This document shows positions 1-64,000 of a DNA stretch of 64,000 nucleotides, piece after piece; position 1 is the stretch's first letter; each line of letters opens with the position of its first letter. Source of the DNA: an uncultured Comamonadaceae bacterium. GTDB taxonomy: Bacteria; Pseudomonadota; Gammaproteobacteria; Burkholderiales; Burkholderiaceae_C. A program made the position numbers and the translations under genes. The notes under the pieces were generated by a model. The model made no database searches. It was not told the origin of the DNA and saw only the letters and a program-made list of their open reading frames with translations. The stretch covers positions 21,228 to 85,227 of the forward strand of contig CBKZAG010000001.1 of the NCBI GenBank assembly GCA_966692625.1. The letters run 5' to 3'.

Positions 1-623
1 TTGAGGCCATCGCGTCCCTCAAACCGGACCTGATCCTTGCCGACCAGCGCCTGCATGGCGTCATCTGGCGCGAACTGACGGCGATCGCCCCCACTTTGCT
101 GGTTGAATCCCGCACCAGTTACCAGGAGGAACTCGATGCCATGCGGCTGATTGGGCAGGCGGTTGGCCGCGAAACCCGCATGGCGCAGCGTCTTGCCGAG
201 CACACCCGCACGATGAATCGCCTGGCTGAAGAGATCCGCAACGGCGGCAAGCTCAACGCTGCCTTGGCCATCAGCAGCGACAAGGGCACCTGGCTGCACA
301 CCGAAACCACCTACGCGGCAACCTTGCTGCAACGGCTGGGCTTTCCCTCACCGCTGAAAGGGCAGCGGTCCGCCGCCTGGGCGGAGCCCTACGCCAAGGT
401 CGGGCTGGAACAGATGCTGAGCGTCAACCCCGATGTCGTGCTGCTGGGCAGATACAGCACGCCGTCGCAGGTCGACACCTGGTCCACCAGCCCGCTTTGG
501 CAAGCGGTGAGCGCGGTCAAGCACCAGCGCGTCTACCCGGTGGACGGCAATCTTTGGGCGCGTGCTCGCGGCTTGATTTCAGCGGAGCTGATGGCTACGC
601 AGTTGCGCGACGCTCTTCGCTGA
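1..623 (+). CDS. Periplasmic Fe3+-siderophore/cobalamin-type (class III, FecB/FhuD-like) ABC substrate-binding protein, C-terminal part; 5' end lies outside the window
   Basis: The frame is open from the window edge (EAIASLKPDLILADQR...) and continues into listed ORF 96..623. It sits directly upstream of two FecCD permeases and an ATPase, and its stop shares one base with the next start (TGATG). Confidence 0.75.
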   Translation, partial: EAIASLKPDLILADQRLHGVIWRELTAIAPTLLVESRTSYQEELDAMRLIGQAVGRETRMAQRLAEHTRTMNRLAEEIRNGGKLNAALAISSDKGTWLHTETTYAATLLQRLGFPSPLKGQRSAAWAEPYAKVGLEQMLSVNPDVVLLGRYSTPSQVDTWSTSPLWQAVSAVKHQRVYPVDGNLWARARGLISAELMATQLRDALR

Positions 624-1594
624 TGCGGCGCCCCGCGTTCATTTTTGCGCTCGGTGCCGTGCTGTTGGCAGGTGCTGCCTGGGCCTCGCTGTTTGCGCTG
701 TCCGAGCACGCGCTGCACTGGAGCCATCTGTGGCAAGGCGACGGACTGCCTGCGCTCGTTCTGCGCGAAATCCGTCTTCCGCGCGCCCTGGCCTGTGCCT
801 TGATCGGGTTTGCCTTGGCCATGGCCGGCTGCCTGCTGCAGGCGGTGACCCGCAACCCTCTGGCTTCGCCGCACGTGCTGGGGATCAATCAGGGGGCGGC
901 GCTGTTTGTTGCGTGGTCGCTGACACTGCCAGCCCATGGGCCTTGGCTGCCACTGCCCATGGCCATGCTTGGCGCGGCCCTGGGGGGCGGCTTCGTCATG
1001 CTGCTCAGTGGCATGCTGCGCGGGCGCAGCAGCGGTGTGCGGCTTGTGCTCTCGGGTGTTGCAGTCTCCGCCCTGTGCGCCGCGCTGACGGATGGCATCG
1101 TCATCCTCAACAACGACCAGGCGATCAGCGTCGTTTCCTTTCTGGCCGGGTCGGTCGATGGCGTGACTTGGCAAAAGCTCGCGGGCCTGTGGCCTTGGCT
1201 TCTGGTGGCTGGCAGCGCCTGCATCTTGTTGGCACAGCGCCTGAACCTTTTGATGCTGGGGGAGGACGCCTCGCACAGCCTGGGCGTGAACGTGGTGCGG
1301 TTGCGTGCCGTGTGTGCGCTGCTGGTGGTGGTTCTGGCGGGTACCGTGGTCGCGTATGTGGGTGCCATAGCCTTCGTCGGACTCATCGTCCCTCACATCG
1401 CCCGAACCCTGCTGCAACGGCAGGATTTCCGCCTGCTGCTGCCGCTGTCGGCGTTGCTGGGCGCCAGCCTGATGCTGGCCGCCGATGCCTTGTCACGCCT
1501 GCCGCGCTACCCGTTTGAGACGCCTGTCGGCATCATCACGGCCCTGCTGGGCGCGCCCCTGTTTCTTTACCTGACGTGGAGGCACCGCCGATGA
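623..1594 (+). CDS. FecCD-family iron-siderophore ABC permease
   Basis: Part of ORF 497..1594. I chose the start ATG at 623, which overlaps the upstream stop (MRRPAFIFALGAV...). The product is a multi-TM hydrophobic protein with a FecCD-like C-terminus (GIITALLGAPLFLYL). Confidence 0.85.
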   Translation: MRRPAFIFALGAVLLAGAAWASLFALSEHALHWSHLWQGDGLPALVLREIRLPRALACALIGFALAMAGCLLQAVTRNPLASPHVLGINQGAALFVAWSLTLPAHGPWLPLPMAMLGAALGGGFVMLLSGMLRGRSSGVRLVLSGVAVSALCAALTDGIVILNNDQAISVVSFLAGSVDGVTWQKLAGLWPWLLVAGSACILLAQRLNLLMLGEDASHSLGVNVVRLRAVCALLVVVLAGTVVAYVGAIAFVGLIVPHIARTLLQRQDFRLLLPLSALLGASLMLAADALSRLPRYPFETPVGIITALLGAPLFLYLTWRHRR

Positions 1595-2574
1595 ACGTCC
1601 TGCCGAGATTCATCTTGACAGGCGCCGCCGTGGCTACCGGCATGGTGCTGCTCACCTTGCTTTGTCTGAGCGTCGGCGCGGTGCCTGTGTCTGTCGGTCA
1701 AGCCTTTCAGGCCGTGTGGCAGGACAATGGGCCACACGCCCATCTGGTCCAGGAACTTCGACTGCCGCGCGCCTTGCTCGCTTGGCCGGTAGGTGCGGCG
1801 CTCGCTGTTGCCGGTGCCCTGATCCAGGGCGTGCTCCGCAACCCTCTGGCCGCGCCCGACGTGATCGGCATCACCGCTGGCGCTGGCCTGGCCGCCGCCT
1901 TTGTGGTGCTGGTGCTGGGTGTGGCGCCATTGTGGGCAGTACCCACCGCTGCCTTTGTTGGTGGACTGCTGGCCGCCTTGCTGGTTCACGGTCTGGCATG
2001 GCGGGGCGGTGTCAGCCCCATGCACCTGGCGCTGGTCGGCGTGGCGGCCACCCAATTGTTCGCGGCGGGTATCCAGTTCCTCTCAACGGCTCATGCCGAC
2101 AACGTGGCGCAGGCCGTGATATGGCTGCGTGGCTCCCTGTGGGGCCGTACCTGGGACCAGTTGTGGCTGGCGTTGCCCCTGCTTCCCATGTTGCTGCCCG
2201 CATTCGCGCTCGGGCAGCAGCTCAATCTGCTGGCGCTGGGTGACGATGTGGCCACGGCCATGGGGGTGAGAGTAGGGCGGGTTCGCCTGCTGGCACTCCT
2301 GCTGGCCGTGCTGATGGCGAGCGCGGCCGTCGCCGTGGTCGGCACCGTCGCTTTCGTCGGGCTGGTGTCGCCGCACCTGGCTCGCCTCCTCGTCGGCGGC
2401 GACTATCGCCGCCTGATGCCAATGGCTGCGCTGCTTGGCGGGGGGCTGCTGTTGCTGGCAGACACCCTGGGCCGCGGCCTGCTGCCACCCATCGAGGTCC
2501 CGGCCGGAGTGATGACCGCTTTGCTGGGCGCGCCGTACTTTCTTTACTTGATGTCCCGCTATCGAAGATGGTAG
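1591..2574 (+). CDS. FecCD-family iron-siderophore ABC permease (second subunit)
   Basis: ORF 1576..2574. The ATG at 1591 forms an ATGA overlap with the upstream stop. It is a paralog of the previous permease (LRLPRAL, RNPLAAPDV.GI, GVMTALLGAPYFLYL). Confidence 0.85.
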   Translation: MNVLPRFILTGAAVATGMVLLTLLCLSVGAVPVSVGQAFQAVWQDNGPHAHLVQELRLPRALLAWPVGAALAVAGALIQGVLRNPLAAPDVIGITAGAGLAAAFVVLVLGVAPLWAVPTAAFVGGLLAALLVHGLAWRGGVSPMHLALVGVAATQLFAAGIQFLSTAHADNVAQAVIWLRGSLWGRTWDQLWLALPLLPMLLPAFALGQQLNLLALGDDVATAMGVRVGRVRLLALLLAVLMASAAVAVVGTVAFVGLVSPHLARLLVGGDYRRLMPMAALLGGGLLLLADTLGRGLLPPIEVPAGVMTALLGAPYFLYLMSRYRRW

Positions 2575-3404
2575 TCACAACGAACACCGCACGCCTGCAA
2601 GCAGAACAGCTGGTGCTGGCCTATGGTCAACGCCGTGTGCTCGATGGCATTGACCTGAGCATTCCTGACGGAGCCTTCACGGCGATCATCGGACCGAACG
2701 GCTGCGGCAAGTCGTCGCTGCTCAAGTCCTTCGCCAGGGTGCTGAGCCCCCAGCAGGGCGGGATCCGGCTGGATGGCATTGACGTTGCCAGCCACGCCAC
2801 CACCGCTTACGCCCGTCAGGTTTCCATGCTGCCGCAAGGCGTCGAGACGCCCGAGGGCATCACCGTGCGCGAGTTGGTGCAATACGGCCGCGCTCCATAC
2901 CAGCGGCTTTGGGGAATGGCGTCCGCCTCCGACCGCGCAGCAGTCGCGCGCGCCATGTCGCGCACCCAGGTAGACGATCTGGCTGAACGGCCGCTGGCCT
3001 ACCTCTCTGGCGGGCAGCGCCAGCGAGCGTGGCTGGCAATGGTGCTCGCCCAGGACACCCCCATCATCCTGCTGGATGAACCGACCACTTATCTGGACAT
3101 CAACCACCAGCACGAGCTGCTGGAGCTGATCGCCAGCCTGCGTGACGAAGGTCGCACCCTGGTGGCCGTGCTGCACGACATCAACCAGGCTGCCCGCTAC
3201 GCCGACCACATCGTCGCTCTTGGCAGCGGCGGCCGCATCTACCGGCAAGGCTCGCCATTTGAAGTGGTCAATCCGGAAATGATGCGTGCGCTGTTCGAAT
3301 TGGAGTGTGTGGTCGATATCGATGACGTGACCGAAACACCTCGCGTGACGCCCTTGCCGGGCCGCTCCCGGGCCGACGGGAGCAGCGAAGACCGCATCAC
3401 TTGA
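2568..3404 (+). CDS. ABC transporter ATP-binding protein (FecE/FepC-like)
   Basis: Walker A GPNGCGKSS, ABC signature LSGGQRQR and Walker B ILLDEPT are all present. It overlaps the permease stop by 7 nt. Confidence 0.9.
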   Translation: MVVTTNTARLQAEQLVLAYGQRRVLDGIDLSIPDGAFTAIIGPNGCGKSSLLKSFARVLSPQQGGIRLDGIDVASHATTAYARQVSMLPQGVETPEGITVRELVQYGRAPYQRLWGMASASDRAAVARAMSRTQVDDLAERPLAYLSGGQRQRAWLAMVLAQDTPIILLDEPTTYLDINHQHELLELIASLRDEGRTLVAVLHDINQAARYADHIVALGSGGRIYRQGSPFEVVNPEMMRALFELECVVDIDDVTETPRVTPLPGRSRADGSSEDRIT

Positions 3405-3629
3405 CCATTCGGTTCATCCGGTGGTTTTCTGAGCCAGAAGTCGTCTCGCTGGCTCGCCCGGTCTGTCAGATCGGTTTGCATCAGGCGGAAATCGATGGCG
3501 GCACGGCGGCCGTTTCCCTAGGGAGTTTCCCTGTAGGTATTCCGCTATGTCCCATGACTGCGCGTCCATTTCTACAGTTGCACAAGGCCGGACGCAGGCC
3601 TTCCTTAAACAGCAGCAGGAGATGACGTC

Positions 3630-4235
3630 GTGCAAACTTTCCCGATCAAGATCCATGTAGACCAGCCACAGCCTACGCCGCAATCATCGGCATTGACCCG
3701 TCGCCACCTTCTCAAGGGGAGCGGCATTTTGATGGGTACCCTTGCTGTGGGCACTCCGCTGGCGTTGCTGGCGCCGTCACGCACATGGGCGGTCGAACTG
3801 AAAACACTTTCCAAGGCAGAGGGTGAGGCACTGCTCCAGATGGGCAAGGTATTGTTTCCTCACAAGAAACTGCCGGATGCCGTGTACGCCCTGCTGTCGA
3901 AAGACCTGGATGCCGATGCAGCCGCCAACCCCGAAAGCGCCAAGTTGCTGCGCTCGGGTATCGAGTCGCTCAATCACCTGGCTGGCGGGAATTTTGTGAA
4001 GGCCAGTGCCGAGCGCAAGTTGCAAGCGGTAAAAGCCATGGAGGGCCAAGCGTTCTTCAACACCGTGCGCGGCAAGTGCGTGGTGTCTTTGTACGACAAC
4101 GAAATGGCCTACCAAGCCTTGGGCTACCCAGGTTCATCGTGGGAGAAGGGTGGTTACATCACCCGTGGCTTCCAGGATTTGAAGTGGTTGCCCAACCCGT
4201 CAGCTTCGGCCAGCCCTCCGCCCTACATGGGCTGA
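3630..4235 (+). CDS. Gluconate 2-dehydrogenase subunit 3-family small subunit, Tat-exported
   Basis: GTG start preceded by AGGAGA. It has a twin-arginine motif (TRRHLLKGSG) and a signal-peptide-like h-region ending AVE. It lies directly upstream of a GMC flavoprotein. Confidence 0.75.
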   Translation: MQTFPIKIHVDQPQPTPQSSALTRRHLLKGSGILMGTLAVGTPLALLAPSRTWAVELKTLSKAEGEALLQMGKVLFPHKKLPDAVYALLSKDLDADAAANPESAKLLRSGIESLNHLAGGNFVKASAERKLQAVKAMEGQAFFNTVRGKCVVSLYDNEMAYQALGYPGSSWEKGGYITRGFQDLKWLPNPSASASPPPYMG

Positions 4236-4322
4236 GCGGCGTCGATTTGTCAAGAGCAACACCACATATCCCTATCAGAGCCAAGGCCGGCTGCTACGTT
4301 TGCCGGCTCACAGGAGACACTC

Positions 4323-5891
4323 ATGACAACATTCTCACACAGCGACGACTCGGTGGTCGTCATCATCGGTTCGGGTGCTGGCGGCGGTACCCTGGCCAAC
4401 GAACTGTGCCAAAAAGGCATCAAGGTCGTTGTGCTGGAAGCCGGAGGAAAGCAGTCCAATGAAAGCTTCATCAACGACGAGTGGAAATCGTTCAGCCAAC
4501 TCGCCTGGTTGGACAAGCGCACCACGTCGGGCAGTTGGCGAATTGCCAAGGATTTCGCAGGCCTGCCGGCCTGGATCTGCAAGACAGTGGGCGGGACCAC
4601 CACCCATTGGGCGGGCGCCTCGCTGAGGTTCCAGGAACATGAGTTCAAGACCCGTACCGTCTATGGCGAGATCAAGGGTGCCAATCTGCTTGACTGGCCC
4701 ATCACCTACAAGGACCTAGAGCCTTACTACGCCAAGGCAGAGAACAAGATGGGCGTGACACGCACCCATGGTATTCCTGGCCTGCCCGGCAACAACAACT
4801 TCAAGGTCATGTACCACGGCGCCACCAAGCTGGGCTACAAGGAGGTGCACACCGGCAACATGGCCATCAACAGCCAGCCGCGCGACGGGCGGGGTCGATG
4901 CATGCAGCTTGGCTTCTGTTTCCAGGGTTGCAAGAGCGGGGCCAAATGGTCTACGCTCTACACCGAGTTGCCCGCAGCAGACGCCACGGGCAACTTTGAA
5001 CTCCGCACCCAGGCCCATGTCACCCGCATCGAGCACAACGCCGCAGGCAGGGTCACAGGTGTGCTCTACATGGACAAGGATGGCAAGGAGCAGCGTCAGA
5101 AGGCGCGAATCGTTTGTGTGGCGGGCAATGCGATCGAGACTCCGCGCCTGCTGCTGTTGTCGGCCTCGAACATGTTCAAGGACGGCCTGGCCAACTCGTC
5201 GGGCCAGGTGGGTCGCAACTACATGCGCCACATGACCGGCTCTGTCTACGCCGCGTTCAAAGACCCGGTGAACATGTACCGCGGGACTACGATGGCAGGC
5301 ATCGTGCGCGACGAAGCAGGCCACGACACCCGCCGCGGCTTTGCCGGCGGCTACGAAATGGAGACCCTGTCGCTCGGGCTGCCTTTCATGGCGGCGTTCC
5401 TCAATCCGGGTGCCTGGGGCAGCGACTTCACCTGGTGGATGGAGCGCTACACACAACTGGCGGGCATGTGGCTGGTGGGTGAGGATATGCCGAGAGAGAC
5501 CAACCGCATCACCCTCAACACCGGCGTGAAGGATCAGTACGGCAACTACGTGCCCAATGTCCATTTCGATGACCACGAAAACGACATTGCCATGCGCAAC
5601 CACGCTTTTACACAGGCTGAGCGGATCTACCAGGCAGCCGGTGCGGTGCGCACTTTCCGCACGCCACCATACCCGTCAACCCACAACCTGGGCACGGCGC
5701 GGATGAGCGCCCGGGCGCAGGACGGTGTGTGCAATGGATTTGGCCAGACGCACGACATTCCCAACCTGTTCATCAGCGACGGCTGCCAGTTCACGACCGG
5801 CGGCGCTGAAAACCCGACACTGACGATCGTCACCCTGGCCATCCGTCAGGCCGACTACATTGCATCGCAGATGGCGCAACGCGCCCTTTGA
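4323..5891 (+). CDS. GMC-family FAD-dependent oxidoreductase (large flavoprotein subunit)
   Basis: N-terminal FAD Rossmann motif VVIIGSGAGGG..VVVLEAGG. At 522 aa the length is typical, and the C-terminal GMC region (HNLGTARM...) is present. Confidence 0.85.
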   Translation: MTTFSHSDDSVVVIIGSGAGGGTLANELCQKGIKVVVLEAGGKQSNESFINDEWKSFSQLAWLDKRTTSGSWRIAKDFAGLPAWICKTVGGTTTHWAGASLRFQEHEFKTRTVYGEIKGANLLDWPITYKDLEPYYAKAENKMGVTRTHGIPGLPGNNNFKVMYHGATKLGYKEVHTGNMAINSQPRDGRGRCMQLGFCFQGCKSGAKWSTLYTELPAADATGNFELRTQAHVTRIEHNAAGRVTGVLYMDKDGKEQRQKARIVCVAGNAIETPRLLLLSASNMFKDGLANSSGQVGRNYMRHMTGSVYAAFKDPVNMYRGTTMAGIVRDEAGHDTRRGFAGGYEMETLSLGLPFMAAFLNPGAWGSDFTWWMERYTQLAGMWLVGEDMPRETNRITLNTGVKDQYGNYVPNVHFDDHENDIAMRNHAFTQAERIYQAAGAVRTFRTPPYPSTHNLGTARMSARAQDGVCNGFGQTHDIPNLFISDGCQFTTGGAENPTLTIVTLAIRQADYIASQMAQRAL

Positions 5892-5919
5892 CCCGATCGC
5901 ATCCACACAGGAGCCCGCC

Positions 5920-6294
5920 ATGTGCGAATATTTTGTCAGCGCCGACCCGATCCATTACGAATCGCGCACGCGTACCGTGCGTATTCGGGGTGTGTCGACC
6001 AGCATACGGATGGAAAACTTCATCTGGGACATCCTGGCGCAGATGGCGGCCGAGGAGGGCGTGACCACGAATGCCCTCATTGTGCAGTTTCACGACGAAA
6101 TCCTGCGGCACCGCGGGGACGTCCTCAACTTCACGTCGTTCCTGCGGGTTACCTGTTTGCGGTTTCTTAGTCGCAAATGCGAACAGCTTGAAGCGGTGGT
6201 TGAAAGCACGAAAGAGGCTCATGCCGCCTTTGGCGCGCTAGAACAGACCGCTTTGGTGCCGAACGCCGCTCGCAAGCCAGACTTGCCCCATTGA
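5920..6294 (+). CDS. Ribbon-helix-helix domain protein (RHH_4-like), function unknown
   Basis: Part of ORF 5860..6294, trimmed to the ATG at 5920 (MCEYFVSADPIHYESRTRTVRIRGVSTSIRMENFIWD...). The TSIRLE/FW pattern is recalled from PF13467-type proteins. Confidence 0.55.
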   Translation: MCEYFVSADPIHYESRTRTVRIRGVSTSIRMENFIWDILAQMAAEEGVTTNALIVQFHDEILRHRGDVLNFTSFLRVTCLRFLSRKCEQLEAVVESTKEAHAAFGALEQTALVPNAARKPDLPH

Positions 6295-6314
6295 GATCTT
6301 TCGACAAGCAATCC

Positions 6315-6710
6315 ATGGCAAAACTTATCCATACCATGATCCGTGTCCGCGATCTGGACGCGTCTTTGAAGTTTTACGACGAGGTCTTCAACCTCAAGCC
6401 GTCGCACCGCCTCGACTTCCCTGACTTCGCCTTGGTGTACCTGCGCAATGGGGAGAGCGAGTCCGAAATCGAGCTGACGTGGAACAAGGGCCGCGAGGAA
6501 CCTTACACCCACGGCGACGGTTACGGGCATGTGGCGGTGGTGGTGCTGGATGTGCCAACGTGCCACGCGAAGCTGGTGGCTTCCGGGTACGCGCCGCTGC
6601 CAGTCAAGGAGTTCAAGTCTGGCGACACGCTGCTGGCCCGCTTTTTCTTCATCCAGGACCCCGACGGCTACAAGATCGAGGTGTTGGAGCGCCACGGACA
6701 CTACCGTTGA
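6315..6710 (+). CDS. gloA: Lactoylglutathione lyase (glyoxalase I), VOC family
   Basis: MAKLIHTMIRVRDL... aligns by eye with E. coli GloA (MRLLHTMLRVGDL). The metal ligands His (HTM), Glu (IELTWN), His (YGHVAV) and Glu (KIEVLE) are retained. Confidence 0.8.
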   Translation: MAKLIHTMIRVRDLDASLKFYDEVFNLKPSHRLDFPDFALVYLRNGESESEIELTWNKGREEPYTHGDGYGHVAVVVLDVPTCHAKLVASGYAPLPVKEFKSGDTLLARFFFIQDPDGYKIEVLERHGHYR

Positions 6711-7963
6711 GCACCCCGCTGGAATCGCTGATCAGGAGGTCCGCACCAGCGATCGAATCCTGGTTCCAACGCGAGTGGGCCGTTCTGGCGCCACCCGTGT
6801 ACAGCTCGGTAGATGTCCGCCGCGCCGGCTTCAAGCTGGCGCCGGTGGACACCAACCTGTTCCCCGGAGGCTGGAACAACCTGACGCCGGACATGTGGTC
6901 TCTGGCGGCTCAGGCAGCCCGGGCCGTGGTGCAGCAAAGAGGAGCAGGGGTGAAGAACTTGCTGCTCATACCCGAAAACCACACCCGCAACCCCTTTTAC
7001 CTGCAGAACGTAGCGCAGTTGTGCCGCGTCCTGCGTCTGGCGGGGTTGAAGGTGCGCTTGGGGTCGCTCGATCCTTCGGTTCAGAGCACGGTCACCCTGG
7101 CGCTGCCTGATGGAGAGCTGTTGACTCTGAAGCCAGTGATCCGCGAGGGGCAACGCTTGATGCTTGCAGGTTTTGAGCCGGATGCGGTGCTCCTCAACAA
7201 CGATCTGTCGGCCGGTGTCCCTGCCGTGCTGCGCGGCCTGCAAGGGCAGCCGCTGTGGCCGCCTTTGAAGGCAGGCTGGCATGTGCGTCGCAAGTCTGCT
7301 CATTTCCGGCATTACGCCGCTGTGGCTCGCCGTTTTGCCAATGCGCTTGACATCGATCCCTGGTGCATCGATCCGCTGTTCGATCATTGCCAAGGTGTCG
7401 ACTTTGCCAAGGGGCTTGGTCTGGATGAATTGCAGCACCGGGTGGATGCACTGTTGGCAAGTATCCGGTGCAAATACCGTCAGCATGGCGTCGAAGCTGC
7501 ACCGTTCGTCATTGTGAAGGCCGACAACGGCACCTATGGCATGGGCGTCATGACGGTACGTGATGCAAGCGAATTGGAGCGCTTGAACCGCCGCACCCGC
7601 AACAAGATGGGGGTGATCAAGGAGGGCCAGGCGGTGACTCAGGTGCTGCTGCAGGAGGGGGTACCGACCATCGAACGCATGCACGGGGCGGTGGCGGAGC
7701 CGGTGGTGTACCTCATGGGTGCCGAGGCTGTGGGCGGTTTCTACCGGGTGCATGCTTCGCGTGGAGCAGACGAAAACCTGAACGCCCCCGGGGCGGCTTT
7801 CGTGCCTCTGGCGTTGGCACCAGATGGGTGTATGCCAGCGCATTTTTACCCCGACACCGTTCTCGCCAGGTTGGCCGCCCTGGCAGCCAGCCACGAACTG
7901 GCGCAGGCAGACTCGACGGCGGCTGTGCTCCCGAAGGAAGCATCGCGGATCTGTGAAGCATGA
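6707..7963 (+). CDS. gshA: Glutamate--cysteine ligase (betaproteobacterial/T. ferrooxidans-type GshA)
   Basis: ORF 6479..7963. The upstream part overlaps gloA in another frame with junk composition. The likely start is the TTG at 6707 (TTGA overlap with the gloA stop). The sequence STPLESLI...VDTNLFPGGWNNL matches my recollection of the TIGR02049 family. Confidence 0.7.
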   Translation: MSTPLESLIRRSAPAIESWFQREWAVLAPPVYSSVDVRRAGFKLAPVDTNLFPGGWNNLTPDMWSLAAQAARAVVQQRGAGVKNLLLIPENHTRNPFYLQNVAQLCRVLRLAGLKVRLGSLDPSVQSTVTLALPDGELLTLKPVIREGQRLMLAGFEPDAVLLNNDLSAGVPAVLRGLQGQPLWPPLKAGWHVRRKSAHFRHYAAVARRFANALDIDPWCIDPLFDHCQGVDFAKGLGLDELQHRVDALLASIRCKYRQHGVEAAPFVIVKADNGTYGMGVMTVRDASELERLNRRTRNKMGVIKEGQAVTQVLLQEGVPTIERMHGAVAEPVVYLMGAEAVGGFYRVHASRGADENLNAPGAAFVPLALAPDGCMPAHFYPDTVLARLAALAASHELAQADSTAAVLPKEASRICEA

Positions 7964-8418
7964 CCGCTCACGCGGTGCTGAACTTTTTGAAATCTGAAAT
8001 GAAATACCTGCACACCATGGTCCGCGTATCGGATCTGGAACAATCCTTGCACTTTTACCGTGACGCCCTAGGGCTGGAAGTGCTGCGCCGCCAAGACGTC
8101 CCCCACGGGCGCTTCACTCTGGTCTTTCTGGCTGCGCCGGGCGATGTCAGCGCGCAGATCGAGCTGACGCACAACTGGGATGAGCAGGGTTACACCGGGG
8201 GACGCAACTTCGGCCATGTGGCTTACGCCGTGGACGATATCTACGCTGCGTGTGAACGCCTGCAGGCCTATGGCGTGGCGCTGTCCCGTCCGCCACGCGA
8301 CGGTTACATGGCATTTGTGCGCTCGCCTGATGGCATCTCCATCGAGCTGCTGCAGCGCGGCGCCCCACAGGCTCCGCGCGCGCCATGGTCGGACATGCCA
8401 AACATCGGTACCTGGTGA
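7960..8418 (+). CDS. gloA: Lactoylglutathione lyase (glyoxalase I) paralog
   Basis: The ATG at 7960 forms an ATGA overlap with the gshA stop. The homology-preferred alternative start is 7999 (MKYLHTMVRVSDL). Metal ligands are retained (HTM, IELTHN, FGHVAY, SIELLQ). Confidence 0.8.
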   Translation: MTAHAVLNFLKSEMKYLHTMVRVSDLEQSLHFYRDALGLEVLRRQDVPHGRFTLVFLAAPGDVSAQIELTHNWDEQGYTGGRNFGHVAYAVDDIYAACERLQAYGVALSRPPRDGYMAFVRSPDGISIELLQRGAPQAPRAPWSDMPNIGTW

Positions 8419-8423
8419 GGAAC

Positions 8424-9245
8424 ATGAACATGAACATGTCTTCCGCCATTGAACCCGCATCCCCAGTTGGCGCTGATACAACAAGGTGGCCAGAGCTTCG
8501 GACCGTGGCTGTGTTACCCGGCTCACTTCCCATGGGCGGAGTGGTGCCGGATACCCCCATCCATGCTTTTACCCAGACGCCGGATGTATTGAAGCTGCAA
8601 CCCCAGCCAGCAGTGCAGTCGTGCCGCCGCGATATCGAACTTGGAGGCCTGCTGGCATTCGTTATCGACGGTGTGGTCACCGCGCAGGAGGCAGAACACA
8701 TCATCGCAGCCAGTGAAGTGTGCGGCTACCGTGATGAGGCGCCAGGCATAGCCACTCCGCCTGGCATGCGCATGAACAAGTCCGTGCACTGGGTCGCAGA
8801 CGAAGCCTTGCTGGGACCGCTCATGCAACGCATCCGTCCCTGGCTGCCTCAGCGCGTCTCAGGTCTCAGGTTGCATGAGCGGCTGAGCCACCGCATCAAC
8901 ATGTACCGGTACGAAGACAACGATGTTTTCAACCGGCACATCGACGGTGATTGGCCTGGCTACGGGCTGGACACAGAGCGCCGTGAGATGCAGGAGTGGC
9001 CCGGTATGCGCTCGGCGCTCACCATGCTGCTCTACCTGAACGACAGTGCCGACGGTGTGCGGGGTGGCAATACCCGACTGCTGACGCGCGGCGGCCGCTG
9101 GGTGGATGTCGAGCCGCGCAAAGGGAGCGCGTTGTTCTTCCGGCACGGATTCACGCCAGACTCTGTCGTTCATATCGGAGACCGCGTATTTGGGCGTGTG
9201 CCCAAATACGTGGCCCGGATCAACGTTCTGTATGGTCCAGACTAA
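8424..9245 (+). CDS. 2OG-Fe(II) oxygenase (prolyl 4-hydroxylase-like)
   Basis: HxD motif HIDGD, distal His in VVHIGD and KYVAR near the C-terminus. GAGGAA precedes the ATG at 8424; alternative in-frame ATGs lie at 8430 and 8436. Confidence 0.7.
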   Translation: MNMNMSSAIEPASPVGADTTRWPELRTVAVLPGSLPMGGVVPDTPIHAFTQTPDVLKLQPQPAVQSCRRDIELGGLLAFVIDGVVTAQEAEHIIAASEVCGYRDEAPGIATPPGMRMNKSVHWVADEALLGPLMQRIRPWLPQRVSGLRLHERLSHRINMYRYEDNDVFNRHIDGDWPGYGLDTERREMQEWPGMRSALTMLLYLNDSADGVRGGNTRLLTRGGRWVDVEPRKGSALFFRHGFTPDSVVHIGDRVFGRVPKYVARINVLYGPD

Positions 9246-10788
9246 TATGGCGCTGTCGCAGGACGCGATGGAGGATTTTCCCCGTCGCCGTGCGCGGCAT
9301 CTGCTCCTCGGCAATGAACTCGATCGTACTGGGGCACTTGAAGCCGGCCAGCCGTTGACGGCACCATTCGCGCAGCTCCGCCTCGGTGGCGTCCTGCCCC
9401 TGGTGCACCACCACCACCGCCTTGGCGGTCTCGCCCCACTTGTCGTGGGGCACGCCAATCACGGCAACGTCCCGGACCTTGGGGTGCTGGCCCAGCACGC
9501 CTTCCACTTCCGACGGATAGATGTTTTCCCCGCCGCTGATGATCATGTTGCTTTTGCGGTCCACCAGCCAGATGTAGCCGTCTTCGTCGCGGCGGGCCAT
9601 GTCACCGACCGAACACCAGAGGCCGTCGAACGCCTCGGCCGTCTTCTCCGCGTTCTTCCAGTAGCCGTCAAAAACGTAGGCGGTGCGCGAGTACAGCTCC
9701 CCGACAGCGCCGTCGGGCACTTCCTGCCGGTTCTCGTCGAGCAGCCGTATCGGGCCGCTGCCCGCCCACTCGCGGCCAACGGAGCCCAGCTTGCTGAGCT
9801 GCTCGCCGGGCCGCAGCAACGTGACCCACCCCGCCTCGGTGGAACCGTAAAGTTCGTAGAGCTGGCCGTTGGGGAACAGCTCCAGGATGCCGCGCTTGGT
9901 TTCCTGCCGCGCCGGGGCAGACGAGATCATCAGCTTGCCCACCGCGCTCAGGTCGTAGCGCTGTTTGACGGCATCGGGCAGGGCCAGCAGCATGATGTAG
10001 TGCGTGGGCACCAGGGAGGTGAAGGTGACACGGTCGTCCGCCAGGGTTTTCAGCAGCGCCTCGGGGTCGAAGCTGCGGCGGTCGTCTATCACGCAGGTGC
10101 CCCCCATGTGCACGAAGGTGGTGCCGAAATAGAGTGAATTGGCGTGGCACAGAGGCATGACCAGCAAGGCCGTGTCACGCTCGGTGAACCCCATCTCCAG
10201 TGCCGTGGCCAATGCAATCAGGGTGCTGCCACCGTGGCTGCGGATGGCTCCCTTGGGCCGTCCGGTCGTGCCCGAGGTGTACATCAGGGCGCAGCAGTCG
10301 TCTGCGCCCACGGGTTCGAGCGGGGTGGAAAGGTCCGCCCCGGCCAGCAGGGTTTCGTAAGCCTGCCAGCCGGACGGCGGGGTGCTGTCCAACGCGAAGA
10401 ATCGGTCTGGCGGGAGCGGGAGCTGCCCGCGGATGCTGTCGATCACCGGGCAGAACTCGGGTCCGCAGACCACCGCCCCCGCTTCGGCATGTTCCAGGAT
10501 GTACGCCATTTCTGGGCCGCTCAGGCGGAAGTTCAGGGGCACCACCACCAGCCCCGCTCGCCCCAGTCCGGCGTAAAGCTCCATCCATTCCAGGCAGTTG
10601 TAGGCAACGATGCCAACACGGTCGCCCTTGACCAGGCCGCGGCCACGCAGCGCGCGGGCCAGGCGTGTGGCACGCTCGTCCCATTGCGCGTAGGTGAGGC
10701 GGCGCCGGGAGTCGCGCACGGCGAGTTTCTGCGGCCTGAGCCGGGCGTGCGTGGCAACGGCATCGGCGAAAGTGGGCAGGTGGATCAT
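9220..10788 (-). CDS. AMP-dependent synthetase/ligase (acyl-CoA synthetase family)
   Basis: AMP-binding motif YTSGTTGRPKGA and the C-terminal ...TATGKILHRVLR. Its 3' end overlaps the oxygenase gene convergently by 26 bp. Confidence 0.85.
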   Translation of the reverse strand: MIHLPTFADAVATHARLRPQKLAVRDSRRRLTYAQWDERATRLARALRGRGLVKGDRVGIVAYNCLEWMELYAGLGRAGLVVVPLNFRLSGPEMAYILEHAEAGAVVCGPEFCPVIDSIRGQLPLPPDRFFALDSTPPSGWQAYETLLAGADLSTPLEPVGADDCCALMYTSGTTGRPKGAIRSHGGSTLIALATALEMGFTERDTALLVMPLCHANSLYFGTTFVHMGGTCVIDDRRSFDPEALLKTLADDRVTFTSLVPTHYIMLLALPDAVKQRYDLSAVGKLMISSAPARQETKRGILELFPNGQLYELYGSTEAGWVTLLRPGEQLSKLGSVGREWAGSGPIRLLDENRQEVPDGAVGELYSRTAYVFDGYWKNAEKTAEAFDGLWCSVGDMARRDEDGYIWLVDRKSNMIISGGENIYPSEVEGVLGQHPKVRDVAVIGVPHDKWGETAKAVVVVHQGQDATEAELREWCRQRLAGFKCPSTIEFIAEEQMPRTATGKILHRVLRQRHISLDHTER

Positions 10789-10841
10789 TTGGGGCTCCGG
10801 GGCGTTGTATGGAATGGAACTCTGGCTGCACTTGATTTTTC

Positions 10842-10863
10842 TGAATTCTGAATTCAGAATTCA
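10842..10863. promoter_or_regulatory. Perfect 22-bp palindrome TGAATTCTGAATTCAGAATTCA in a divergent promoter region (candidate operator)
   Basis: Read directly: it is self-complementary over 22 nt and made of three GAATTC cores on a 7-bp pitch. It is an AT-rich island in GC-rich DNA between the divergent genes 9220..10788(-) and 10899..12623(+). Confidence 0.5.
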
Positions 10864-10898
10864 TAAAACGTCAATACCCGCAAACCCAGGAGAATCTC

Positions 10899-12623
10899 AT
10901 GCCCCCCCCTCCCATCAGCGATCAGTCCACCGCCGCGGTCATTGCCCGCTTCCTCAAGGCCAGGGGCGTTCGCCGCGTCTATGCCCTGTGCGGGGGGCAC
11001 ATCATGCCAATCTGGATGCGGCTCGACGCGGAGGGCATACGCATCGTCGACGTGCGCGACGAACGTGCGGCCGTTTACATGGCGCATGCCGAGTCACAGC
11101 TCACCGGTGGGCTCGGGGTGGCGCTGGTCACCGCCGGGCCGGGTGTGACCAACGCGATGACGGGCATCGCGAATGCCCACGTGGCACGTGCCTCGGTGCT
11201 GGTGCTTTCCGGGCTGCCGCCCAGCGCGCAGGAGAACCGGGGTGCGCTCCAGGACATCGTGCACACGGACCTGGTGCGCAGCCTCACCCGCTACGCACGC
11301 ACGGTGCGCCACCCCGATCTGGTGCCGCAGGAACTCGCCGAGGCTACGGCCCGGGCGATGGGCGAGGGGGGCGAGCCTGGCCCGGTGTACCTGGACTTCC
11401 CGGTCGACACGCTCAGGGCCGAGGTGTCGGCGGCAATGCAACTACCCGAGTCTTTCTCGCCCCCGGTGGTTCGGCCCATGGTTCCGCCTGCGGAGGCGGT
11501 GCAGGCCGCCGTGCAAAAGCTCTGGGCAGCCAAGCGCCCGCTGTTCATTTCGGGGCGTGGTGCACGCGGCGCCGGCCCCGCGCTGGAGGCGCTGTTGATC
11601 CGCCTGGGCGCGGCCTACCTGGACACCGGTGAGAGCCGGGGCCTGGTCAGTGATGACCATCCCAGCGTGGTAGCGGCCATGCGCGGCGCCGTCATGGGGC
11701 AGGCAGACCTGGTGGTCACGGTGGGCAGACGCCTGGACTTCCAGCTGGCGTACGGCTCGCCAGCCGTGTTTGGAAAGGCGGAGTTTCTGCGCATCGCCGA
11801 CGGCACGGGTGAGCTTCGCGACAACCGGCGCGGCGCAGTGGAAATCTTCGCCAACCCGGCCTCGGCGGTGCAGGCTATTCTTGATGCCGCGCCATCAACC
11901 CCGCCGAGCAGCGACGCGGCCTGGCTGGCAGGTCTTCGCGAACAGCACCTCCAGCGGTCGGCCAAGTTGCAGCAAAGCATGAAAAGCGCTCCTCCCGGCA
12001 GCGATGGCCGCATGCACCCCAACCGCCTGCTGGCGGCGTTGCACGACGCGCTGCCCGATGACGCGGTCGTGGTGGCCGACGGCGGAGATTTCCTGAGCTT
12101 TGCCCGCGTCGGTCTGCCTGCCTCCACCTACCTGGACCCGGGGTCGCTGGGGTGCATTGGCGTGGGCACGCCATTCGGCATCGCAGCCAGCCTGGCCTGC
12201 CCCGGCCGCACGGTGGTGGTCGCCACGGGGGACGGCGCCTTCGGCTTCAATGCCATGGAGATCGACACCGCCGTACGCCACCAGGCACCCGTCCTGGTGG
12301 TGGTGGCCAACAACGGTTCCTGGGCAATCGAAGTCCGCGACCAGCAGGAAACCCACGGCAAGGTGGTGGGCACGCGCCTGCAGTTCGCCGACCATGCGGC
12401 GATGGCGAGGGCCTTTGGCATGTATGCCGAACGGGTAACATCCGCAGAAGATCTGCCCGCTGCCATTGAACGGGCCATGGCCCGGCGGCCGGCATTGCTC
12501 GACGTGGTCGTCACACCGGAGGCCGCTTCGTCCGACGCCAAATCGGGTTTGGCCTGGGTGCCGGACCTGCAAGCCCTGGCGGCGTGGGACGAGGTCGAGG
12601 CGCGCTGGCGCGCGAACCCCTGA
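10899..12623 (+). CDS. Thiamine-diphosphate-dependent enzyme (acetolactate synthase / oxalyl-CoA decarboxylase / 2-hydroxyacyl-CoA lyase superfamily)
   Basis: N-terminal TPP_N pattern (VYALCGGHIMPIW...DVRDERAAVYMAHA...VTAGPGVTNAMTGIANA). The C-terminal TPP-binding motif is GDGAFGFN...NNGSW. Confidence 0.85.
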   Translation: MPPPPISDQSTAAVIARFLKARGVRRVYALCGGHIMPIWMRLDAEGIRIVDVRDERAAVYMAHAESQLTGGLGVALVTAGPGVTNAMTGIANAHVARASVLVLSGLPPSAQENRGALQDIVHTDLVRSLTRYARTVRHPDLVPQELAEATARAMGEGGEPGPVYLDFPVDTLRAEVSAAMQLPESFSPPVVRPMVPPAEAVQAAVQKLWAAKRPLFISGRGARGAGPALEALLIRLGAAYLDTGESRGLVSDDHPSVVAAMRGAVMGQADLVVTVGRRLDFQLAYGSPAVFGKAEFLRIADGTGELRDNRRGAVEIFANPASAVQAILDAAPSTPPSSDAAWLAGLREQHLQRSAKLQQSMKSAPPGSDGRMHPNRLLAALHDALPDDAVVVADGGDFLSFARVGLPASTYLDPGSLGCIGVGTPFGIAASLACPGRTVVVATGDGAFGFNAMEIDTAVRHQAPVLVVVANNGSWAIEVRDQQETHGKVVGTRLQFADHAAMARAFGMYAERVTSAEDLPAAIERAMARRPALLDVVVTPEAASSDAKSGLAWVPDLQALAAWDEVEARWRANP

Positions 12624-12677
12624 AGGCCAGCGAGGCCGCAGGTTGGGCGGTGCCGCTGACAAGGTAGTATTGCCTGC

Positions 12678-13349
12678 ATGAAGACGCTGCAAGTTGCCCC
12701 CAGCTTGGTGGAGCAGGTACACAAGACCATCCTCGCAGAGATCGCAGGTGGGCGTTTGCGCCCGGGCGCAAGAATCATCCAGGAACAGCTGGCGCAGGAG
12801 CTGGGCGTTTCGCGGCAACCTGTCCAGCAGGCCCTGACCCTGCTGCGCAAAGAGGGCGTGTTGTCAGACGCACCCGGCCGCGGGTTGCAGGTGGCGCCGC
12901 TCAACCTGGAACATGTGCTGCACATGTACGACGTGCGCGCCGTGATCGAGGGGCTCGCATTCCGCAAGGCCGCAGAAAACAACCCGGCGTTGGCGGCTGC
13001 CCGTGGCCCGGCCTTGATACGTGCTGGGCGCAAAGCCGTGGCCACCCAGTCCTTCAGCGCGATGATCGCCGCCGACATGGCGTTTCACAACTTCATCTAT
13101 GCGCTGTCGGGCAACCCGCTGGTGGCGCCCGCCATGGAAACACACTGGACCCAGACTCAGCGCGTGATGGGCGAAGTGCTGATGCGGGACGACAAGCCCC
13201 GTGACATCTGGGACCAGCACGAGGCGCTGCTGGACGCCGTGTGCGCAGGCGACGGCCCGCGCGCGGAGGAACTGGCCCGCCAGCACATCCTGGACGCTGC
13301 TGCCTTCATGGTCCAGCGTCTTGAGGCAGAGCGCAACGCGAAGCCCTGA
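12678..13349 (+). CDS. GntR-family transcriptional regulator (FadR/FCD subfamily)
   Basis: N-terminal wHTH (IIQEQLAQELGVSRQPVQQALTLLRKEGVL) followed by an FCD-like helical C-terminal domain. Confidence 0.85.
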   Translation: MKTLQVAPSLVEQVHKTILAEIAGGRLRPGARIIQEQLAQELGVSRQPVQQALTLLRKEGVLSDAPGRGLQVAPLNLEHVLHMYDVRAVIEGLAFRKAAENNPALAAARGPALIRAGRKAVATQSFSAMIAADMAFHNFIYALSGNPLVAPAMETHWTQTQRVMGEVLMRDDKPRDIWDQHEALLDAVCAGDGPRAEELARQHILDAAAFMVQRLEAERNAKP

Positions 13350-13359
13350 CGGCAGGGGT

Positions 13360-14280
13360 TCAGCGCACGCTGTCGATCCGGCGCACTGGCGGGTCGCACA
13401 TCTGCTCCTTGAGCCACTGCACGAACACGCGCAGCCCTGGGTAGTTCCGGTCTGCCTCCCTGTAGCACAGGAAGTGCAGCGGACGCGCAATGGCGACGAA
13501 GTCCGGCTCGGCGAGCGCCACAAGTTCGCCCCGCTGCAACTCGGCTTCGGCAAACCGGAGTGTCTCCAGCGCCAAGCCCAGGCCATCCACCGCGGCGGCC
13601 ACCGCCAGAGAGCCACGGTCGAAGGAGGGGCGCGGCCGCTCAGAGGGCTTCACGCCGTTGCTTTTGCACCAGTCTGCCCACCGCACGGGGTTGAGCTGCG
13701 ATTCGATCAACGTGGCATCGGCAAACCAGTCGCGCAGTGGCAGGCTTTCTGCCGGGAGCAGCCGGGGCGAACACAGCGGGGCCGTGATCTCGCTGCCCAG
13801 GTCTTCCACGGCAATGCCCAATGCGCCCGGACTTGCGCCATACGCGATGTGCACGTCCACGTCCATGTTCTTGTTCAGGTCGATGGGGTCAGGGCTGGAC
13901 GACAGTCTGATGGTGACCGACGGATGTGCCTGCATAAACTGTGGCAGCCGCGGGCCGAGCCATTTGGAGGCAAAGCTGGGTGCACAGTGGACCGCCAGAT
14001 GCTCGCGCCGATTGGGTGGGCGCAATGCCGAGCAGGCTTCGTGTATGGCGTCAAGCGCCGGGCCAAGTTCACTGAGCAAGCGGCGGCCGTCTTCGGTCAA
14101 AGCCAGGCTTCGCGTGGCGCGAATGAAGAGACGCCGCTTGCACCACGCCTCCAAGTTCTTGACCTGATGGCTCACGGCAGACGGTGTGATGTGCAGTTCT
14201 TGCGCCGCAGCCTGGAAGCTCACGTGACGCGCGGCCGCCTCAAAGGCGATCAGTGCAGACAGGGGCGGAAGATTGCGCAT
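13360..14280 (-). CDS. LysR-family transcriptional regulator (GcvA-like)
   Basis: N-terminal HTH LSALIAFEAAARHVSFQAAAQELHITPSAVSHQVKNLE. It is transcribed divergently from the aldolase/TRAP genes. Confidence 0.85.
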   Translation of the reverse strand: MRNLPPLSALIAFEAAARHVSFQAAAQELHITPSAVSHQVKNLEAWCKRRLFIRATRSLALTEDGRRLLSELGPALDAIHEACSALRPPNRREHLAVHCAPSFASKWLGPRLPQFMQAHPSVTIRLSSSPDPIDLNKNMDVDVHIAYGASPGALGIAVEDLGSEITAPLCSPRLLPAESLPLRDWFADATLIESQLNPVRWADWCKSNGVKPSERPRPSFDRGSLAVAAAVDGLGLALETLRFAEAELQRGELVALAEPDFVAIARPLHFLCYREADRNYPGLRVFVQWLKEQMCDPPVRRIDSVR

Positions 14281-14392
14281 GTTGCCGATTATGGGTGAGT
14301 TCTATTCATCCTTACGCGAAAAAAGATCGTTTGTCCTTGATAAAACGCAAAGCGAGAATTTCCTCGTACCAATCACCTACGAGGAGACATTC

Positions 14393-15205
14393 ATGTTGGA
14401 CAGGACCAAGCGCATCTCGATTTACCAGCCGGAGCAGGCTGGGCTGATCTTCCCCGAAATCCCGGACTTTGCATCCTTGGCAGAAGAGCGGACCTACCGC
14501 AAGCAGCGCCTTGTGGCGGCTTGCCGCGCATTCGCACTTGAGGGTTTTGACTATGGCTTTGCAGGGCACCTGACCGTGCGCGACCCCGAGCACCCAGATC
14601 TGTACTGGACCAACCCGATGGCTGTTCATTTTGCAGATGTGAAGATGTCCAATCTGATTCTGGTCGATCACGACGGGCGGGTCCACCAAGGTGACCATGC
14701 CGTGAACCGGGCGGGCTTTGTGCTGCACGCGGCAGTGCATGAAGCGCACCCCGACATCGTGGCAATGTGCCACGCGCACACTGTGTATGGCACCGCGTTT
14801 GCGGCGCTGGGCCGCCCGCTGGAGCCGATTTCTCAAGATGCAGCAGCGTTCTTCGAAGACCATGTCGTCATCAAGAGCGAGGCTGGCCAGGTGGCTGTTG
14901 AGCAAAAGGCCGGACCCAAGGTCGCGGATTGGTTCAAGGGCGTGAAAGCCGCGATTCACCAGAACCATGGACTGCTGACGGCCAGCCGCCACAGTATCGA
15001 ATCGGCCGCGTTCTGGTTCATCGCCCTTGAGCGTTGCTGCCGCCAACAGCTCTTGGTTGAGGCCACGGGGTCCATACCCGTGCACGTGCCGGTCGAGCGT
15101 TCGCGCTACAGCCGCGAGCACGTGGGCAGCGACTACATCGGATGGCTGCACTTCCAGCCCATCTGGAGCCGCCTCGCCAAGACACAACCCGACATGTTCG
15201 CCTGA
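14393..15205 (+). CDS. Class II aldolase/adducin-family protein
   Basis: ORF 14273..15205, trimmed to the ATG at 14393, which is preceded by GGAGA. The motifs GHLTVRD..., HAAVHEAHPDIVAMCHAHT (His-rich metal site) are present. Confidence 0.8.
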   Translation: MLDRTKRISIYQPEQAGLIFPEIPDFASLAEERTYRKQRLVAACRAFALEGFDYGFAGHLTVRDPEHPDLYWTNPMAVHFADVKMSNLILVDHDGRVHQGDHAVNRAGFVLHAAVHEAHPDIVAMCHAHTVYGTAFAALGRPLEPISQDAAAFFEDHVVIKSEAGQVAVEQKAGPKVADWFKGVKAAIHQNHGLLTASRHSIESAAFWFIALERCCRQQLLVEATGSIPVHVPVERSRYSREHVGSDYIGWLHFQPIWSRLAKTQPDMFA

Positions 15206-15313
15206 CGCTCATCCGCGTCAGATATCTGCGCAGTGGATCGTGGTGACTGGCGGCCTGACGGCCGCCAGGGCATGGCCTTGCCTGCGCCGACACACCCACA
15301 AGAGGAGACACGC

Positions 15314-15874
15314 ATGAAAAGGGTTGTTGACAGCTATTTCCGGTTGTTGAAATTGGTTGTTGTACTGAGCCTCGCAGGCATGGTGGCGCTGGTTTTTGGC
15401 AACGTCGTTTTGCGCTACGCATTCAATTCGGGCATCACCATGGCCGAGGAAGTGTCGCGGCTGCTGTTTCTCTATTGCACCTTCCTGGGTGCCACGATCG
15501 CGATGCGCGAGCGGCTCCACCTGGGCGTCGATTCGTTGACACGGCGCCTGCCTGCGATCGGCCAGCGGCTGTGTCTTGTGACCAGTCTTGCGTTGATGTT
15601 GCTCTGCTGCGTGCTGGTGGTCCAGGGCAGCTGGGCTCAAGTGCTCATCAACATGGCAGTCAAGATGCCAGTAACGGGTCTGCCGGTTGGCGTGGTCTAT
15701 GCGGCAGGGCTCGTTTTCAGTGTCTCGGCATCGCTGATCGTCCTGCACGACTTGGGACGCACGGTCTTGGGGAGTGGCGCAGCAGATTTGGCGACGCCGC
15801 AGCACGGGCAAGAACACGTCGTTGAAGACGATTCTGAATCTTCCGAACTGATCCTGGCCAGGAGGTCAACATGA
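15314..15874 (+). CDS. dctQ: TRAP transporter small permease (DctQ-type)
   Basis: ORF 15233..15874, trimmed to the ATG at 15314, which is preceded by GAGGAGA. It is a 4-TM small hydrophobic protein whose stop overlaps the DctM start (ATGA). Confidence 0.75.
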   Translation: MKRVVDSYFRLLKLVVVLSLAGMVALVFGNVVLRYAFNSGITMAEEVSRLLFLYCTFLGATIAMRERLHLGVDSLTRRLPAIGQRLCLVTSLALMLLCCVLVVQGSWAQVLINMAVKMPVTGLPVGVVYAAGLVFSVSASLIVLHDLGRTVLGSGAADLATPQHGQEHVVEDDSESSELILARRST

Positions 15875-17151
15875 CATTCGCGGTATTTCTGTTCTCACTG
15901 GCCGGGTCAATTGGCATCGGCATGCCCATCGCGTTTGCGCTCATCTTGTGCGGCGTGGCGTTGATGGCCCATCTGGACATGTTCGATGCGCAGATCATCG
16001 CGCAGAACCTGACCAACGGCGCCGACAGCTTCCCTCTCATGGCTGTGCCATTCTTCCTTTTGGCCGGTGAAATCATGAACGTCGGTGGCCTTTCGCGCCG
16101 GATTGTCAATGTCGCCATGTCACTGGTCGGCCACTTCAAGGGCGGGCTTGGCTACGTTGCAATACTGGCGGGCTGCCTGCTTGCAGCGCTGTCGGGCTCT
16201 GCCGTTGCAGACGCTGCCGCGCTGGGGGCCCTGATGGTGCCCATGATGGTTCGCGCGGGCCACGACAAAAAACGGGCAGCCGGTCTGGTGGCCGCAGCGG
16301 GGTGTATCGGACCTGTGATACCGCCGTCCATCGGCTTCATCATCTTCGGCGTTGCTGGCGGTCTTTCGATCACAAAGCTCTTTCTGGCAGGTATCGTTCC
16401 AGGTCTTCTCATCGGCGCCGCACTGTGTGTGGCATGGTGGATCGTGATTCGCAAAGAGCCTGCCGCCACGGCGCCCAAACAAAGCGGGGCGCAACGCTTG
16501 AATGCGGTACTGGCAGGGCTTTGGGCGCTGCTGTTGCCCGTGATCATCGTGCTGGGACTGAAGATGGGGGTGTTCACGCCCACCGAGGCGGCCGTGGTCG
16601 CAGTGGTCTACTCTCTGTTCGTTGCCGTCGTTGTGTACAAGGAACTCAAGCTTTCCGACCTTTACGACGTCTTCCTTGCCACGGCAAAGACCTCTGCAGT
16701 CGTCATGCTCCTGATCGCAGCTGCGCTGGTAGCGGCCTGGTTGATCACCGTGGCCGATCTGCCAGGGGTGGTCGTCGATCTGCTGGAACCGTTGATGGAC
16801 AACCAGTTGTTGCTGCTGGCGGCAATCATGTTGTTTGTCATTGCCGTCGGTACCGCGATGGATATGACGCCCTCCATCCTGATCCTGACCCCGGTGTTGT
16901 TGCCGGTTGTGAAAGCCGCAGGGATCGATCCGATCTACTTTGGCGTGCTTTTCATCATCAACTGTTCCATCGGACTCATCACACCCCCGGTGGGCAGTGT
17001 GCTCAACGTCGTGGCAGGTGTTTCCAAGCTGTCACTTGAAGACGTAGTGAAAGGCGTGCTGCCGTTCATCCTGGCAGAACTCGCCGTACTGGTTCTGCTG
17101 GTTCTTTTTCCCCCACTGGTGACTGTCCCCGCGCAATGGTTTGCCCGGTAA
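15871..17151 (+). CDS. dctM: TRAP transporter large permease (DctM-type)
   Basis: A 426-aa polytopic membrane protein with a typical DctM N-terminus (GMPIAFALIL...PFFLLAGEIMN). Confidence 0.9.
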   Translation: MTFAVFLFSLAGSIGIGMPIAFALILCGVALMAHLDMFDAQIIAQNLTNGADSFPLMAVPFFLLAGEIMNVGGLSRRIVNVAMSLVGHFKGGLGYVAILAGCLLAALSGSAVADAAALGALMVPMMVRAGHDKKRAAGLVAAAGCIGPVIPPSIGFIIFGVAGGLSITKLFLAGIVPGLLIGAALCVAWWIVIRKEPAATAPKQSGAQRLNAVLAGLWALLLPVIIVLGLKMGVFTPTEAAVVAVVYSLFVAVVVYKELKLSDLYDVFLATAKTSAVVMLLIAAALVAAWLITVADLPGVVVDLLEPLMDNQLLLLAAIMLFVIAVGTAMDMTPSILILTPVLLPVVKAAGIDPIYFGVLFIINCSIGLITPPVGSVLNVVAGVSKLSLEDVVKGVLPFILAELAVLVLLVLFPPLVTVPAQWFAR

Positions 17152-17184
17152 GGTCCCGCTTTCATCCCAACCCAAGGAGACATC

Positions 17185-18234
17185 ATGAAGTCAATTTTTC
17201 ACAAAGCTTTCGTCGGGGTGCTGGCATCTGTCGCCCTGGCGTGCTCGGCCCAATCCGCCGACATCAAGGAGCGGACCTTGAAGTTTTCGTTCGTTCAGCC
17301 GGCGGACAGCCACATGGGCTTTGGCGCCAAGGCTTTTGCTGACTTGGTCGCACAAAAGAGCGGCAACAAGATCAAGGTTCGGCTGTTCCCGAACGGTACC
17401 CTGGGGGGTGACCTGCAGACCGTGTCGGCACTGCAAGGCGGCACGATCGAACTGACGACCATGCCCCCCAGCTTGCTCGTCGGGCTGAACAAAGAGTATG
17501 GTGCTTTCGACCTTCCCTTCATGTTCAATGACTTCCGTGAGGCGGATGCCGTTCTTGACGGGCCGGTGGGTAAGCGCTTCCTGGAAAAGGCGCCTGTGGG
17601 GTTGGTCGGGCTGTCCTATTGGGACCATGGTTTCCGCAACGTGTCAAACAGCAAGCAGGCGATTGTCAAGGCTGAAGACTTCAAGGGCTTGAAGCTTCGC
17701 GTTGTGCAGACTCCGTTGATGATCGAGAGCTTCAATGCTTTGGGTGCCAATGCTGTTCCACTGTCGTTCACGGAACTATTCACAGCCATGGAAACCCGTG
17801 CGGTAGATGGTCAGGACAATCCCGTCGTGGCGTTCGAGACCAACAAGTTCAACGAAGTGCAGCGCCATCTTTCCTTGACGCGGCATGTCTACAACCCCTT
17901 GATTGTTCTTGTGAGCCAGAAGGCCTGGGACAGCATGACTCCGGCCGAGCGTGAGGTTCTGGCTTCGGCGGCGCGGGAAACGCGAATCGAGCAGCGGCGC
18001 ATGTCCCGTGAGATGGAGCAAAAGTCAATAGCTTCAATCAAGTCCAAGGGGGTAACGGTTTCGGAAGTGTCTCCGGCCGAGCGCGCACGTATGCGTGAGA
18101 TGGTCAAGCCGGTGATAGAAAAGTTCACCCGCGAGATCGGCGCGGAGGTGGTCAACGCCTTCGTCAGCGAGATCGGGAAGGTCCGCGCCGCTTCGCAGCC
18201 GGCTTCGGAACAAAAATCAGTCAGCCTCAAGTAA
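17185..18234 (+). CDS. dctP: TRAP transporter substrate-binding protein (DctP-type)
   Basis: Signal peptide (ALACSAQSA) and DctP-like motifs (GGDLQ..., YWDHGFRN). Confidence 0.85.
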   Translation: MKSIFHKAFVGVLASVALACSAQSADIKERTLKFSFVQPADSHMGFGAKAFADLVAQKSGNKIKVRLFPNGTLGGDLQTVSALQGGTIELTTMPPSLLVGLNKEYGAFDLPFMFNDFREADAVLDGPVGKRFLEKAPVGLVGLSYWDHGFRNVSNSKQAIVKAEDFKGLKLRVVQTPLMIESFNALGANAVPLSFTELFTAMETRAVDGQDNPVVAFETNKFNEVQRHLSLTRHVYNPLIVLVSQKAWDSMTPAEREVLASAARETRIEQRRMSREMEQKSIASIKSKGVTVSEVSPAERARMREMVKPVIEKFTREIGAEVVNAFVSEIGKVRAASQPASEQKSVSLK

Positions 18235-18282
18235 AAGAGAGATGGAGCGGTGACAACGCGGAGAACGGCTGAGGCTCAGAAG

Positions 18283-19359
18283 TCACGAGCGGCCAGACTT
18301 CGATGTACTCATCCGCTCTATCAACGTGCAGGACAGGGCTTCACTGAGCGGCTCCTGTCCTTCCGCAATCGACTCCAGGACGGCACGCGCCGTCACACGT
18401 CCAATCTCTGCGGTCGGAGGGCGCACGGTTGACAGCGAAGGATCAAGCTGACGGCCGATCGGAAAGTCCCCGAACCCAAGCAAGGCAAGACGGCCCGGCA
18501 CTTCGATGCCCTGTGCATGGGCTTCCATCAGCGTTCCGCAGGCCAGGTGGTCATTGGCGAATGCCGCTGCAGTGATGGGCGATTTCGCTTCCGCCAGCAA
18601 GCTGGACAGCACTTGCCGGCCCGCGTCAAACGCGTCACCAGTATGGGCACGCAGGCGCTGCACCCGCGCGCCCAAGCTCCGCGCCTCTGCCTCGAAACCG
18701 TCGCCGCGCTCGTGGGCGCGAAAGTCCTCGGTCACGCCGCTGTCCACGTAGGCCAGACTGTCGTGCCCGAGTTCGACGAGGCGCGCAGCCATCTGGCGGC
18801 CCGTCTGGAAGTGGTCAAAGCCTATCTGCGCGAAGTCCTCTGGGTCCGTGTTTTGGCTGTGATGGTCCCAGATTTCGACGACGGGCGTTCCCGCGTCCCG
18901 GGCTTCGCGCAGCAGCCGCAAGGCGCCAGGCGTGTGCTGCCGCCCAGTGACCACGATGGCCCCCGGGGTCCAGCCGGTCAGGGCACGCAACTGGGTTTCC
19001 TCGCGCTCCAGTGAATAGCCGGTCGACAACAGCAAAAGCTCGTAACCGCTGCCGTGAAGCCCCTCGGTCAGGCTCTGTATGGTTTCGGCAAAGATCGAGT
19101 GACCCACATTCGGGATCAGCGCTGCGACCAGGCGCGAAGCCCCACTGGCCAGGTGACCGGCCAGTTGGTTGGGGACATAGCCTGTGCGCTCGATCGCTTC
19201 ACGAATCTTGGCCGCCGTGGCTTCCGCAACACGCTCGGGCTGGCGTATGTACCGCGAGACGGTGATGCGTGTCACGCCTGCGGCTTCCGCCACGTCGTGG
19301 AGGGTAGGGCGACCATGACCGCGCCTGGGACGGCGGCTGAATTCCGGAGTGGATGACAT
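18283..19359 (-). CDS. LacI-family transcriptional regulator
   Basis: ORF 18283..19419, trimmed to the ATG at 19359. HTH TLHDVAEAAGVTRITVSRYI is followed by a periplasmic-binding-protein-like sugar-binding core. Confidence 0.85.
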   Translation of the reverse strand: MSSTPEFSRRPRRGHGRPTLHDVAEAAGVTRITVSRYIRQPERVAEATAAKIREAIERTGYVPNQLAGHLASGASRLVAALIPNVGHSIFAETIQSLTEGLHGSGYELLLLSTGYSLEREETQLRALTGWTPGAIVVTGRQHTPGALRLLREARDAGTPVVEIWDHHSQNTDPEDFAQIGFDHFQTGRQMAARLVELGHDSLAYVDSGVTEDFRAHERGDGFEAEARSLGARVQRLRAHTGDAFDAGRQVLSSLLAEAKSPITAAAFANDHLACGTLMEAHAQGIEVPGRLALLGFGDFPIGRQLDPSLSTVRPPTAEIGRVTARAVLESIAEGQEPLSEALSCTLIERMSTSKSGRS

Positions 19360-19404
19360 CAATCTAGGGTAATTACTGATGCGTAAAGTTTGCACCGCCG
19401 TTAA

Positions 19405-19418
19405 TGTTACCGGTAACA
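19405..19418. promoter_or_regulatory. Candidate LacI/GntR-type operator TGTTACCGGTAACA
   Basis: A perfect 14-bp palindrome with a central CG, as expected for LacI-family operators. It lies in the divergent lacI-like/dehydratase intergenic region. Confidence 0.55.
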
Positions 19419-19460
19419 CGAGATGACTTCAATCCCGTATTCAGAGCCCAAGGAAATCTG

Positions 19461-21197
19461 ATGACCTTAACTCTCGACAATCTCCGCAGCCGCCGTTGGT
19501 TTGCCGCCAACGACATGCGGGGCTTCGCACACCGCCAGCGCATTCAGCAAATGGGTCTGCGCCGGGAAGACGTGCTGGAGCGGCCCATCGTCGGCATCAT
19601 CAACACCTGGAGCGACCTTTCCCCGTGCCACGCGCACTTGCGCGAAAGGGCGGAAAGCGTCAAGCGCGGGGTGTTGATGGCTGGCGGAATGCCCTTCGAG
19701 TTGCCTGCAATGAGCCTGGGGGAGGTGATGGTCAAGCCCACCACCATGCTCTACAGAAACTTCCTGGCCATGGAAGCCGAAGAGCTGCTGCGCTCACTGC
19801 CGCTGGACGGCGTGGTGTTGCTCGCCGGGTGCGACAAGACGACACCCGGTACGCTGATGGGCGCGATAAGCGCGAACCTGCCAACACTGTTTTGTGCTGC
19901 GGGCCCGATGTTGAGTGACCGGTACCTCAGACCAGGCGAACCAGCACGGCTCATTGGCGCCGGTACCCACACACGCATGTTCTGGGACGAATACCAGGCG
20001 GGCAGCATTGATGACGCCGAGTGGGTTCGCCTGGAGGCCAAGATGACACGCTCCCCGGGCACGTGCAACACGATGGGGACGGCCAGCACCATGACGGCCA
20101 TCGTCGAGGCCTTGGGCCTTGCGTTGCCGGGTTCCACCACGATACCGGCGATGGATGCCGGCCACTCCCGGATGGCGGCAGACTGCGGCGAACGCATTGT
20201 GCAGATGATCTGGGACGACCTGACTCCCTCACGCATCCTGACCCGGGGCGCTTTCGTCAACGCCGCCACCATACAGATGGCTCTGGGCGGTTCAACCAAC
20301 GCCGCAGTGCATGTGATTGCCATGGCGCGGCGCGCCGGTGTCGATTTGAGCCTGGACGATCTGGATGAACTGGGGCGCCGCATTCCGGTGTTGGCCAACC
20401 TGTTTCCCAGCGGCGACCGCCTGATGGAGGATTTCCATTACGCAGGTGGCGTGCCCGCCTTGATGAACCGCATGCGCGAGCATCTGTCTCTGGCGGAACT
20501 GACGGTCACGGGGCGCACGGTGGCAGAGAACATCGCTGGCCGCGAGTCGCTCGACGACGAGGTGATTCGCCCCCTGGACCGGCCGGTGAGCACCGCGGGG
20601 GCATTGGCCGTGCTGCGCGGCAACCTCGCGCCCGCTGGCGCGGTGATGAAGGCCAGTGCAGCGAGCCCGCAGTTCCTGCATCACAGGGGCACGGCGCTCG
20701 TGTTTGACAACCCGCAAGAGATGGTGGAGCGTTGCGCCGACCCGGAACTGGACTGTGATGAGAACACCGTGCTCGTCCTGCGCAACGCTGGGCCGGTGGG
20801 AGCGCCCGGCATGCCTGAATGGGGCGGACTGCCGATTCCGAAGAAATTGCTCGCGCGCGGTGTGCGTGACATGGTTCGCATTTCAGACGCACGCATGAGC
20901 GGCACGCATTACGGCAGCTGTGTACTGCACGTGAGCCCCGAGAGCGCTGTGGGCGGGCCGCTCGCACTTGTCAAGAACGGGGACGAGATCGCCATAGACG
21001 TGTCGGCGGGCCGTATCGACCTGCTTGTCGAGGACGCGGAGCTCGAGCGCCGCCGTGCCGCCTGGACGCCACCGGCACGCCCTCACCAAAGGGGCTACAT
21101 CCGCCTGTACCAGGAGCATGTGACCCAGGCCCACGAAGGCTGCGATTTCGACTTTTTGCAGGGCGACACCCCGGCGCCCGAGTACCCGATATTTTGA
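19461..21197 (+). CDS. IlvD/Edd-family sugar-acid dehydratase (arabinonate/xylonate-dehydratase-like)
   Basis: ORF 19404..21197, trimmed to the ATG at 19461, which is preceded by AAGGAA. The motifs RSRRWF...GFAHRQR.QQMG..., CDKTTPG and the Fe-S ligand region PGTCNTMGTA are present. Confidence 0.85.
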   Translation: MTLTLDNLRSRRWFAANDMRGFAHRQRIQQMGLRREDVLERPIVGIINTWSDLSPCHAHLRERAESVKRGVLMAGGMPFELPAMSLGEVMVKPTTMLYRNFLAMEAEELLRSLPLDGVVLLAGCDKTTPGTLMGAISANLPTLFCAAGPMLSDRYLRPGEPARLIGAGTHTRMFWDEYQAGSIDDAEWVRLEAKMTRSPGTCNTMGTASTMTAIVEALGLALPGSTTIPAMDAGHSRMAADCGERIVQMIWDDLTPSRILTRGAFVNAATIQMALGGSTNAAVHVIAMARRAGVDLSLDDLDELGRRIPVLANLFPSGDRLMEDFHYAGGVPALMNRMREHLSLAELTVTGRTVAENIAGRESLDDEVIRPLDRPVSTAGALAVLRGNLAPAGAVMKASAASPQFLHHRGTALVFDNPQEMVERCADPELDCDENTVLVLRNAGPVGAPGMPEWGGLPIPKKLLARGVRDMVRISDARMSGTHYGSCVLHVSPESAVGGPLALVKNGDEIAIDVSAGRIDLLVEDAELERRRAAWTPPARPHQRGYIRLYQEHVTQAHEGCDFDFLQGDTPAPEYPIF

Positions 21198-21207
21198 AAG
21201 CACGCTG

Positions 21208-22008
21208 ATGAACGCATTTCAAGAACTGATGGCCCATGCCGCAACGCGGCCGCCGGTGGGCACCTGGCTGATGTCGGCCAGCCCGATCGTCTGCGAGGCG
21301 ATGGGCTGCGCGGGCTTTGACTGGGGCGTGGTGGACATGGAGCACACGCCGCTGGACATGATGGAGGTCGTCCACATGCTGCAGGCTTTGGCAGCAACGC
21401 CAATGAAGCCTGTGGTGCGGGTGCCCTGGAACGATCGCGTGACCATCAAGCGCGTGCTCGATGCAGGCGCCGCCACATTGCTCGTGCCGTTCGTGCAGGA
21501 CGCCGAAGAGGCGCGGGCAGCGGTGGCCGCCACCCGGTACCCGCCTGAAGGATGCCGTGGGGTCGCGGGGATGAGCCGGGCATCGCGCTTTGGCACGGCC
21601 CAGGCTTACGTGGCCACGGCCAACCGCAGCATCGGCGTGATCGTTCAGCTGGAAACAGCCGAGGCCATCGGCAAGCTGGACGAGATTGCCCAGGTCGAGG
21701 GAGTGGATGCCTTGTTCATCGGCCCTGGCGACCTTTCGGCCACCATGGGATTGCCGGGCCAGCTCACTCACCCGCGCGTGCTTGCGTTGACGGCAGACGC
21801 CGTGCGCCGAGCCAAGGCGCTGGGCAAACCGATCGGAACGGTGGGTGGAACACCGGAAGTGGTGCGGGAATACCTCGCCATGGGATTTGATTTCGTCGCC
21901 ATTGCATCGGATCTTGGTTTGCTGATGCGCAGTGCGCAGAGCGCGTTGTCCGCGCTGCGCGGAACTGGCACCTCCGAAACCCCGCAAACCTCTCAAGGAG
22001 CTTACTGA
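21208..22008 (+). CDS. HpcH/HpaI-family 2-keto-3-deoxy-sugar-acid aldolase
   Basis: GTWL...EAMGCAGFDWGVVDMEHTPLD..., VRVPWND and GPGDLSA are typical of HpcH/GarL/RhmA-type aldolases. Confidence 0.8.
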   Translation: MNAFQELMAHAATRPPVGTWLMSASPIVCEAMGCAGFDWGVVDMEHTPLDMMEVVHMLQALAATPMKPVVRVPWNDRVTIKRVLDAGAATLLVPFVQDAEEARAAVAATRYPPEGCRGVAGMSRASRFGTAQAYVATANRSIGVIVQLETAEAIGKLDEIAQVEGVDALFIGPGDLSATMGLPGQLTHPRVLALTADAVRRAKALGKPIGTVGGTPEVVREYLAMGFDFVAIASDLGLLMRSAQSALSALRGTGTSETPQTSQGAY

Positions 22009-23075
22009 TGGCAGCCGTAGAACTGCGCCAGGTCGTGAAGAACTACGACGGCAAAAACAATGTGATCCACGGTATCGACCTGGAAATTCGCCAGGGCGAA
22101 TTCGTGGTCTTCGTGGGCCCTTCCGGTTGCGGCAAGAGCACGCTGCTGCGGATGATCGCAGGCCTGGAGTCGATCTCGGGCGGGGAAGTGCGCATCGGCG
22201 GGCAGGTCGTCAACGACAGGCCGCCACGTTCGCGCGACATCGCCATGGTGTTCCAGGACTATGCGCTGTACCCCCACAAGTCGCTCTACGACAACATGGC
22301 GTTTGGTCTGCGCCTGCGCAAGACGCCTGAAGACGAGATCAAACGGCGGGTGATGGACGCCGCGCGCCTGCTGCGGATCGACCACATGCTGGACCGCAAG
22401 CCGGCCGCACTTTCCGGCGGCCAGCGCCAGCGGGTTGCCATCGGGCGAGCCATCGTGCGGCAGCCAGCCGTGTTCCTGTTCGACGAACCCCTGTCCAACC
22501 TCGATGCCCAGCTGCGGCACGAGATGCGTACCGAGATCAAGCGCCTGCACCAACGCCTTGGCGCAACGATGATTTACGTGACCCACGACCAGGTGGAGGC
22601 GATGACGCTGGCCGACCGCATCGCCGTTTTGAGTGCCGGGCACAAGATGCAGTACGACACGCCCGACGCCATCTACAACCGGCCAGCCGCCTTGTTCGTC
22701 GCAGGGTTCACCGGTGCGCCGCCCATGAACCTGGTGGACGCCATGGTGGCCGACGGGCACGCGGAACTGGGCGCTGGCGTGCGCCTGCCGCTGCCGTCCC
22801 GCCTTGCTGGCCGTGGCGGCCCGGCCAAGCTTGGGATACGTCCCGAGAACCTGCGCCTGACACCCGAGCAAGGCGACGTGAATCTGGCTGCGACCGTGTC
22901 CCTGCTCGAACCGCTGGGGGCCGAAACGCTGGTGACGCTCAAGGCCGGAGCCACTGAAATGATCGCTCGCTTGCCAGCTTCTTTCCGCGAGGCACCGGGC
23001 ACCCAGTTGGCGCTCAACCTCAACCCCGAGCACTTGCATCTGTTCCACCCGGACAGCGGCGAGGCACTAGTCTGA
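22008..23075 (+). CDS. Sugar ABC transporter ATP-binding protein (UgpC/MalK-type)
   Basis: Walker A GPSGCGKST, signature LSGGQRQR, Walker B FLFDEPLSNLD and a MalK-like C-terminal regulatory domain. Confidence 0.9.
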   Translation: MAAVELRQVVKNYDGKNNVIHGIDLEIRQGEFVVFVGPSGCGKSTLLRMIAGLESISGGEVRIGGQVVNDRPPRSRDIAMVFQDYALYPHKSLYDNMAFGLRLRKTPEDEIKRRVMDAARLLRIDHMLDRKPAALSGGQRQRVAIGRAIVRQPAVFLFDEPLSNLDAQLRHEMRTEIKRLHQRLGATMIYVTHDQVEAMTLADRIAVLSAGHKMQYDTPDAIYNRPAALFVAGFTGAPPMNLVDAMVADGHAELGAGVRLPLPSRLAGRGGPAKLGIRPENLRLTPEQGDVNLAATVSLLEPLGAETLVTLKAGATEMIARLPASFREAPGTQLALNLNPEHLHLFHPDSGEALV

Positions 23076-23097
23076 CCAACCACCACCGAAGGAGACG

Positions 23098-24372
23098 ATG
23101 ATGCAAAGACGACACAAGCTTCTGGCGCTGTTGAGTGCCACACTTCTGACCGCAGTGCTGCCCCCGGCCGTCGCGCAGGGCGAGACCCGGCTGCGAGCCT
23201 TCGCTGGCGGTTCGGGCCAGCGGCCTGACCTGATGCGCAAGCTGTTCGATCAGTACCAGGCAAAAAACCCCGGCGTCAAGATTGACGTGGAGACAGGGGG
23301 CGCCACCTCGGAACTGCAGCGCCAGTACCTGAGCACGGTGCTCAACGCCAAAGACTCCGCGATTGACCTGTTCATGATCGACATCGTGAACCCGGCCCAA
23401 TACGTGGGTGCTGGCTGGATCGAGCCGCTCAACGCCTACCTGGGCGATCCGGCCGTCGCCATGAAACCGTACCTGCCAGCCTATGCGGCCGCAAACGTCA
23501 TCGACGGCAAGATTGCCGCCATGCCGGCATTTGCCGATGCAATGTTCATGTACTACCGGCGCGACCTGCTTGAGAAATACAAGCTGCCTGAGCCGAAGAC
23601 ATGGGACGAACTGGCCGTTTCGGCGCGCAAGATCCAGCAAGGGGAGGGCGATCCCAATCTGCAGGGGCTGTCCATCCAGGGCGCGCCGATCGAAGGGGCC
23701 GTCTGCACCTTCATGCTTCCCTATTGGAGCCTGGGCAAGGAGCTGAACGACGCGGCCGGCAAGCTGACCCTGGACAAGGCCGCAGCCGCCAAGGGGCTGA
23801 ACCAGTGGCTGACGCTGGTTGACCAAGGCGTCATCAAGAAGAACGTCGCCGAGGTCAAGACCCCCGACACGGTCAACGAGTTCAAGGCGGGCCAGGTGGT
23901 ATTCGCCATCAACTGGGGCTTTGCGTGGGACCGCTTCAAGGACGACACCGACAGCAAGGTCTCTGGCAAGGTTGGGGTGATGGCTTTGCCCGCCATGACC
24001 GGTGGCAAGAGCGCGACCTGCGTGGGCGGGTGGCAATGGGCGGTGAGCGCCTTTAGCAAGAACAAGGCCGAAGCGGCCAAGCTGGTGAAGTTCCTGGCCA
24101 GCCCGGAGGCGAGCAAGTTCCTGGCCATTGAGGGCTCGCTGCTGCCAACCGCGATTCCGGTATATGAAGACCCCGAAGTCCAGAAGGCCGTGCCCTGGTT
24201 CAAAGATGCAGCCCCCGTTGTGGTGGCGGGCCGCAGCCGCCCGCAGTCGCGTGATTACGGCCAGGTCAGCGATGTGATACGGACCACGACCAGCGCGGTG
24301 CTGGCACGCACGAAGAAGCCGGACGAAGGTGTGGCTGAAATCGAGGGGCGCCTGCGGCGCGTGATGCGGTGA
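23098..24372 (+). CDS. Extracellular solute-binding protein, carbohydrate (CUT1) family
   Basis: Signal peptide ending AVAQG; a 424-aa family-1 SBP-like sequence. Confidence 0.85.
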   Translation: MMQRRHKLLALLSATLLTAVLPPAVAQGETRLRAFAGGSGQRPDLMRKLFDQYQAKNPGVKIDVETGGATSELQRQYLSTVLNAKDSAIDLFMIDIVNPAQYVGAGWIEPLNAYLGDPAVAMKPYLPAYAAANVIDGKIAAMPAFADAMFMYYRRDLLEKYKLPEPKTWDELAVSARKIQQGEGDPNLQGLSIQGAPIEGAVCTFMLPYWSLGKELNDAAGKLTLDKAAAAKGLNQWLTLVDQGVIKKNVAEVKTPDTVNEFKAGQVVFAINWGFAWDRFKDDTDSKVSGKVGVMALPAMTGGKSATCVGGWQWAVSAFSKNKAEAAKLVKFLASPEASKFLAIEGSLLPTAIPVYEDPEVQKAVPWFKDAAPVVVAGRSRPQSRDYGQVSDVIRTTTSAVLARTKKPDEGVAEIEGRLRRVMR

Positions 24373-25301
24373 AGATGAACGACAGCGGTTTGGCTGGGCA
24401 CGAGGCACGCATGAGCACATTCGAACGGCTGAAGGACCCGAGCGACAAGGCCCTGGCCTTCATGCTGCTCGCGCCTGCCTTCGTGCTGCTGGCCCTGATT
24501 GTGGTCTACCCGATAGGGCGGCTGATCTGGAACAGCTTCTTCGATCTGCGCCTGTCGGGGGGAACTGGCGCACAGTTCGTCGGCCTGGAAAACTACGTGA
24601 TGGTGCTGCAGGACCATGACTTCTGGAATGCGACCTGGAACACGGTTCTCATCACGCTGATCACCGTGCCTGGCGCACTGGTGGCCGGGCTGGGTCTGGC
24701 CCTGCTGGCCAACCTGCCGTTCAGGCGCCAGTGGCCGGTGCGCCTGGCGCTGTTGCTGCCGTGGGCCCTGCCGCTGGCGTTTGCGGGTCTGATCTTCGCG
24801 TGGTTCTTTCACTCCGAATATGGCGTGGTCAACGACGTCGCTCGCCGCCTGGGCCAGTCGGAGCCTCGGATGTGGCTGCTGGAACCCGATTGGGCATTCG
24901 CGGCGATCTGCCTGACGATCATCTGGAAGACCAGCTCCTTCATGGCGTTGATCCTGCTGGCGGGCCTGCAGATGATCCCGAAGTCTCTGTACGAAGCAGC
25001 AGAGGTGGACGGCGCATCCAAATGGCAACAGTTCTGGCAGATCACGATCCCGATGCTGATGCCATCGATCATCGTCGCGCTGATCTTCCGCACCATCACG
25101 GCGCTGCAGACTTTTGACATCCCGTACACGATGACCAAGGGCGGTCCGGGCAACGCAACCGAAACCCTGGCCATGCTGATCCACAAGACAACGATCGACT
25201 ACCTCGACGTTGGCTACGGCTCGACGCTGGCGGTGTTCATGTTTGTGCTGTCGCTGTTCGTGACCGGCTTTTACCTCAAGCGCATAGGACGCAACGCATG
25301 A
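24369..25301 (+). CDS. Carbohydrate ABC transporter permease
   Basis: A MalF/UgpA-like 6-TM protein with an EAA-loop region (YEAAEVDGASKWQQFWQITIP). The start is uncertain: GTG 24369, ATG 24375 or ATG 24411. Confidence 0.85.
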   Translation: MKMNDSGLAGHEARMSTFERLKDPSDKALAFMLLAPAFVLLALIVVYPIGRLIWNSFFDLRLSGGTGAQFVGLENYVMVLQDHDFWNATWNTVLITLITVPGALVAGLGLALLANLPFRRQWPVRLALLLPWALPLAFAGLIFAWFFHSEYGVVNDVARRLGQSEPRMWLLEPDWAFAAICLTIIWKTSSFMALILLAGLQMIPKSLYEAAEVDGASKWQQFWQITIPMLMPSIIVALIFRTITALQTFDIPYTMTKGGPGNATETLAMLIHKTTIDYLDVGYGSTLAVFMFVLSLFVTGFYLKRIGRNA

Positions 25302-26128
25302 ACAAGCTCTTCGAGGGGCGCTCGCTGCGCCTGATCGCTGCCGGGATCGTCGTGGTCAACGGCTTCTTCCCGGCCGTGTGGATCCTGCTGACTTCGCTCA
25401 AGACCGAGGCGGAGCTGGTGAGCAAGCCCATCACCTACCTGCCGCACCAGTTGGTGCTGTCGAACTACGTGCAGGCGTTCACCGACCAGCCGCTGCTCAA
25501 GTACCTGGGCAACAGCTTGATCGTCGCTGTGCTGTCCACCCTGGTGGCACTCACGGTTGCTGCGTTTGCGGCCTACGCCATTGCCCGGCTGAACCTCCGG
25601 CACCGGCAGCTGATCCTGACCTGCATCGTTGCATCCAGCATGTTCCCGCTGGTGACGCTGCTGGTGCCGATCTTCGAGACCATGCGCAACCTCAACCTGC
25701 TCAACACCTACACCGCCCTGGTCTTGCCTTACACGGTGTTGAGCTTGCCCGTCTGCACCTTGGTCTTGGTGAGCTTCTTTCAAAGCATCCCGAAAGACCT
25801 TGAGAACGCAGCCATGATCGACGGCTGCACCCGCATCGGCGCGTTGTGGCGCGTGGTCGTGCCGCTGGCAGCGCCTGGGGTGTTCACGGCAGGCATTCTG
25901 GCTTTCGTCAATGCATGGGACGAATTCCTGCTCGCGCTCTCGCTGAACGCCAGCGCCGGAATGCGCACGCTCCCGGTGGGCATCTCACTGTACCAGGGGG
26001 AATTCACCTTCCCATGGCCAGTCATTTCGGCGGCGCTCGTGGTGGCCATCGTGCCCATCGCGGTGCTGATCGCCTTGTTCCAGGAACGCGTGGTAGGCGG
26101 GCTGACCCAGGGCGGCCTCAAAGGCTGA
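25298..26128 (+). CDS. Carbohydrate ABC transporter permease
   Basis: MalG/UgpE-like with EAA loop ENAAMIDGCTRIGALWRVVVP. It forms an ATGA overlap with the upstream gene. Confidence 0.85.
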   Translation: MNKLFEGRSLRLIAAGIVVVNGFFPAVWILLTSLKTEAELVSKPITYLPHQLVLSNYVQAFTDQPLLKYLGNSLIVAVLSTLVALTVAAFAAYAIARLNLRHRQLILTCIVASSMFPLVTLLVPIFETMRNLNLLNTYTALVLPYTVLSLPVCTLVLVSFFQSIPKDLENAAMIDGCTRIGALWRVVVPLAAPGVFTAGILAFVNAWDEFLLALSLNASAGMRTLPVGISLYQGEFTFPWPVISAALVVAIVPIAVLIALFQERVVGGLTQGGLKG

Positions 26129-26176
26129 GCCCACACCTACCCAATTCATCAACACGGTAAGAGACAGAGGAAAACC

Positions 26177-27292
26177 ATGTCGCAAACACTTCGTTACGGC
26201 ATCATTGGCTGCGGCAGCATGGGCCGCGAACATATCGAGAACCTGCGTGCCATGGGGGGTGCGGAAGTCACAGCCATTGCCGACCCCCACGGCCCCAGCC
26301 GCGAGGCAGCGCTGGCCATACTGCCCCCTGGCGTACAGGTGTTCGAACACTACCAGCCACTGCTCGACAGCGGTCTGTGCGACGCTGTAGTGATTGCGAC
26401 ACCCAACTTCACGCACATCGAAATCATGCGCGCCGCGCTGCAGACGGAGCTGCACATTCTGGTCGAGAAGCCATTGGTGACGCGCATTGAGGATGGGCTG
26501 GAGATGATGTCCCTGGCCAGCCGCCGCAAGGCCATGGTGTGGGTGGCGCAGGAATACCGCTACATGCCGCCAGTGGCCGAGATGATTCGCATGGCACACG
26601 AAGGCGCCATTGGGCGGCTCCACCAGGTTGCGATCCGCGAGCACCGCGAGCCCTTTTACCCCAAGGTGGGCGACTGGAACCGGTTCAGCGCCAACACCGG
26701 CGGCACCCTGGTCGAGAAATGCTGCCACTACTTCAACCTCATGGACCTGATCCTGCGCGAAAAACCCGTGCGCGTGTTCGCATCGGGCGGTCAGCGTGTC
26801 AACCACCTGAACGAAGAGTACGGCGGCCGCAGACCCGACATCCTGGACAGCGCCTACGTGATCGTGGAATACGGCAGCGGTGCGCGCGCCATGCTGGACC
26901 TGTGCATGTTCGCCGAGAACTCGATCGACAACGAACACATCGTGGTGGTCGGCGATGAGGGCAAGCTGGAGTCACTGCTGCCTTCTCTGACGCTGCGCTA
27001 CGGCCGCCGCGAAGACTGGGGCCGTCGTGAAGTGTGGGGGCAGCCTTCAGGCACTGGCAAGGGCGTGGCAGTGCGCCGCGTCTGGGACACCAACATCAAG
27101 TACCCCGGTCAGCATTTCGGTGCTTCGTATATCGAACACCAGCATTTCTCGGACGCAATACGCCACGGCAGGCCAGCGGAAGTCACCTTGGAGGAGGGCT
27201 TGCGCAGCGTCGCAACAGGACTGGCTGCCCACCGCAGCATCGAGCTCGGCCGAGCTGTCGAACTCAGCGAAGTCCTGCCGGCCGGTTGGTGA
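26177..27292 (+). CDS. Gfo/Idh/MocA-family NAD(P)-dependent sugar dehydrogenase
   Basis: N-terminal Rossmann motif YGIIGCGSMGREH... and the EKP motif (VEKPL). Confidence 0.85.
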   Translation: MSQTLRYGIIGCGSMGREHIENLRAMGGAEVTAIADPHGPSREAALAILPPGVQVFEHYQPLLDSGLCDAVVIATPNFTHIEIMRAALQTELHILVEKPLVTRIEDGLEMMSLASRRKAMVWVAQEYRYMPPVAEMIRMAHEGAIGRLHQVAIREHREPFYPKVGDWNRFSANTGGTLVEKCCHYFNLMDLILREKPVRVFASGGQRVNHLNEEYGGRRPDILDSAYVIVEYGSGARAMLDLCMFAENSIDNEHIVVVGDEGKLESLLPSLTLRYGRREDWGRREVWGQPSGTGKGVAVRRVWDTNIKYPGQHFGASYIEHQHFSDAIRHGRPAEVTLEEGLRSVATGLAAHRSIELGRAVELSEVLPAGW

Positions 27293-27312
27293 GCCCGGCA
27301 GACGTTTGCGCG

Positions 27313-28185
27313 ATGGACAGCATCAACCAGGGGCACACGCTCATTGCAGGGGATCTGCGTGCCGTGGTGCGGGCGGACCTGGGTGGCAGCCTGGCCGGTC
27401 TGTGGCACGGCCAAACCCCTGTGTTGCGCTCCGTCGAGGCCGCCGCGCTGCAGGGGCCGCGTCAGTCGGCCTGTTTTCCGCTCATACCCTATTCGAACCG
27501 GCTGGGCTGGCGCCGCTTCATGTGGCAGGGGCATGAATACACCACGGCGCCGAATTTTGAAGGCAGCCCGCATTCATTGCATGGTGTGGGCTGGCAACGG
27601 CCATGGCAGGCGGTGGTCTGCACCAGCAGTGCCATGACCCTGCGCATGCGACACCTGCCTGACGCCGATTGGCCATTTGCGTTCGATGCCGAACAGCGCC
27701 TGGTGCTCACGCCCCGGTCGTTGCGCATGGAACTCGACATGACCAACACGGACAAGGTGCCTCAACCGGCAGGGCTGGGCTGGCACCCTTACTTCCCCAA
27801 GCGAGCCGCGAGCTGCGTGGACATACGCGTCAACAGCCGCTGGGAAGCCGATGCCACGTTGCTGCCGACGCACGCCGTCGATCAACCGGCGTTGCGGGGC
27901 AGGGTGGACGCGATGAACTTCGACCACTGCTTTGGCGGCTGGAATGGCACGGCGCTGATCGAGGACGCGGAACTGATGGTTCGGCTGTCGGCCAGTGTGC
28001 CGTGGCTGGTCGTCTTCACCCCGCCCGCCCAGCCTCACTTCTGCGTCGAGCCAGTCAGCCACGTGAACGACGCCATCCACGCGCCGGATCCGGCCGCGCA
28101 CGGGCTGGTGACCTTGCCCCCGGGCAAAACGCTGAGTGCCTGGATGACCCTGGACATCGAACCCCAAGCAAGGAGCGCGTCTTGA
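27313..28185 (+). CDS. Aldose 1-epimerase (mutarotase)-family protein
   Basis: ORF 27034..28185, trimmed to the ATG at 27313 because the extension overlaps the upstream gene. The motifs FPLIPYSNR..., HG.GW and GWHPYF are present. Confidence 0.75.
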   Translation: MDSINQGHTLIAGDLRAVVRADLGGSLAGLWHGQTPVLRSVEAAALQGPRQSACFPLIPYSNRLGWRRFMWQGHEYTTAPNFEGSPHSLHGVGWQRPWQAVVCTSSAMTLRMRHLPDADWPFAFDAEQRLVLTPRSLRMELDMTNTDKVPQPAGLGWHPYFPKRAASCVDIRVNSRWEADATLLPTHAVDQPALRGRVDAMNFDHCFGGWNGTALIEDAELMVRLSASVPWLVVFTPPAQPHFCVEPVSHVNDAIHAPDPAAHGLVTLPPGKTLSAWMTLDIEPQARSAS

Positions 28186-29078
28186 ACATCGAACCCCTGC
28201 CGGTTGCAGCCAGCCTGCTTGGCGAGTCGCCGCTGTGGCATCCACTGGAAAAAACGCTTTACTGGTGCGACATACCCGGCCGCCGGCTGCACCGCTACGA
28301 CCCGGCCAACGGCCAGCACACCGAGTGGGACTTTGAGCACGACCTGGGGTGTTGCGCCGCGTGCGACGACGGCACCCTCATCGTCGCCCAGCGTGACGGG
28401 CTGATTCGGCTCAACCCTGCTGACGGGACGCGCTCATTGCTGGCACGTGCTCCCTACGACACGGCGGTAGAACGCTTCAACGACGGCAAGACCGACGCCC
28501 AAGGGCGTTTTTGGGTAGGCACCATCTACGAGCCGCGCGACGCTGCCCGGGCATCACTCTACCGGCTGGACGCCGGTGGGCTGCAGCAGGTGGCGGACGG
28601 CATCACCACCAGCAACGGCCTGGCCTGGAGCCCGGACGGGCGCACCATGTACTGGGCCGATACCAAGGCCCATCAAATCACCGCCTGGGACTTCGACCCC
28701 GGCACAGGTATGCCGTCAAACCGCCGTCTTTACGCGGCATTCGCCACACCCGAGGCAGATGCGTCCCCAGACAACTACGGGGGGCGGCCCGACGGCGCCG
28801 CAGTTGATGCCGAGGGCTGCTACTGGGTGGCGATGTTCGAGGGCGCCCGGATCTTGCGGCTGTCGCCCCAGGGTGAAGTTCTGCAGACCGTCAGACTGCC
28901 CGTGCACTGCCCGACGATGCCGTGCTTCGGCGGCCCGGACTTGCGCACCCTCTACATCACCACCGCGCGCGACAAGCGGCCTGCGGCGGAACTGGCAGCC
29001 ATGCCCCTGTCCGGCCGCGTGCTTCAGATGCGCGTGGACGTTCCCGGATTGCCTGCAAACCTTGTGAGAACATCATGA
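28182..29078 (+). CDS. SMP-30/gluconolactonase/LRE-family sugar lactonase
   Basis: ORF 27669..29078, trimmed to the TTG at 28182 (TTGA overlap, AAGGAG upstream). The motifs LGESPLWHP....LYWCDI, RFNDGK.D..GRFW, SNGLAWSPDG and RPDG..VD..G are present. Confidence 0.8.
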   Translation: MNIEPLPVAASLLGESPLWHPLEKTLYWCDIPGRRLHRYDPANGQHTEWDFEHDLGCCAACDDGTLIVAQRDGLIRLNPADGTRSLLARAPYDTAVERFNDGKTDAQGRFWVGTIYEPRDAARASLYRLDAGGLQQVADGITTSNGLAWSPDGRTMYWADTKAHQITAWDFDPGTGMPSNRRLYAAFATPEADASPDNYGGRPDGAAVDAEGCYWVAMFEGARILRLSPQGEVLQTVRLPVHCPTMPCFGGPDLRTLYITTARDKRPAAELAAMPLSGRVLQMRVDVPGLPANLVRTS

Positions 29079-29857
29079 CCATCACACTTTATCCATCGCT
29101 CAAGGACCGCGTCGTCTTCATTTCCGGCGGCAGTTCGGGCATCGGCGCCGAACTCGTGCGGGCTTTTGCCGCACAGGGCGCAAAGGTGGCCTTCTGCGGC
29201 CTGCGCGCCGACGGGGGCCAGGCGCTCGTCGAGGAAGTCACAGCGGCGGGGCACGCCGAACCGTGGTTCGCCCCTTGCGACGTGCGCGACGTGGCGGCCT
29301 ACCAGGCACTGCTGGCCGACGTGGCCAAGCGCCTCGGGCCGGTACGCGTTCTCGTCAACAACGCCGGCCGCGACGACCGCCACACGATGGAGGAGGTCAC
29401 ACCAGAATACTGGGACGAGCGGCTGGCGCTGAACCTCAAGCACTACTTCTTTGCGATCCAGGCGGTCGCCCCTGGAATGGCCGAGGCCGGCGGTGGATCG
29501 ATCATCAACATGGGATCGGTTTCGTGGATGCGCGGGCGGCCCAACCTTGTGGGATACACCACCGCGAAGGCGGGCATTCTCGGCCTCACCCGGACCTTGG
29601 CGCGTGAACTGGGCGGGCGAAACATCCGTGTCAACGCCATCGTGCCGGGCGCCATCGTCACGGAACGCCAGACGACGCTGCACCGCGATCCAGACGCCGA
29701 CCGCGCTTTTCTGGATGCGCAGTGCCTCAAGGTCCGGCTGTATCCCGAGCATGTTGCGCGGCCCACGCTGTTCCTGGCAGCCGACGACAGCGACGGCATG
29801 ACCGGGCAGCACGTGCTGGTGGACGCCGGCATTGCGCAGCAGTCCATCGTGTCGTGA
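29075..29857 (+). CDS. SDR-family oxidoreductase
   Basis: ORF 28922..29857, trimmed to the ATG at 29075 (ATGA overlap). Cofactor motif SGGSSGIG, NNAG and catalytic YTTAK are present. Confidence 0.85.
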   Translation: MTITLYPSLKDRVVFISGGSSGIGAELVRAFAAQGAKVAFCGLRADGGQALVEEVTAAGHAEPWFAPCDVRDVAAYQALLADVAKRLGPVRVLVNNAGRDDRHTMEEVTPEYWDERLALNLKHYFFAIQAVAPGMAEAGGGSIINMGSVSWMRGRPNLVGYTTAKAGILGLTRTLARELGGRNIRVNAIVPGAIVTERQTTLHRDPDADRAFLDAQCLKVRLYPEHVARPTLFLAADDSDGMTGQHVLVDAGIAQQSIVS

Positions 29858-29868
29858 GCGGGGGAGCC

Positions 29869-31350
29869 ATGAACCAACGTACAGATTCACCGCTGGCGCA
29901 GCTGGCCGACGCTACGCTGCTGCGCTTCGACGCATTGATCGGAGGCACGTGGACAGCGGGCGGCGCACGCTTTCCCGTCGTGGACCCGGCCACCGGCATC
30001 ACACTGGCCGAAGTGGCCAACCTGGGGCATGAGGAGGCGCAGGAGGCCATTGCGGCCGCCGATCGCGCCGGGCCCGCCTGGCGTGCCCAGACCGCCAAGC
30101 AGCGGGCAGCCGTCTTGCAGCGCTGGGCGGCGCTCTTGCATGCGCACGCCGATGACCTTGCCCGCATCATGACGGCCGAGCAAGGCAAGCCGCTGGCCGA
30201 AGCCCGGGCCGAGATCGGCTTTGGGGCCAGTTTCATTGAATGGTTTGCCGAGGAGTCCCGGCGGGTCTACGGCGAGACGATCCCGACCACCGACACGGAC
30301 AAACGCTACCTCGTGATCCGCCAGCCCATCGGCGTATGCGCGGCGATCACCCCCTGGAACTTCCCGGTCGCAATGATCACCCGCAAGGTTGCACCGGCTC
30401 TTGCCGCGGGGTGCACGGTGGTTGTCAAACCTGCGGAGCAGACCCCCTTGTGCGCCCTGGCCGTGGCAGAACTGGGACGCCGCGCCGGTTTGCCGGACGG
30501 GGTGCTCAACGTCGTGACGGGGGACGGCGAACACTCCATCGCCATTGGCCGTGCCCTGTGTGAACACGACATGGTTCGACACCTCTCCTTCACCGGAAGC
30601 ACCGAGGTTGGCCGAATCCTGATGCAGCAATGCGCACCCACGATCAAGAAGCTGTCGCTGGAGCTGGGCGGAAATGCACCGTTCATCGTGTTTGACGATG
30701 CCGACCTTGACGCGGCCGTCGAAGGAGCTTTGATCAGCAAGTTCCGCAACGCTGGGCAAACCTGTGTCTGTGCAAACCGCCTGTACGTACAAGCCGGTGT
30801 GTACGACCGTTTCGTACAGAAGCTGGCGGCCAGAGCGGGCGAGATCCGGGTTGGCAACGGGTTTGACGATGGGGTGCAGCAGGGGCCGCTGATCGATGCA
30901 GATGCGCTGACCAAGGTTGAGATGCACGTTGCCGACGCCACAGCCAAAGGTGCGCGCGTGGTTGTGGGCGGCGAGCGCACCGGCGTGAACAGCTACGCGC
31001 CCACCGTGCTGGCGGAGGCGAACGACGCCATGTTGTGCGCCCGCGAGGAGACTTTCGGCCCCGTCGCGCCGGTGTTCCGCTTCGATACGGAGGCCGAGGT
31101 CATCGCGCTCGCGAACGCGACCGAGTTCGGCTTGGCCAGCTACTTTTTCAGCCGCGACCTTGGCCGCATCTTCCGTGTCGGCGAAGCGCTGGAATACGGC
31201 ATGGTGGGGGTCAACACGGGCTTGATCTCGACGGCGGAGGTACCGTTCGGGGGCGTCAAACAGTCGGGACTTGGGCGTGAAGGCTCCCGCCACGGCATGG
31301 ACGAGTACCTGGAGACCAAGTACCTGTGCCTTGCAGGCATCGCCGCCTGA
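29869..31350 (+). CDS. NAD(P)-dependent aldehyde dehydrogenase (GabD / semialdehyde or glycolaldehyde/lactaldehyde dehydrogenase-like)
   Basis: ORF 29722..31350, trimmed to the ATG at 29869. The motifs ITPWNFP, catalytic-Glu region LELGGNAP and catalytic-Cys region GQTCVCANR are present. Confidence 0.9.
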   Translation: MNQRTDSPLAQLADATLLRFDALIGGTWTAGGARFPVVDPATGITLAEVANLGHEEAQEAIAAADRAGPAWRAQTAKQRAAVLQRWAALLHAHADDLARIMTAEQGKPLAEARAEIGFGASFIEWFAEESRRVYGETIPTTDTDKRYLVIRQPIGVCAAITPWNFPVAMITRKVAPALAAGCTVVVKPAEQTPLCALAVAELGRRAGLPDGVLNVVTGDGEHSIAIGRALCEHDMVRHLSFTGSTEVGRILMQQCAPTIKKLSLELGGNAPFIVFDDADLDAAVEGALISKFRNAGQTCVCANRLYVQAGVYDRFVQKLAARAGEIRVGNGFDDGVQQGPLIDADALTKVEMHVADATAKGARVVVGGERTGVNSYAPTVLAEANDAMLCAREETFGPVAPVFRFDTEAEVIALANATEFGLASYFFSRDLGRIFRVGEALEYGMVGVNTGLISTAEVPFGGVKQSGLGREGSRHGMDEYLETKYLCLAGIAA

Positions 31351-31362
31351 GCGTGACATGGC

Positions 31363-32142
31363 ATGTCATCCATGACACTGCTGCAGCATGCAGCTTACCT
31401 GGCTTGCGTGGCCGCCGCCTGTTATGTACAGAACCTGACGGGTTTTGCGTTTGGCCTCGTCTTGCTGGGTCTGGCGGGGCTGACCGAGGTGGCGGCCCTG
31501 CCTGACGTGACCAACGTCGTCAGTGTTCTGGTTCTGGTCAACGCGATCGGGCTGTTCCGCTCGTCCCGCCCTCAATTCGACCGCGACGCCATGGTCCCGG
31601 TCATGGCGACTTCCTTGCCGGGCGTGCTGGGCGGTGTCTTGCTGCTCGGCTGGCTGGGCGACAACGTGGTGGTGGTCCTCGAACTGCTCCTGGGGCTGAC
31701 GATCTTTGTCTGCGCCGGTGTGCTGCTGTTCGAGGCGAAAGCGCGGCCTGCGCGGTCGTCGCGGGCCAGCTTCGCGGGCGTCGGCCTGGTGTCCGGGGTG
31801 CTGGGCGGTCTGTTTTCCACGGCCGGCCCTCCGCTGGTATTCCACTTCTACCGGCAACCGCTTCCTTTTCGCGTGATTCGCGACACGCTGGTGGCCATCT
31901 TTGCCGTGAACGCGGTGGTGCGGCTGGCCCTGATGGCAGGCACAGGTCGTTTCGGCAGCGACGCTCTGTGGCTCAGCATCGAGGCCGTGCCCTTGGTGTT
32001 GCTGCAGACGCGCTTGATGGCCCGCTGGCCGCCGCGGTGGCAGCCCCGGACGATCAAGCTTGTGGTCTGCGTGCTCCTGGTGTTCGTTGCTGCAGGGCTT
32101 GTGGTTCCTGCACTGCAGACGGTTTGGGCGCGGAGCCTTTGA
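31363..32142 (+). CDS. TauE/SafE-family (sulfite exporter-like) membrane protein
   Basis: A 259-aa, roughly 8-TM hydrophobic protein with GxGxG-rich helices (GVGLVSGVLGGLFSTAGPP). Confidence 0.7.
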   Translation: MSSMTLLQHAAYLACVAAACYVQNLTGFAFGLVLLGLAGLTEVAALPDVTNVVSVLVLVNAIGLFRSSRPQFDRDAMVPVMATSLPGVLGGVLLLGWLGDNVVVVLELLLGLTIFVCAGVLLFEAKARPARSSRASFAGVGLVSGVLGGLFSTAGPPLVFHFYRQPLPFRVIRDTLVAIFAVNAVVRLALMAGTGRFGSDALWLSIEAVPLVLLQTRLMARWPPRWQPRTIKLVVCVLLVFVAAGLVVPALQTVWARSL

Positions 32143-33322
32143 GCTGCGCCAATGATGTGACCCCGGCACAGACCAGCAACACCGGGCCCAGCCACAGGCC
32201 CGCTTCAAGGCGGCCCGAAGCATCTGCAATCCAACCCGCCAGCACCGGCCCGATGGACTGCCCCAGGGAGAAAGCGGCCGTCAGGGCGCCCAGGGCGCCT
32301 GCCAGTTGAGGCGCTGGCAGCATTCGCTGGGCGACCAGGCTCACCGCGGCAGGCCCGGCCATGAAGCTGGCACCGAAGACAAGCGCCGAAAACGCGAGCG
32401 AAGGCAGAAGAGGGGAGAGCAGCACCGGAACCGATCCGATGGCCACACAGACAGAGACGACGGCAAAGCCGTGGCCGTTGCGCAGCCTTGCCAGGCCCCG
32501 ACCCCATGCGGGCGTGGCAAGCAGCGAGGCCAGTCCGAGGGCACAGAAGAAAATGGACGTAGCCGTTGTGCTGTATCCCTGCTGACGCAGCAACGCGATG
32601 ACGAAGGTCGTGTAGCCGACATAACCCGCGCCAAAGAGGGCATTGGCCGCCAGGCTGGGCCACAAAGGCCTGAGGCCGCTTCCATCTTGCGCGCGCGGCT
32701 GGTGGGCGTTGCCGCCGGGCAGCGCCTTGGCCGCCGCGGTGCTGACGAAGGCCGCCAGAACGGCCGCAGCCCCCATCAGCAGCCAGGCGGCCTGCCAGCC
32801 GTTCGCACTGGCTTCCACCCAATGCGGCAGCACGCTGCCCGCCAGCACCATGCCCATGCCAGAGCCGCCAAAGTAGCAGGCAAGGGCGGTGGCAGGCCGC
32901 TGTGGCATGGCACGTGCGGCCAAGGCCGTGCCCAGCACAAAGGTCACGGCCGTGCTCACGCCGCCGAAAAAGCGCACGGTCATGAACGTGTGCCAATCAT
33001 CCACCAGGCCGCTGAGCAGCAGTGCAAGAGCACTGAGCAGCATGCTGGCGCCAAAGCCTTTGCTTTCGCCCCAGCGGCGCCCGATGAACGCCGAAGCGGC
33101 GGCGCCGATCAGGTAGCCCAGGCCGTTGGCCGTGTTCAAAGCGCCCGCTTGCGACAGGCTCCAGCCCAGGTCGCTTTGCATGGCCGGCAGCAGGAGCGCG
33201 TAGGAAAAACGCGAAAAACCCAGCGCCACCAGCGGCGCCAACGCCAGCGCCAGGACTTTTGACAAGCCGTTGAACCGGGTACTGATGCTTGTGCCGTCCG
33301 CGGTGTCGCTCGCGGTATTCAT
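32054..33322 (-). CDS. MFS transporter (YbfB/YjiJ-like)
   Basis: ORF 32054..33487, trimmed to the ATG at 33322 (ATGA overlap with the upstream GntR stop). FSRFSYALLLPAMQSDLGWSLSQAGALNTANGLGYLIGA is typical of this subfamily. Confidence 0.75.
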   Translation of the reverse strand: MNTASDTADGTSISTRFNGLSKVLALALAPLVALGFSRFSYALLLPAMQSDLGWSLSQAGALNTANGLGYLIGAAASAFIGRRWGESKGFGASMLLSALALLLSGLVDDWHTFMTVRFFGGVSTAVTFVLGTALAARAMPQRPATALACYFGGSGMGMVLAGSVLPHWVEASANGWQAAWLLMGAAAVLAAFVSTAAAKALPGGNAHQPRAQDGSGLRPLWPSLAANALFGAGYVGYTTFVIALLRQQGYSTTATSIFFCALGLASLLATPAWGRGLARLRNGHGFAVVSVCVAIGSVPVLLSPLLPSLAFSALVFGASFMAGPAAVSLVAQRMLPAPQLAGALGALTAAFSLGQSIGPVLAGWIADASGRLEAGLWLGPVLLVCAGVTSLAQLKGSAPKPSAVQEPQALQQRTPGARRPQA

Positions 33323-34062
33323 GACCGCTGACCGAACAGTTTCAAAAGGTCGACGTCTGTGGAGGGTGGTTCGAGCCGCAGCTTGCGTTCGGCACTTTGC
33401 AGGTGTTCGTCCATCAGTTGGCAGGCACGCTCGGCGTCGCCTGCGGCAATGGCGTCGAGAATGGCCGTGTGCTCTTCGAACGAGCACACATTGCGCCCGG
33501 GCGCAATGTAGAGCGCCTTCATCAGCGTCGTGCGCGCCACCAGGGCGTTCATGATTTCTTCCAGCTCGTGGTTGCCCAGGATGCGTGCTGCCGCCAAGTG
33601 GTACTCGCCAGACAGGCGAATCCAGTTGGTGCGGTCACCCTTCTGGTAAGCCTGTGTCTCGTCATCGACCAGGCGGCGAAGGCCGGTGATGTCGCCAGGC
33701 CGTGCGCAGGCACACAGGCGACGCATCAGCCCCCCTTCAATCAGGCGGCGCACCTCGAAAACCTCGTGCATCTCGGTCTGGGTGGGTTGCGCCACCGCAG
33801 CGCCCTTGTTGTGCTGCAGCTCCACGACCTTTTCGTTTGCCAGGCGAACCAGCACCCGCCGCAACAGAGAGCGGTTTACCCCAAAGGCTTCGCACAGCGG
33901 CGTTTCCACCAGACGCGTGCCAGGAGGGAGTTTTTGTGACAAAACGGCATCGACGATCGCTTTGTGAACACGCGTTTCGTCCGCCAGTTCCTGAGACTGG
34001 CCAGCGTCGTCAGCGTCCGCTGCGGGCGCGATCTGGAGGGGTTTGTTCCTGGGGCGTGCCAT
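33319..34062 (-). CDS. GntR-family transcriptional regulator (FCD domain)
   Basis: wHTH (LVETPLCEAFGVNRSLLRRVLVRLANEKVV) followed by an FCD-like domain (His-rich: EEH...). Confidence 0.85.
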   Translation of the reverse strand: MARPRNKPLQIAPAADADDAGQSQELADETRVHKAIVDAVLSQKLPPGTRLVETPLCEAFGVNRSLLRRVLVRLANEKVVELQHNKGAAVAQPTQTEMHEVFEVRRLIEGGLMRRLCACARPGDITGLRRLVDDETQAYQKGDRTNWIRLSGEYHLAAARILGNHELEEIMNALVARTTLMKALYIAPGRNVCSFEEHTAILDAIAAGDAERACQLMDEHLQSAERKLRLEPPSTDVDLLKLFGQRS

Positions 34063-34216
34063 GTTGATCCCTGTAAGAAAGGCTGAATTGTGCCATGCGG
34101 GTTTCTATGGTAACAAACGCCTGAATAATTGTTGCAAAACTTTTTATTTATGTGACAATAATCCCACGAATCGACACAAGACGTCGATCGAGCTGACCAA
34201 CCCAAGAGGAGACATC

Positions 34217-35812
34217 GTGAAGCAGCAACTTTTTTCCCGCGCCCTGGTGGCACTGATCGCTGGCCTGGGCCTGCAAACCGGCATGGCGCAGGCGCCAGCC
34301 CAATCGCTGACCTGGTCTGCCAACCTGGACGCGCTGTCCATGGACCCGCACTCGACCAACAACAGCTTCACCAACGCATTCGTGAGCAACATCTACGAAG
34401 CGCTGGTCCGTTTCAATGACAAGCTGCAGATCGAGCCCGCGCTGGCAACCTCCTGGAAGGTGGTCAGCCCCACGGTCTGGCGCTTCACGTTGCGCCAAGG
34501 GGTGAAGTTCCACAACGGCGAGACGTTCGATGCCGATGACGTGGTGTTTTCCTGGCAACGGGTGAACACCCCAGGTTCACTGGTCAAGGGCAACCTCAGC
34601 GACATCAAAGACGTGCGCAAGGTTGACGCCAACACGGTGGACGTGGAAACGCACAACCCCATGCCCATCCTGACCAATGAACTGGTGCAGCTTCTGGTCA
34701 TGGACAAGGGGTGGTCTGAAGCAAACCGCTCCACCGAAGCCAGCGACCTGCAGAAACAGAAGGAAAACCACGCCAACCGCAACACCAACGGCACCGGCCC
34801 CTTCATGCTGAAGCAGCGTGACGTTGACACCCGCACGGTGCTGACGGCCTTTGCAGGCTGGTGGGACAAGCCCAGGCACAACCTGGGCGAGGTGACGTTC
34901 ATGCCCATCAAGTCGGATGCGACCCGCACCTCGGCCCTGATCAGCGGCAGCATCGACGTTTCCGTCAGCGTCCCGCTGCAGGACGTCCCACGCCTGCAAT
35001 CCAGCGGTGTAGACGTGGTCCAAGGCCCTGAGCTGCGCACCATCTTCCTGGGCATGGACCAGGAGCGCGACGAGTTGCTCTACAGCGATGTCAAGGGCAA
35101 GAACCCCTTCAAGGACAAACGTGTCCGCCAGGCGGTCTACCATGCCATCGACATCGAAGCGATCAAGCGCTCGGTGATGCGCAACGCCTCGTGGCCTGCT
35201 GGCACTCTGTTGTCGCCATACCTCAATGGCTCGCCCAACTCGCTCAACAAGCGCTTGCTGTCCTACGACCAGGCCGCCGCGAAGAAACTGCTGGCCGACG
35301 CGGGCTACCCCAACGGTTTCACCGTGGGCATGCAATGCCCGAACGACCGCTACGTCTACGACGAGGCGATCTGCCTGGCCATCTCTTCCATGCTGGCGCG
35401 CGTGGGCATCAAGACCAACTTGACGATCGAACCGACGGCGCGCTGGAGCGTCCGGCTCAACACCAATGACGTGTCCTTCTACATCGTTGGCCACGCCGGG
35501 CTGCCCATGGCAGACTCTTACGGTTTGCTCAAAGACGTGGTGCACACCCGCACCCAGAGGGAAGGCTCCCTGAATGCCGGCCGCTACAGCAACCCCAAGT
35601 TTGACGCCTACCTGCCCCGTATCGCAGCCGAAATCGATACGGCCAGACGCAACAAGCTGATCGAGGAAGCCGTTGCACTTGAGCGGGAGGACATTTCGCA
35701 TGTGCCACTGCACCAGCAGCCCATCACCTGGGCTGCGCGCAAGGGTATCCAACTGGCCCAGGCGCCCGACAACCAGATGCGGCTGTGGCTGGTACGCGCA
35801 CCGGCCAAGTAA
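34217..35812 (+). CDS. ABC transporter substrate-binding protein, family 5 (peptide/nickel/opine type)
   Basis: ORF 34043..35812, trimmed to the GTG at 34217, which is preceded by GAGGAGA. Signal peptide ending MAQA; SBP_bac_5-like body. Confidence 0.85.
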   Translation: MKQQLFSRALVALIAGLGLQTGMAQAPAQSLTWSANLDALSMDPHSTNNSFTNAFVSNIYEALVRFNDKLQIEPALATSWKVVSPTVWRFTLRQGVKFHNGETFDADDVVFSWQRVNTPGSLVKGNLSDIKDVRKVDANTVDVETHNPMPILTNELVQLLVMDKGWSEANRSTEASDLQKQKENHANRNTNGTGPFMLKQRDVDTRTVLTAFAGWWDKPRHNLGEVTFMPIKSDATRTSALISGSIDVSVSVPLQDVPRLQSSGVDVVQGPELRTIFLGMDQERDELLYSDVKGKNPFKDKRVRQAVYHAIDIEAIKRSVMRNASWPAGTLLSPYLNGSPNSLNKRLLSYDQAAAKKLLADAGYPNGFTVGMQCPNDRYVYDEAICLAISSMLARVGIKTNLTIEPTARWSVRLNTNDVSFYIVGHAGLPMADSYGLLKDVVHTRTQREGSLNAGRYSNPKFDAYLPRIAAEIDTARRNKLIEEAVALEREDISHVPLHQQPITWAARKGIQLAQAPDNQMRLWLVRAPAK

Positions 35813-35839
35813 CAGAAGCATCAAGCGCAGTTAAGCAAA

Positions 35840-36808
35840 ATGATCCGCTTCATCACTGCCCGGCTGGCCAATGGCTTGCTGGTGATGGCTGTCGTCTCTC
35901 TGCTGGCCTTTGGCCTGTTCAACTTCATCGGTGACCCGGTCAACAACCTCGCGGGAGAGAACGCGACCGCCGAAGAAAAAGCAGCCCTGCGCGAAAGCCT
36001 GGGGCTGGACCAGCCGCTGCCCCTGCAGTACCTGCGCTTCGTGGGCAGGGCACTGCAGGGCGAGTTCGGTGTTTCGTACCGCAACCTCGAACCGGTGGCG
36101 CAGGTCATCGCCTCGCGCCTGCCCGCAACGCTGGAGCTCGCTCTGGTGGCTGCCGTGCTGGCGCTGGCGGTGGGCATTCCCCTTGGGGTGTACAGCGGCA
36201 TACGGCCACGCTCGGCTGGCGCCCGCGCACTGCAGGTGGCGTCGCTGGTCGGGATTTCGGTGCCATCCTTCGTCACCGGTATCCTGCTCATACTCGTGTT
36301 TTCGGTCGGCCTGAACTGGCTGCCCGCGTTCGGGCGCGGGGAACTGACTCAGGTGGGTGGCTGGAACACCGGGTTGCTGACCGCCAGCGGCTGGGCGTCG
36401 CTGGTGATGCCCGCCATCACACTGGCCTTGTTCCAGCTCACGCTGTTCATGCGGCTGACCCGCACGCAGATGATGGAAGTCATGCGCACCGAGTACATCA
36501 AGTTCGCCCGGGCACGTGGCCTGCGGGAGCGCTCGGTGCACTTCAAGCACGCGTTGCGCAACACGCTGATCCCCATCATCACCGTGGCAGGCTTGCAGAT
36601 CGGCGCCATGATCGCTTTCTCGATCATCACCGAGACCGTGTTCCAGTGGCCAGGACTCGGGCTGCTCATCATCCAGGCCATCACCTTCAGCGACGTGCCC
36701 GTCATCGCAGCCTACCTCCTGCTGATTGCACTGCTGTTTGTCGTCATCAACACCGTGGTCGACCTGCTGTATTTCGCCGTCGATCCGCGCCTGCGCACCT
36801 CGCGCTGA
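35840..36808 (+). CDS. ABC transporter permease (DppB/OppB-like)
   Basis: N-terminus MIRFITARLANGLLVMAVVSLLAF..GDPV, plus an EAA-like loop (YIKFARARGL). Confidence 0.9.
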   Translation: MIRFITARLANGLLVMAVVSLLAFGLFNFIGDPVNNLAGENATAEEKAALRESLGLDQPLPLQYLRFVGRALQGEFGVSYRNLEPVAQVIASRLPATLELALVAAVLALAVGIPLGVYSGIRPRSAGARALQVASLVGISVPSFVTGILLILVFSVGLNWLPAFGRGELTQVGGWNTGLLTASGWASLVMPAITLALFQLTLFMRLTRTQMMEVMRTEYIKFARARGLRERSVHFKHALRNTLIPIITVAGLQIGAMIAFSIITETVFQWPGLGLLIIQAITFSDVPVIAAYLLLIALLFVVINTVVDLLYFAVDPRLRTSR

Positions 36809-36824
36809 GAGGAGCCCCCCCATC

Positions 36825-37748
36825 ATGAACACACTCGTTTCGGGCTGGCGCCGTGTGCGCAATGCCGATCTGGTCTGGCAATTGCGCCGTTCCCCCGAGG
36901 CCATGATCGCGGCCTTCCTGCTGGTGGTTTACGCGGTGATGGCTTTGGCCGCGCCCTGGCTGGCACCGCAGAACCCCTTCGACCCCGCTGCGCTCGACAT
37001 CCTCGACGCCCGCATGCCTCCCGTCTGGATGGAAGGCGGTCAATGGCGCTTTCTGCTGGGCACCGACGGCCAGGGCCGTGACCTGGTCTCGGTCATGCTT
37101 TACGGCTTGCGCATTTCGCTGCTGGTCGGTCTGGCGTCCACAGCGGTGGCCATGGCACTGGGTGTGGCGCTTGGCCTGCTGGCGGGTTACAGCGGCGGCC
37201 GGCTGGATGCGCTCATCATGCGCGCTGCCGACGTCCAGCTGAGCTTTCCCGCCATCCTCGTGGCGCTGCTGATCGACGGTCTGTCTCGCACGGTGATGCC
37301 GCGCGAGATCTACGAAGAGATGTCGCTGTACATCGTGGTGCTGGCCATCGCGCTTGCCAACTGGGTGCAATACGCCCGCACGGTGCGCGGCTTGACGCTC
37401 GTCGAAAAAGACAAGGACTACGTCAATGCCGCACGTCTGATTGGCATGGGCCGCATTCGCATCCTGTGGCGGCACGTGCTGCCCAATGTGCTGAGCCCTG
37501 TGATGGTGATCGCAACACTGTCCATCGGCTTGGCCATCCTCACCGAGGCCACGCTGAGCTTTCTGGGGCTGGGCGTTCCCGCCAGCTCACCTTCTCTGGG
37601 CACCCTGATCCGCATCGGCAATGAAGTGCTGTTCTCCGGCGAGTGGTGGATCACCGTCATGCCCGGTCTGCTGCTGGTGGGCCTGGTGCTGGGGGTCAAC
37701 CTGTTTGGCGACTGGCTGCGTGACGTCCTCAACCCCCGGCTGAAATGA
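36825..37748 (+). CDS. ABC transporter permease (DppC/OppC-like)
   Basis: ORF 36726..37748, trimmed to the ATG at 36825. The motifs LGTDGQGRD and DYVNAARLIGMG are present. Confidence 0.9.
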   Translation: MNTLVSGWRRVRNADLVWQLRRSPEAMIAAFLLVVYAVMALAAPWLAPQNPFDPAALDILDARMPPVWMEGGQWRFLLGTDGQGRDLVSVMLYGLRISLLVGLASTAVAMALGVALGLLAGYSGGRLDALIMRAADVQLSFPAILVALLIDGLSRTVMPREIYEEMSLYIVVLAIALANWVQYARTVRGLTLVEKDKDYVNAARLIGMGRIRILWRHVLPNVLSPVMVIATLSIGLAILTEATLSFLGLGVPASSPSLGTLIRIGNEVLFSGEWWITVMPGLLLVGLVLGVNLFGDWLRDVLNPRLK

Positions 37749-37764
37749 GATGAAGGAACCACAC

Positions 37765-38760
37765 ATGAATGCTTCCCCATTGCTGTCGGTGCGCCACCTG
37801 CGCGTGGAGATTCCGACGCGCCACAGTCCGCTGATTGCGCTTGACGACGTGAGTTTCGACATCGCCCGCGGTGAGATTCTCGGGTTCGTTGGAGAGTCCG
37901 GCGCTGGCAAGTCCCTCACCGGCATGGCCGTTCTGGGCTTGCTGGACCCGCCAGCGCACGTTGCCTCTGGCCAGATCATCTTCGACGGCGAAGCCATCCA
38001 GGCCTTGCCGCCAGCGCGCATGCGAGCCTTGCGCGGCCGCCGCATCGCGGCAGTTTTTCAGGACCCGCTGCTCAGCCTCAACCCGCTGCTCACCGTGGGC
38101 GATCAGCTGATCGAAACGCTGTGCACCCACCTGCCGCTTACCGCCGCAGAGGCCCGGGAGAGGGCGGTTGATTGGCTTCGCCGCGTCGGCATTCCGTCGC
38201 CTGCAGAGCGGGTCGACGCCTACCCGCACCAGTTCTCCGGCGGCATGCGCCAGCGCATCGTGATTGCGCTGGCACTCTGCGCCGAACCCGATCTGGTAGT
38301 GGCCGACGAGCCGACCACTGCGCTGGATGTATCGGTACAGGCTCAGGTGCTGGAGCTGTTGCGCCGCCTGTGCCAGGAACGCGGCACGGCGGTGCTGCTG
38401 GTAACGCACGACATGGGCGTGATATCGGAAAACGCCGATCGCGTGGCGGTGATGTACGCCGGACGCATTGCCGAAATTGGCCGGGTCGAGGACGTTGTCG
38501 GACGCCCCGCACACCCCTACACACACGGCCTGATGCGCTCCATTCCACCGCTGGACCACACGCCCAGTCAGCTCAAGCAGATCGATGGGGCGATGCCGCG
38601 CCTGTCAGCCCGCCCTGATGGTTGCGCATTTCACCCACGCTGCGAGCGTGCCACCGACATCTGCCGCCAGCAGCGCCCCAAACTGGTGGAACACCGCTGC
38701 GTCTCCTTGGCCTGCTGGTCCCCCGTTCTTGAACTGCCCCCCGTGGCGGAGGCCGCCTGA
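37765..38760 (+). CDS. ABC transporter ATP-binding protein (DppD/OppD-like)
   Basis: Walker A GESGAGKS, signature FSGGMRQR, Walker [12 protein letters not shown] and a C-terminal oligopeptide-type extension. The ATG at 37765 follows AAGGA; the alternative ATG is at 37750. Confidence 0.9.
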
Positions 38761-39743
38761 TGAATGCCAAACCTCAACCTTTGCTGAAGGTTTCCGACTT
38801 GACCCGCCAGTTCCAGGCGCAGGGCCGAACGGTGCGGGCGCTGTCTGGTGTGAGCCTGGACGTGCCGCGCGGCACCACCTTCAGCCTCGTCGGTGAATCG
38901 GGCTGCGGAAAGACGACCCTCGCACGCATCGTCGCCGGGCTTGATCGGGCCTCGTCGGGCGGCGTGCAATTCGCTGCCGAGTCGGGCAAACGGGCGCCGC
39001 GCGTGCAAATGGTCTTCCAGGACCCCTACGCGTCGCTCAACCCCCGCTGGCGCATCGGCCGCACCATTGCCGAACCCCTGGTGTTTCAGCGCTTGCGCCC
39101 GGTCGATCAGGTGCCGGCCCGCGTGGCCGAGTTGCTCCAGCGGGTGGGGCTGTCGGCCGCCGACGCCGAAAAGTACCCGCACGAGTTTTCCGGGGGCCAG
39201 CGCCAGCGCATCTCCATTGCCCGTGCACTGGCGGGTGAACCCGATTTTCTGGTGTGCGACGAGCCCACGTCAGCATTGGACGTGTCCGTGCAGGCCCAGA
39301 TTCTCAATCTGCTCAAGCGCCTGGAGGCGGAGGACGGCCTGACCAGCCTCTTCATCAGCCACAACCTGGCAGTGGTGCGGTTTGTCTCCACCACCGTCGG
39401 GGTGATGTACCTGGGGCGTCTGGTGGAAGTCGCGTCAACGGAAACCTTGTTCGACAACCCCAGGCACCCCTACACCCAGCTGCTGCTGGCTGCCATTCCC
39501 AGGGTAGGGCAGGGGCGCCGTGCAGCTGCCGTTCCCGCGGGGGACCTCCCCAGCCCGCTGGCGCCGCCGCCTGGCTGTGCCTTCCACCCGCGTTGTGCGA
39601 TGGCGGCCGACATCTGCCGGCGCGAAACCCCCGAGTTGCGCCGCCTGCCCGACGGTGCGTCCGTCGCCTGCCACGCCGTTGCAATCACCCAGCCAGTGCG
39701 CTTCATGCCGCGCGCAGCCGCAGCCATACCCGTGGCCGCCTAG
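38760..39743 (+). CDS. ABC transporter ATP-binding protein (DppF/OppF-like)
   Basis: Walker A GESGCGKTT, signature FSGGQRQR and Walker B LVCDEPTSALD. It overlaps the upstream stop by one base (TGATG). Confidence 0.9.
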   Translation: MNAKPQPLLKVSDLTRQFQAQGRTVRALSGVSLDVPRGTTFSLVGESGCGKTTLARIVAGLDRASSGGVQFAAESGKRAPRVQMVFQDPYASLNPRWRIGRTIAEPLVFQRLRPVDQVPARVAELLQRVGLSAADAEKYPHEFSGGQRQRISIARALAGEPDFLVCDEPTSALDVSVQAQILNLLKRLEAEDGLTSLFISHNLAVVRFVSTTVGVMYLGRLVEVASTETLFDNPRHPYTQLLLAAIPRVGQGRRAAAVPAGDLPSPLAPPPGCAFHPRCAMAADICRRETPELRRLPDGASVACHAVAITQPVRFMPRAAAAIPVAA

Positions 39744-39776
39744 GCTGACCGCGTACACCTCAGGACCATAGAACCC

Positions 39777-41225
39777 ATGACACCCACCACCATCGACCTG
39801 TTGATTGACAACGGCACGGTTTTCACACTTGACCCTCAGCGCCGCATCCTCGCAAACGCCTCCGTGGCGGTCAATGGTGACCGCATCGTCGCCGTGGGCG
39901 ACGCAGCCGACCTGCGTGCGCGTTACCAGCCACGCCAAGTCCTGGACGCCCGCCGCAAAGCGGTGCTGCCAGGCCTGATCGACAGCCACGCCCACGCCGG
40001 GCACGGCATGCTGCGCACCATGGGCACGGGAGCAGGCCCGGGAGCATGGATGCAGGCCGCAGCCAAGATCTACACCGCCGCGTCCGACGAACATTTCTGG
40101 CATGCCGAGGCGGCCTTGGCGTCGCTGGAGAAACTCAAGGCTGGCGTCACCACCGGCGTTTCACTGTTCGGTGGAGGCGACTCCATCATGCGCGTGGACG
40201 ATCCAAAGTACGCACGCGCCCATGGCGATGCCATCGAGGCCGCCGGAACGCGTGCCGTTCTGGCCGTCGGACCGTCGCGTCCGCCCGCGCCGCGTACCTA
40301 TACCGACTGGGCGGCGCAACCGCCAACCGAGCACGAGATCGATGCCGAAACCATGATGGCCGTGTGCGAGCAGATCGTGCGAGAGAACCACGGCCGCGCC
40401 AGCGGCCGTCTGCAGATGGCGGTGAACCTTGCCGTTTTCGCGCCAATGCACGAGCCCGCCCACGAAGCCTTGCGCGCCCAGTTCGAGCGCCAGGCCACCG
40501 ACGGTGTGGCACTGGCCAAGCGGCATGGCCTGGGCCTGACCCAGGACGGTCACCGCGCAGGGACCATTGCGCTGGCTCGCGAACTGGGCTTGCTCGGGCC
40601 GCGTTCGTTCATGTCGCACAGCATCGATTTGACCGCGGCCGACATGACGGCCGCGCTGGAGACCGGCACGCATATCGTGCACAACCCCAGCGCGATCATG
40701 TCGATCCTGGGGCGCTGCCCGGTGCCCGAGCTGATCGAGCGCGGTGTCAACGTGGTACTCGGCTCGGACGGGTCGGCACCAGACCGTGGCTACGACATGT
40801 TCCGCCACATGTTCCAGGCCATGCACTACCACCGCCGCCATTTCCGCGACCCTGACGTGCTGCCGCACGGCAAGGTGCTCGAAATGTGCACCATCGACGC
40901 GGCGCGTGCGCTGGGGCTGGCAGACGAAATCGGGTCGCTGGAGACCGGCAAGAAGGCCGACATCATTCTGGTCGACCTGTTCAAGCCGCACATGATGCCG
41001 CTGAACATGCCGCTGATGCGCGTCACATGCTTCGCCAACGCCGCCGATGTGGACACCACCATTGTCGACGGGCGCGTGCTGATGCAAGGGCGCCAGGTGC
41101 TCAGCGTCAATGAAACAGAAGTGATGGAGCAGGCCCAAGAAGCTTGCGAGCGGATGCTGGACCGCAGCGGTCTGCGGCACCTCACTGACATGCCTGCGCA
41201 TCTTTGGGGCGCTGCGCATTACTGA
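39777..41225 (+). CDS. Amidohydrolase-superfamily protein (aminohydrolase/deaminase/chlorohydrolase-like)
   Basis: Metal-binding HxH (IDSHAHAGHG), downstream His/Asp motifs (HSI.., SDG) and the N-terminal beta-sandwich pattern (LLIDNGTVFT...VAVNGDRIVAVG). Confidence 0.8.
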   Translation: MTPTTIDLLIDNGTVFTLDPQRRILANASVAVNGDRIVAVGDAADLRARYQPRQVLDARRKAVLPGLIDSHAHAGHGMLRTMGTGAGPGAWMQAAAKIYTAASDEHFWHAEAALASLEKLKAGVTTGVSLFGGGDSIMRVDDPKYARAHGDAIEAAGTRAVLAVGPSRPPAPRTYTDWAAQPPTEHEIDAETMMAVCEQIVRENHGRASGRLQMAVNLAVFAPMHEPAHEALRAQFERQATDGVALAKRHGLGLTQDGHRAGTIALARELGLLGPRSFMSHSIDLTAADMTAALETGTHIVHNPSAIMSILGRCPVPELIERGVNVVLGSDGSAPDRGYDMFRHMFQAMHYHRRHFRDPDVLPHGKVLEMCTIDAARALGLADEIGSLETGKKADIILVDLFKPHMMPLNMPLMRVTCFANAADVDTTIVDGRVLMQGRQVLSVNETEVMEQAQEACERMLDRSGLRHLTDMPAHLWGAAHY

Positions 41226-41264
41226 GGTCTAAGACCAGCCTTCTTGTCGTTGTTCCATACAGCC

Positions 41265-41293
41265 GGGGCCCAGCCAGTGATGCGCTGGGCCCC
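41265..41293. terminator. GC-rich hairpin between convergent genes (candidate bidirectional terminator)
   Basis: GGGGCCCAGC - 9-nt loop - GCTGGGCCCC, a 10-bp perfect stem read directly. It lies between the stops at 41225 (+) and 41331 (-). There is no clear U-tract. Confidence 0.45.
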
Positions 41294-41330
41294 GAGTCCT
41301 TTGGGCGTTCGGTAGAAGTTCGCCCGCTCG

Positions 41331-42773
41331 TCAAACTTTGACGTGATGCCGAGCCAAGGCGTTGTATATGACACCGCCAAGCACGGCCCCGATCACCCAG
41401 TTGTAGCCCGAGAGAAATTCGAACCAGGGAACCCAGACCGTGGCCACCGAGAAGATCGCGGCGGACCCGAATGCCTTGACTGCAACACGGTTCCAGCCTT
41501 CGGCATAGTGGTAGCGCCCGCCGTCCATGTTGTAGAGGTCGTCGAGGTCAAGCCGCTGCTTGCGATGCAGGTAGTAGTCCACGATCATGATCCCGAAAAT
41601 CGGCGCCAGGGTCGCACCCAGGGTGTTCACGAAGCCGCTGATGCCGAACTCGCTGATGAAGCTGTTCCAGAAGCCGCCGATGACCAGCGCGAACAATGAC
41701 GTGATGATCCCGGCCTTGCGGAAGGTGATCTTTTCGGGGGCCAAGTTGGCTATACCGTTGACCGCGGGTATGAAGTTGGCCACCAGGTTGATGCCCACCG
41801 TGGCCGCAAAGAAGGTAATCGCAGCAATCACGCTGAGCAGCACGCTGTCGGTGCGCTCCACGATCTCTGTGGGGTTGATGATCGCCTCACCAAACACCAC
41901 CGCTGCACCCCCCGTTGTCAGCAACGCCAGTGCCGAGAACAGAATCATGTTGAAGGGCAGACCGGTGAGGTTGCCGATCTTCATCGTCCGCTTGTCCTTG
42001 GCATAGCGTGAAAAGTCGCTGAAGTTGATCATCACCGCAGCAAAGTACGCAACCATGGTGCCGACGATGGCGATGAAGCCCTTGAACTCCGTGGCCCAGG
42101 TGCCTTCCGGGTTGGCAAAGATGGTCGCTGTGGCCTCAAGAAGGCGGCCGTCGGACCGTTGCCACAGCACGATCACCAGGCCGATCATCACCACGTAGAC
42201 GAACGGGCCTGCGATGTTCAGAAAGGTCTCCACCCAGCTCATGCCTCGCCAGAAGATGAGGATGTGGAATACCCAGACAAGGAAGAAGGACAGCCAGTCG
42301 ATTCCGGTCAATCCCAGGAACTCGGCGCCGCCGCTGGCACCGGTCACCGAGCGGATCAACAAGGCGAGGGCGGTGGAAGCGAAATACACCTGCACCCCGT
42401 ACCAGAACACGGCAACGGTGGAGCGCAGCACGGCCGGCAACTTGGCACCTTGGGTGCCCAGGCTGGCCCGTGCCAGCACCGGGTACGGAATTCCGTACTT
42501 TTCGCCTGCGGCCCCCGACAAGTTGACCATCCACATGACGAACAGCCCTGCCGCTATCAACGCGGCAAAGGCGGTCCAACCTCCAACGCCGTAGGAAATG
42601 AAGAGCGACGCCACCAAGGTATAGCCAAAGAGCGACTGCACATCGTTTGCCCAGATGTTGAAGATGGCGAACCATCCCCAGTTCTTTTCGGACGCGCCGA
42701 CCGGGTTGAGCACGTTGCTTTCAGGATCGAGGGTGTTGCCTCGGTCAACGTGAGAGGGTTCTGCAGGTTTCAT
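41331..42773 (-). CDS. NCS1-family nucleobase/allantoin/hydantoin:cation symporter
   Basis: ORF 41331..42836, trimmed to the ATG at 42773, which is preceded by GGAGAC. NCS1-like N-terminus (NWGWFAIFNIWANDVQSLFGY) and 12 predicted TM segments. Confidence 0.85.
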   Translation of the reverse strand: MKPAEPSHVDRGNTLDPESNVLNPVGASEKNWGWFAIFNIWANDVQSLFGYTLVASLFISYGVGGWTAFAALIAAGLFVMWMVNLSGAAGEKYGIPYPVLARASLGTQGAKLPAVLRSTVAVFWYGVQVYFASTALALLIRSVTGASGGAEFLGLTGIDWLSFFLVWVFHILIFWRGMSWVETFLNIAGPFVYVVMIGLVIVLWQRSDGRLLEATATIFANPEGTWATEFKGFIAIVGTMVAYFAAVMINFSDFSRYAKDKRTMKIGNLTGLPFNMILFSALALLTTGGAAVVFGEAIINPTEIVERTDSVLLSVIAAITFFAATVGINLVANFIPAVNGIANLAPEKITFRKAGIITSLFALVIGGFWNSFISEFGISGFVNTLGATLAPIFGIMIVDYYLHRKQRLDLDDLYNMDGGRYHYAEGWNRVAVKAFGSAAIFSVATVWVPWFEFLSGYNWVIGAVLGGVIYNALARHHVKV

Positions 42774-42792
42774 GGTTGTCTCCAGTGTTTGC

Positions 42793-42807
42793 ATACATTG
42801 CATGTAT
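42793..42807. promoter_or_regulatory. Inverted repeat ATACAT-TGC-ATGTAT in the AT-rich promoter region of the NCS1 gene
   Basis: Read directly. A second dyad TGTATA-N5-TATACA follows immediately (about 42804-42820). This is a local AT-rich island in otherwise GC-rich DNA. Confidence 0.3.
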
Positions 42808-43001
42808 ATTTTGTATACAACTATAGAATGCAGCAATGGGTGCAGAGTCGGTGTTTACCCTCGGTTGACCAGCAACAGGCACGCATATGAACGGAATGCA
42901 CAAAAAAACGAGGTGGGAGTGAATCCATTCGTTACCTGACTGCGTATTGCAGGTATCGGGCCGACATGGTGTCGTGCCCGATACCCAAGAAAGGACCAGT
43001 C

Positions 43002-43586
43002 ATGAATACCACGACCATCCATCGTCCCGGCCTTGAGCGCCGTGGGTTTTTGGCCAACAGCGGCAAGCTGTCTGCCGTCGCCATTGCCATGCTGGCCGGG
43101 CGGGAGGCCCTGGCTCAGGGCATGCCAGGCAATGCGGCGCAAGACGTCGGGATCTTGAACGTTGCACTGGGGCTTGAGCACGAGGCCATCAACGCCTACC
43201 AGCTGGGTGCGGGCAGCGGTTTGCTGGACAAGGGCGTGCTGGCGGTGGCGTTGCAGTTCCAAGGGCACCACAAAGCCCACCGCGATGCGCTGGTGGCCAC
43301 CATTCGCAAGCTCGGCGGCCAGCCAGCGGCGGAACAGCGGCTGGACGAATACGCCAAGGCACTCGGTGCGTCAGGTCTCAAGAGCCAGAACGACGTCCTC
43401 GATCTGGCCGCGCGTCTGGAACTGGGTGCTGCCAACGCATACATCGGCGTCATACCGTCTTTTGCCGACCGGCAGCTCTCCAAGGTTGCCGCCCGCCTGG
43501 CAGCCGATGAAACCTTGCACTACACCGTGCTGACCCAGGTGCTCGGCCGTCCCCTGCCGGCGAATGCACTGTCTTTCGGCGGCTGA
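43002..43586 (+). CDS. Tat-exported ferritin-like domain protein
   Basis: ORF 42966..43586, trimmed to the ATG at 43002. It has a twin-arginine motif (ERRGFLANSG) and a four-helix ferritin-like pattern with E..H pairs (LEHEAINAY, FQGHHKAH, LELGAANAY, ADETLHY). Confidence 0.65.
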   Translation: MNTTTIHRPGLERRGFLANSGKLSAVAIAMLAGREALAQGMPGNAAQDVGILNVALGLEHEAINAYQLGAGSGLLDKGVLAVALQFQGHHKAHRDALVATIRKLGGQPAAEQRLDEYAKALGASGLKSQNDVLDLAARLELGAANAYIGVIPSFADRQLSKVAARLAADETLHYTVLTQVLGRPLPANALSFGG

Positions 43587-43588
43587 GG

Positions 43589-44398
43589 TCAAAGGTGGAG
43601 AGAGCGGATCAGGCGCCCGCTGAAAAGCACCGGGCCGGTCGGTCCGCTCTCGTCAGAAACACCGCCTTTGGGTTCCAGGCTGATAGCGAGTGCAGGAATT
43701 TCCTTGACCGCTTCCGCCCGCGCAGCCAACTGCAACAGCCGATCGGTGCCAAGGACGCCGAGCGACCGGGGTTTGCCACCCGGGGGGAGCGCCCAGAGTT
43801 GCAGTGACTTGTCGGGGGCCTCCTGGTAAGTCCCCACCCGTTGCAGCGTCAGGCGTTGCCGGCTGGTGTCGAACGTCACCAGCACCTCTGCGCCGCCAGT
43901 CTGTGATGCGGCGCCGCTGAGCACAGCCACGTATTCGATGCGCGACTGGTTGCTGGCAAGAACCGCCATCTCGGCCTGAAGCTGGGCAACGTCTTCCCCG
44001 GCCTGGCGCTGCACGCCAACAGTGACCCACGCCAGCACCGCCAAGGCCAAACTGGCCGCGCCCGTGGCGCCGCGCCAGAAACCCAGGCCCGCCCACCAGG
44101 CAGCGCGTTCAGCGGGGGCAGAGGAGGGGGACGCACGCTGCCGCAAGAGCGCGGCCTGTTGCGTCTCGATATCGATCTGGTTGCGGATGCGGGTCCAGAC
44201 CGCAGCGTCGGGCTGAAGCCCGGGCTCAAGTTCGGTGAGACCGGAGATGCGAGTCTGCCAGACCATTGCCGCTGCACGCACGGCTGGGTGCTGCCTGGCC
44301 AACGACTCAAACCGGCGCCTGGCGCCTCCACGCAAGGTCCCCAGGGCATAGGCTGACGCCAGGCGGTCGATCAGTTCCGGGCGACGAACAAGGTTCAT
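43589..44398 (-). CDS. Anti-sigma factor (RskA-like, single-pass membrane)
   Basis: It lies immediately downstream of the ECF sigma gene. The N-terminus is an anti-sigma domain (LASAYALGTL...), followed by a central TM segment (GAASLALAVLAWVTV) and an extracytoplasmic C-terminal domain. Confidence 0.65.
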   Translation of the reverse strand: MNLVRRPELIDRLASAYALGTLRGGARRRFESLARQHPAVRAAAMVWQTRISGLTELEPGLQPDAAVWTRIRNQIDIETQQAALLRQRASPSSAPAERAAWWAGLGFWRGATGAASLALAVLAWVTVGVQRQAGEDVAQLQAEMAVLASNQSRIEYVAVLSGAASQTGGAEVLVTFDTSRQRLTLQRVGTYQEAPDKSLQLWALPPGGKPRSLGVLGTDRLLQLAARAEAVKEIPALAISLEPKGGVSDESGPTGPVLFSGRLIRSLHL

Positions 44399-44410
44399 GA
44401 GGTCTCCGCT

Positions 44411-44986
44411 TCAGGCAAATTGGGCCATGCAGCCGCGCAGTCTGTCCAAGCCGCGGCGAATCCAGCTTTTGACGGTGCCCAGGGGCAGACGCAGCTGTTC
44501 CGCCAGTTCGCCATGGCTCAAGTCACGCAGGTAGGCCAGCGTCACCACCTCGCGCTGTTTGTGATCCAGCTGCGACAAACATCTGTGCAGCGCCTGGGCT
44601 TGCTGGCTCGCATAGAGTAGATCGAGAGACGTTGTGTCTTCGCTCGCCAGCTGTCCGGCCAGGACGTCATCCAACTCCTGGGTCATGTTCGAGCGTTCGG
44701 CATGGTGGCGCCGCAGCATGTCCAGGCTGCGGCTGCGAACGATCAAGCCCATCCAGGCCATGGGCGGGCTGAGGCTGGAACGGTAACCGGGCGCAGAACG
44801 CCAGATGTAGAGGAAACTCTCCTGCAATGCATCCTCCGCCCATTCGGTCTTGCCCAACACCCGCATGGCCACGCCGTACAGCCGGGCGGACACGGCGTCG
44901 TACAACGCCTTCAGCGCCGATTCGTCACGTAACGCGATGCGATCGATGAGTTCCATCAGAGCGGTTTCCGAATCCATGGGGTTCAT
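44411..44986 (-). CDS. ECF-type RNA polymerase sigma-70 family factor
   Basis: ORF 44411..45061, trimmed to the ATG at 44986. Region 2 (EDALQESFLYIW) and region 4 HTH (REVVTLAYLRDLSHGELAEQLRLPLGTVKSWIRRGL) are present. Confidence 0.85.
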   Translation of the reverse strand: MNPMDSETALMELIDRIALRDESALKALYDAVSARLYGVAMRVLGKTEWAEDALQESFLYIWRSAPGYRSSLSPPMAWMGLIVRSRSLDMLRRHHAERSNMTQELDDVLAGQLASEDTTSLDLLYASQQAQALHRCLSQLDHKQREVVTLAYLRDLSHGELAEQLRLPLGTVKSWIRRGLDRLRGCMAQFA

Positions 44987-45097
44987 GTGTGGGTCTTTGG
45001 AGTGTGTACGGATGGAAACGGCATTTGGATGCGCTTGTGTGGAGGCAACGGGCGATTCCACCCGTTGCGCGCCCTGCCAGGAAAGCAGAGCGGGCCG

Positions 45098-46855
45098 TCA
45101 GCGGGCACCCAGGGTGCTGGCTGTGGCCTCACTCGAGATGGGTGTGTTCCACGAATGGACGAATTGCTCGAACTCTGCGGCGGTCATGGGTTTGCCAATC
45201 AGGTATCCCTGAATCATGTCACAGCCATGGCTGTGCAGGAACGACTGCTGCGCCTCGGTCTCGACGCCTTCGGCCAGAACTTCCATGCGCAGATGGTGTG
45301 CCATCGAGATGACGCTGAGCGCTATACCCGCCGAGCCACTGTCGTGGATGATGTCCCTGATGAAACACTTGTCGATCTTGAGTTTGCTGACGGGCAGCTG
45401 TTTCAGATAACCCAGGCTCGAAAAGCCGGTGCCGAAATCGTCGATAGAGAAGTGGATCCCGAGGTGGCGCAGTCCCTCCAGCTTTTCCAGCGTACCTTCG
45501 ACACGGTCCATCATCACGGACTCGGTCAGCTCCAACTCCAGGCGGCTGGCGGGAAGTCCGGTTCGGCCCAGCACGCCCTGCACCATTTCAACGAAGTTGG
45601 GCCGCTGGACTTGCACGCCGGAAACGTTCACCGCCACCGGGCAGTCAAGCAGCCCTTGTTCAACCCAGAGCCGGTGTTGTTCACATGCGTTTTCCAGCAC
45701 CCATTCACCAACGGGAACGATCATTCCCGTTTCTTCAGCCAGGGGAATGAATATGTCGGGGCTGACAAAGCCATGTGCGGGTATTTGCCAGCGCAGCAAA
45801 ACCTCCAGGCCGCAGATTCGTCTGGTCTGGAGATCGAGTTGTGGCTGAAAGCGCAAGGAAAGCTGCTCTCTCGTCAACGCCTGACGAAATGCTGTGCGCA
45901 GCGAGAAGAGGTCCCTGTCACCCGCATGCAACTCGTCCAGTTCAAAACAGCCGCGGCCTGCGTATTTGGCTTTCTTCAAGGCCGCCTCGGCCCGGCGCAA
46001 GCACATGTCGGCGTCCTCATGCCCTGGGGCAACGAGTACCGCACCGAGGCTGGCCTTGCAGTCCACCGCCTGTCCTTCGATCACCACAGACTCCTGCAGG
46101 GTCGTCAGGATGTTTGCGGCCAACTGCCTCAACGTCGGCATGTCGGCCGCCTGGCTCTTGAGCAGGGCGAAATTGTCGCCCCCGATGCGGCCAACCGTGT
46201 CCGAAACATCGGCGTACTGCAGGAGGCGGCGGCCTGTCTCCGTCAACACGAGGTCTCCAACCTTGTGTCCATACGCCTCGTTCACATCCCTGAAGTGGTC
46301 CAGGTTCACCACCAATACGGCAGCGGGGCGCTGAAGGTCCCGCCCGCGCTCAAGCGCCTCGCCAAACCGGTCAAGAAACAGTTTGCGGTTGGGCAACTGG
46401 GTCAGGCTGTCTTGCACGGCACTTTTCAGTTGGCGCCGCTCCAGCTGAACGCGATCAGTGACGTCGCGCAAAACGCCGAGGACGTGGGTAATGATGCCGT
46501 TGGCGTTTTGCACGGGAACGATATTCAGCTCGTTCCAGAAAAGCCGCCCATCCTTGCGGTAATTGCGTATCACCACCTTGCACGGCACGCCCTGCCGAAT
46601 GGCCTCACGCAATACGGTGCGCTCGGGCTGGTCGCGGTCGGCTTCCTGGAGCATGCGGCAGTTGCGGCCGAGAATTTCCTCGGCTTTGTACCCGGTCATC
46701 TGTTCGAAACCGGGGTTGACAAAAATGACGGGTTGATCTTTGGCCTGTGCGTCCACCACCACGACGCTGTCGCTGGCGGCCAGCAAGAACGAGCGCCCGA
46801 GGTCATGCCAGGGCAGGGGAGGTAGACCGCTCGGGTTGGATTGCGCGCTGCTCAT
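45098..46855 (-). CDS. LOV(PAS)-GGDEF(degenerate, GGDNF)-EAL(EVL) protein; predicted blue-light-regulated c-di-GMP phosphodiesterase
   Basis: ORF 45098..47371, trimmed to the ATG at 46855. The LOV signature PVIFVNPGFEQMTGYKAEEILGRNCRMLQ...NYRKDGRLFWNELNI is present, with the Cys codon at 46658-46660. The GGDEF motif reads GGDNF (46169-46183). EAL-domain residues are present: EVL, NVS, ELTE, DDFGTG, KIDK, EGVE and QGY. Confidence 0.85.
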   Translation of the reverse strand: MSSAQSNPSGLPPLPWHDLGRSFLLAASDSVVVVDAQAKDQPVIFVNPGFEQMTGYKAEEILGRNCRMLQEADRDQPERTVLREAIRQGVPCKVVIRNYRKDGRLFWNELNIVPVQNANGIITHVLGVLRDVTDRVQLERRQLKSAVQDSLTQLPNRKLFLDRFGEALERGRDLQRPAAVLVVNLDHFRDVNEAYGHKVGDLVLTETGRRLLQYADVSDTVGRIGGDNFALLKSQAADMPTLRQLAANILTTLQESVVIEGQAVDCKASLGAVLVAPGHEDADMCLRRAEAALKKAKYAGRGCFELDELHAGDRDLFSLRTAFRQALTREQLSLRFQPQLDLQTRRICGLEVLLRWQIPAHGFVSPDIFIPLAEETGMIVPVGEWVLENACEQHRLWVEQGLLDCPVAVNVSGVQVQRPNFVEMVQGVLGRTGLPASRLELELTESVMMDRVEGTLEKLEGLRHLGIHFSIDDFGTGFSSLGYLKQLPVSKLKIDKCFIRDIIHDSGSAGIALSVISMAHHLRMEVLAEGVETEAQQSFLHSHGCDMIQGYLIGKPMTAAEFEQFVHSWNTPISSEATASTLGAR

Positions 46856-46871
46856 TGTTGTCTGTCCCGTT

Positions 46872-49268
46872 TCAATGATCCGCCGCGGTGCCTGTGCTCT
46901 CGTCTTGAGGTGCAGCAGCCGTTGGTGTCCGCAAACCATTGTCTGACAGAAGTGATCCGCTTGAAAGCCCTGGCGCGACAGTGCCAGAGGGCAGGCAGAG
47001 TTGCACGAGGGTGCCCTTGCCCGGCTCGCTGTGGATCTCCAGACTGCCACCGCACTGTTCGGCAAACGCCTGCACGATGGCCAGTCCCAGGCCAGAACCG
47101 CGTGCGTCCTTGGTCGAGAAGAACGGCTCACGGCACAGGCGCAATGTATTGCGGTCCATACCCAACCCGCTGTCGCGTATCTCGATGCACACGCGCTGCG
47201 GCTCCCATTGGACACCCACGCGCAGTTCCCCCCCTTTGGGCATGGCCTCGCAAGCATTGTCCAGCAACTGCGCCAGACTCTTCTCAAGCGCTTCAGGGTC
47301 GACATGGACGAAGGCTGGCGAAGCCGGAGCGTCCCACTGCAACTGGACTGCGCCGTGCTGGTGCGCGGCACGTTCGGTGGCCAGCCGTTGAAGCGTCGCC
47401 ACGACGTTGACCTTTTGGGCCCGCACAGGCAGATCGGGACTGCTGTAGCTGTTGCGCATGCGCTCTACGGTGATGGCCACATCTTCCAGGGCACTTTGAA
47501 TCTGGCGCAGCCGTTGGCGGCCTTTCTCGCTGAGGCCTTGCTCTGCTTCGATCAAGCGTTCCACGTACAGCGCCACAGGTGACAAGGCATTGTTGATGTC
47601 ATGCGCGACCTCGCGGGCCAGCCGCCCCAAGCTGCGCAGGTGCTGGTTTTCCAGATCACGCTCCTGCCGCCGCCGCAGGTCCTTGAACGCATCTTCCAAT
47701 GCCTCGCGCAATTGGGCCTGCCGCAGGCCCACACCAAGTTGCTGGGCCAGACGGATCAGGAAACTCTCCTCGCCGTGATCGAAGGGCGCCGCACTGCGCG
47801 CAACCAGCAGGAAACTCTCGCCCTGAGCATCCCGGAACACGGGACAACGGAACTGATGAGTCAGTCCACGCATCCTCAGAGAGGCTTCCAGGCCCTCCCA
47901 GTCGATTGCTTCTGTGCGCTCGTCTTGGATCGGCAAGGCCGAACCACCTACGTGCGCCAGGCCTTGCTCCCCCTCCAACAACACCTCGCAGTGGTCGGCA
48001 AAACCAATTCGGCGCGCGTTTTCTCCCAACAGGTCGGTGAGTTCCTGCGGCGCCAGCTGCTCCGCTATACCCGAACACAGCGCCAGCAGGAACTCCGTTT
48101 GGCGAAATTGGCTCTCGCGGGCGAACTCGGCCAGCTTGCGCTCCGTGATGAGCTTGCCGTAAATGTTGGCCATACCGGTGTCGGCGGCTGGCGCCACGTG
48201 CAGGCGGTACCACTCATCGCCCAACTGCATTTCCCACGCAGCTGCGCTGCCGTCAACCTCGGCGATCCGCTGCAGCGCTGCCCGCCAGTGGCCTTGGCCC
48301 CGGCCCTCGTCGCATTCCAGTGACTGACGCAACCGCGTCGCAGCAGGGTTGGCGTCATGCAGGCGGCCGTCCTTGTCCAGCCGCCACATGGGAAGCGGAC
48401 TTTCAATCACCAGACCGGCCAGGTCTTTCAGGTCCGCCAGCGTTTGCGCAAGCAAGCGTTGGACACGCCCCCGGCTTGTGGCCAGCCAGACGGCAACACC
48501 GGTACCGGCCGCCCAGCACAGCAAGGCCAGCGCCAGAGTCAGGTTCCAGATTTTGATATGAATGGATGCGCTGCGCGTCAGGTCCAGCTTCAAGCCAGGC
48601 AGCGCTTCCGATGTGTAGCGGGCTCTCAATATTGGTCCCCTCAACGCCCCGCCGGGAATGATGAGAATGCTGTGCCCGGTTTCGCTTTTCCATTCGAGCG
48701 TGCCTGCTTCTGGCAGACTGCGCCACAGCTTTTCAATCAGCTCAAGTGCAAGCGGGGTATAGGCATAGGCGCCCGTCAGCGCCAGTCCCGGCGGGCGGTA
48801 GGCCAGCACTGACCGCTGCGGGGCGTCAGGCATTTCCAGCAAAGCTGTCCAGACATGACTGTGAGGGTCGAGGGGCATGAGCCAACGAAGGTTTTCGGCA
48901 GCAGTTGTCTGAGCCTTGCCCTGCGCTATCGATGTCAACAGCTCTTCTCGCTGCTCAAACACGGCCTGCTCCAGGGTAATGCCGGCCGCGGCAATGAAAC
49001 CATCGGTGACTTTCTCGCCCAAGGCGACACGCTCGTTCCACGCCCATGCCAAGGCAACTGCGATGACAACCAGCAGCAGTGCGCTGCCAGCCAGCACCCG
49101 GCGCCACAGGTATCGAAGCGTGTCTGCGTAGGACATCGGCGCCATGTCGCGTTCATGCAGCTTCGCCGGGTTGGCATAAGGCCCGGCACCCTTGGGCTGT
49201 CCGGCGTGCGCGGTAACTGCCGCTTCAGCCTGTGATCGCGCTTCAGCATTCATTTGCATGATTCCCAT
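46872..49268 (-). CDS. Membrane sensor histidine kinase (two TM segments flanking an extracytoplasmic domain of roughly 190 aa, cytoplasmic sensory region, HisKA-HATPase)
   Basis: H-box VAHDINNALSP, N-box LLDNACEAM, G1 DSGLGM and G2 GSGLGLAI. Alternative starts lie at 49259 and 49253. It overlaps the 3' end of the upstream gene. Confidence 0.8.
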   Translation of the reverse strand: MGIMQMNAEARSQAEAAVTAHAGQPKGAGPYANPAKLHERDMAPMSYADTLRYLWRRVLAGSALLLVVIAVALAWAWNERVALGEKVTDGFIAAAGITLEQAVFEQREELLTSIAQGKAQTTAAENLRWLMPLDPHSHVWTALLEMPDAPQRSVLAYRPPGLALTGAYAYTPLALELIEKLWRSLPEAGTLEWKSETGHSILIIPGGALRGPILRARYTSEALPGLKLDLTRSASIHIKIWNLTLALALLCWAAGTGVAVWLATSRGRVQRLLAQTLADLKDLAGLVIESPLPMWRLDKDGRLHDANPAATRLRQSLECDEGRGQGHWRAALQRIAEVDGSAAAWEMQLGDEWYRLHVAPAADTGMANIYGKLITERKLAEFARESQFRQTEFLLALCSGIAEQLAPQELTDLLGENARRIGFADHCEVLLEGEQGLAHVGGSALPIQDERTEAIDWEGLEASLRMRGLTHQFRCPVFRDAQGESFLLVARSAAPFDHGEESFLIRLAQQLGVGLRQAQLREALEDAFKDLRRRQERDLENQHLRSLGRLAREVAHDINNALSPVALYVERLIEAEQGLSEKGRQRLRQIQSALEDVAITVERMRNSYSSPDLPVRAQKVNVVATLQRLATERAAHQHGAVQLQWDAPASPAFVHVDPEALEKSLAQLLDNACEAMPKGGELRVGVQWEPQRVCIEIRDSGLGMDRNTLRLCREPFFSTKDARGSGLGLAIVQAFAEQCGGSLEIHSEPGKGTLVQLCLPSGTVAPGLSSGSLLSDNGLRTPTAAAPQDESTGTAADH

Positions 49269-52200
49269 CAGATGCAGGCCGCGGTTCGACGCAGCGCCGC
49301 AAGACAGCGCTGAGTTCCTGAAGGCGAGGGGGTTTGTTCAACAGGTAGTCCACGCAGTCGGGGGGCGTACCCTGTTTGCTCAGGGCGTTGCCCCAGCCGC
49401 TCAGCATCACGATCCACATCTCTGGAGCAAGATCGCGGGCTGCCTTGGCCAGCTCTCCACCGTCCAGCCCTGGCATCCCCATGTCGGTGATCAGCACTTT
49501 GGGCAGGCTGTTGCTCGCCTTGGCTTGCCGCAACTGGGTCAACGCGGCGCCACCGCCCAAGGCCGTGCTGACCGTGTGCCCAGCTTCGCCGAGCACTTCG
49601 GCAAGGGAGCTCAGCAGCGCGGGCTCATCATCAACCAGCAATAACGACAAAGGCTGCCCTTCGGCCTGGTCAAGCGGCAAGGGGGCGGCAGCTTCCGAAA
49701 CCGGGGGAGGCTCCCCGCAGGGGAGCCAAATGGTCATTGTGGTGCCAGCGTCAGGCGCACTCTTGATGTCAAGGCGCCCTCGGTGCCGCTTCACTGTGCC
49801 ATCAACCATGGCCAAACCGAGCCCTGTGCCGCGCTCGCCTTTGGTGGTGAAGAAAGGGGCCAGACAGCGGGAAACGGTGTCCTCGTCCATGCCGCAGCCG
49901 TTGTCCTGTATTTCAACGCAGACCCCGTCCAGTCCGCCATCAGACTGGCGGCGGGTGCGCACATGCAAGCGGCCTTTGGCCGGCATGGCATCACAGGCGT
50001 TGACGACCAGGTTGGTCAGCGCATCCCGGATCTCGGCCTCAAAACCCATGAACGCCGGCAGGGCAGGCTCCAGTTCCATGTCAACCAGCACATCCCGTCC
50101 CTCCACTGCTGCCTGCTCTTGCCAGCGGGCCTCCATCAAGCCCAGTACCTGCTGCACAACGCTGTTGAGCCGCACAGCTTGGCGGGGCACATCCTCCTCA
50201 ACGCCACGTTGAAGTTGCCGCAGGCGGGTCACCGTGCCGGTGATGTCTTGGAGTGCTTTTTCCATGACCTTGAGCCGTTCGGCGCCACGCGTGCTCAAGG
50301 CCGGCTCGCTCTCGCTCAAGAGCCGCGTATGCAGCAACAAGGGCGACAAGCTGTTGTTGATGTCGTGGGCAATGCCGCTGGCCAGTTCGGCGCTCGCGCG
50401 CATGCGCTCCTGTTGCACCATTTGCCGCTGGCTGCGCTGCAGACTCATGTACGCCGACGTGAGTTCGTTTTGCAATTGGGCCTGACGTGCCGCCAGGGCT
50501 ACGTGTTCACCCAGCTGGATGAGGAATTCGCTGTCCGGGCTGCTGAAGGCGTCAGGCACATGGTGCGCCACGACCAGCAGACCATGCACTTGCTGGTCTA
50601 CCCGCAGGGGCACCACGATCGCACATTGGCAGCCGCAGTGCTCGATCAGGCCCAGAAAGTCATTTCTGGGGCGCAACTGTGCAACGTGACGTGGATGGCC
50701 ATCCAGAAATGGTGTGAGCAAGTCCACTGGCGGCACCGTGCCGATCATCAGTTGTTCACCGGCCACCTCCCCATGGGAGCCAACGACCCGCCACTCATCC
50801 GGTTGCGGCCCCCCCGCGAGCAGCAGGCACAAATCGGCTGGAAGATCGCGCCGCAGTGCACTGCAAACGGTTTGACCGAGTGCCCGCAGGCTCGACTGTA
50901 TGCCTATCGAACGCGTGATCTCGTTGAGCAACTGCAGGCGCGCGTTGTGCGCGGCTATCCGGGTGGCCGCCAGCTTCTGGCTGGTGATGTCTTGCAATGC
51001 GCCTTGCACTCTGACGATGCGTCCCTGGCCGTCCCGCTCGGCCAAACCGATGCTTCGCACCCAGCGAAGCTGGTCCCCCGAACCGGTCAACCGCACCTCC
51101 AGATCGTAGGGGGTACCTGTGGTCATGCAATCGCGCACGGCGCTGCGCACCCGGTCGCGATGGTCTGGGTGGTAGAGCGCAAGTGCCGTGTCCGGGTCAA
51201 TCTGCTGGCCCGCCTGCAAACCCAAGATCCGCGCGGCCTCTGCCGACAGATCGATCCGAAGATCCTGGATCTCCATGCTCCAGCCGCCCATCTGCGCGCA
51301 ACGTCCTGCCATCTGGAGTTGCGCCTCGCTGCGCCGAAGGAGGTCCAGCGTGCTGCGCAACTCCAGCGACCTTTGCACCAATTCCGCTTCGATCCGGTAG
51401 TTTCCATCCTGAAAGTCCACACCAGGTGGCGGATTGCCGCCAAAACGCTGCTGCACGTAGCCTGTCACGTCTTCGACCCGGTGCAGGATCAGCGCGATCT
51501 GCCCCTCGGCGTTGCGCACAGGCACGTTCAGCGGTGACCACCAGCGTTCCTCGAATACGCCGGAAGGCGTGCGAATCGGATAACGCTGCAGACCCATCGG
51601 ATCGGATTGGCCGCTTTCCATGAGACGGCGGAAGGACGCGCGCAGCGCTGCCACACCTTCTGCTTTCGGATCGTCCGGGTCGTCCGGCAAGACATCGAAA
51701 ATCGACCGTCCCACTATTGCAGCACGCTCGGTATACGTGGCCACCAGATAGGCTTGGCTTGCGCCCACGACGGTCAGGTCGTTCGCATCCAGCACCACGT
51801 AAAGACCTGGCGCTGCCTCAAAAAGGGCACGAAACTGCGCGCGCGCGGCCTCCGCTTCGGCCCTGGCCTGGCGCTCTTTGTCAAGCAGCAACAACCGCTC
51901 CTGCTCGATTCGGCGGCGTTCCGCCAGCTCCTGGCGCAGCGACTCCGTCCGCTCGGCGACCTGGCTTTCCAGGCTGTCGTTGAGTTGACGAAGTTCGTCC
52001 TGGGTGCGTTCAAGTTGCCCATTTCGTTGCACTGCCGCCTCGTAGGTTGCAAGCAACAGGTTGAGGATCTGCAGCCGGTCCGAGGTGATGAAAAACCGGC
52101 GGCCGGAGAACTGGATTTCCACGCCCATGCGGCCGTCTTCCTGCCCCAGCGGGTTGGCCAGCAGGAAGCGAACCCGTCCGATCAGGTAGTTTTCGTCAAA

Positions 52201-52536
52201 GGGTTTGAAGACAAAACAGTCGGCGCCCACCTCCAGGCTGCGCAGCACATGGGCAGGGTCGTTGATGGACGTCAGCAGCAACACCGGCAGCCTGTTCAGC
52301 CCGGCAGAAGCCTTGAGCTGCTGACACAGCGTGAACCCGTCCATGCGCGGCATCACGATGTCGCTGATGACGAGCGCAGGCCGGTGCTCCTTGAGCATGG
52401 ACAGCGCCTCCAGCCCGTCGGTCGCGTGAAGCACGCGGTAGCCCGCATCCATGAGCATGACTTTGAGGTATTCGGCCTGGGTCAGGCTGTCCTCTACCAC
52501 AAGGATTTCTGTTGACATGGTGCGATCGGTGTTCAT
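49243..52536 (-). CDS. Hybrid sensor kinase: REC - coiled coil - PAS - PAS - GAF - HisKA - HATPase - REC
   Basis: ORF 49243..52674, trimmed to the ATG at 52536 (ATGA overlap with the cheB-like stop). N-terminal REC (ILVVEDS...VISDIVMPRMDG), H-box IAHDINNSLSP, N-box LVVNACDAM, G1 DNGCGM, G2 GTGLGLAM and C-terminal REC (LLLVDDEP...LITDMGMPGLDG) are present. Confidence 0.85.
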   Translation of the reverse strand: MNTDRTMSTEILVVEDSLTQAEYLKVMLMDAGYRVLHATDGLEALSMLKEHRPALVISDIVMPRMDGFTLCQQLKASAGLNRLPVLLLTSINDPAHVLRSLEVGADCFVFKPFDENYLIGRVRFLLANPLGQEDGRMGVEIQFSGRRFFITSDRLQILNLLLATYEAAVQRNGQLERTQDELRQLNDSLESQVAERTESLRQELAERRRIEQERLLLLDKERQARAEAEAARAQFRALFEAAPGLYVVLDANDLTVVGASQAYLVATYTERAAIVGRSIFDVLPDDPDDPKAEGVAALRASFRRLMESGQSDPMGLQRYPIRTPSGVFEERWWSPLNVPVRNAEGQIALILHRVEDVTGYVQQRFGGNPPPGVDFQDGNYRIEAELVQRSLELRSTLDLLRRSEAQLQMAGRCAQMGGWSMEIQDLRIDLSAEAARILGLQAGQQIDPDTALALYHPDHRDRVRSAVRDCMTTGTPYDLEVRLTGSGDQLRWVRSIGLAERDGQGRIVRVQGALQDITSQKLAATRIAAHNARLQLLNEITRSIGIQSSLRALGQTVCSALRRDLPADLCLLLAGGPQPDEWRVVGSHGEVAGEQLMIGTVPPVDLLTPFLDGHPRHVAQLRPRNDFLGLIEHCGCQCAIVVPLRVDQQVHGLLVVAHHVPDAFSSPDSEFLIQLGEHVALAARQAQLQNELTSAYMSLQRSQRQMVQQERMRASAELASGIAHDINNSLSPLLLHTRLLSESEPALSTRGAERLKVMEKALQDITGTVTRLRQLQRGVEEDVPRQAVRLNSVVQQVLGLMEARWQEQAAVEGRDVLVDMELEPALPAFMGFEAEIRDALTNLVVNACDAMPAKGRLHVRTRRQSDGGLDGVCVEIQDNGCGMDEDTVSRCLAPFFTTKGERGTGLGLAMVDGTVKRHRGRLDIKSAPDAGTTMTIWLPCGEPPPVSEAAAPLPLDQAEGQPLSLLLVDDEPALLSSLAEVLGEAGHTVSTALGGGAALTQLRQAKASNSLPKVLITDMGMPGLDGGELAKAARDLAPEMWIVMLSGWGNALSKQGTPPDCVDYLLNKPPRLQELSAVLRRCVEPRPASDGNHANEC

Positions 52537-53534
52537 GCACCGTCTCCCGTTCGGTTGAGTGATGCACCGATCTCTGCCGGCTTGAGGCTGAACTTGGCGG
52601 CACCAAGGGCCAACGCGGCCCGTGGCATTCCGTCGACGACACAGGTGTGCGGCGCCTGAACGATGGTCAGGCACCCCCGTTCCCGCAGGACCTTGAGCTC
52701 TTGCGCGCCGTCCTGCCCCATCCCGCTGAGCAGGACCGCGACAATCGACGAGGGCTCATGTTCAAACAGAGAGCGGAACAGCACCGACACCGCCGGGCGC
52801 TGTCCATGCTCGGGTGGCGCATGGTTCAATTCCACGCGGTGGCCTTTGCTCAACCGCATGTGACACCCCTGGGGTGCCACGAGCACGAGGCCGGGAACCG
52901 GCACGTCGCCACGGCAGGCAACACGCACCTGCATCGCGCAGCTAGAGGCCAGCCAGTCAGCAAATCCTTGCACAAAGCCTTCACTCATGTGCTGGACCAG
53001 CAGCACGGCAAAGGGCAATGGTTTGCGGAGCTGAAGGAACATTTCCTGTATCGCTTGCGGGCCGCCAGTGGACGCGCCTATGGCCAAAAGCTGGAGCCGT
53101 TGCGGTGATGCGCCGATGCCCTCCTGCGGGGTGCGGCCGCTGAGGGGGAAGGTGGCCAACCGGTTCAGAATGACGCCCAGGCGGCGCCACTCCGCCGGGT
53201 GTTGCGATGGCTCAGGCAGCGGGTGGCATATCAACGCCCCGGATCGCTCAAGAAAGCCAAGAGGCTGTTCAGAGCGGGGTGTCGGGCAGAGAAGCACCGC
53301 AGCCATCGGGTTCGCCTTGAGGTGCAACCCCAGCGTCGCCAATTCCGGGTGATCCACGCCGTCGATCAGCAGGACTTGCGCTTCCACCCGCTTGCGCAAG
53401 GCCTGCAGTTGGTCAACGGACGTTGCATGCCCCAGCAGGCGCAACGTCGTGTGTGCGCGCAGCCCGTTCGCCACGGACACGCCGTCACCGCTGCCAAAGG
53501 TGAGCAGGGCGGCGCCTTCCGCCATGTTCTTCAC
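52533..53534 (-). CDS. cheB: CheB-type chemoreceptor glutamate methylesterase with a degenerate N-terminal receiver-like domain
   Basis: The catalytic-domain motifs are AIGASTGGPQA (Ser), LLVQHM (His) and SGMGQDG (Asp). The N-terminal 120 aa are only weakly REC-like. The GTG at 53534 overlaps the cheA stop; the alternative ATG is at 53525. Confidence 0.8.
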   Translation of the reverse strand: MKNMAEGAALLTFGSGDGVSVANGLRAHTTLRLLGHATSVDQLQALRKRVEAQVLLIDGVDHPELATLGLHLKANPMAAVLLCPTPRSEQPLGFLERSGALICHPLPEPSQHPAEWRRLGVILNRLATFPLSGRTPQEGIGASPQRLQLLAIGASTGGPQAIQEMFLQLRKPLPFAVLLVQHMSEGFVQGFADWLASSCAMQVRVACRGDVPVPGLVLVAPQGCHMRLSKGHRVELNHAPPEHGQRPAVSVLFRSLFEHEPSSIVAVLLSGMGQDGAQELKVLRERGCLTIVQAPHTCVVDGMPRAALALGAAKFSLKPAEIGASLNRTGDGA

Positions 53535-55672
53535 AACAGCCTCCGGATGGTCTGCAGCAACAACTCATTGTCGAACTCGCTTTTCATCAGGTAGGCATCG
53601 GCTCCAACCCGCAATCCATGATCCCGGTCCCGTTCGGTTTCCAGTGCCGTGACCAACACCACGGGCATGCCCGACCAGCGTTCGTCCTCGCGCACCTTGC
53701 TGGTGAGGCTGAACCCATCCAGCCGAGGCATGTCAACGTCGGACACGATCAGGTCAAAGCGGCCGCTTTGCAATGCCTGCACGGCTTCCAGCCCGTCGCA
53801 AACAGCATGGACGCGGTAGCCCGCGGCCTCCAGCAGCGTCGTCAGCAACATGCGTGAAGTGATCGAGTCCTCCGCCAACAGTATGCGAGGGCGCACACCG
53901 GCGCTTTCGTCCGGCTGTACCGGTGCGAGCCGGGTGCGAGTACGAGCGGCCTTTGCCAGCAGATCGGGCATGTGGAGAATGGGTAAAACCCCCCCTGTCA
54001 CGGGCAGAGCAACGCCAGCAATACCGCGCAGCCGCTTCAATGGGTGCCCCAGCGGGCGCTGAATCAACTCCTCCTCGCCTTCGATCGCATCCACAACCAA
54101 AAGAATGCGCCTCTCCTGGGTGCCTGCCAGCAGCGCCGGGCGGGTTTGCTCTGGCGGATGCGGTCTTGCCGGACTGCCCAAGAGAACCGCCAAATCGATC
54201 ACCGGCAAGGCAATGCCATCCATGGGCAAAACCGCTTGCCCATCTGCCTCGACCAGATCACCGCCGCGTACCGGGATGGCTCTTTGCGCCTGGTTGCTGG
54301 GCAGGCCCAATTGCATGGAACCCGCTGTCACACGAAGAACCCGGACACGGCTGCTGGTGACCGGGAATTGCAGCTCCCAGCGGCAGCCCCCCCCCGTTGG
54401 CTTGGTGTACCGGAGGCGGCCGCCGACGCGCTCGACACCATCACGGACCGCAGCCATGCCCAGTCCTCTGCCCGACAGCAGATCGGCCTGCTGGCGTGTG
54501 GACAAGCCCGGGGCACAGACCAATGCCAGCACCTCAGCTTCAGGGTCGTCGCCAATGCCGAGCGGCGAGCCGGGGAGGGCGGCAGCTCGCAGGGCATCAA
54601 CTTGCACCCCCCGTCCGTCATCCTCCACGGTCATGCTGACCCACCCTGCGGACATGCGGGCCGCACGCACGCACAAGCGCCCACGCTCCGGTTTTCCTTG
54701 TGCGCGCCGCTCGCCTGGTGTCTCAATGCCATGATCCACCGCATTGCGCAACAGGTGCATCAAAGGGTCCGCCATCGCTTCAATGAGCCGGCGGTCAACC
54801 TGCAGATCCTGTCCCTCGAACACCAGTTCAAGCTGTTTTCCACACGCCTGCGCGAGGTCGCGCACTTGGGCTGGCAACTGCTCGAACAGGTTGCTGACCG
54901 GCTGCAGCACGATCCGCTGTGTCTGGCCCAGCAAGCTTGCAACATGGCGCCGCAGACCGTCGTGCCGTTCCGCTTCCGCTCTGCTGTACCGTACCAGGCG
55001 GCGCTCCAGGTCTGCGACCTGCAGTTGAACCGCCTCCACTGCATCGCTTGCCCGGCCGGCTTGCAGCGCCTGGCGCAGCGAGGTGAGTTCCTGGCCTGCT
55101 TGGGCCAGTTCCGAGCGGGCGCCATGCCAAGCCTCGCTGAATGTATAGAGACTTTCGGCCTCGTCCAGCAGAAGCTGCGCCTGGTCGGTATCGAGCCGCA
55201 AATGGTCACGCCTTCGCATGGGCGGTTCTGCGATCAGCGGCGCAACGCCCTCTGGTTTGCCTGCGGTGCCGGTGGCAAGCGCCGCCGTCAACTGCCCGCG
55301 CAGCGACTGGATTTCGTCACTGAGCGAAGCGCTGGCAGCCTCGTCGGTCAACAAGCGCTCAAGCATGCGCACGCTGGTGCGCAGCAAGTCGGCGCTCTCC
55401 GCCAAGCGCATGGGGGCGTCGCGCAGCCGACCCAGGCGGTCCTCCAGCGCATGGCACAGGGCTTCAATATCGCGCCGCGCTGCGGCCCGTGCCGCGCCCT
55501 TGAGGCTGTGTGCAGCGGAGTAGGCACGCAAAACGGCTTCACCAGCCTGCTCCGTGGTCGGGCTGGATTCAGCCACCAGGAGTTGGGCTGAAAGCTCCTC
55601 AGCACGCTCCCGCGCCTCGCTGCGGAAGATTTCCTGCAGGCGTGCCAAGGTGGCCGGATTGATGGAGGGCAT
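53531..55672 (-). CDS. cheA: CheA-type histidine kinase fused to a C-terminal receiver (CheA-REC, WspE-like)
   Basis: Hpt motif AAHSLKGAARAA, kinase N-box LLRNAVDHGIE, G-boxes DDGRGV and GRGLGM, a CheW-like P5 region, and a C-terminal REC (ILLAEDS...IVSDVDMPRLDG...DAYLMKS). Confidence 0.85.
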   Translation of the reverse strand: MPSINPATLARLQEIFRSEARERAEELSAQLLVAESSPTTEQAGEAVLRAYSAAHSLKGAARAAARRDIEALCHALEDRLGRLRDAPMRLAESADLLRTSVRMLERLLTDEAASASLSDEIQSLRGQLTAALATGTAGKPEGVAPLIAEPPMRRRDHLRLDTDQAQLLLDEAESLYTFSEAWHGARSELAQAGQELTSLRQALQAGRASDAVEAVQLQVADLERRLVRYSRAEAERHDGLRRHVASLLGQTQRIVLQPVSNLFEQLPAQVRDLAQACGKQLELVFEGQDLQVDRRLIEAMADPLMHLLRNAVDHGIETPGERRAQGKPERGRLCVRAARMSAGWVSMTVEDDGRGVQVDALRAAALPGSPLGIGDDPEAEVLALVCAPGLSTRQQADLLSGRGLGMAAVRDGVERVGGRLRYTKPTGGGCRWELQFPVTSSRVRVLRVTAGSMQLGLPSNQAQRAIPVRGGDLVEADGQAVLPMDGIALPVIDLAVLLGSPARPHPPEQTRPALLAGTQERRILLVVDAIEGEEELIQRPLGHPLKRLRGIAGVALPVTGGVLPILHMPDLLAKAARTRTRLAPVQPDESAGVRPRILLAEDSITSRMLLTTLLEAAGYRVHAVCDGLEAVQALQSGRFDLIVSDVDMPRLDGFSLTSKVREDERWSGMPVVLVTALETERDRDHGLRVGADAYLMKSEFDNELLLQTIRRLL

Positions 55673-55682
55673 GAGGCGGCCT

Positions 55683-57398
55683 TCAGATGCGGTACCGCTT
55701 GATCATGGTTTCGATGTCGCGGCCGAGCTCGTCGAGCTGGCGTGCGGCTTCCTCCGCTCGGCGCGCCACGGCAACGTTCTGCGTGCTGGCTTCGCGGATG
55801 TTCTGCATGGCCAGCGCCACCTGGTCGCTGCCAACCAGCTGCTGCTCACTGGACTGCGCAATCTGCGCGGCCGCGTCCGCAGCCTCCGCGATGGTCTGCG
55901 TCAGCCGCGCAATCACCTCGCCAGCCTCGGCCGACTGCTGCATTCCGCGCTCCACCGCCTTGCCCCCTTGTTCGCTGGCAAGCACCGCTGCCTGCGTCGC
56001 CTTGTGCATCTCCTGCAACAGGCCACGCACCTGTGCCGTCGCCTGGCGTGACTGCTCCGCCAGGCTGCGCACCTCCTGCGCCACCACCGCAAACCCCTTG
56101 CCTTGTTCACCCGCCTTGGCAGCCTCGATCGCCGCATTGACAGCCAACAGGTTGGACTGGTCGGCCAGACCATTGACCAGTGTCGTGATCTCACCAATGG
56201 CCAGACCGTGCTGGCTCAGCCGGCTGACGCTGTCACTGATGTGCAGCATCTGGGCCTGGATCTGGCGCATGCCTTCGACGCTGGCCTCCACCGCGGCACG
56301 CCCGCCGTGGGCCACAGCCGTCGCCTGCTGCGAGTCCTGCGCAACGCGGCGGGCACGCTGGCTGGCCAGTTCCGCCGTGCGTTTGACTTCTTCCACGGTC
56401 GAGGTCGTCTCCACGATCGCACTGCTCGTCTCGGACGCACCGGCCGCCACCTGGGAGGCGGAGGCCAGCATGTCCGCTCCGACCTCGCTGAGCTGGTTGA
56501 CCCCGTCACTCAACGCCCGCGTCGAGCGCCTCAGCTCGTCGACCATGGACACGAACGCCTTGCCCAGCTGGTCACGTTCGGACAAGGGTTTGACCTCCTT
56601 GCTGAGGTCCCCTTCGGCAATACGCTGGGCAACCTCTGCCATGCGGCGCATGCCGTCCTGCACACCTTTGAACGCATTCAGAAGTTTCCCAATCTCGTCC
56701 CGTCTCGGCCTGATGTCCAGTTCGGTGCGGTCTTGCGTGTCCCCTTCGGCCAGCCGGTTGGCGACCTGGGTGAGTGCAACAAGTGGCTGAGCCGTGATGC
56801 GGGTGATCCACGCCGCCGCCATGGCGGCCACTGCAACGGCAGCCACCGTCAGGATGATCAAGCCGTCGCGAGCGTTTTCAGAAAGTTGTTGCGCCTGTTC
56901 TTTCGCCTGATCGTCGAGCCGCTGGTACGCCCCCCGGAGCTGCTGGTAAATCTGCATCTGCGGGCCGAACAAAAGCTGTCTGGCTTCTTCAGCCCGTCCC
57001 GCCACCAGCGCAGGCAGCACCCCCTCTCGCCGGATCTGGCGCCATTCTTGAGTGCCCCGTTTGATTTCGACGAGTTGTGTTTTGAGCGAGGGAAACTCCT
57101 GCAATATCTGCTCCAGTTGCACTCGCAACTCATCGTGGGAACCCTCAAGTGCTGAAATTTCTGCAGGCAGTCCGGTTCGGGCAAAGTCAGAGTCCTCCAG
57201 TCCGGTGAGCGTAAGTGCCCGCCCCAGGTGCAGGGTGCCATCCAGGTTTGCCACCAGAGTGCTGATCTCTCCCACTTGCTGAACCTTGCCCAGATTGCGC
57301 CATGCATTGACAGCCAGCACCCCCATCAAGACCAGGACCAGTCCAAAACCCAGCATCAAACGTGGGCCTGTTCGTAAGTCACCAAGATAGTTGAGCAT
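55683..57398 (-). CDS. Methyl-accepting chemotaxis protein (2 TM segments, periplasmic 4-helix-bundle-like sensor, HAMP, MCP signalling domain)
   Basis: The highly conserved hairpin-tip region [40 protein letters not shown] is present. TM segments lie near aa 12-33 and 186-208. Confidence 0.9.
55691..56540 (-). repeat. Copy A of an 850-bp direct repeat (3' half of the first MCP gene)
   Basis: It sits at a constant 1738-bp offset from copy B. The real-frame translations, and the alternate-frame ORFs (55742..56140 vs 57480..57878; 55913..56197 vs 57651..57935; 56216..56509 vs 57954..58247), are identical. I saw only one dinucleotide difference (55717-55718, tc vs ct). Confidence 0.9.
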
Positions 57399-57420
57399 GG
57401 GAGCCTTTCAGATGAGAGAA

Positions 57421-59019
57421 CTAAAACTGGTACCGCTTGATCATGGTTTCGATGCTGCGGCCGAGCTCGTCGAGCTGGCGTGCGGCTTCCTCCGCTCGGC
57501 GCGCCACGGCAACGTTCTGCGTGCTGGCTTCGCGGATGTTCTGCATGGCCAGCGCCACCTGGTCGCTGCCAACCAGCTGCTGCTCACTGGACTGCGCAAT
57601 CTGCGCGGCCGCGTCCGCAGCCTCCGCGATGGTCTGCGTCAGCCGCGCAATCACCTCGCCAGCCTCGGCCGACTGCTGCATTCCGCGCTCCACCGCCTTG
57701 CCCCCTTGTTCGCTGGCAAGCACCGCTGCCTGCGTCGCCTTGTGCATCTCCTGCAACAGGCCACGCACCTGTGCCGTCGCCTGGCGTGACTGCTCCGCCA
57801 GGCTGCGCACCTCCTGCGCCACCACCGCAAACCCCTTGCCTTGTTCACCCGCCTTGGCAGCCTCGATCGCCGCATTGACAGCCAACAGGTTGGACTGGTC
57901 GGCCAGACCATTGACCAGTGTCGTGATCTCACCAATGGCCAGACCGTGCTGGCTCAGCCGGCTGACGCTGTCACTGATGTGCAGCATCTGGGCCTGGATC
58001 TGGCGCATGCCTTCGACGCTGGCCTCCACCGCGGCACGCCCGCCGTGGGCCACAGCCGTCGCCTGCTGCGAGTCCTGCGCAACGCGGCGGGCACGCTGGC
58101 TGGCCAGTTCCGCCGTGCGTTTGACTTCTTCCACGGTCGAGGTCGTCTCCACGATCGCACTGCTCGTCTCGGACGCACCGGCCGCCACCTGGGAGGCGGA
58201 GGCCAGCATGTCCGCTCCGACCTCGCTGAGCTGGTTGACCCCGTCACTCAACGCCCGCGTCGAGCGCCTCAGCTCGTCCGCCAGGTGTGCAAAAGCGCGC
58301 GCCAGCTCACCCATTTCGTCATACCGCTGCGTAAGTGTTTCTGGCACGGCAACACCCAGCTCCCCGCGTCCGAGCCGAACCGCTACCGCCCCGAGGTGCG
58401 CCAGTGGCACAGTCGTCTGGCGAGTCAGACCCAGACTGACCAGCACGGCAAGAACTACCGCGCCAGAGGTGAATGTCAACAGGTGTGTGCGTATGTCCGA
58501 TGTGAGCCGGTCCGCAGATTCCTCCGCAACCCGGTCGAGACGTAAAAAAGCTTCTCGCAAATCCATGTAGCGCTGCTGCAGCGCACCCGTGATGAGCTGT
58601 CCAGCTTCCTCCTGCCGTCCGCTGCTCAACGCGGGTATCACCTGCTGACCCCGGATGCGCCGCAAGTCCGCCAATTTGCTTTCCAGCTGGCCCAACTCGG
58701 TGCGCAATTCAGGCCAGTCCACCGTAAGGTCCCGCACCCTCGCGACTCGCTGGTCGTTCAACTCTTGTAGCTGTGCAAGCTCGTCCGGCAGGGCCTGGCG
58801 CTCGGAAGAATTTCCATTGAAAGCTGTCAGCACAAGCGTTCGGCTCTGATGCAGGTTGCTGTCCATGGCCGCCACCAGGCGGCGTACGTCACCAACCGCC
58901 TGTATCGCGCTCACGTCTCGATAACTGGCCAGGACCTGGGTGATCATGAGAACGAGCAGCAAGCCAAAACCGAGCAGAAGCCGGTGAGCGATGCGCAAGT
59001 GAAGCAACGGGTTTGTCAC
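57421..59019 (-). CDS. Methyl-accepting chemotaxis protein (second receptor; divergent sensor half, identical signalling half)
   Basis: ORF 57421..59151, trimmed to the GTG at 59019 (GTGA overlap with the cheW stop). N-terminus [25 protein letters not shown] parallels the N-terminus of the first MCP. The C-terminal 283 aa are identical to the first MCP except for the last few residues. Confidence 0.85.
57429..58278 (-). repeat. Copy B of the 850-bp direct repeat (3' half of the second MCP gene)
   Basis: See copy A. Identity ends abruptly at 58278/56540, which is the HAMP/signalling-domain junction (codons for ...DELRRS). Confidence 0.9.
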
Positions 59020-59561
59020 TGGGCTTCTCCGGTGGACTCCTGCCATTCGCCCAACGCCGGGTCGGACAGAAGCTGGTTCACGTCTATGTGCAGCAGTTCC
59101 CCCTCGATGACTCCGAGCAGCCACGGAGGAGGGGGCCGATGGGCGGGCCATTCGAGGGCCTGTGCCGGGTCAAGCAGGCGCAGCCCTTCCACCTTGGTTG
59201 CCAGCAAGGCGCAAACTTGCTTGCCTTCTCCAACCACGAGCAGCAAAGGGCTTTCAGCCAGTCCGCTCTGGGGGAGGTCCAGCAGCGGGCGCAGGTCCAG
59301 CACCACCAGCACACGCCCCCCCACCGCAGCCAGCCCGTTCAAATGAGGCGGGAGCATCGGCAACGCGGCGATGTCCCGCAGCGGGCGAACCTCCTTGAGG
59401 CTTTCAACCGACACGGCAAAACGGGAAGCGCCCACACTGAACACTGTCATGGGTACCCGCCCGGTGGAGGCATCCTCCTTCGCCAGGGGTTGTGCGAGGA
59501 GGTCGGCCCGGCGTTGCAGCAAGGCCTGTGTGCCGGTGTCGAGGGCACTGGTCGCAGTCAT
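59016..59561 (-). CDS. cheW: CheW-like coupling protein (WspD-like position)
   Basis: CheW-domain pattern [19 protein letters not shown]...[28 protein letters not shown]. It forms an ATGA overlap with the cheR stop. Confidence 0.8.
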
Positions 59562-60829
59562 GACGCGGTCTCCTTGGCCTGCGGGCCGGGCAGCCCCAAC
59601 GCCTGCCGCAGCTTGCGCTGCGCCCGGCTGTCACCTGCGGCGCTTTCCAACTGCCAACGCGCCACTTGAGCCATATGCAGGTGGGGGTCCAGAAACAGCG
59701 CCCGGCGAAAAGCCTGCAAAGCGGCCGCAGACCTCTGCTGGCTCTGCAAGATCATTCCTTCAAGCAAATAACGTTCAGCGGTGGGTGACGCACTCGACAG
59801 CCGCCGCAACGCCCCCTCATAGTCGCCTCGATCAGCCAACGCCCGGACCTCTGCGAGAGGATCGTTCACCGCTTGTGATGCGGGCGCGACAGCGGCTGGC
59901 CGAAGTGGCAAGGCCGCAGTGCCCCGCAAGGGCCGCGAAAGCGGTGGCAAAGCCGCCTTCGGCGTCGCCACTGCTTCCAGCGCCCTGGCGGTGCCCGCCG
60001 CCTTGCGGTGCAACAGCCAGGGGTCCAACCCGTCACTGGCGAAAGGGTGCCCGCCCATTGCGGCGCAACCCAGTTCAGCCGCGCCCAATGCCAAGCGCCC
60101 ATCAGAGGCGAGTGCCTTCGCCGCTCGATCCAACACCAAAGCCAGCTTGTCCTCGTTGAGGTAAATCAGAACGTTGCGGCACAGAATGAAGTCCCAGTGC
60201 GGCTCCTGGCGCTCGGGACCGGGCCACTTGTCGTCGATCAGATTGACCAGCTCAAAACGTACCAGTTCGCGTATGGCAGGGAGCACCTCGAAACGTCCAT
60301 CGCCTTGCAGACGGAGACAGTCCTGGAGCAGCCACTGTGGAGGTGTGCGAAGAGACCACGCGCCGTAGCTGGCGCGCCGTGCCTGCGCGATGAAACGTGC
60401 GTTGACATCCACTCCCAGAACCTGCGCCCGCGGCCCCAACCCCACCCGGTGCAACAGCGCGGCCACAGAGTAGGCCTCTTCACCCGTGGCGCATCCCACA
60501 CTGAGGATGCGAAGCACCTGTTGGGGTGCGGCACGCTCCAGCCAGCGCGGCAGCAGATCATCCTTCAGCACGTCAAAAGCTCGCGGTTCGCGCATGAAGT
60601 AGGTTTCACCAATGGTCAGTTCGTCGAGCACACATTGCTTCTCGCCGTCGCTCAGCCGCTCCAACAGCAAAGCACTGGCGGACTCTGCAATGGACGCGCC
60701 CCTGTGCTCTGCCAAGGCAGCAAGTCCACGGTGCAAAGCGCTGTCACTGAGCTGGCCAGCGGCAAAGCCCAGCCAGCGTTCGCAGCTTTCACGCACCTGG
60801 GCCATCAACTCCGCGGACAACCGGGTCAT
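59558..60829 (-). CDS. cheR: CheR-type chemoreceptor methyltransferase with a C-terminal TPR-like extension (WspC-like)
   Basis: ORF 59558..60898, trimmed to the ATG at 60829 (ATGA overlap). The motifs ETYFMREPRAFDVL and SAM-binding ILSVGCATGEEAYS are present. The C-terminal roughly 100 aa are TPR-like (ALRRLSSAS...YLLEGMILQSQQRSAAALQAFRRALFLDP). Confidence 0.85.
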   Translation of the reverse strand: MTRLSAELMAQVRESCERWLGFAAGQLSDSALHRGLAALAEHRGASIAESASALLLERLSDGEKQCVLDELTIGETYFMREPRAFDVLKDDLLPRWLERAAPQQVLRILSVGCATGEEAYSVAALLHRVGLGPRAQVLGVDVNARFIAQARRASYGAWSLRTPPQWLLQDCLRLQGDGRFEVLPAIRELVRFELVNLIDDKWPGPERQEPHWDFILCRNVLIYLNEDKLALVLDRAAKALASDGRLALGAAELGCAAMGGHPFASDGLDPWLLHRKAAGTARALEAVATPKAALPPLSRPLRGTAALPLRPAAVAPASQAVNDPLAEVRALADRGDYEGALRRLSSASPTAERYLLEGMILQSQQRSAAALQAFRRALFLDPHLHMAQVARWQLESAAGDSRAQRKLRQALGLPGPQAKETAS

Positions 60830-61287
60830 GCGCCCCTCCCGCCACGTTCTGCCAGAACGGCATCCAGCTGAGACAACTCCTGCGTATCCAGCAAGCACCC
60901 GGGGTTTCGCAGAAGCATCACCCCTTGAGACCTGGAGGTGACTCCCAGCCAGCCTGGCGCGTCAACCGTCAGAGGCAGCCAGGCCTCGGGAGGGCACTCA
61001 AACACATCCCCGACTTCTTCCACCCAGATGGCCAGCCTGCGCTGGCCCTGAACGCAAACCAGACGGTGCTCCGGACAGGGCGTCAGGCTCCCAGGCTCCT
61101 CGTGGAGGGAAATCACGGGCAGGGCTTCACCATGAAGGTTGAGCAAACCGCGAACTCGAGGAGGGGCGCCAGGCAAGGGGATCAGCGCAACAAAGTGCAA
61201 CACACGTTCCACCTGTTCAACGGGGATGGCCCATTGCAGCGGCGGGCAGCGCAGAGTGAGCCATCCAATTGACCCTGGAGGATTCAT
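60826..61287 (-). CDS. CheW-like domain protein (WspB-like position)
   Basis: Pattern WAIPVEQVERVLHFVALIPLPGAPPRVRGLLNLHGEALPVISL. It forms an ATGA overlap with the upstream gene's stop. Confidence 0.7.
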   Translation of the reverse strand: MNPPGSIGWLTLRCPPLQWAIPVEQVERVLHFVALIPLPGAPPRVRGLLNLHGEALPVISLHEEPGSLTPCPEHRLVCVQGQRRLAIWVEEVGDVFECPPEAWLPLTVDAPGWLGVTSRSQGVMLLRNPGCLLDTQELSQLDAVLAERGGRGA

Positions 61288-62468
61288 TCGGCCAGCCTTT
61301 CTCCCGTCCCTTGAACAGGGAGCTTGACAGCAAACACGGCACCCACGCCCTGTTTCGCGCGTGCGCTCACCGACCCGCCGTGCCGCTCAACAATGCGCCG
61401 AACCGTTGCCAGGCCCATGCCTATGCCCTCGTAAGGTCTCTCGACAGGCAAGCGGTGAAAGGGTACGAACAACTGGGCACCTTGTGTCTCGTCAAAGCCA
61501 ATACCGTTGTCTCTCACTTCTATCTGCAGCCACTCGCCGTGACGTGCGCCTTCCACTTCGACGTGAGCGGTCTCGCAGCCATCGGTGAACTTGACCGCGT
61601 TTGTCAGCAAGTGCGTGAAGGCATGACGCAGCAATTCTCTGTCGCACTCCACAACAGGCAGGCTTGCGAAGACCCAACGTATTTCCCTCACGCCCTGGAC
61701 CTTCCGCAAGGTATCGCTACCGCGAATCTCGTGCATCAATGACAAAAGATCCACGGGTTCTGTCTGCAAAGGCTGGTTCGAGATGAGCTCATAGGCCTTG
61801 ACATCAGAGAGGACGTCTTCGATGTGCCCCAGCGTCGACACAAGCGTGGCGCTCCATTGCACAGGGGATGCACCGCTATCGGTCCCTCCTATGTCACCAG
61901 CGAGATTCAGCAGACGCTGCAGCGGCCCCTGCAGCACCTGGAAGATCCCCGAGAGAAAGTTCTTCAACTCCCCGTGCTTCTCGTCCAGTCCACGAGCCTG
62001 TTGCTCCAGCTGTTGGCGCAGTTCACGATTCGTCATGCGCAGCCGCCGCAACTCCAGGGCACGACGGATCACGGGAGTGATGGCGCTCAGGCGAAACGGC
62101 TTCAGCACATAATCGACCGCGCCCGCACGCATGGCGGTGATGGCCGTCTCCAGGCTGCCATGCCCCGTCATGAGTACCGGGGCGATGTCGGCATCAATAC
62201 GCAGCGCCTCGGTCATGAGTTCGATGCCGCTGAGCTCCGGCATCATCAGGTCACACAACAGCACATCAAAACGCTGCGCTTCCAACTGCTCCAGCGCCTT
62301 GCGAGGATGCTCGTGGCCTACCACCTCAAAACCCGACTCTTCAAGCAACTCGCACAACGCCTGAAGCTGTGGCAATTCATCGTCCACCACAAGCAGCCGC
62401 GCACTCAAAGGATCAGCCAGACGGTCCCATGCGTTACTGGCAACAGCGGGGGAGAGCAAGGAGTTCAT
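61284..62468 (-). CDS. REC - DHp-like - HATPase protein whose H-box carries Gln in place of the phospho-acceptor His (pseudo-histidine-kinase candidate)
   Basis: ORF 61284..62507, trimmed to the ATG at 62468. REC motifs LLVVDDE...LLCDLMMPELSG...DYVLKP are present. The H-box position reads FLSGIFQVLQGPL (CAG codon at 61938-61940), against the consensus F..xxSH(D/E)LxxPL. The ATP-binding N, G1, F and G2 boxes are intact (LLTNAVKF, DNGIGF, FVPFHR, GIGMGLA). Confidence 0.8.
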   Translation of the reverse strand: MNSLLSPAVASNAWDRLADPLSARLLVVDDELPQLQALCELLEESGFEVVGHEHPRKALEQLEAQRFDVLLCDLMMPELSGIELMTEALRIDADIAPVLMTGHGSLETAITAMRAGAVDYVLKPFRLSAITPVIRRALELRRLRMTNRELRQQLEQQARGLDEKHGELKNFLSGIFQVLQGPLQRLLNLAGDIGGTDSGASPVQWSATLVSTLGHIEDVLSDVKAYELISNQPLQTEPVDLLSLMHEIRGSDTLRKVQGVREIRWVFASLPVVECDRELLRHAFTHLLTNAVKFTDGCETAHVEVEGARHGEWLQIEVRDNGIGFDETQGAQLFVPFHRLPVERPYEGIGMGLATVRRIVERHGGSVSARAKQGVGAVFAVKLPVQGTGERLAE

Positions 62469-62563
62469 GGGTTGAGCGTAGCCCCGCCCTGGTTCGCACA
62501 CCACCATGGTTCACCGGACGCCCTTGTCAGGTTACCCCCTACAAATCGGCAAAGGTGAAACGT

Positions 62564-63211
62564 TCAATCGCCGATCAGGTTGTGGCGCACCGCGAAACGC
62601 ACGAGCCCGGCCAGGTCATGGATGTCCAGCTTCTCCATCAGGCGGCTGCGGTAAGTTTCGACCGTCTTGACCGAGAGCCCCAGCCGGCTGGCAATATCGT
62701 TCGACGTCAGACTGGAGGCGAGCATGCGCAGCACCTCCACTTCCCTGGGGCTGAGGCTTTCCAGAGGGTCGTCGGGCGTTCCCTCCGCGAGCCGCCTGGC
62801 CAACTCCGCGGCCAGCGTGGGGGCCAGGAAGCGGCCACCCCGCGCGACTGTGCGTATGGCACTGATCGTGTCGCGCGCAGCACAGGACTTGTGCACATAT
62901 CCCCCGGCACCGGCCTTGAAGGCGCGGTGGACATGCTCCACATCGTCCAGCATCGACAGCACCAGGATCCGGCATTGACGGTCCACCTCCCGGATGCGGG
63001 CCGTCAGTTCGATCCCGCTGAGGCCGGGCATGAGGATGTCCACCAACACGAGATCGGGTTGCATATCCCGGGCCATCTGGAGCGCTGACACCCCATCGGT
63101 TGCCACGCCCAGCACCTCGATATCGGGCTGTTCGGCGAGAAGGGCGCACAACGCCGCCGCGACCACCTCGTGGTCATCTGCGATCAGGACTCTGACGGGC
63201 GCCATCACCAT
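62564..63211 (-). CDS. NarL/FixJ-family response regulator (REC + LuxR-type HTH)
   Basis: REC (VLIADDHE...LVDILMPGLSG) plus HTH (LSPREVEVLRMLASSLTSNDIASRLGLSVKTVETYRSRLMEKL). The start is 63211 or 63205, overlapping the upstream kinase stop. Confidence 0.85.
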   Translation of the reverse strand: MVMAPVRVLIADDHEVVAAALCALLAEQPDIEVLGVATDGVSALQMARDMQPDLVLVDILMPGLSGIELTARIREVDRQCRILVLSMLDDVEHVHRAFKAGAGGYVHKSCAARDTISAIRTVARGGRFLAPTLAAELARRLAEGTPDDPLESLSPREVEVLRMLASSLTSNDIASRLGLSVKTVETYRSRLMEKLDIHDLAGLVRFAVRHNLIGD

Positions 63212-64000
63212 GGGACCCTTACAGTCAAGCAACACCCCTTGTCCGGGCCAGAGTGCACCTCAAGCTCGCCGCGCACTGCCATGGCGCGTTCACGCATCGT
63301 GCGCATGCCCAGGCGCCCTTTGGCGCTGGAGTCGGAAGTTGGGGCAAAACCCCTGCCGTCGTCCAAGATCACCATGGTCATTCCCTCCGGTTCTCGCCCG
63401 AGCTGTATGTCGATCCGGTTGGCCCGAGCGTGCTTGAGTACATTGTTCAGAGCCTCCTGGGCAATGCGAAAGAGTGCGAGATCGCGCTCGGGAGCAGGGG
63501 GAATCGCCGTGCCCGCCAGGCGCACCTGGACCAGCAGCCCCGTGCGGCGCTCGAAGATAGCGCCATACCATTCAAGGGCTGCAAGCAATCCGTAGTCGTC
63601 CAGCATGGGCGGACGCAACTCCGCCATCACGTTGCTGATGATGGCTGACGTCTGGTCCACCATGCCATGGGCGTCGACGAGGCGCCGCTCCAGTTCGCGC
63701 GGCTTGAAATCTCGCGAAGCAATGCCGCGGCGCACCAGCTCCAGTGATATGCCAAGCGCGGTCAGGTTCTGACCGACCTTGTCGTGCAGTTCAACGGCGA
63801 GTCGCCGGCGTTCAGCCTCCTGGATATGGACCAGCCGCTTTCCCATGGCCCGCAATTCTTCGGAATTCCGTTGCAGAGCCTCCGCATGCTGAGATTTCTC
63901 TGTCACATCACATGCCACGCCCATAACGTTGAATTCACCTGTCTCTGGATGCAACGCTACACCTGTCAGTCGCAGGCGGCGCACCTCTTGCCCCAGAGGG
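63205..64000 (-). CDS. Sensor histidine kinase, HisKA_3/NarX-LiaS type (C-terminal part; 5' end outside the window)
   Basis: HisKA_3 H-box AVELHDKVGQNLTAL and HATPase motifs (EALNNVLKHA, DDGRGF). A PAS-like segment lies upstream. The frame stays open to the window edge. Confidence 0.75.
   Translation of the reverse strand, partial: PLGQEVRRLRLTGVALHPETGEFNVMGVACDVTEKSQHAEALQRNSEELRAMGKRLVHIQEAERRRLAVELHDKVGQNLTALGISLELVRRGIASRDFKPRELERRLVDAHGMVDQTSAIISNVMAELRPPMLDDYGLLAALEWYGAIFERRTGLLVQVRLAGTAIPPAPERDLALFRIAQEALNNVLKHARANRIDIQLGREPEGMTMVILDDGRGFAPTSDSSAKGRLGMRTMRERAMAVRGELEVHSGPDKGCCLTVRVPW

Follow-up and report, generated by a model that had tools for sequence, protein, structure and literature searches.

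Does the eleven-gene cluster on the minus strand at 45098-62468 of the window (the whole stretch of DNA analysed, 64,000 nt from an uncultured Comamonadaceae bacterium) encode a rearranged Wsp-type chemosensory operon whose phosphorelay ends in a light-sensing c-di-GMP enzyme, as the original prediction had it? All eleven open reading frames are present, with Pfam bearing out the domain list given for them, and are numbered here in the coding direction:

61284-62468, minus strand: g1, receiver fused to a pseudo-histidine kinase (Pfam REC and HATPase_c; DHp-like region, intact ATP-binding domain)
60826-61287, minus strand: g2, CheW paralogue 1, in the WspB position (Pfam CheW, E 7e-16)
59558-60829, minus strand: g3, CheR methyltransferase ending in a TPR-like tail (Pfam CheR, E 5e-36)
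59016-59561, minus strand: g4, CheW paralogue 2, in the WspD position (Pfam CheW, E 1e-16)
57421-59019, minus strand: g5, 4HB-HAMP-MCPsignal transmembrane chemoreceptor, the copy specific to this genome (Pfam; two TM segments)
55683-57398, minus strand: g6, 4HB-HAMP-MCPsignal transmembrane chemoreceptor, the ancestral copy (Pfam; two TM segments)
53531-55672, minus strand: g7, CheA-REC hybrid kinase (Pfam Hpt-HATPase-CheW-REC; Hpt His55, CheW-like P5, REC Asp645)
52533-53534, minus strand: g8, CheB methylesterase whose N-terminal receiver is degenerate (Pfam CheB_methylest; catalytic Ser155, His182 and Asp275 present)
49243-52536, minus strand: g9, REC-linker-PAS-PAS-GAF-HisKA-HATPase-REC hybrid kinase (Pfam; D59, H724 and D1018 present)
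46872-49259, minus strand: g10, membrane sensor histidine kinase (Pfam HisKA, below cut-off, and HATPase_c; periplasmic domain, ~168 aa; an uncharacterised region on the cytoplasmic side)
45098-46855, minus strand: g11, PAS/LOV-GGDEF(degenerate)-EAL protein without a receiver (Pfam; GRNCRMLQ, GGDNF and EVL motifs)

The best explanation, held as a whole with moderate confidence, is that the block combines an ACF-type Che module with a kinase cascade to which g11 is linked without phosphotransfer, and that it belongs to a widespread, little-studied non-flagellar (ACF-type) chemosensory subfamily with the order CheW-CheR(TPR)-CheW-MCP-CheA(REC)-CheB followed by a receiver-fused output. Among 83 distant loci surveyed for relatives of the CheA-REC protein g7, CheW-CheR-CheW-MCP directly precedes CheA in 31 (nearly all others are cut by contig ends) and CheB follows CheA in 68. 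The gene after cheB starts with a receiver in all 58 cases recognised; in 49 this receiver leads into a linker with homology to g9 residues 130-225, and 40 of the 58 have a histidine-kinase core. Because the survey order runs from CheW-CheR-CheW-MCP-CheA-CheB into a receiver-fused gene, the position of the receptors and the hybrid kinase g9 are typical for the family. The cluster is therefore a non-flagellar ACF-like system with CheA-REC, a pair of CheW paralogues and a CheR whose tail is TPR-like, as had been proposed, but in the usual arrangement of its own family rather than in that of a rearranged Wsp operon. The predicted lack of both a REC-GGDEF output and a stand-alone CheY is confirmed. 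Several extra kinases are indeed present where three had been described as replacing WspR, but one of them, g9, is the usual family output. Lineage-specific traits are the receiver-pseudokinase (His to Gln), the degenerate receiver of CheB, the recent duplication of the receptor gene and a LOV-GGDNF-EAL protein without a C-terminal receiver; in this genome the Che module is joined to a two-component gene set that occurs elsewhere without Che genes.

Within the Che module, g2 and g4 are the best-scoring matches of the first and second CheW, respectively, in relatives inspected gene by gene, and g3, whose TPR_2 and TPR_1 matches fall under the Pfam cut-off (E 6e-4), has CheR-TPR homologues in L018, L020 and L021. 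Residues H55, D602, D645, T675 and K697 of g7 are invariant (alignment A3). Homologues of g7 above 45% identity were found in only two clusters among 5.8 billion proteins, and the nearest CheA relatives outside that one close lineage are only 35-42% identical, so that transferring function from the family is a long extrapolation. The N-terminus of g8 aligns with the family CheB receivers and is missing the acidic pair, Thr/Ser and Lys; Pfam detected no REC domain in it, and detected one in 67 of 68 CheB proteins of relatives. The receptors had been described as duplicated and relocated to a site between the D- and E-like genes, of which the duplication stands, as specific to this genome, while the position is the family standard. 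The last 850 nt of g5 are 99.8% identical to g6 (848/850 nt). A close relative (L016/L017), in which no counterpart of g5 was found, has one MCP, with which full-length g6 shares 87% identity. The duplication is therefore recent. The TM segments of g5 lie at 14-32 and 180-198, and the arm from its hairpin tip to the C-terminus (141 aa) fits about 40 heptads.

Residues 1-225 of g9 share 42-53% identity with the N-terminal part encoded by the gene after cheB in L018, L020, L021 and L108, and its N-terminal receiver is only 27% identical to that of the g9-like kinase in a Che-less island (L024), a pattern that places this receiver in the Che-output group. The output typical of the family is thus g9, which is probably the target of CheA. 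The adjoining kinase g10 has TM segments at 58-76 and 245-263 (798-aa ORF numbering) and the H-box AHDINN with His553 (795-aa numbering), and its start codon is kept in L016.

Four further features lie at the two ends of the block:

45045..45092, minus strand: two GC-rich stem-loops directly after the g11 stop, a possible transcript 3' end or stabiliser (RNA fold -42.6 kcal/mol, z = -2.6, no U tract)
62495..62550, minus strand: non-coding block upstream of g1 that is conserved and may be a promoter, operator or leader
62564..63235, minus strand: NarL/GerE-type DNA-binding response regulator (Pfam Response_reg and GerE)
63205..64000, minus strand: HisKA_3-type histidine kinase gene, of which only the 3' part lies inside the window (Pfam HisKA_3 and HATPase_c)

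The non-coding block is 82% identical to that of the relative (L026) over 56 nt, whereas third codon positions in the genes on either side reach 54-55%, and its RNA fold is not significant (z = -0.1). This non-coding block and the g11 hairpins would together fit regulatory sites at either end of the cluster, and they hint at a single transcript. Inside the block, scans for consensus promoters and terminators gave no more matches than in shuffled sequence, which is compatible with one or several transcripts. Six junctions (g1/g2, g2/g3, g3/g4, g4/g5, g7/g8 and g8/g9) are 4-nt ATGA/GTGA overlaps and three are intergenic gaps (g5/g6, 22 nt; g6/g7, 10 nt; g10/g11, 16 nt). The claim that all genes are joined by 4-bp overlaps or gaps of at most 22 bp thus describes the packing of the ten junctions in general, but not g9/g10, where the overlap with the g9 stop is 17 or 11 nt, depending on which of the g10 starts kept in the relative (49259 or 49253) is used.

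The NarL-type regulator is the sole DNA-binding output encoded beside the cluster and is 91% identical to its orthologue in the relative (Ka/Ks 0.045), and the HisKA_3 kinase, whose orthologue in L026 is 475 aa long, is its probable cognate. The pair is likewise upstream of g1 in L026, and in three distant clusters (L037, L038 and L105) a PAS-HisKA_3 kinase, a REC-GerE regulator and a receiver gene directly precede the first cheW. The eleven-gene boundary originally drawn is accordingly probably too narrow, and the functional unit is probably larger.

A kinase without its phospho-accepting histidine is one of the new points of this locus. In g1 the H-box His position is occupied by Gln177 (IFQVLQGP, compared with IAHDLRxP in homologues; alignment A1), and an 81% identical orthologue (P0251) carries the same FQVLQ in place of AHDLR. 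Pfam found no HisKA match in g1, while every His-containing homologue keeps one. The protein has its N, G1 and G2 boxes as well as the receiver residues D29/D30, D73, T101 and K123, and the gene has a Ka/Ks of 0.09. His-keeping REC-kinases of the g1 type occur directly after a g9-like kinase in L078 (CheA-CheB-REC, then GAF-HK-REC and REC-HK; 39% identical to g1) and L108 (47% identical), and in L038 the output kinase is followed by a g1-type receiver fused to GAF-PAS-HD_5. The g1 receiver is only ~30% identical to the family output receivers, and its phosphodonor could instead be g10, the HisKA_3 kinase or a kinase from another locus.

A relative with ~82-85% protein identity keeps the block, minus the duplicated receptor gene, which bears out the expectation that the neighbourhood is conserved. 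Over four contigs its order is HisKA_3 kinase-NarL-g1-g2 ... CheR-CheW-MCP-CheA-CheB-g9-g10-g11. IS66-family genes flank g11 there. Across all genes, Ka/Ks against the relative lies at 0.05-0.14 and Ks is > 1, so that purifying selection acts on all block genes, and the tight linkage has outlasted saturating synonymous divergence.

This conservation bears on the possibility, which we consider unlikely but the strongest of the rivals, that the block is a mosaic of independent neighbours with no shared signal, comprising g2-g9, g10 with g1, the HisKA_3/NarL pair and an autonomous photoreceptor enzyme g11. Clusters of Che genes and a REC-kinase occur without homologues of g1, g10 or g11 (L018, L020 and many others), an island of kinase and LOV-EAL genes exists that has no Che genes (L024 and L107; in L024 the g10-like kinase adjoins a g1-like gene), the best match of the g1 receiver is its counterpart in the Che-less island (66% identical), and the insertion-sequence genes beside g11 in the relative suggest a mobile neighbourhood. 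Yet stop/start overlaps bridge the proposed modules at g1/g2, g8/g9 and g9/g10, the full arrangement is kept in the relative despite Ks > 1, and both g1-type genes and HisKA_3/NarL pairs recur beside Che clusters at the independent distant loci named above.

The second new point is a receiver-less enzyme predicted to degrade c-di-GMP under blue-light control. The g11 protein matches the NCBIfam YtvA family (4.5e-37), and its best PDB matches are LOV proteins, with Cys66 within GRNCRMLQ. The I-beta Gln is replaced by Leu129, GGDNF occupies the GGDEF position, and the EAL domain has its full set of catalytic motifs. The LOV homology, the adduct-forming Cys and the intact EAL motifs suggest that g11 is a functional LOV-EAL protein, and it is predicted to be a blue-light-regulated c-di-GMP phosphodiesterase; its place in the circuit is suggested only by linkage in two related genomes.

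That such an enzyme would be the end point of one eleven-gene operon, in which a linear multi-kinase phosphorelay from CheA converges with light on c-di-GMP, was the model originally proposed, and we regard it as doubtful, somewhat more so than the mosaic. The genes do overlap or lie closely packed, the g10-g11 linkage is kept in the relative, and the nearest g11 homologues (43-48% identical; alignment A2), which have an extra N-terminal PAS and a C-terminal REC, are located in kinase operons. Enzymes of c-di-GMP turnover also recur as outputs of the Che family, as REC-linker-GGDEF-EAL (L021, L035, L051, L053 and L090), REC-GGDEF-EAL (L056) and REC-PAS-GGDEF-EAL (L043 and L057), alongside REC-GAF-PAS-HD_5 (L038), but every c-di-GMP enzyme serving as an output in the family has its own receiver. 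As g11 has none, g1 lacks the phospho-accepting His and Pfam found no free-standing Hpt protein in or near the block, no phosphoryl route to g11 can be drawn from the encoded domains, and the claim of a phosphorelay ending in the light-sensing enzyme is not supported. The catalytically degenerate GGDNF would moreover leave only hydrolysis to be controlled.

Decay of a relic cluster, with the Gln-for-His kinase, receiver-less CheB, GGDNF and LOV without Gln as steps towards loss of function, would account for four separate non-canonical motifs in one cluster but is very improbable, given that frameshifts and premature stops are absent, that Ka/Ks is low in all genes and in the altered regions themselves (g1 pseudokinase domains, 0.09-0.15; CheB pseudo-receiver, 0.14; degenerate GGDEF, 0.07), that the same or equivalent substitutions are kept in the lineage at Ks > 1, and that functional examples are known of a degenerate GGDEF domain paired with an active EAL domain. 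Functional LOV receptors lacking the Gln are known as well, and natural ones, mostly with Leu, Ile, Ser or Thr there, are expected to work (PMC9098866).

Under the preferred explanation, an ACF-type module feeding a kinase cascade, g5 and g6, with different periplasmic four-helix-bundle sensors and nearly identical signalling domains, would share one array with CheA and the two CheW paralogues, as their domain content suggests. Adaptation would proceed by receptor methylation through CheR and demethylation through CheB, whose degenerate receiver means that phospho-feedback from CheA is probably absent. After autophosphorylation at His55, CheA would pass phosphoryl groups both to the N-terminal receiver of g9, at Asp59, and to its own C-terminal receiver, which would serve as a sink, as homology and the Che3 precedent described below suggest. 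The g9 kinase core, with its PAS, PAS and GAF inputs, would serve its own C-terminal receiver and, judging from gene adjacency elsewhere, most likely also the g1 receiver, which the membrane kinase g10 may feed too. Onward transfer from the terminal receiver of g9 is unexplained, because no free Hpt is encoded nearby. Having Gln for His, g1 would pass no phosphoryl group on and would have to act by binding, by allostery or as a phosphate sink. The recurrent adjacency of the HisKA_3 kinase and NarL-type regulator makes a transcriptional arm a likely output, and g11, presumably co-expressed, would lower c-di-GMP under blue light, tied to the cascade by co-expression and possibly protein contact, not by phosphotransfer. 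These partner assignments draw on homology and gene adjacency, which leave specificity unfixed.

Most likely, then, the receptor array signals through a chain of sensor kinases and not to a flagellar motor, a design that is already known, although the original prediction knew of no characterised system with such a composition. In Che3 of Rhodospirillum centenum, CheA3-REC phosphorylates REC1 of the hybrid kinase CheS3, which in turn phosphorylates CheY3 (PMC3868531). A 2012 catalogue lists REC-kinase response regulators from CheR-TPR clusters (PMC3447774), and in the Burkholderia Wsp system the output is a REC-kinase, WspH, which replaces WspR (PMC8552884).

Eleven minus-strand ORFs with high third-position GC fill positions 45098-62468 of the window, and the domain content that the original prediction had listed for them was confirmed almost item by item when all eleven were searched against Pfam. 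In transcription order they are:

g1, minus strand: REC and HATPase_c, HisKA match absent (Pfam)
g2 and g4, minus strand: CheW (Pfam)
g3, minus strand: CheR, with sub-threshold TPR matches only (Pfam)
g5 and g6, minus strand: 4HB-HAMP-MCP receptors (Pfam)
g7, minus strand: CheA-REC, as Hpt-HATPase-CheW-REC (Pfam)
g8, minus strand: CheB methylesterase, no REC match (Pfam)
g9, minus strand: REC-PAS-PAS-GAF-HisKA-HATPase-REC (Pfam)
g10, minus strand: HisKA-HATPase with two predicted transmembrane segments
g11, minus strand: PAS-GGDEF-EAL (Pfam)

Six of the junctions are 4-nt overlaps, three are gaps (22, 10 and 16 nt), and g9 and g10 overlap by 11-17 nt, with start codons picked from upstream context and from conservation in a relative that shares ~82-85% protein identity. 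A start of g10 at Met42 or Met45, leaving a 97-nt gap, was ruled out because neither codon is ATG in this relative, and a start of g1 at the upstream ATG at 62507 was ruled out because an in-frame TAA follows there. Inside the block, promoter and terminator consensus searches returned counts at or below the shuffled expectation.

At the 3' end of the block, the g11 stop codon is followed by two GC-rich hairpins without a U tract. At the 5' end, a 56-nt non-coding stretch (62495-62550) in the gap between g1 and the NarL-type regulator gene shares 82% identity with the relative, while its flanking genes share only 54-55% third-codon-position identity with the same relative. The predicted RNA fold of 62495-62550 was no more stable than those of shuffled sequences, which does not support a structural reason for the conservation, and the stretch is a candidate promoter or operator, possibly a target of the NarL-type regulator. 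The hairpins after g11 and the conserved block before g1 are possible regulatory features at the block ends. In loci L037, L038 and L105, found in database searches, the first cheW is immediately preceded by genes for a PAS-HisKA_3 kinase, a REC-GerE regulator and a single-domain receiver. As this order mirrors the HisKA_3 kinase, NarL-type regulator, g1 and CheW of the window, the functional unit probably comprises thirteen genes, with the NarL-type regulator as the likeliest transcriptional output of the cluster. Genes for an ECF sigma factor and an RskA-type anti-sigma factor (43589-44986) lie on the same strand 3' of g11 across a 111-nt gap and occupy the same place after g11 in a near-identical strain (L025); they probably fall outside the unit, since IS66-family genes stand 3' of g11 instead in the 82% relative (L022). 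The remainder of the window (1-43500) consists mainly of plus-strand ORFs, including, by homology with L025, a peptide-type ABC transporter, an amidohydrolase and a cytosine/purine permease. Genes for flagella, pili or exopolysaccharide, which would hint at the target of the cluster, were absent from it, and the entire window was blank in searches for Rfam families and tRNA genes.

The Che core was placed through a survey of 83 loci encoding distant relatives of CheA-REC (30-42% identical), three obtained via protein look-ups and 80 via a metagenome scan with the CheA alignment, in which segments of the window proteins served as phmmer queries for mapping domains onto the ORFs. A CheW-CheR-CheW-MCP order (W-R-W-M) immediately precedes CheA in 31 loci, most of the others being cut by contig ends, and in the loci inspected gene by gene the best score of the first CheW was to g2 and that of the second to g4. 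CheB follows CheA in 68 loci. The gene after cheB starts with a receiver in every locus where it was recognisable (58/58); a ~95-aa linker homologous to g9 residues 130-225 lies behind that receiver in 49 of these genes, a histidine-kinase core, often with another receiver, is present in 40, and GGDEF-EAL follows the linker in four. Neither the Wsp gene order nor a gene encoding REC-GGDEF only (WspR-type) occurs in any of the 83 loci. The window's order of W-R-W-M-M-A-B fits the surveyed order of W-R-W-M-A-B, such that the receptors, described in the original prediction as moved within a Wsp operon, occupy the normal position for this subfamily and do not reflect rearrangement of a Wsp operon. 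By the same survey, the post-cheB pattern identifies g9 as the normal output gene of the subfamily and the counterpart of WspR.

The g8 CheB departs from the subfamily in that the canonical receiver, present in 67 of the 68 surveyed CheB, is absent. The g8 N-terminus aligns with the family CheB receivers and keeps the Asp, but the acidic pair (with a seven-residue insertion), the Thr/Ser and the Lys are lost. The TPR matches of the g3 CheR (TPR_2, E 6e-4; TPR_1, E 2e-3) both fall below the Pfam cut-offs, and CheR homologues in three other loci (L018, L020 and L021) carry TPR matches. For the receptors, the 141-aa hairpin-tip arm suggests assignment to the 40-heptad class. The 3' 850 nt of g5 and g6 (57429-58278 and 55691-56540) differ at only two positions, the 5' sensor-coding parts have diverged, and the ~85% relative has a single MCP, the orthologue of g6; this pattern suggests either a recent duplication or gene conversion that homogenises the signalling domains.

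Over residues 1-225, g9 is 42-53% identical to the post-cheB gene in four loci (L018, L020, L021 and L108), and its N-terminal receiver alone is 47-51% identical to the family output receivers, while residues 1-225 share only 27% identity with the receiver of a g9-like kinase from a signalling island devoid of Che genes. The linker at residues 130-225 (51862-52146) comprises the short segment GVEIQFSGRRFFITSDRLQILNLLLATYEAAV followed by a charged stretch that is probably helical (coiled-coil-like). This ~95-residue module has no Pfam family match and, in the 49 surveyed loci, is kept whatever output domain follows. The H-boxes of both g9 and g10 read AHDINNxLSP. The L108 genes (6557-11110) form an orphan trio, CheB-[REC-GAF-HK-REC]-[REC-HK], with CheA, CheW, CheR and MCP genes not nearby. 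Among non-orthologous relatives, its middle gene comes closest to the g9 N-terminus (53% identical), and among His-containing relatives its last gene comes closest to g1 (47% identical).

The g1 protein aligns over its full length with REC-HisKA-HATPase proteins and has IFQVLQGP where those have IAHDLRxP, so that the His of the H-box, the neighbouring acidic residue and the Arg are all substituted. Gln177 stands in the column occupied by His in seven homologues (alignment A1) and is also Gln in the 81% identical orthologue (P0251), and every homologue more distant than P0251 keeps the HisKA signature. The rest of the protein retains its motifs, with a HATPase_c match (E 6e-24), N, G1 and G2 boxes (TNAVKF, DNGIGF and GIGMGLA) and an intact receiver. 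A His-containing g1-type gene directly follows a g9-like kinase in L078 (CheA-CheB-REC-[GAF-HK-REC]-[REC-HK]; 39% identical to g1) and in L108, and in L038 the output kinase is followed by a g1-type receiver fused to GAF-PAS-HD_5. Phosphorylation of the g1 receiver by the g9 kinase core is proposed because g1-type genes recurrently adjoin g9-like kinases. The 5' position of g1 could also suggest a direct CheA target resembling WspH or WspR, a role that is disfavoured as the g1 receiver is ~30% identical to the family output receivers, versus 47-51% for g9.

The N-terminal domain of g11 matches short LOV proteins in the PDB (E 4e-39) and the YtvA family in NCBIfam (4.5e-37), and Cys66, in GRNCRMLQ (motif GXNCRFLQ), is the predicted flavin-adduct Cys. 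The I-beta Gln is replaced by Leu129 in g11 and by Ser in its orthologue (P0122). Hundreds of natural LOV receptors lack this Gln, usually carrying Leu, Ile, Ser or Thr there, and a diguanylate cyclase from this group proved functional when tested (PMC9098866). The GGDEF motif reads GGDNF in g11 and GGDTF in the orthologue, from which cyclase activity would not be expected. All of the EAL motifs (E(A/V)L, N, ELTE, DDFGTG, KID, EGVE and QG) are present and invariant in the alignment of g11 homologues (A2; Pfam 1.9e-68), and g11 is predicted to be a light-gated c-di-GMP phosphodiesterase without a receiver. Its closest homologues (43-48% identical in A2) possess an extra N-terminal PAS domain and a C-terminal receiver, both missing from g11. 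The LOV Cys motif was found in none of the PAS domains of the 83 surveyed Che loci, and the presence of a LOV protein beside this Che family appears specific to the window's lineage.

Two signalling islands that lack Che genes (L024, 6358-18470; L107, 10001-21239) have a gene set in common, consisting of a g1-like REC-kinase, a REC-HD_5 gene, a short ATPase gene, a REC-HisKA_3 kinase, a NarL-type regulator, a large g9-like REC-PAS-GAF hybrid kinase and a PAS-LOV-GGDEF-EAL-REC gene that is 44-45% identical to g11 (tblastn); in L024 a g10-like kinase adjoins the g1-like gene. The set forms a recurrent module of multiple kinases and c-di-GMP turnover that seems undescribed. Both islands encode a g1-type REC-kinase that keeps its His together with a receiver-bearing LOV-GGDEF-EAL protein in an operon-like arrangement, and the window's lineage has undergone a paired loss, of the His from the g1-type kinase and of the receiver from the LOV enzyme. 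This paired loss is the most interesting point of the cluster. It is conceivable, if quite improbable, that the phosphotransfer step was replaced by a phosphorylation-gated protein contact, in which the pseudokinase, once the chemoreceptor-driven cascade had phosphorylated the g1 receiver, would bind and regulate g11. If so, c-di-GMP hydrolysis would depend on a chemical input and on blue light together, making a natural two-input gate out of a pseudo-histidine-kinase, a new wiring from two-component signalling to a second messenger and a possible optogenetic part. If g1 and g11 make no such contact, the cluster would simply join the many complex signalling islands as another variant.

The circuit that we infer, at every transfer step, from the observed domain content, motif states, gene order, conservation and comparative patterns would begin with two receptors of different sensors in one array. 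The phosphoryl group of CheA would pass to the N-terminal receiver of g9, with CheA's own receiver acting as a sink, and the g9 kinase, also reading its PAS and GAF domains, would hand it on both to the C-terminal receiver of g9 itself and to the g1 receiver. The g10 kinase would provide a second, membrane-borne input, possibly onto the g1 receiver as well, and g1 would work without phosphotransfer. The HisKA_3 kinase and the NarL-type regulator would form the gene-expression arm. The original prediction instead had a linear relay ending on g11; this alternative would draw on the same run of kinases within a single block and on the C-terminal receiver of the closest g11 homologues, but its last step would fall on an enzyme that has no receiver. 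In the circuit preferred here, g11 would be a co-expressed, light-gated phosphodiesterase.

The lineage carrying the cluster appears to be very sparsely sampled, as the 5.8 billion clustered proteins include just one close cluster other than that of g7 itself (CheA-REC, 53531-55672), at 85% identity, with the remainder ≤42% identical. An exact look-up of the window's CheA matched no indexed contig. A genome scan with the single CheA protein returned remote matches only (≤33%), in Acidobacteriota, Planctomycetota and a Labilithrix MAG, and tblastn against plasmids gave only uninformative matches of 32-34%, on alphaproteobacterial replicons. The names borne by distant homologues (Roseateles, Hydrogenophaga, Rhodoferax and Burkholderiales) hint at Betaproteobacteria and no more. 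The NCBIfam equivalog cut-off was reached by none of the proteins, and no curated name was applicable. The 85% lineage is represented by four short contigs that preserve three stretches of the cluster: HisKA_3 kinase, NarL-type regulator, g1 and g2; CheR, CheW, MCP, CheA, CheB, g9 and g10; and g10, g11 and IS66. Protein identities between the window and this lineage are 69-91%, and by the Nei-Gojobori method every gene has a Ka/Ks of 0.05-0.14 with Ks >1 relative to it. The cluster might be read as a mosaic of independent modules, for which the occurrence of g1-, g9- and g11-like genes in islands without Che genes could be cited, but the combination of Ks >1 and low Ka/Ks indicates that selection maintains the cluster as a unit. 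A decaying relic, which the substituted H-box, the altered CheB N-terminus and the degenerate GGDEF domain might suggest, is the weakest reading, since the low Ka/Ks extends to the pseudokinase part of g1, the CheB N-terminus and the GGDEF domain and these odd members are therefore not decaying. Selection on one unit is in keeping with the shared circuit outlined here.

Non-flagellar chemosensory pathways are common in genomes and, to our knowledge, only a handful (Wsp, Che3, Frz and Dif) have been worked out. Across the survey, the commonest output in this large subfamily is a receiver-fused histidine kinase and not a cyclase or CheY, and these clusters would thus be front ends for kinase cascades, of which the window's cluster is a compact example. 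The cluster raises the questions of how a receiver-pseudokinase without the His transfers information, how an array adapts when its CheB cannot be phosphorylated, and whether light and chemoreceptor inputs are combined on c-di-GMP.

Among described systems, the Che3 cluster of R. centenum (PMC3868531, PMC4436063 and PMC2890560), compared by architecture and circuit as published, shares with the window two CheW, CheR, CheB, MCP and a CheA-REC hybrid, a further hybrid kinase with an N-terminal receiver and PAS (g9 here), and the placement of a receiver gene at one end and an extra kinase at the other (RC1_2133, RC1_2127 and RC1_2124). By locus tag, CheY3 and CheS3 stand at opposite ends of that cluster with CheA3 between (PMC2890560). 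The first receiver of CheS3, a hybrid kinase, is the substrate of CheA3-REC, and CheY3 is phosphorylated by CheS3 and not by CheA3 (PMC3868531), a path from CheA to the receiver of a second kinase to another receiver that is the circuit inferred for the window. The two differ in that CheS3 combines REC-REC-PAS with an HWE-type core and lacks a receiver at its C-terminus, whereas g9 is REC-PAS-PAS-GAF with a HisKA core and a C-terminal receiver. CheY3 is a single-domain receiver, whereas the window has no stand-alone receiver and the g1 receiver is fused to a kinase without the His. Further, Che3 encodes a single MCP and neither a membrane kinase nor a LOV-EAL protein.

The Wsp cluster of Burkholderia cenocepacia lacks WspR and has the REC-kinase WspH at its 5' end (PMC8552884; see also PMC4324302), and g1 has the same position and gross architecture in a Wsp-like cluster without WspR. 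The criterion for a Wsp system in PMC8552884 is ≥30% identity of each protein to the Pf0-1 or HI2424 Wsp proteins. The Burkholderia cluster keeps the wspA-F synteny with the MCP first, whereas the window's MCPs lie between the second CheW and CheA. WspH is predicted to phosphorylate an unknown regulator, whereas g1 lacks the His, and the receiver resembling the family outputs is here on g9, downstream of cheB, and not on g1. Given Che3 and WspH, the original statement that no characterised system has this composition is too strong for the core idea of a CheA-REC feeding receiver-fused kinases. The Flm pathway of Comamonas testosteroni was rejected as a betaproteobacterial precedent, being Tfp-class with no CheB or CheR and with single-domain receivers.

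Like the window cluster, the Pseudomonas Wsp system is non-flagellar, is linked to c-di-GMP and includes two CheW-like proteins and a CheA-REC hybrid; its CheR bears TPR repeats, to which the sub-threshold TPR matches of g3 would correspond. Its order of wspA (MCP), wspB (CheW), wspC (CheR), wspD (CheW), wspE (CheA-REC) and wspF (CheB) differs from the CheW-CheR-CheW-MCP-MCP-CheA-CheB of the window. The window cluster has no REC-GGDEF output and holds two REC-kinase-like genes, g1 without the His and g9 far larger than WspH, and its CheB, judged by motif content, would have no working receiver. The c-di-GMP enzyme of the window is a predicted receiver-less phosphodiesterase, while that of Wsp is a phosphorylation-activated cyclase. 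LOV-GGDEF-EAL proteins such as Synechococcus elongatus SL2 have been studied earlier (cited in PMC10396304), and g11 shares with the SL2 type the domain order, the adduct Cys and a GGDEF domain beside EAL, and with the Gln-deficient receptors (PMC9098866) the change of the I-beta Gln to Leu; it differs from these photoreceptors in being encoded within a chemosensory and kinase cluster.

A 2012 survey found CheR-TPR genes mostly in clusters with response regulators in which REC is fused to kinase, GGDEF, EAL, PAS, GAF or REC domains (PMC3447774), and it equated such clusters with the ACF class, citing the classification of Wuichet and Zhulin. In this catalogue, which offers no mechanism, the defining combination is CheR-TPR with a response regulator that joins its receiver to HisKA/HATPase, PAS, GAF and another REC, and the window cluster is alike in its multidomain response regulators (g9, REC-PAS-PAS-GAF-HisKA-HATPase-REC; g1, REC-pseudokinase). 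The original interpretation is partly supported, in that the cluster is a variant of the known ACF-type chemosensory cluster with hybrid-kinase output and does not amount to a categorically new circuit.
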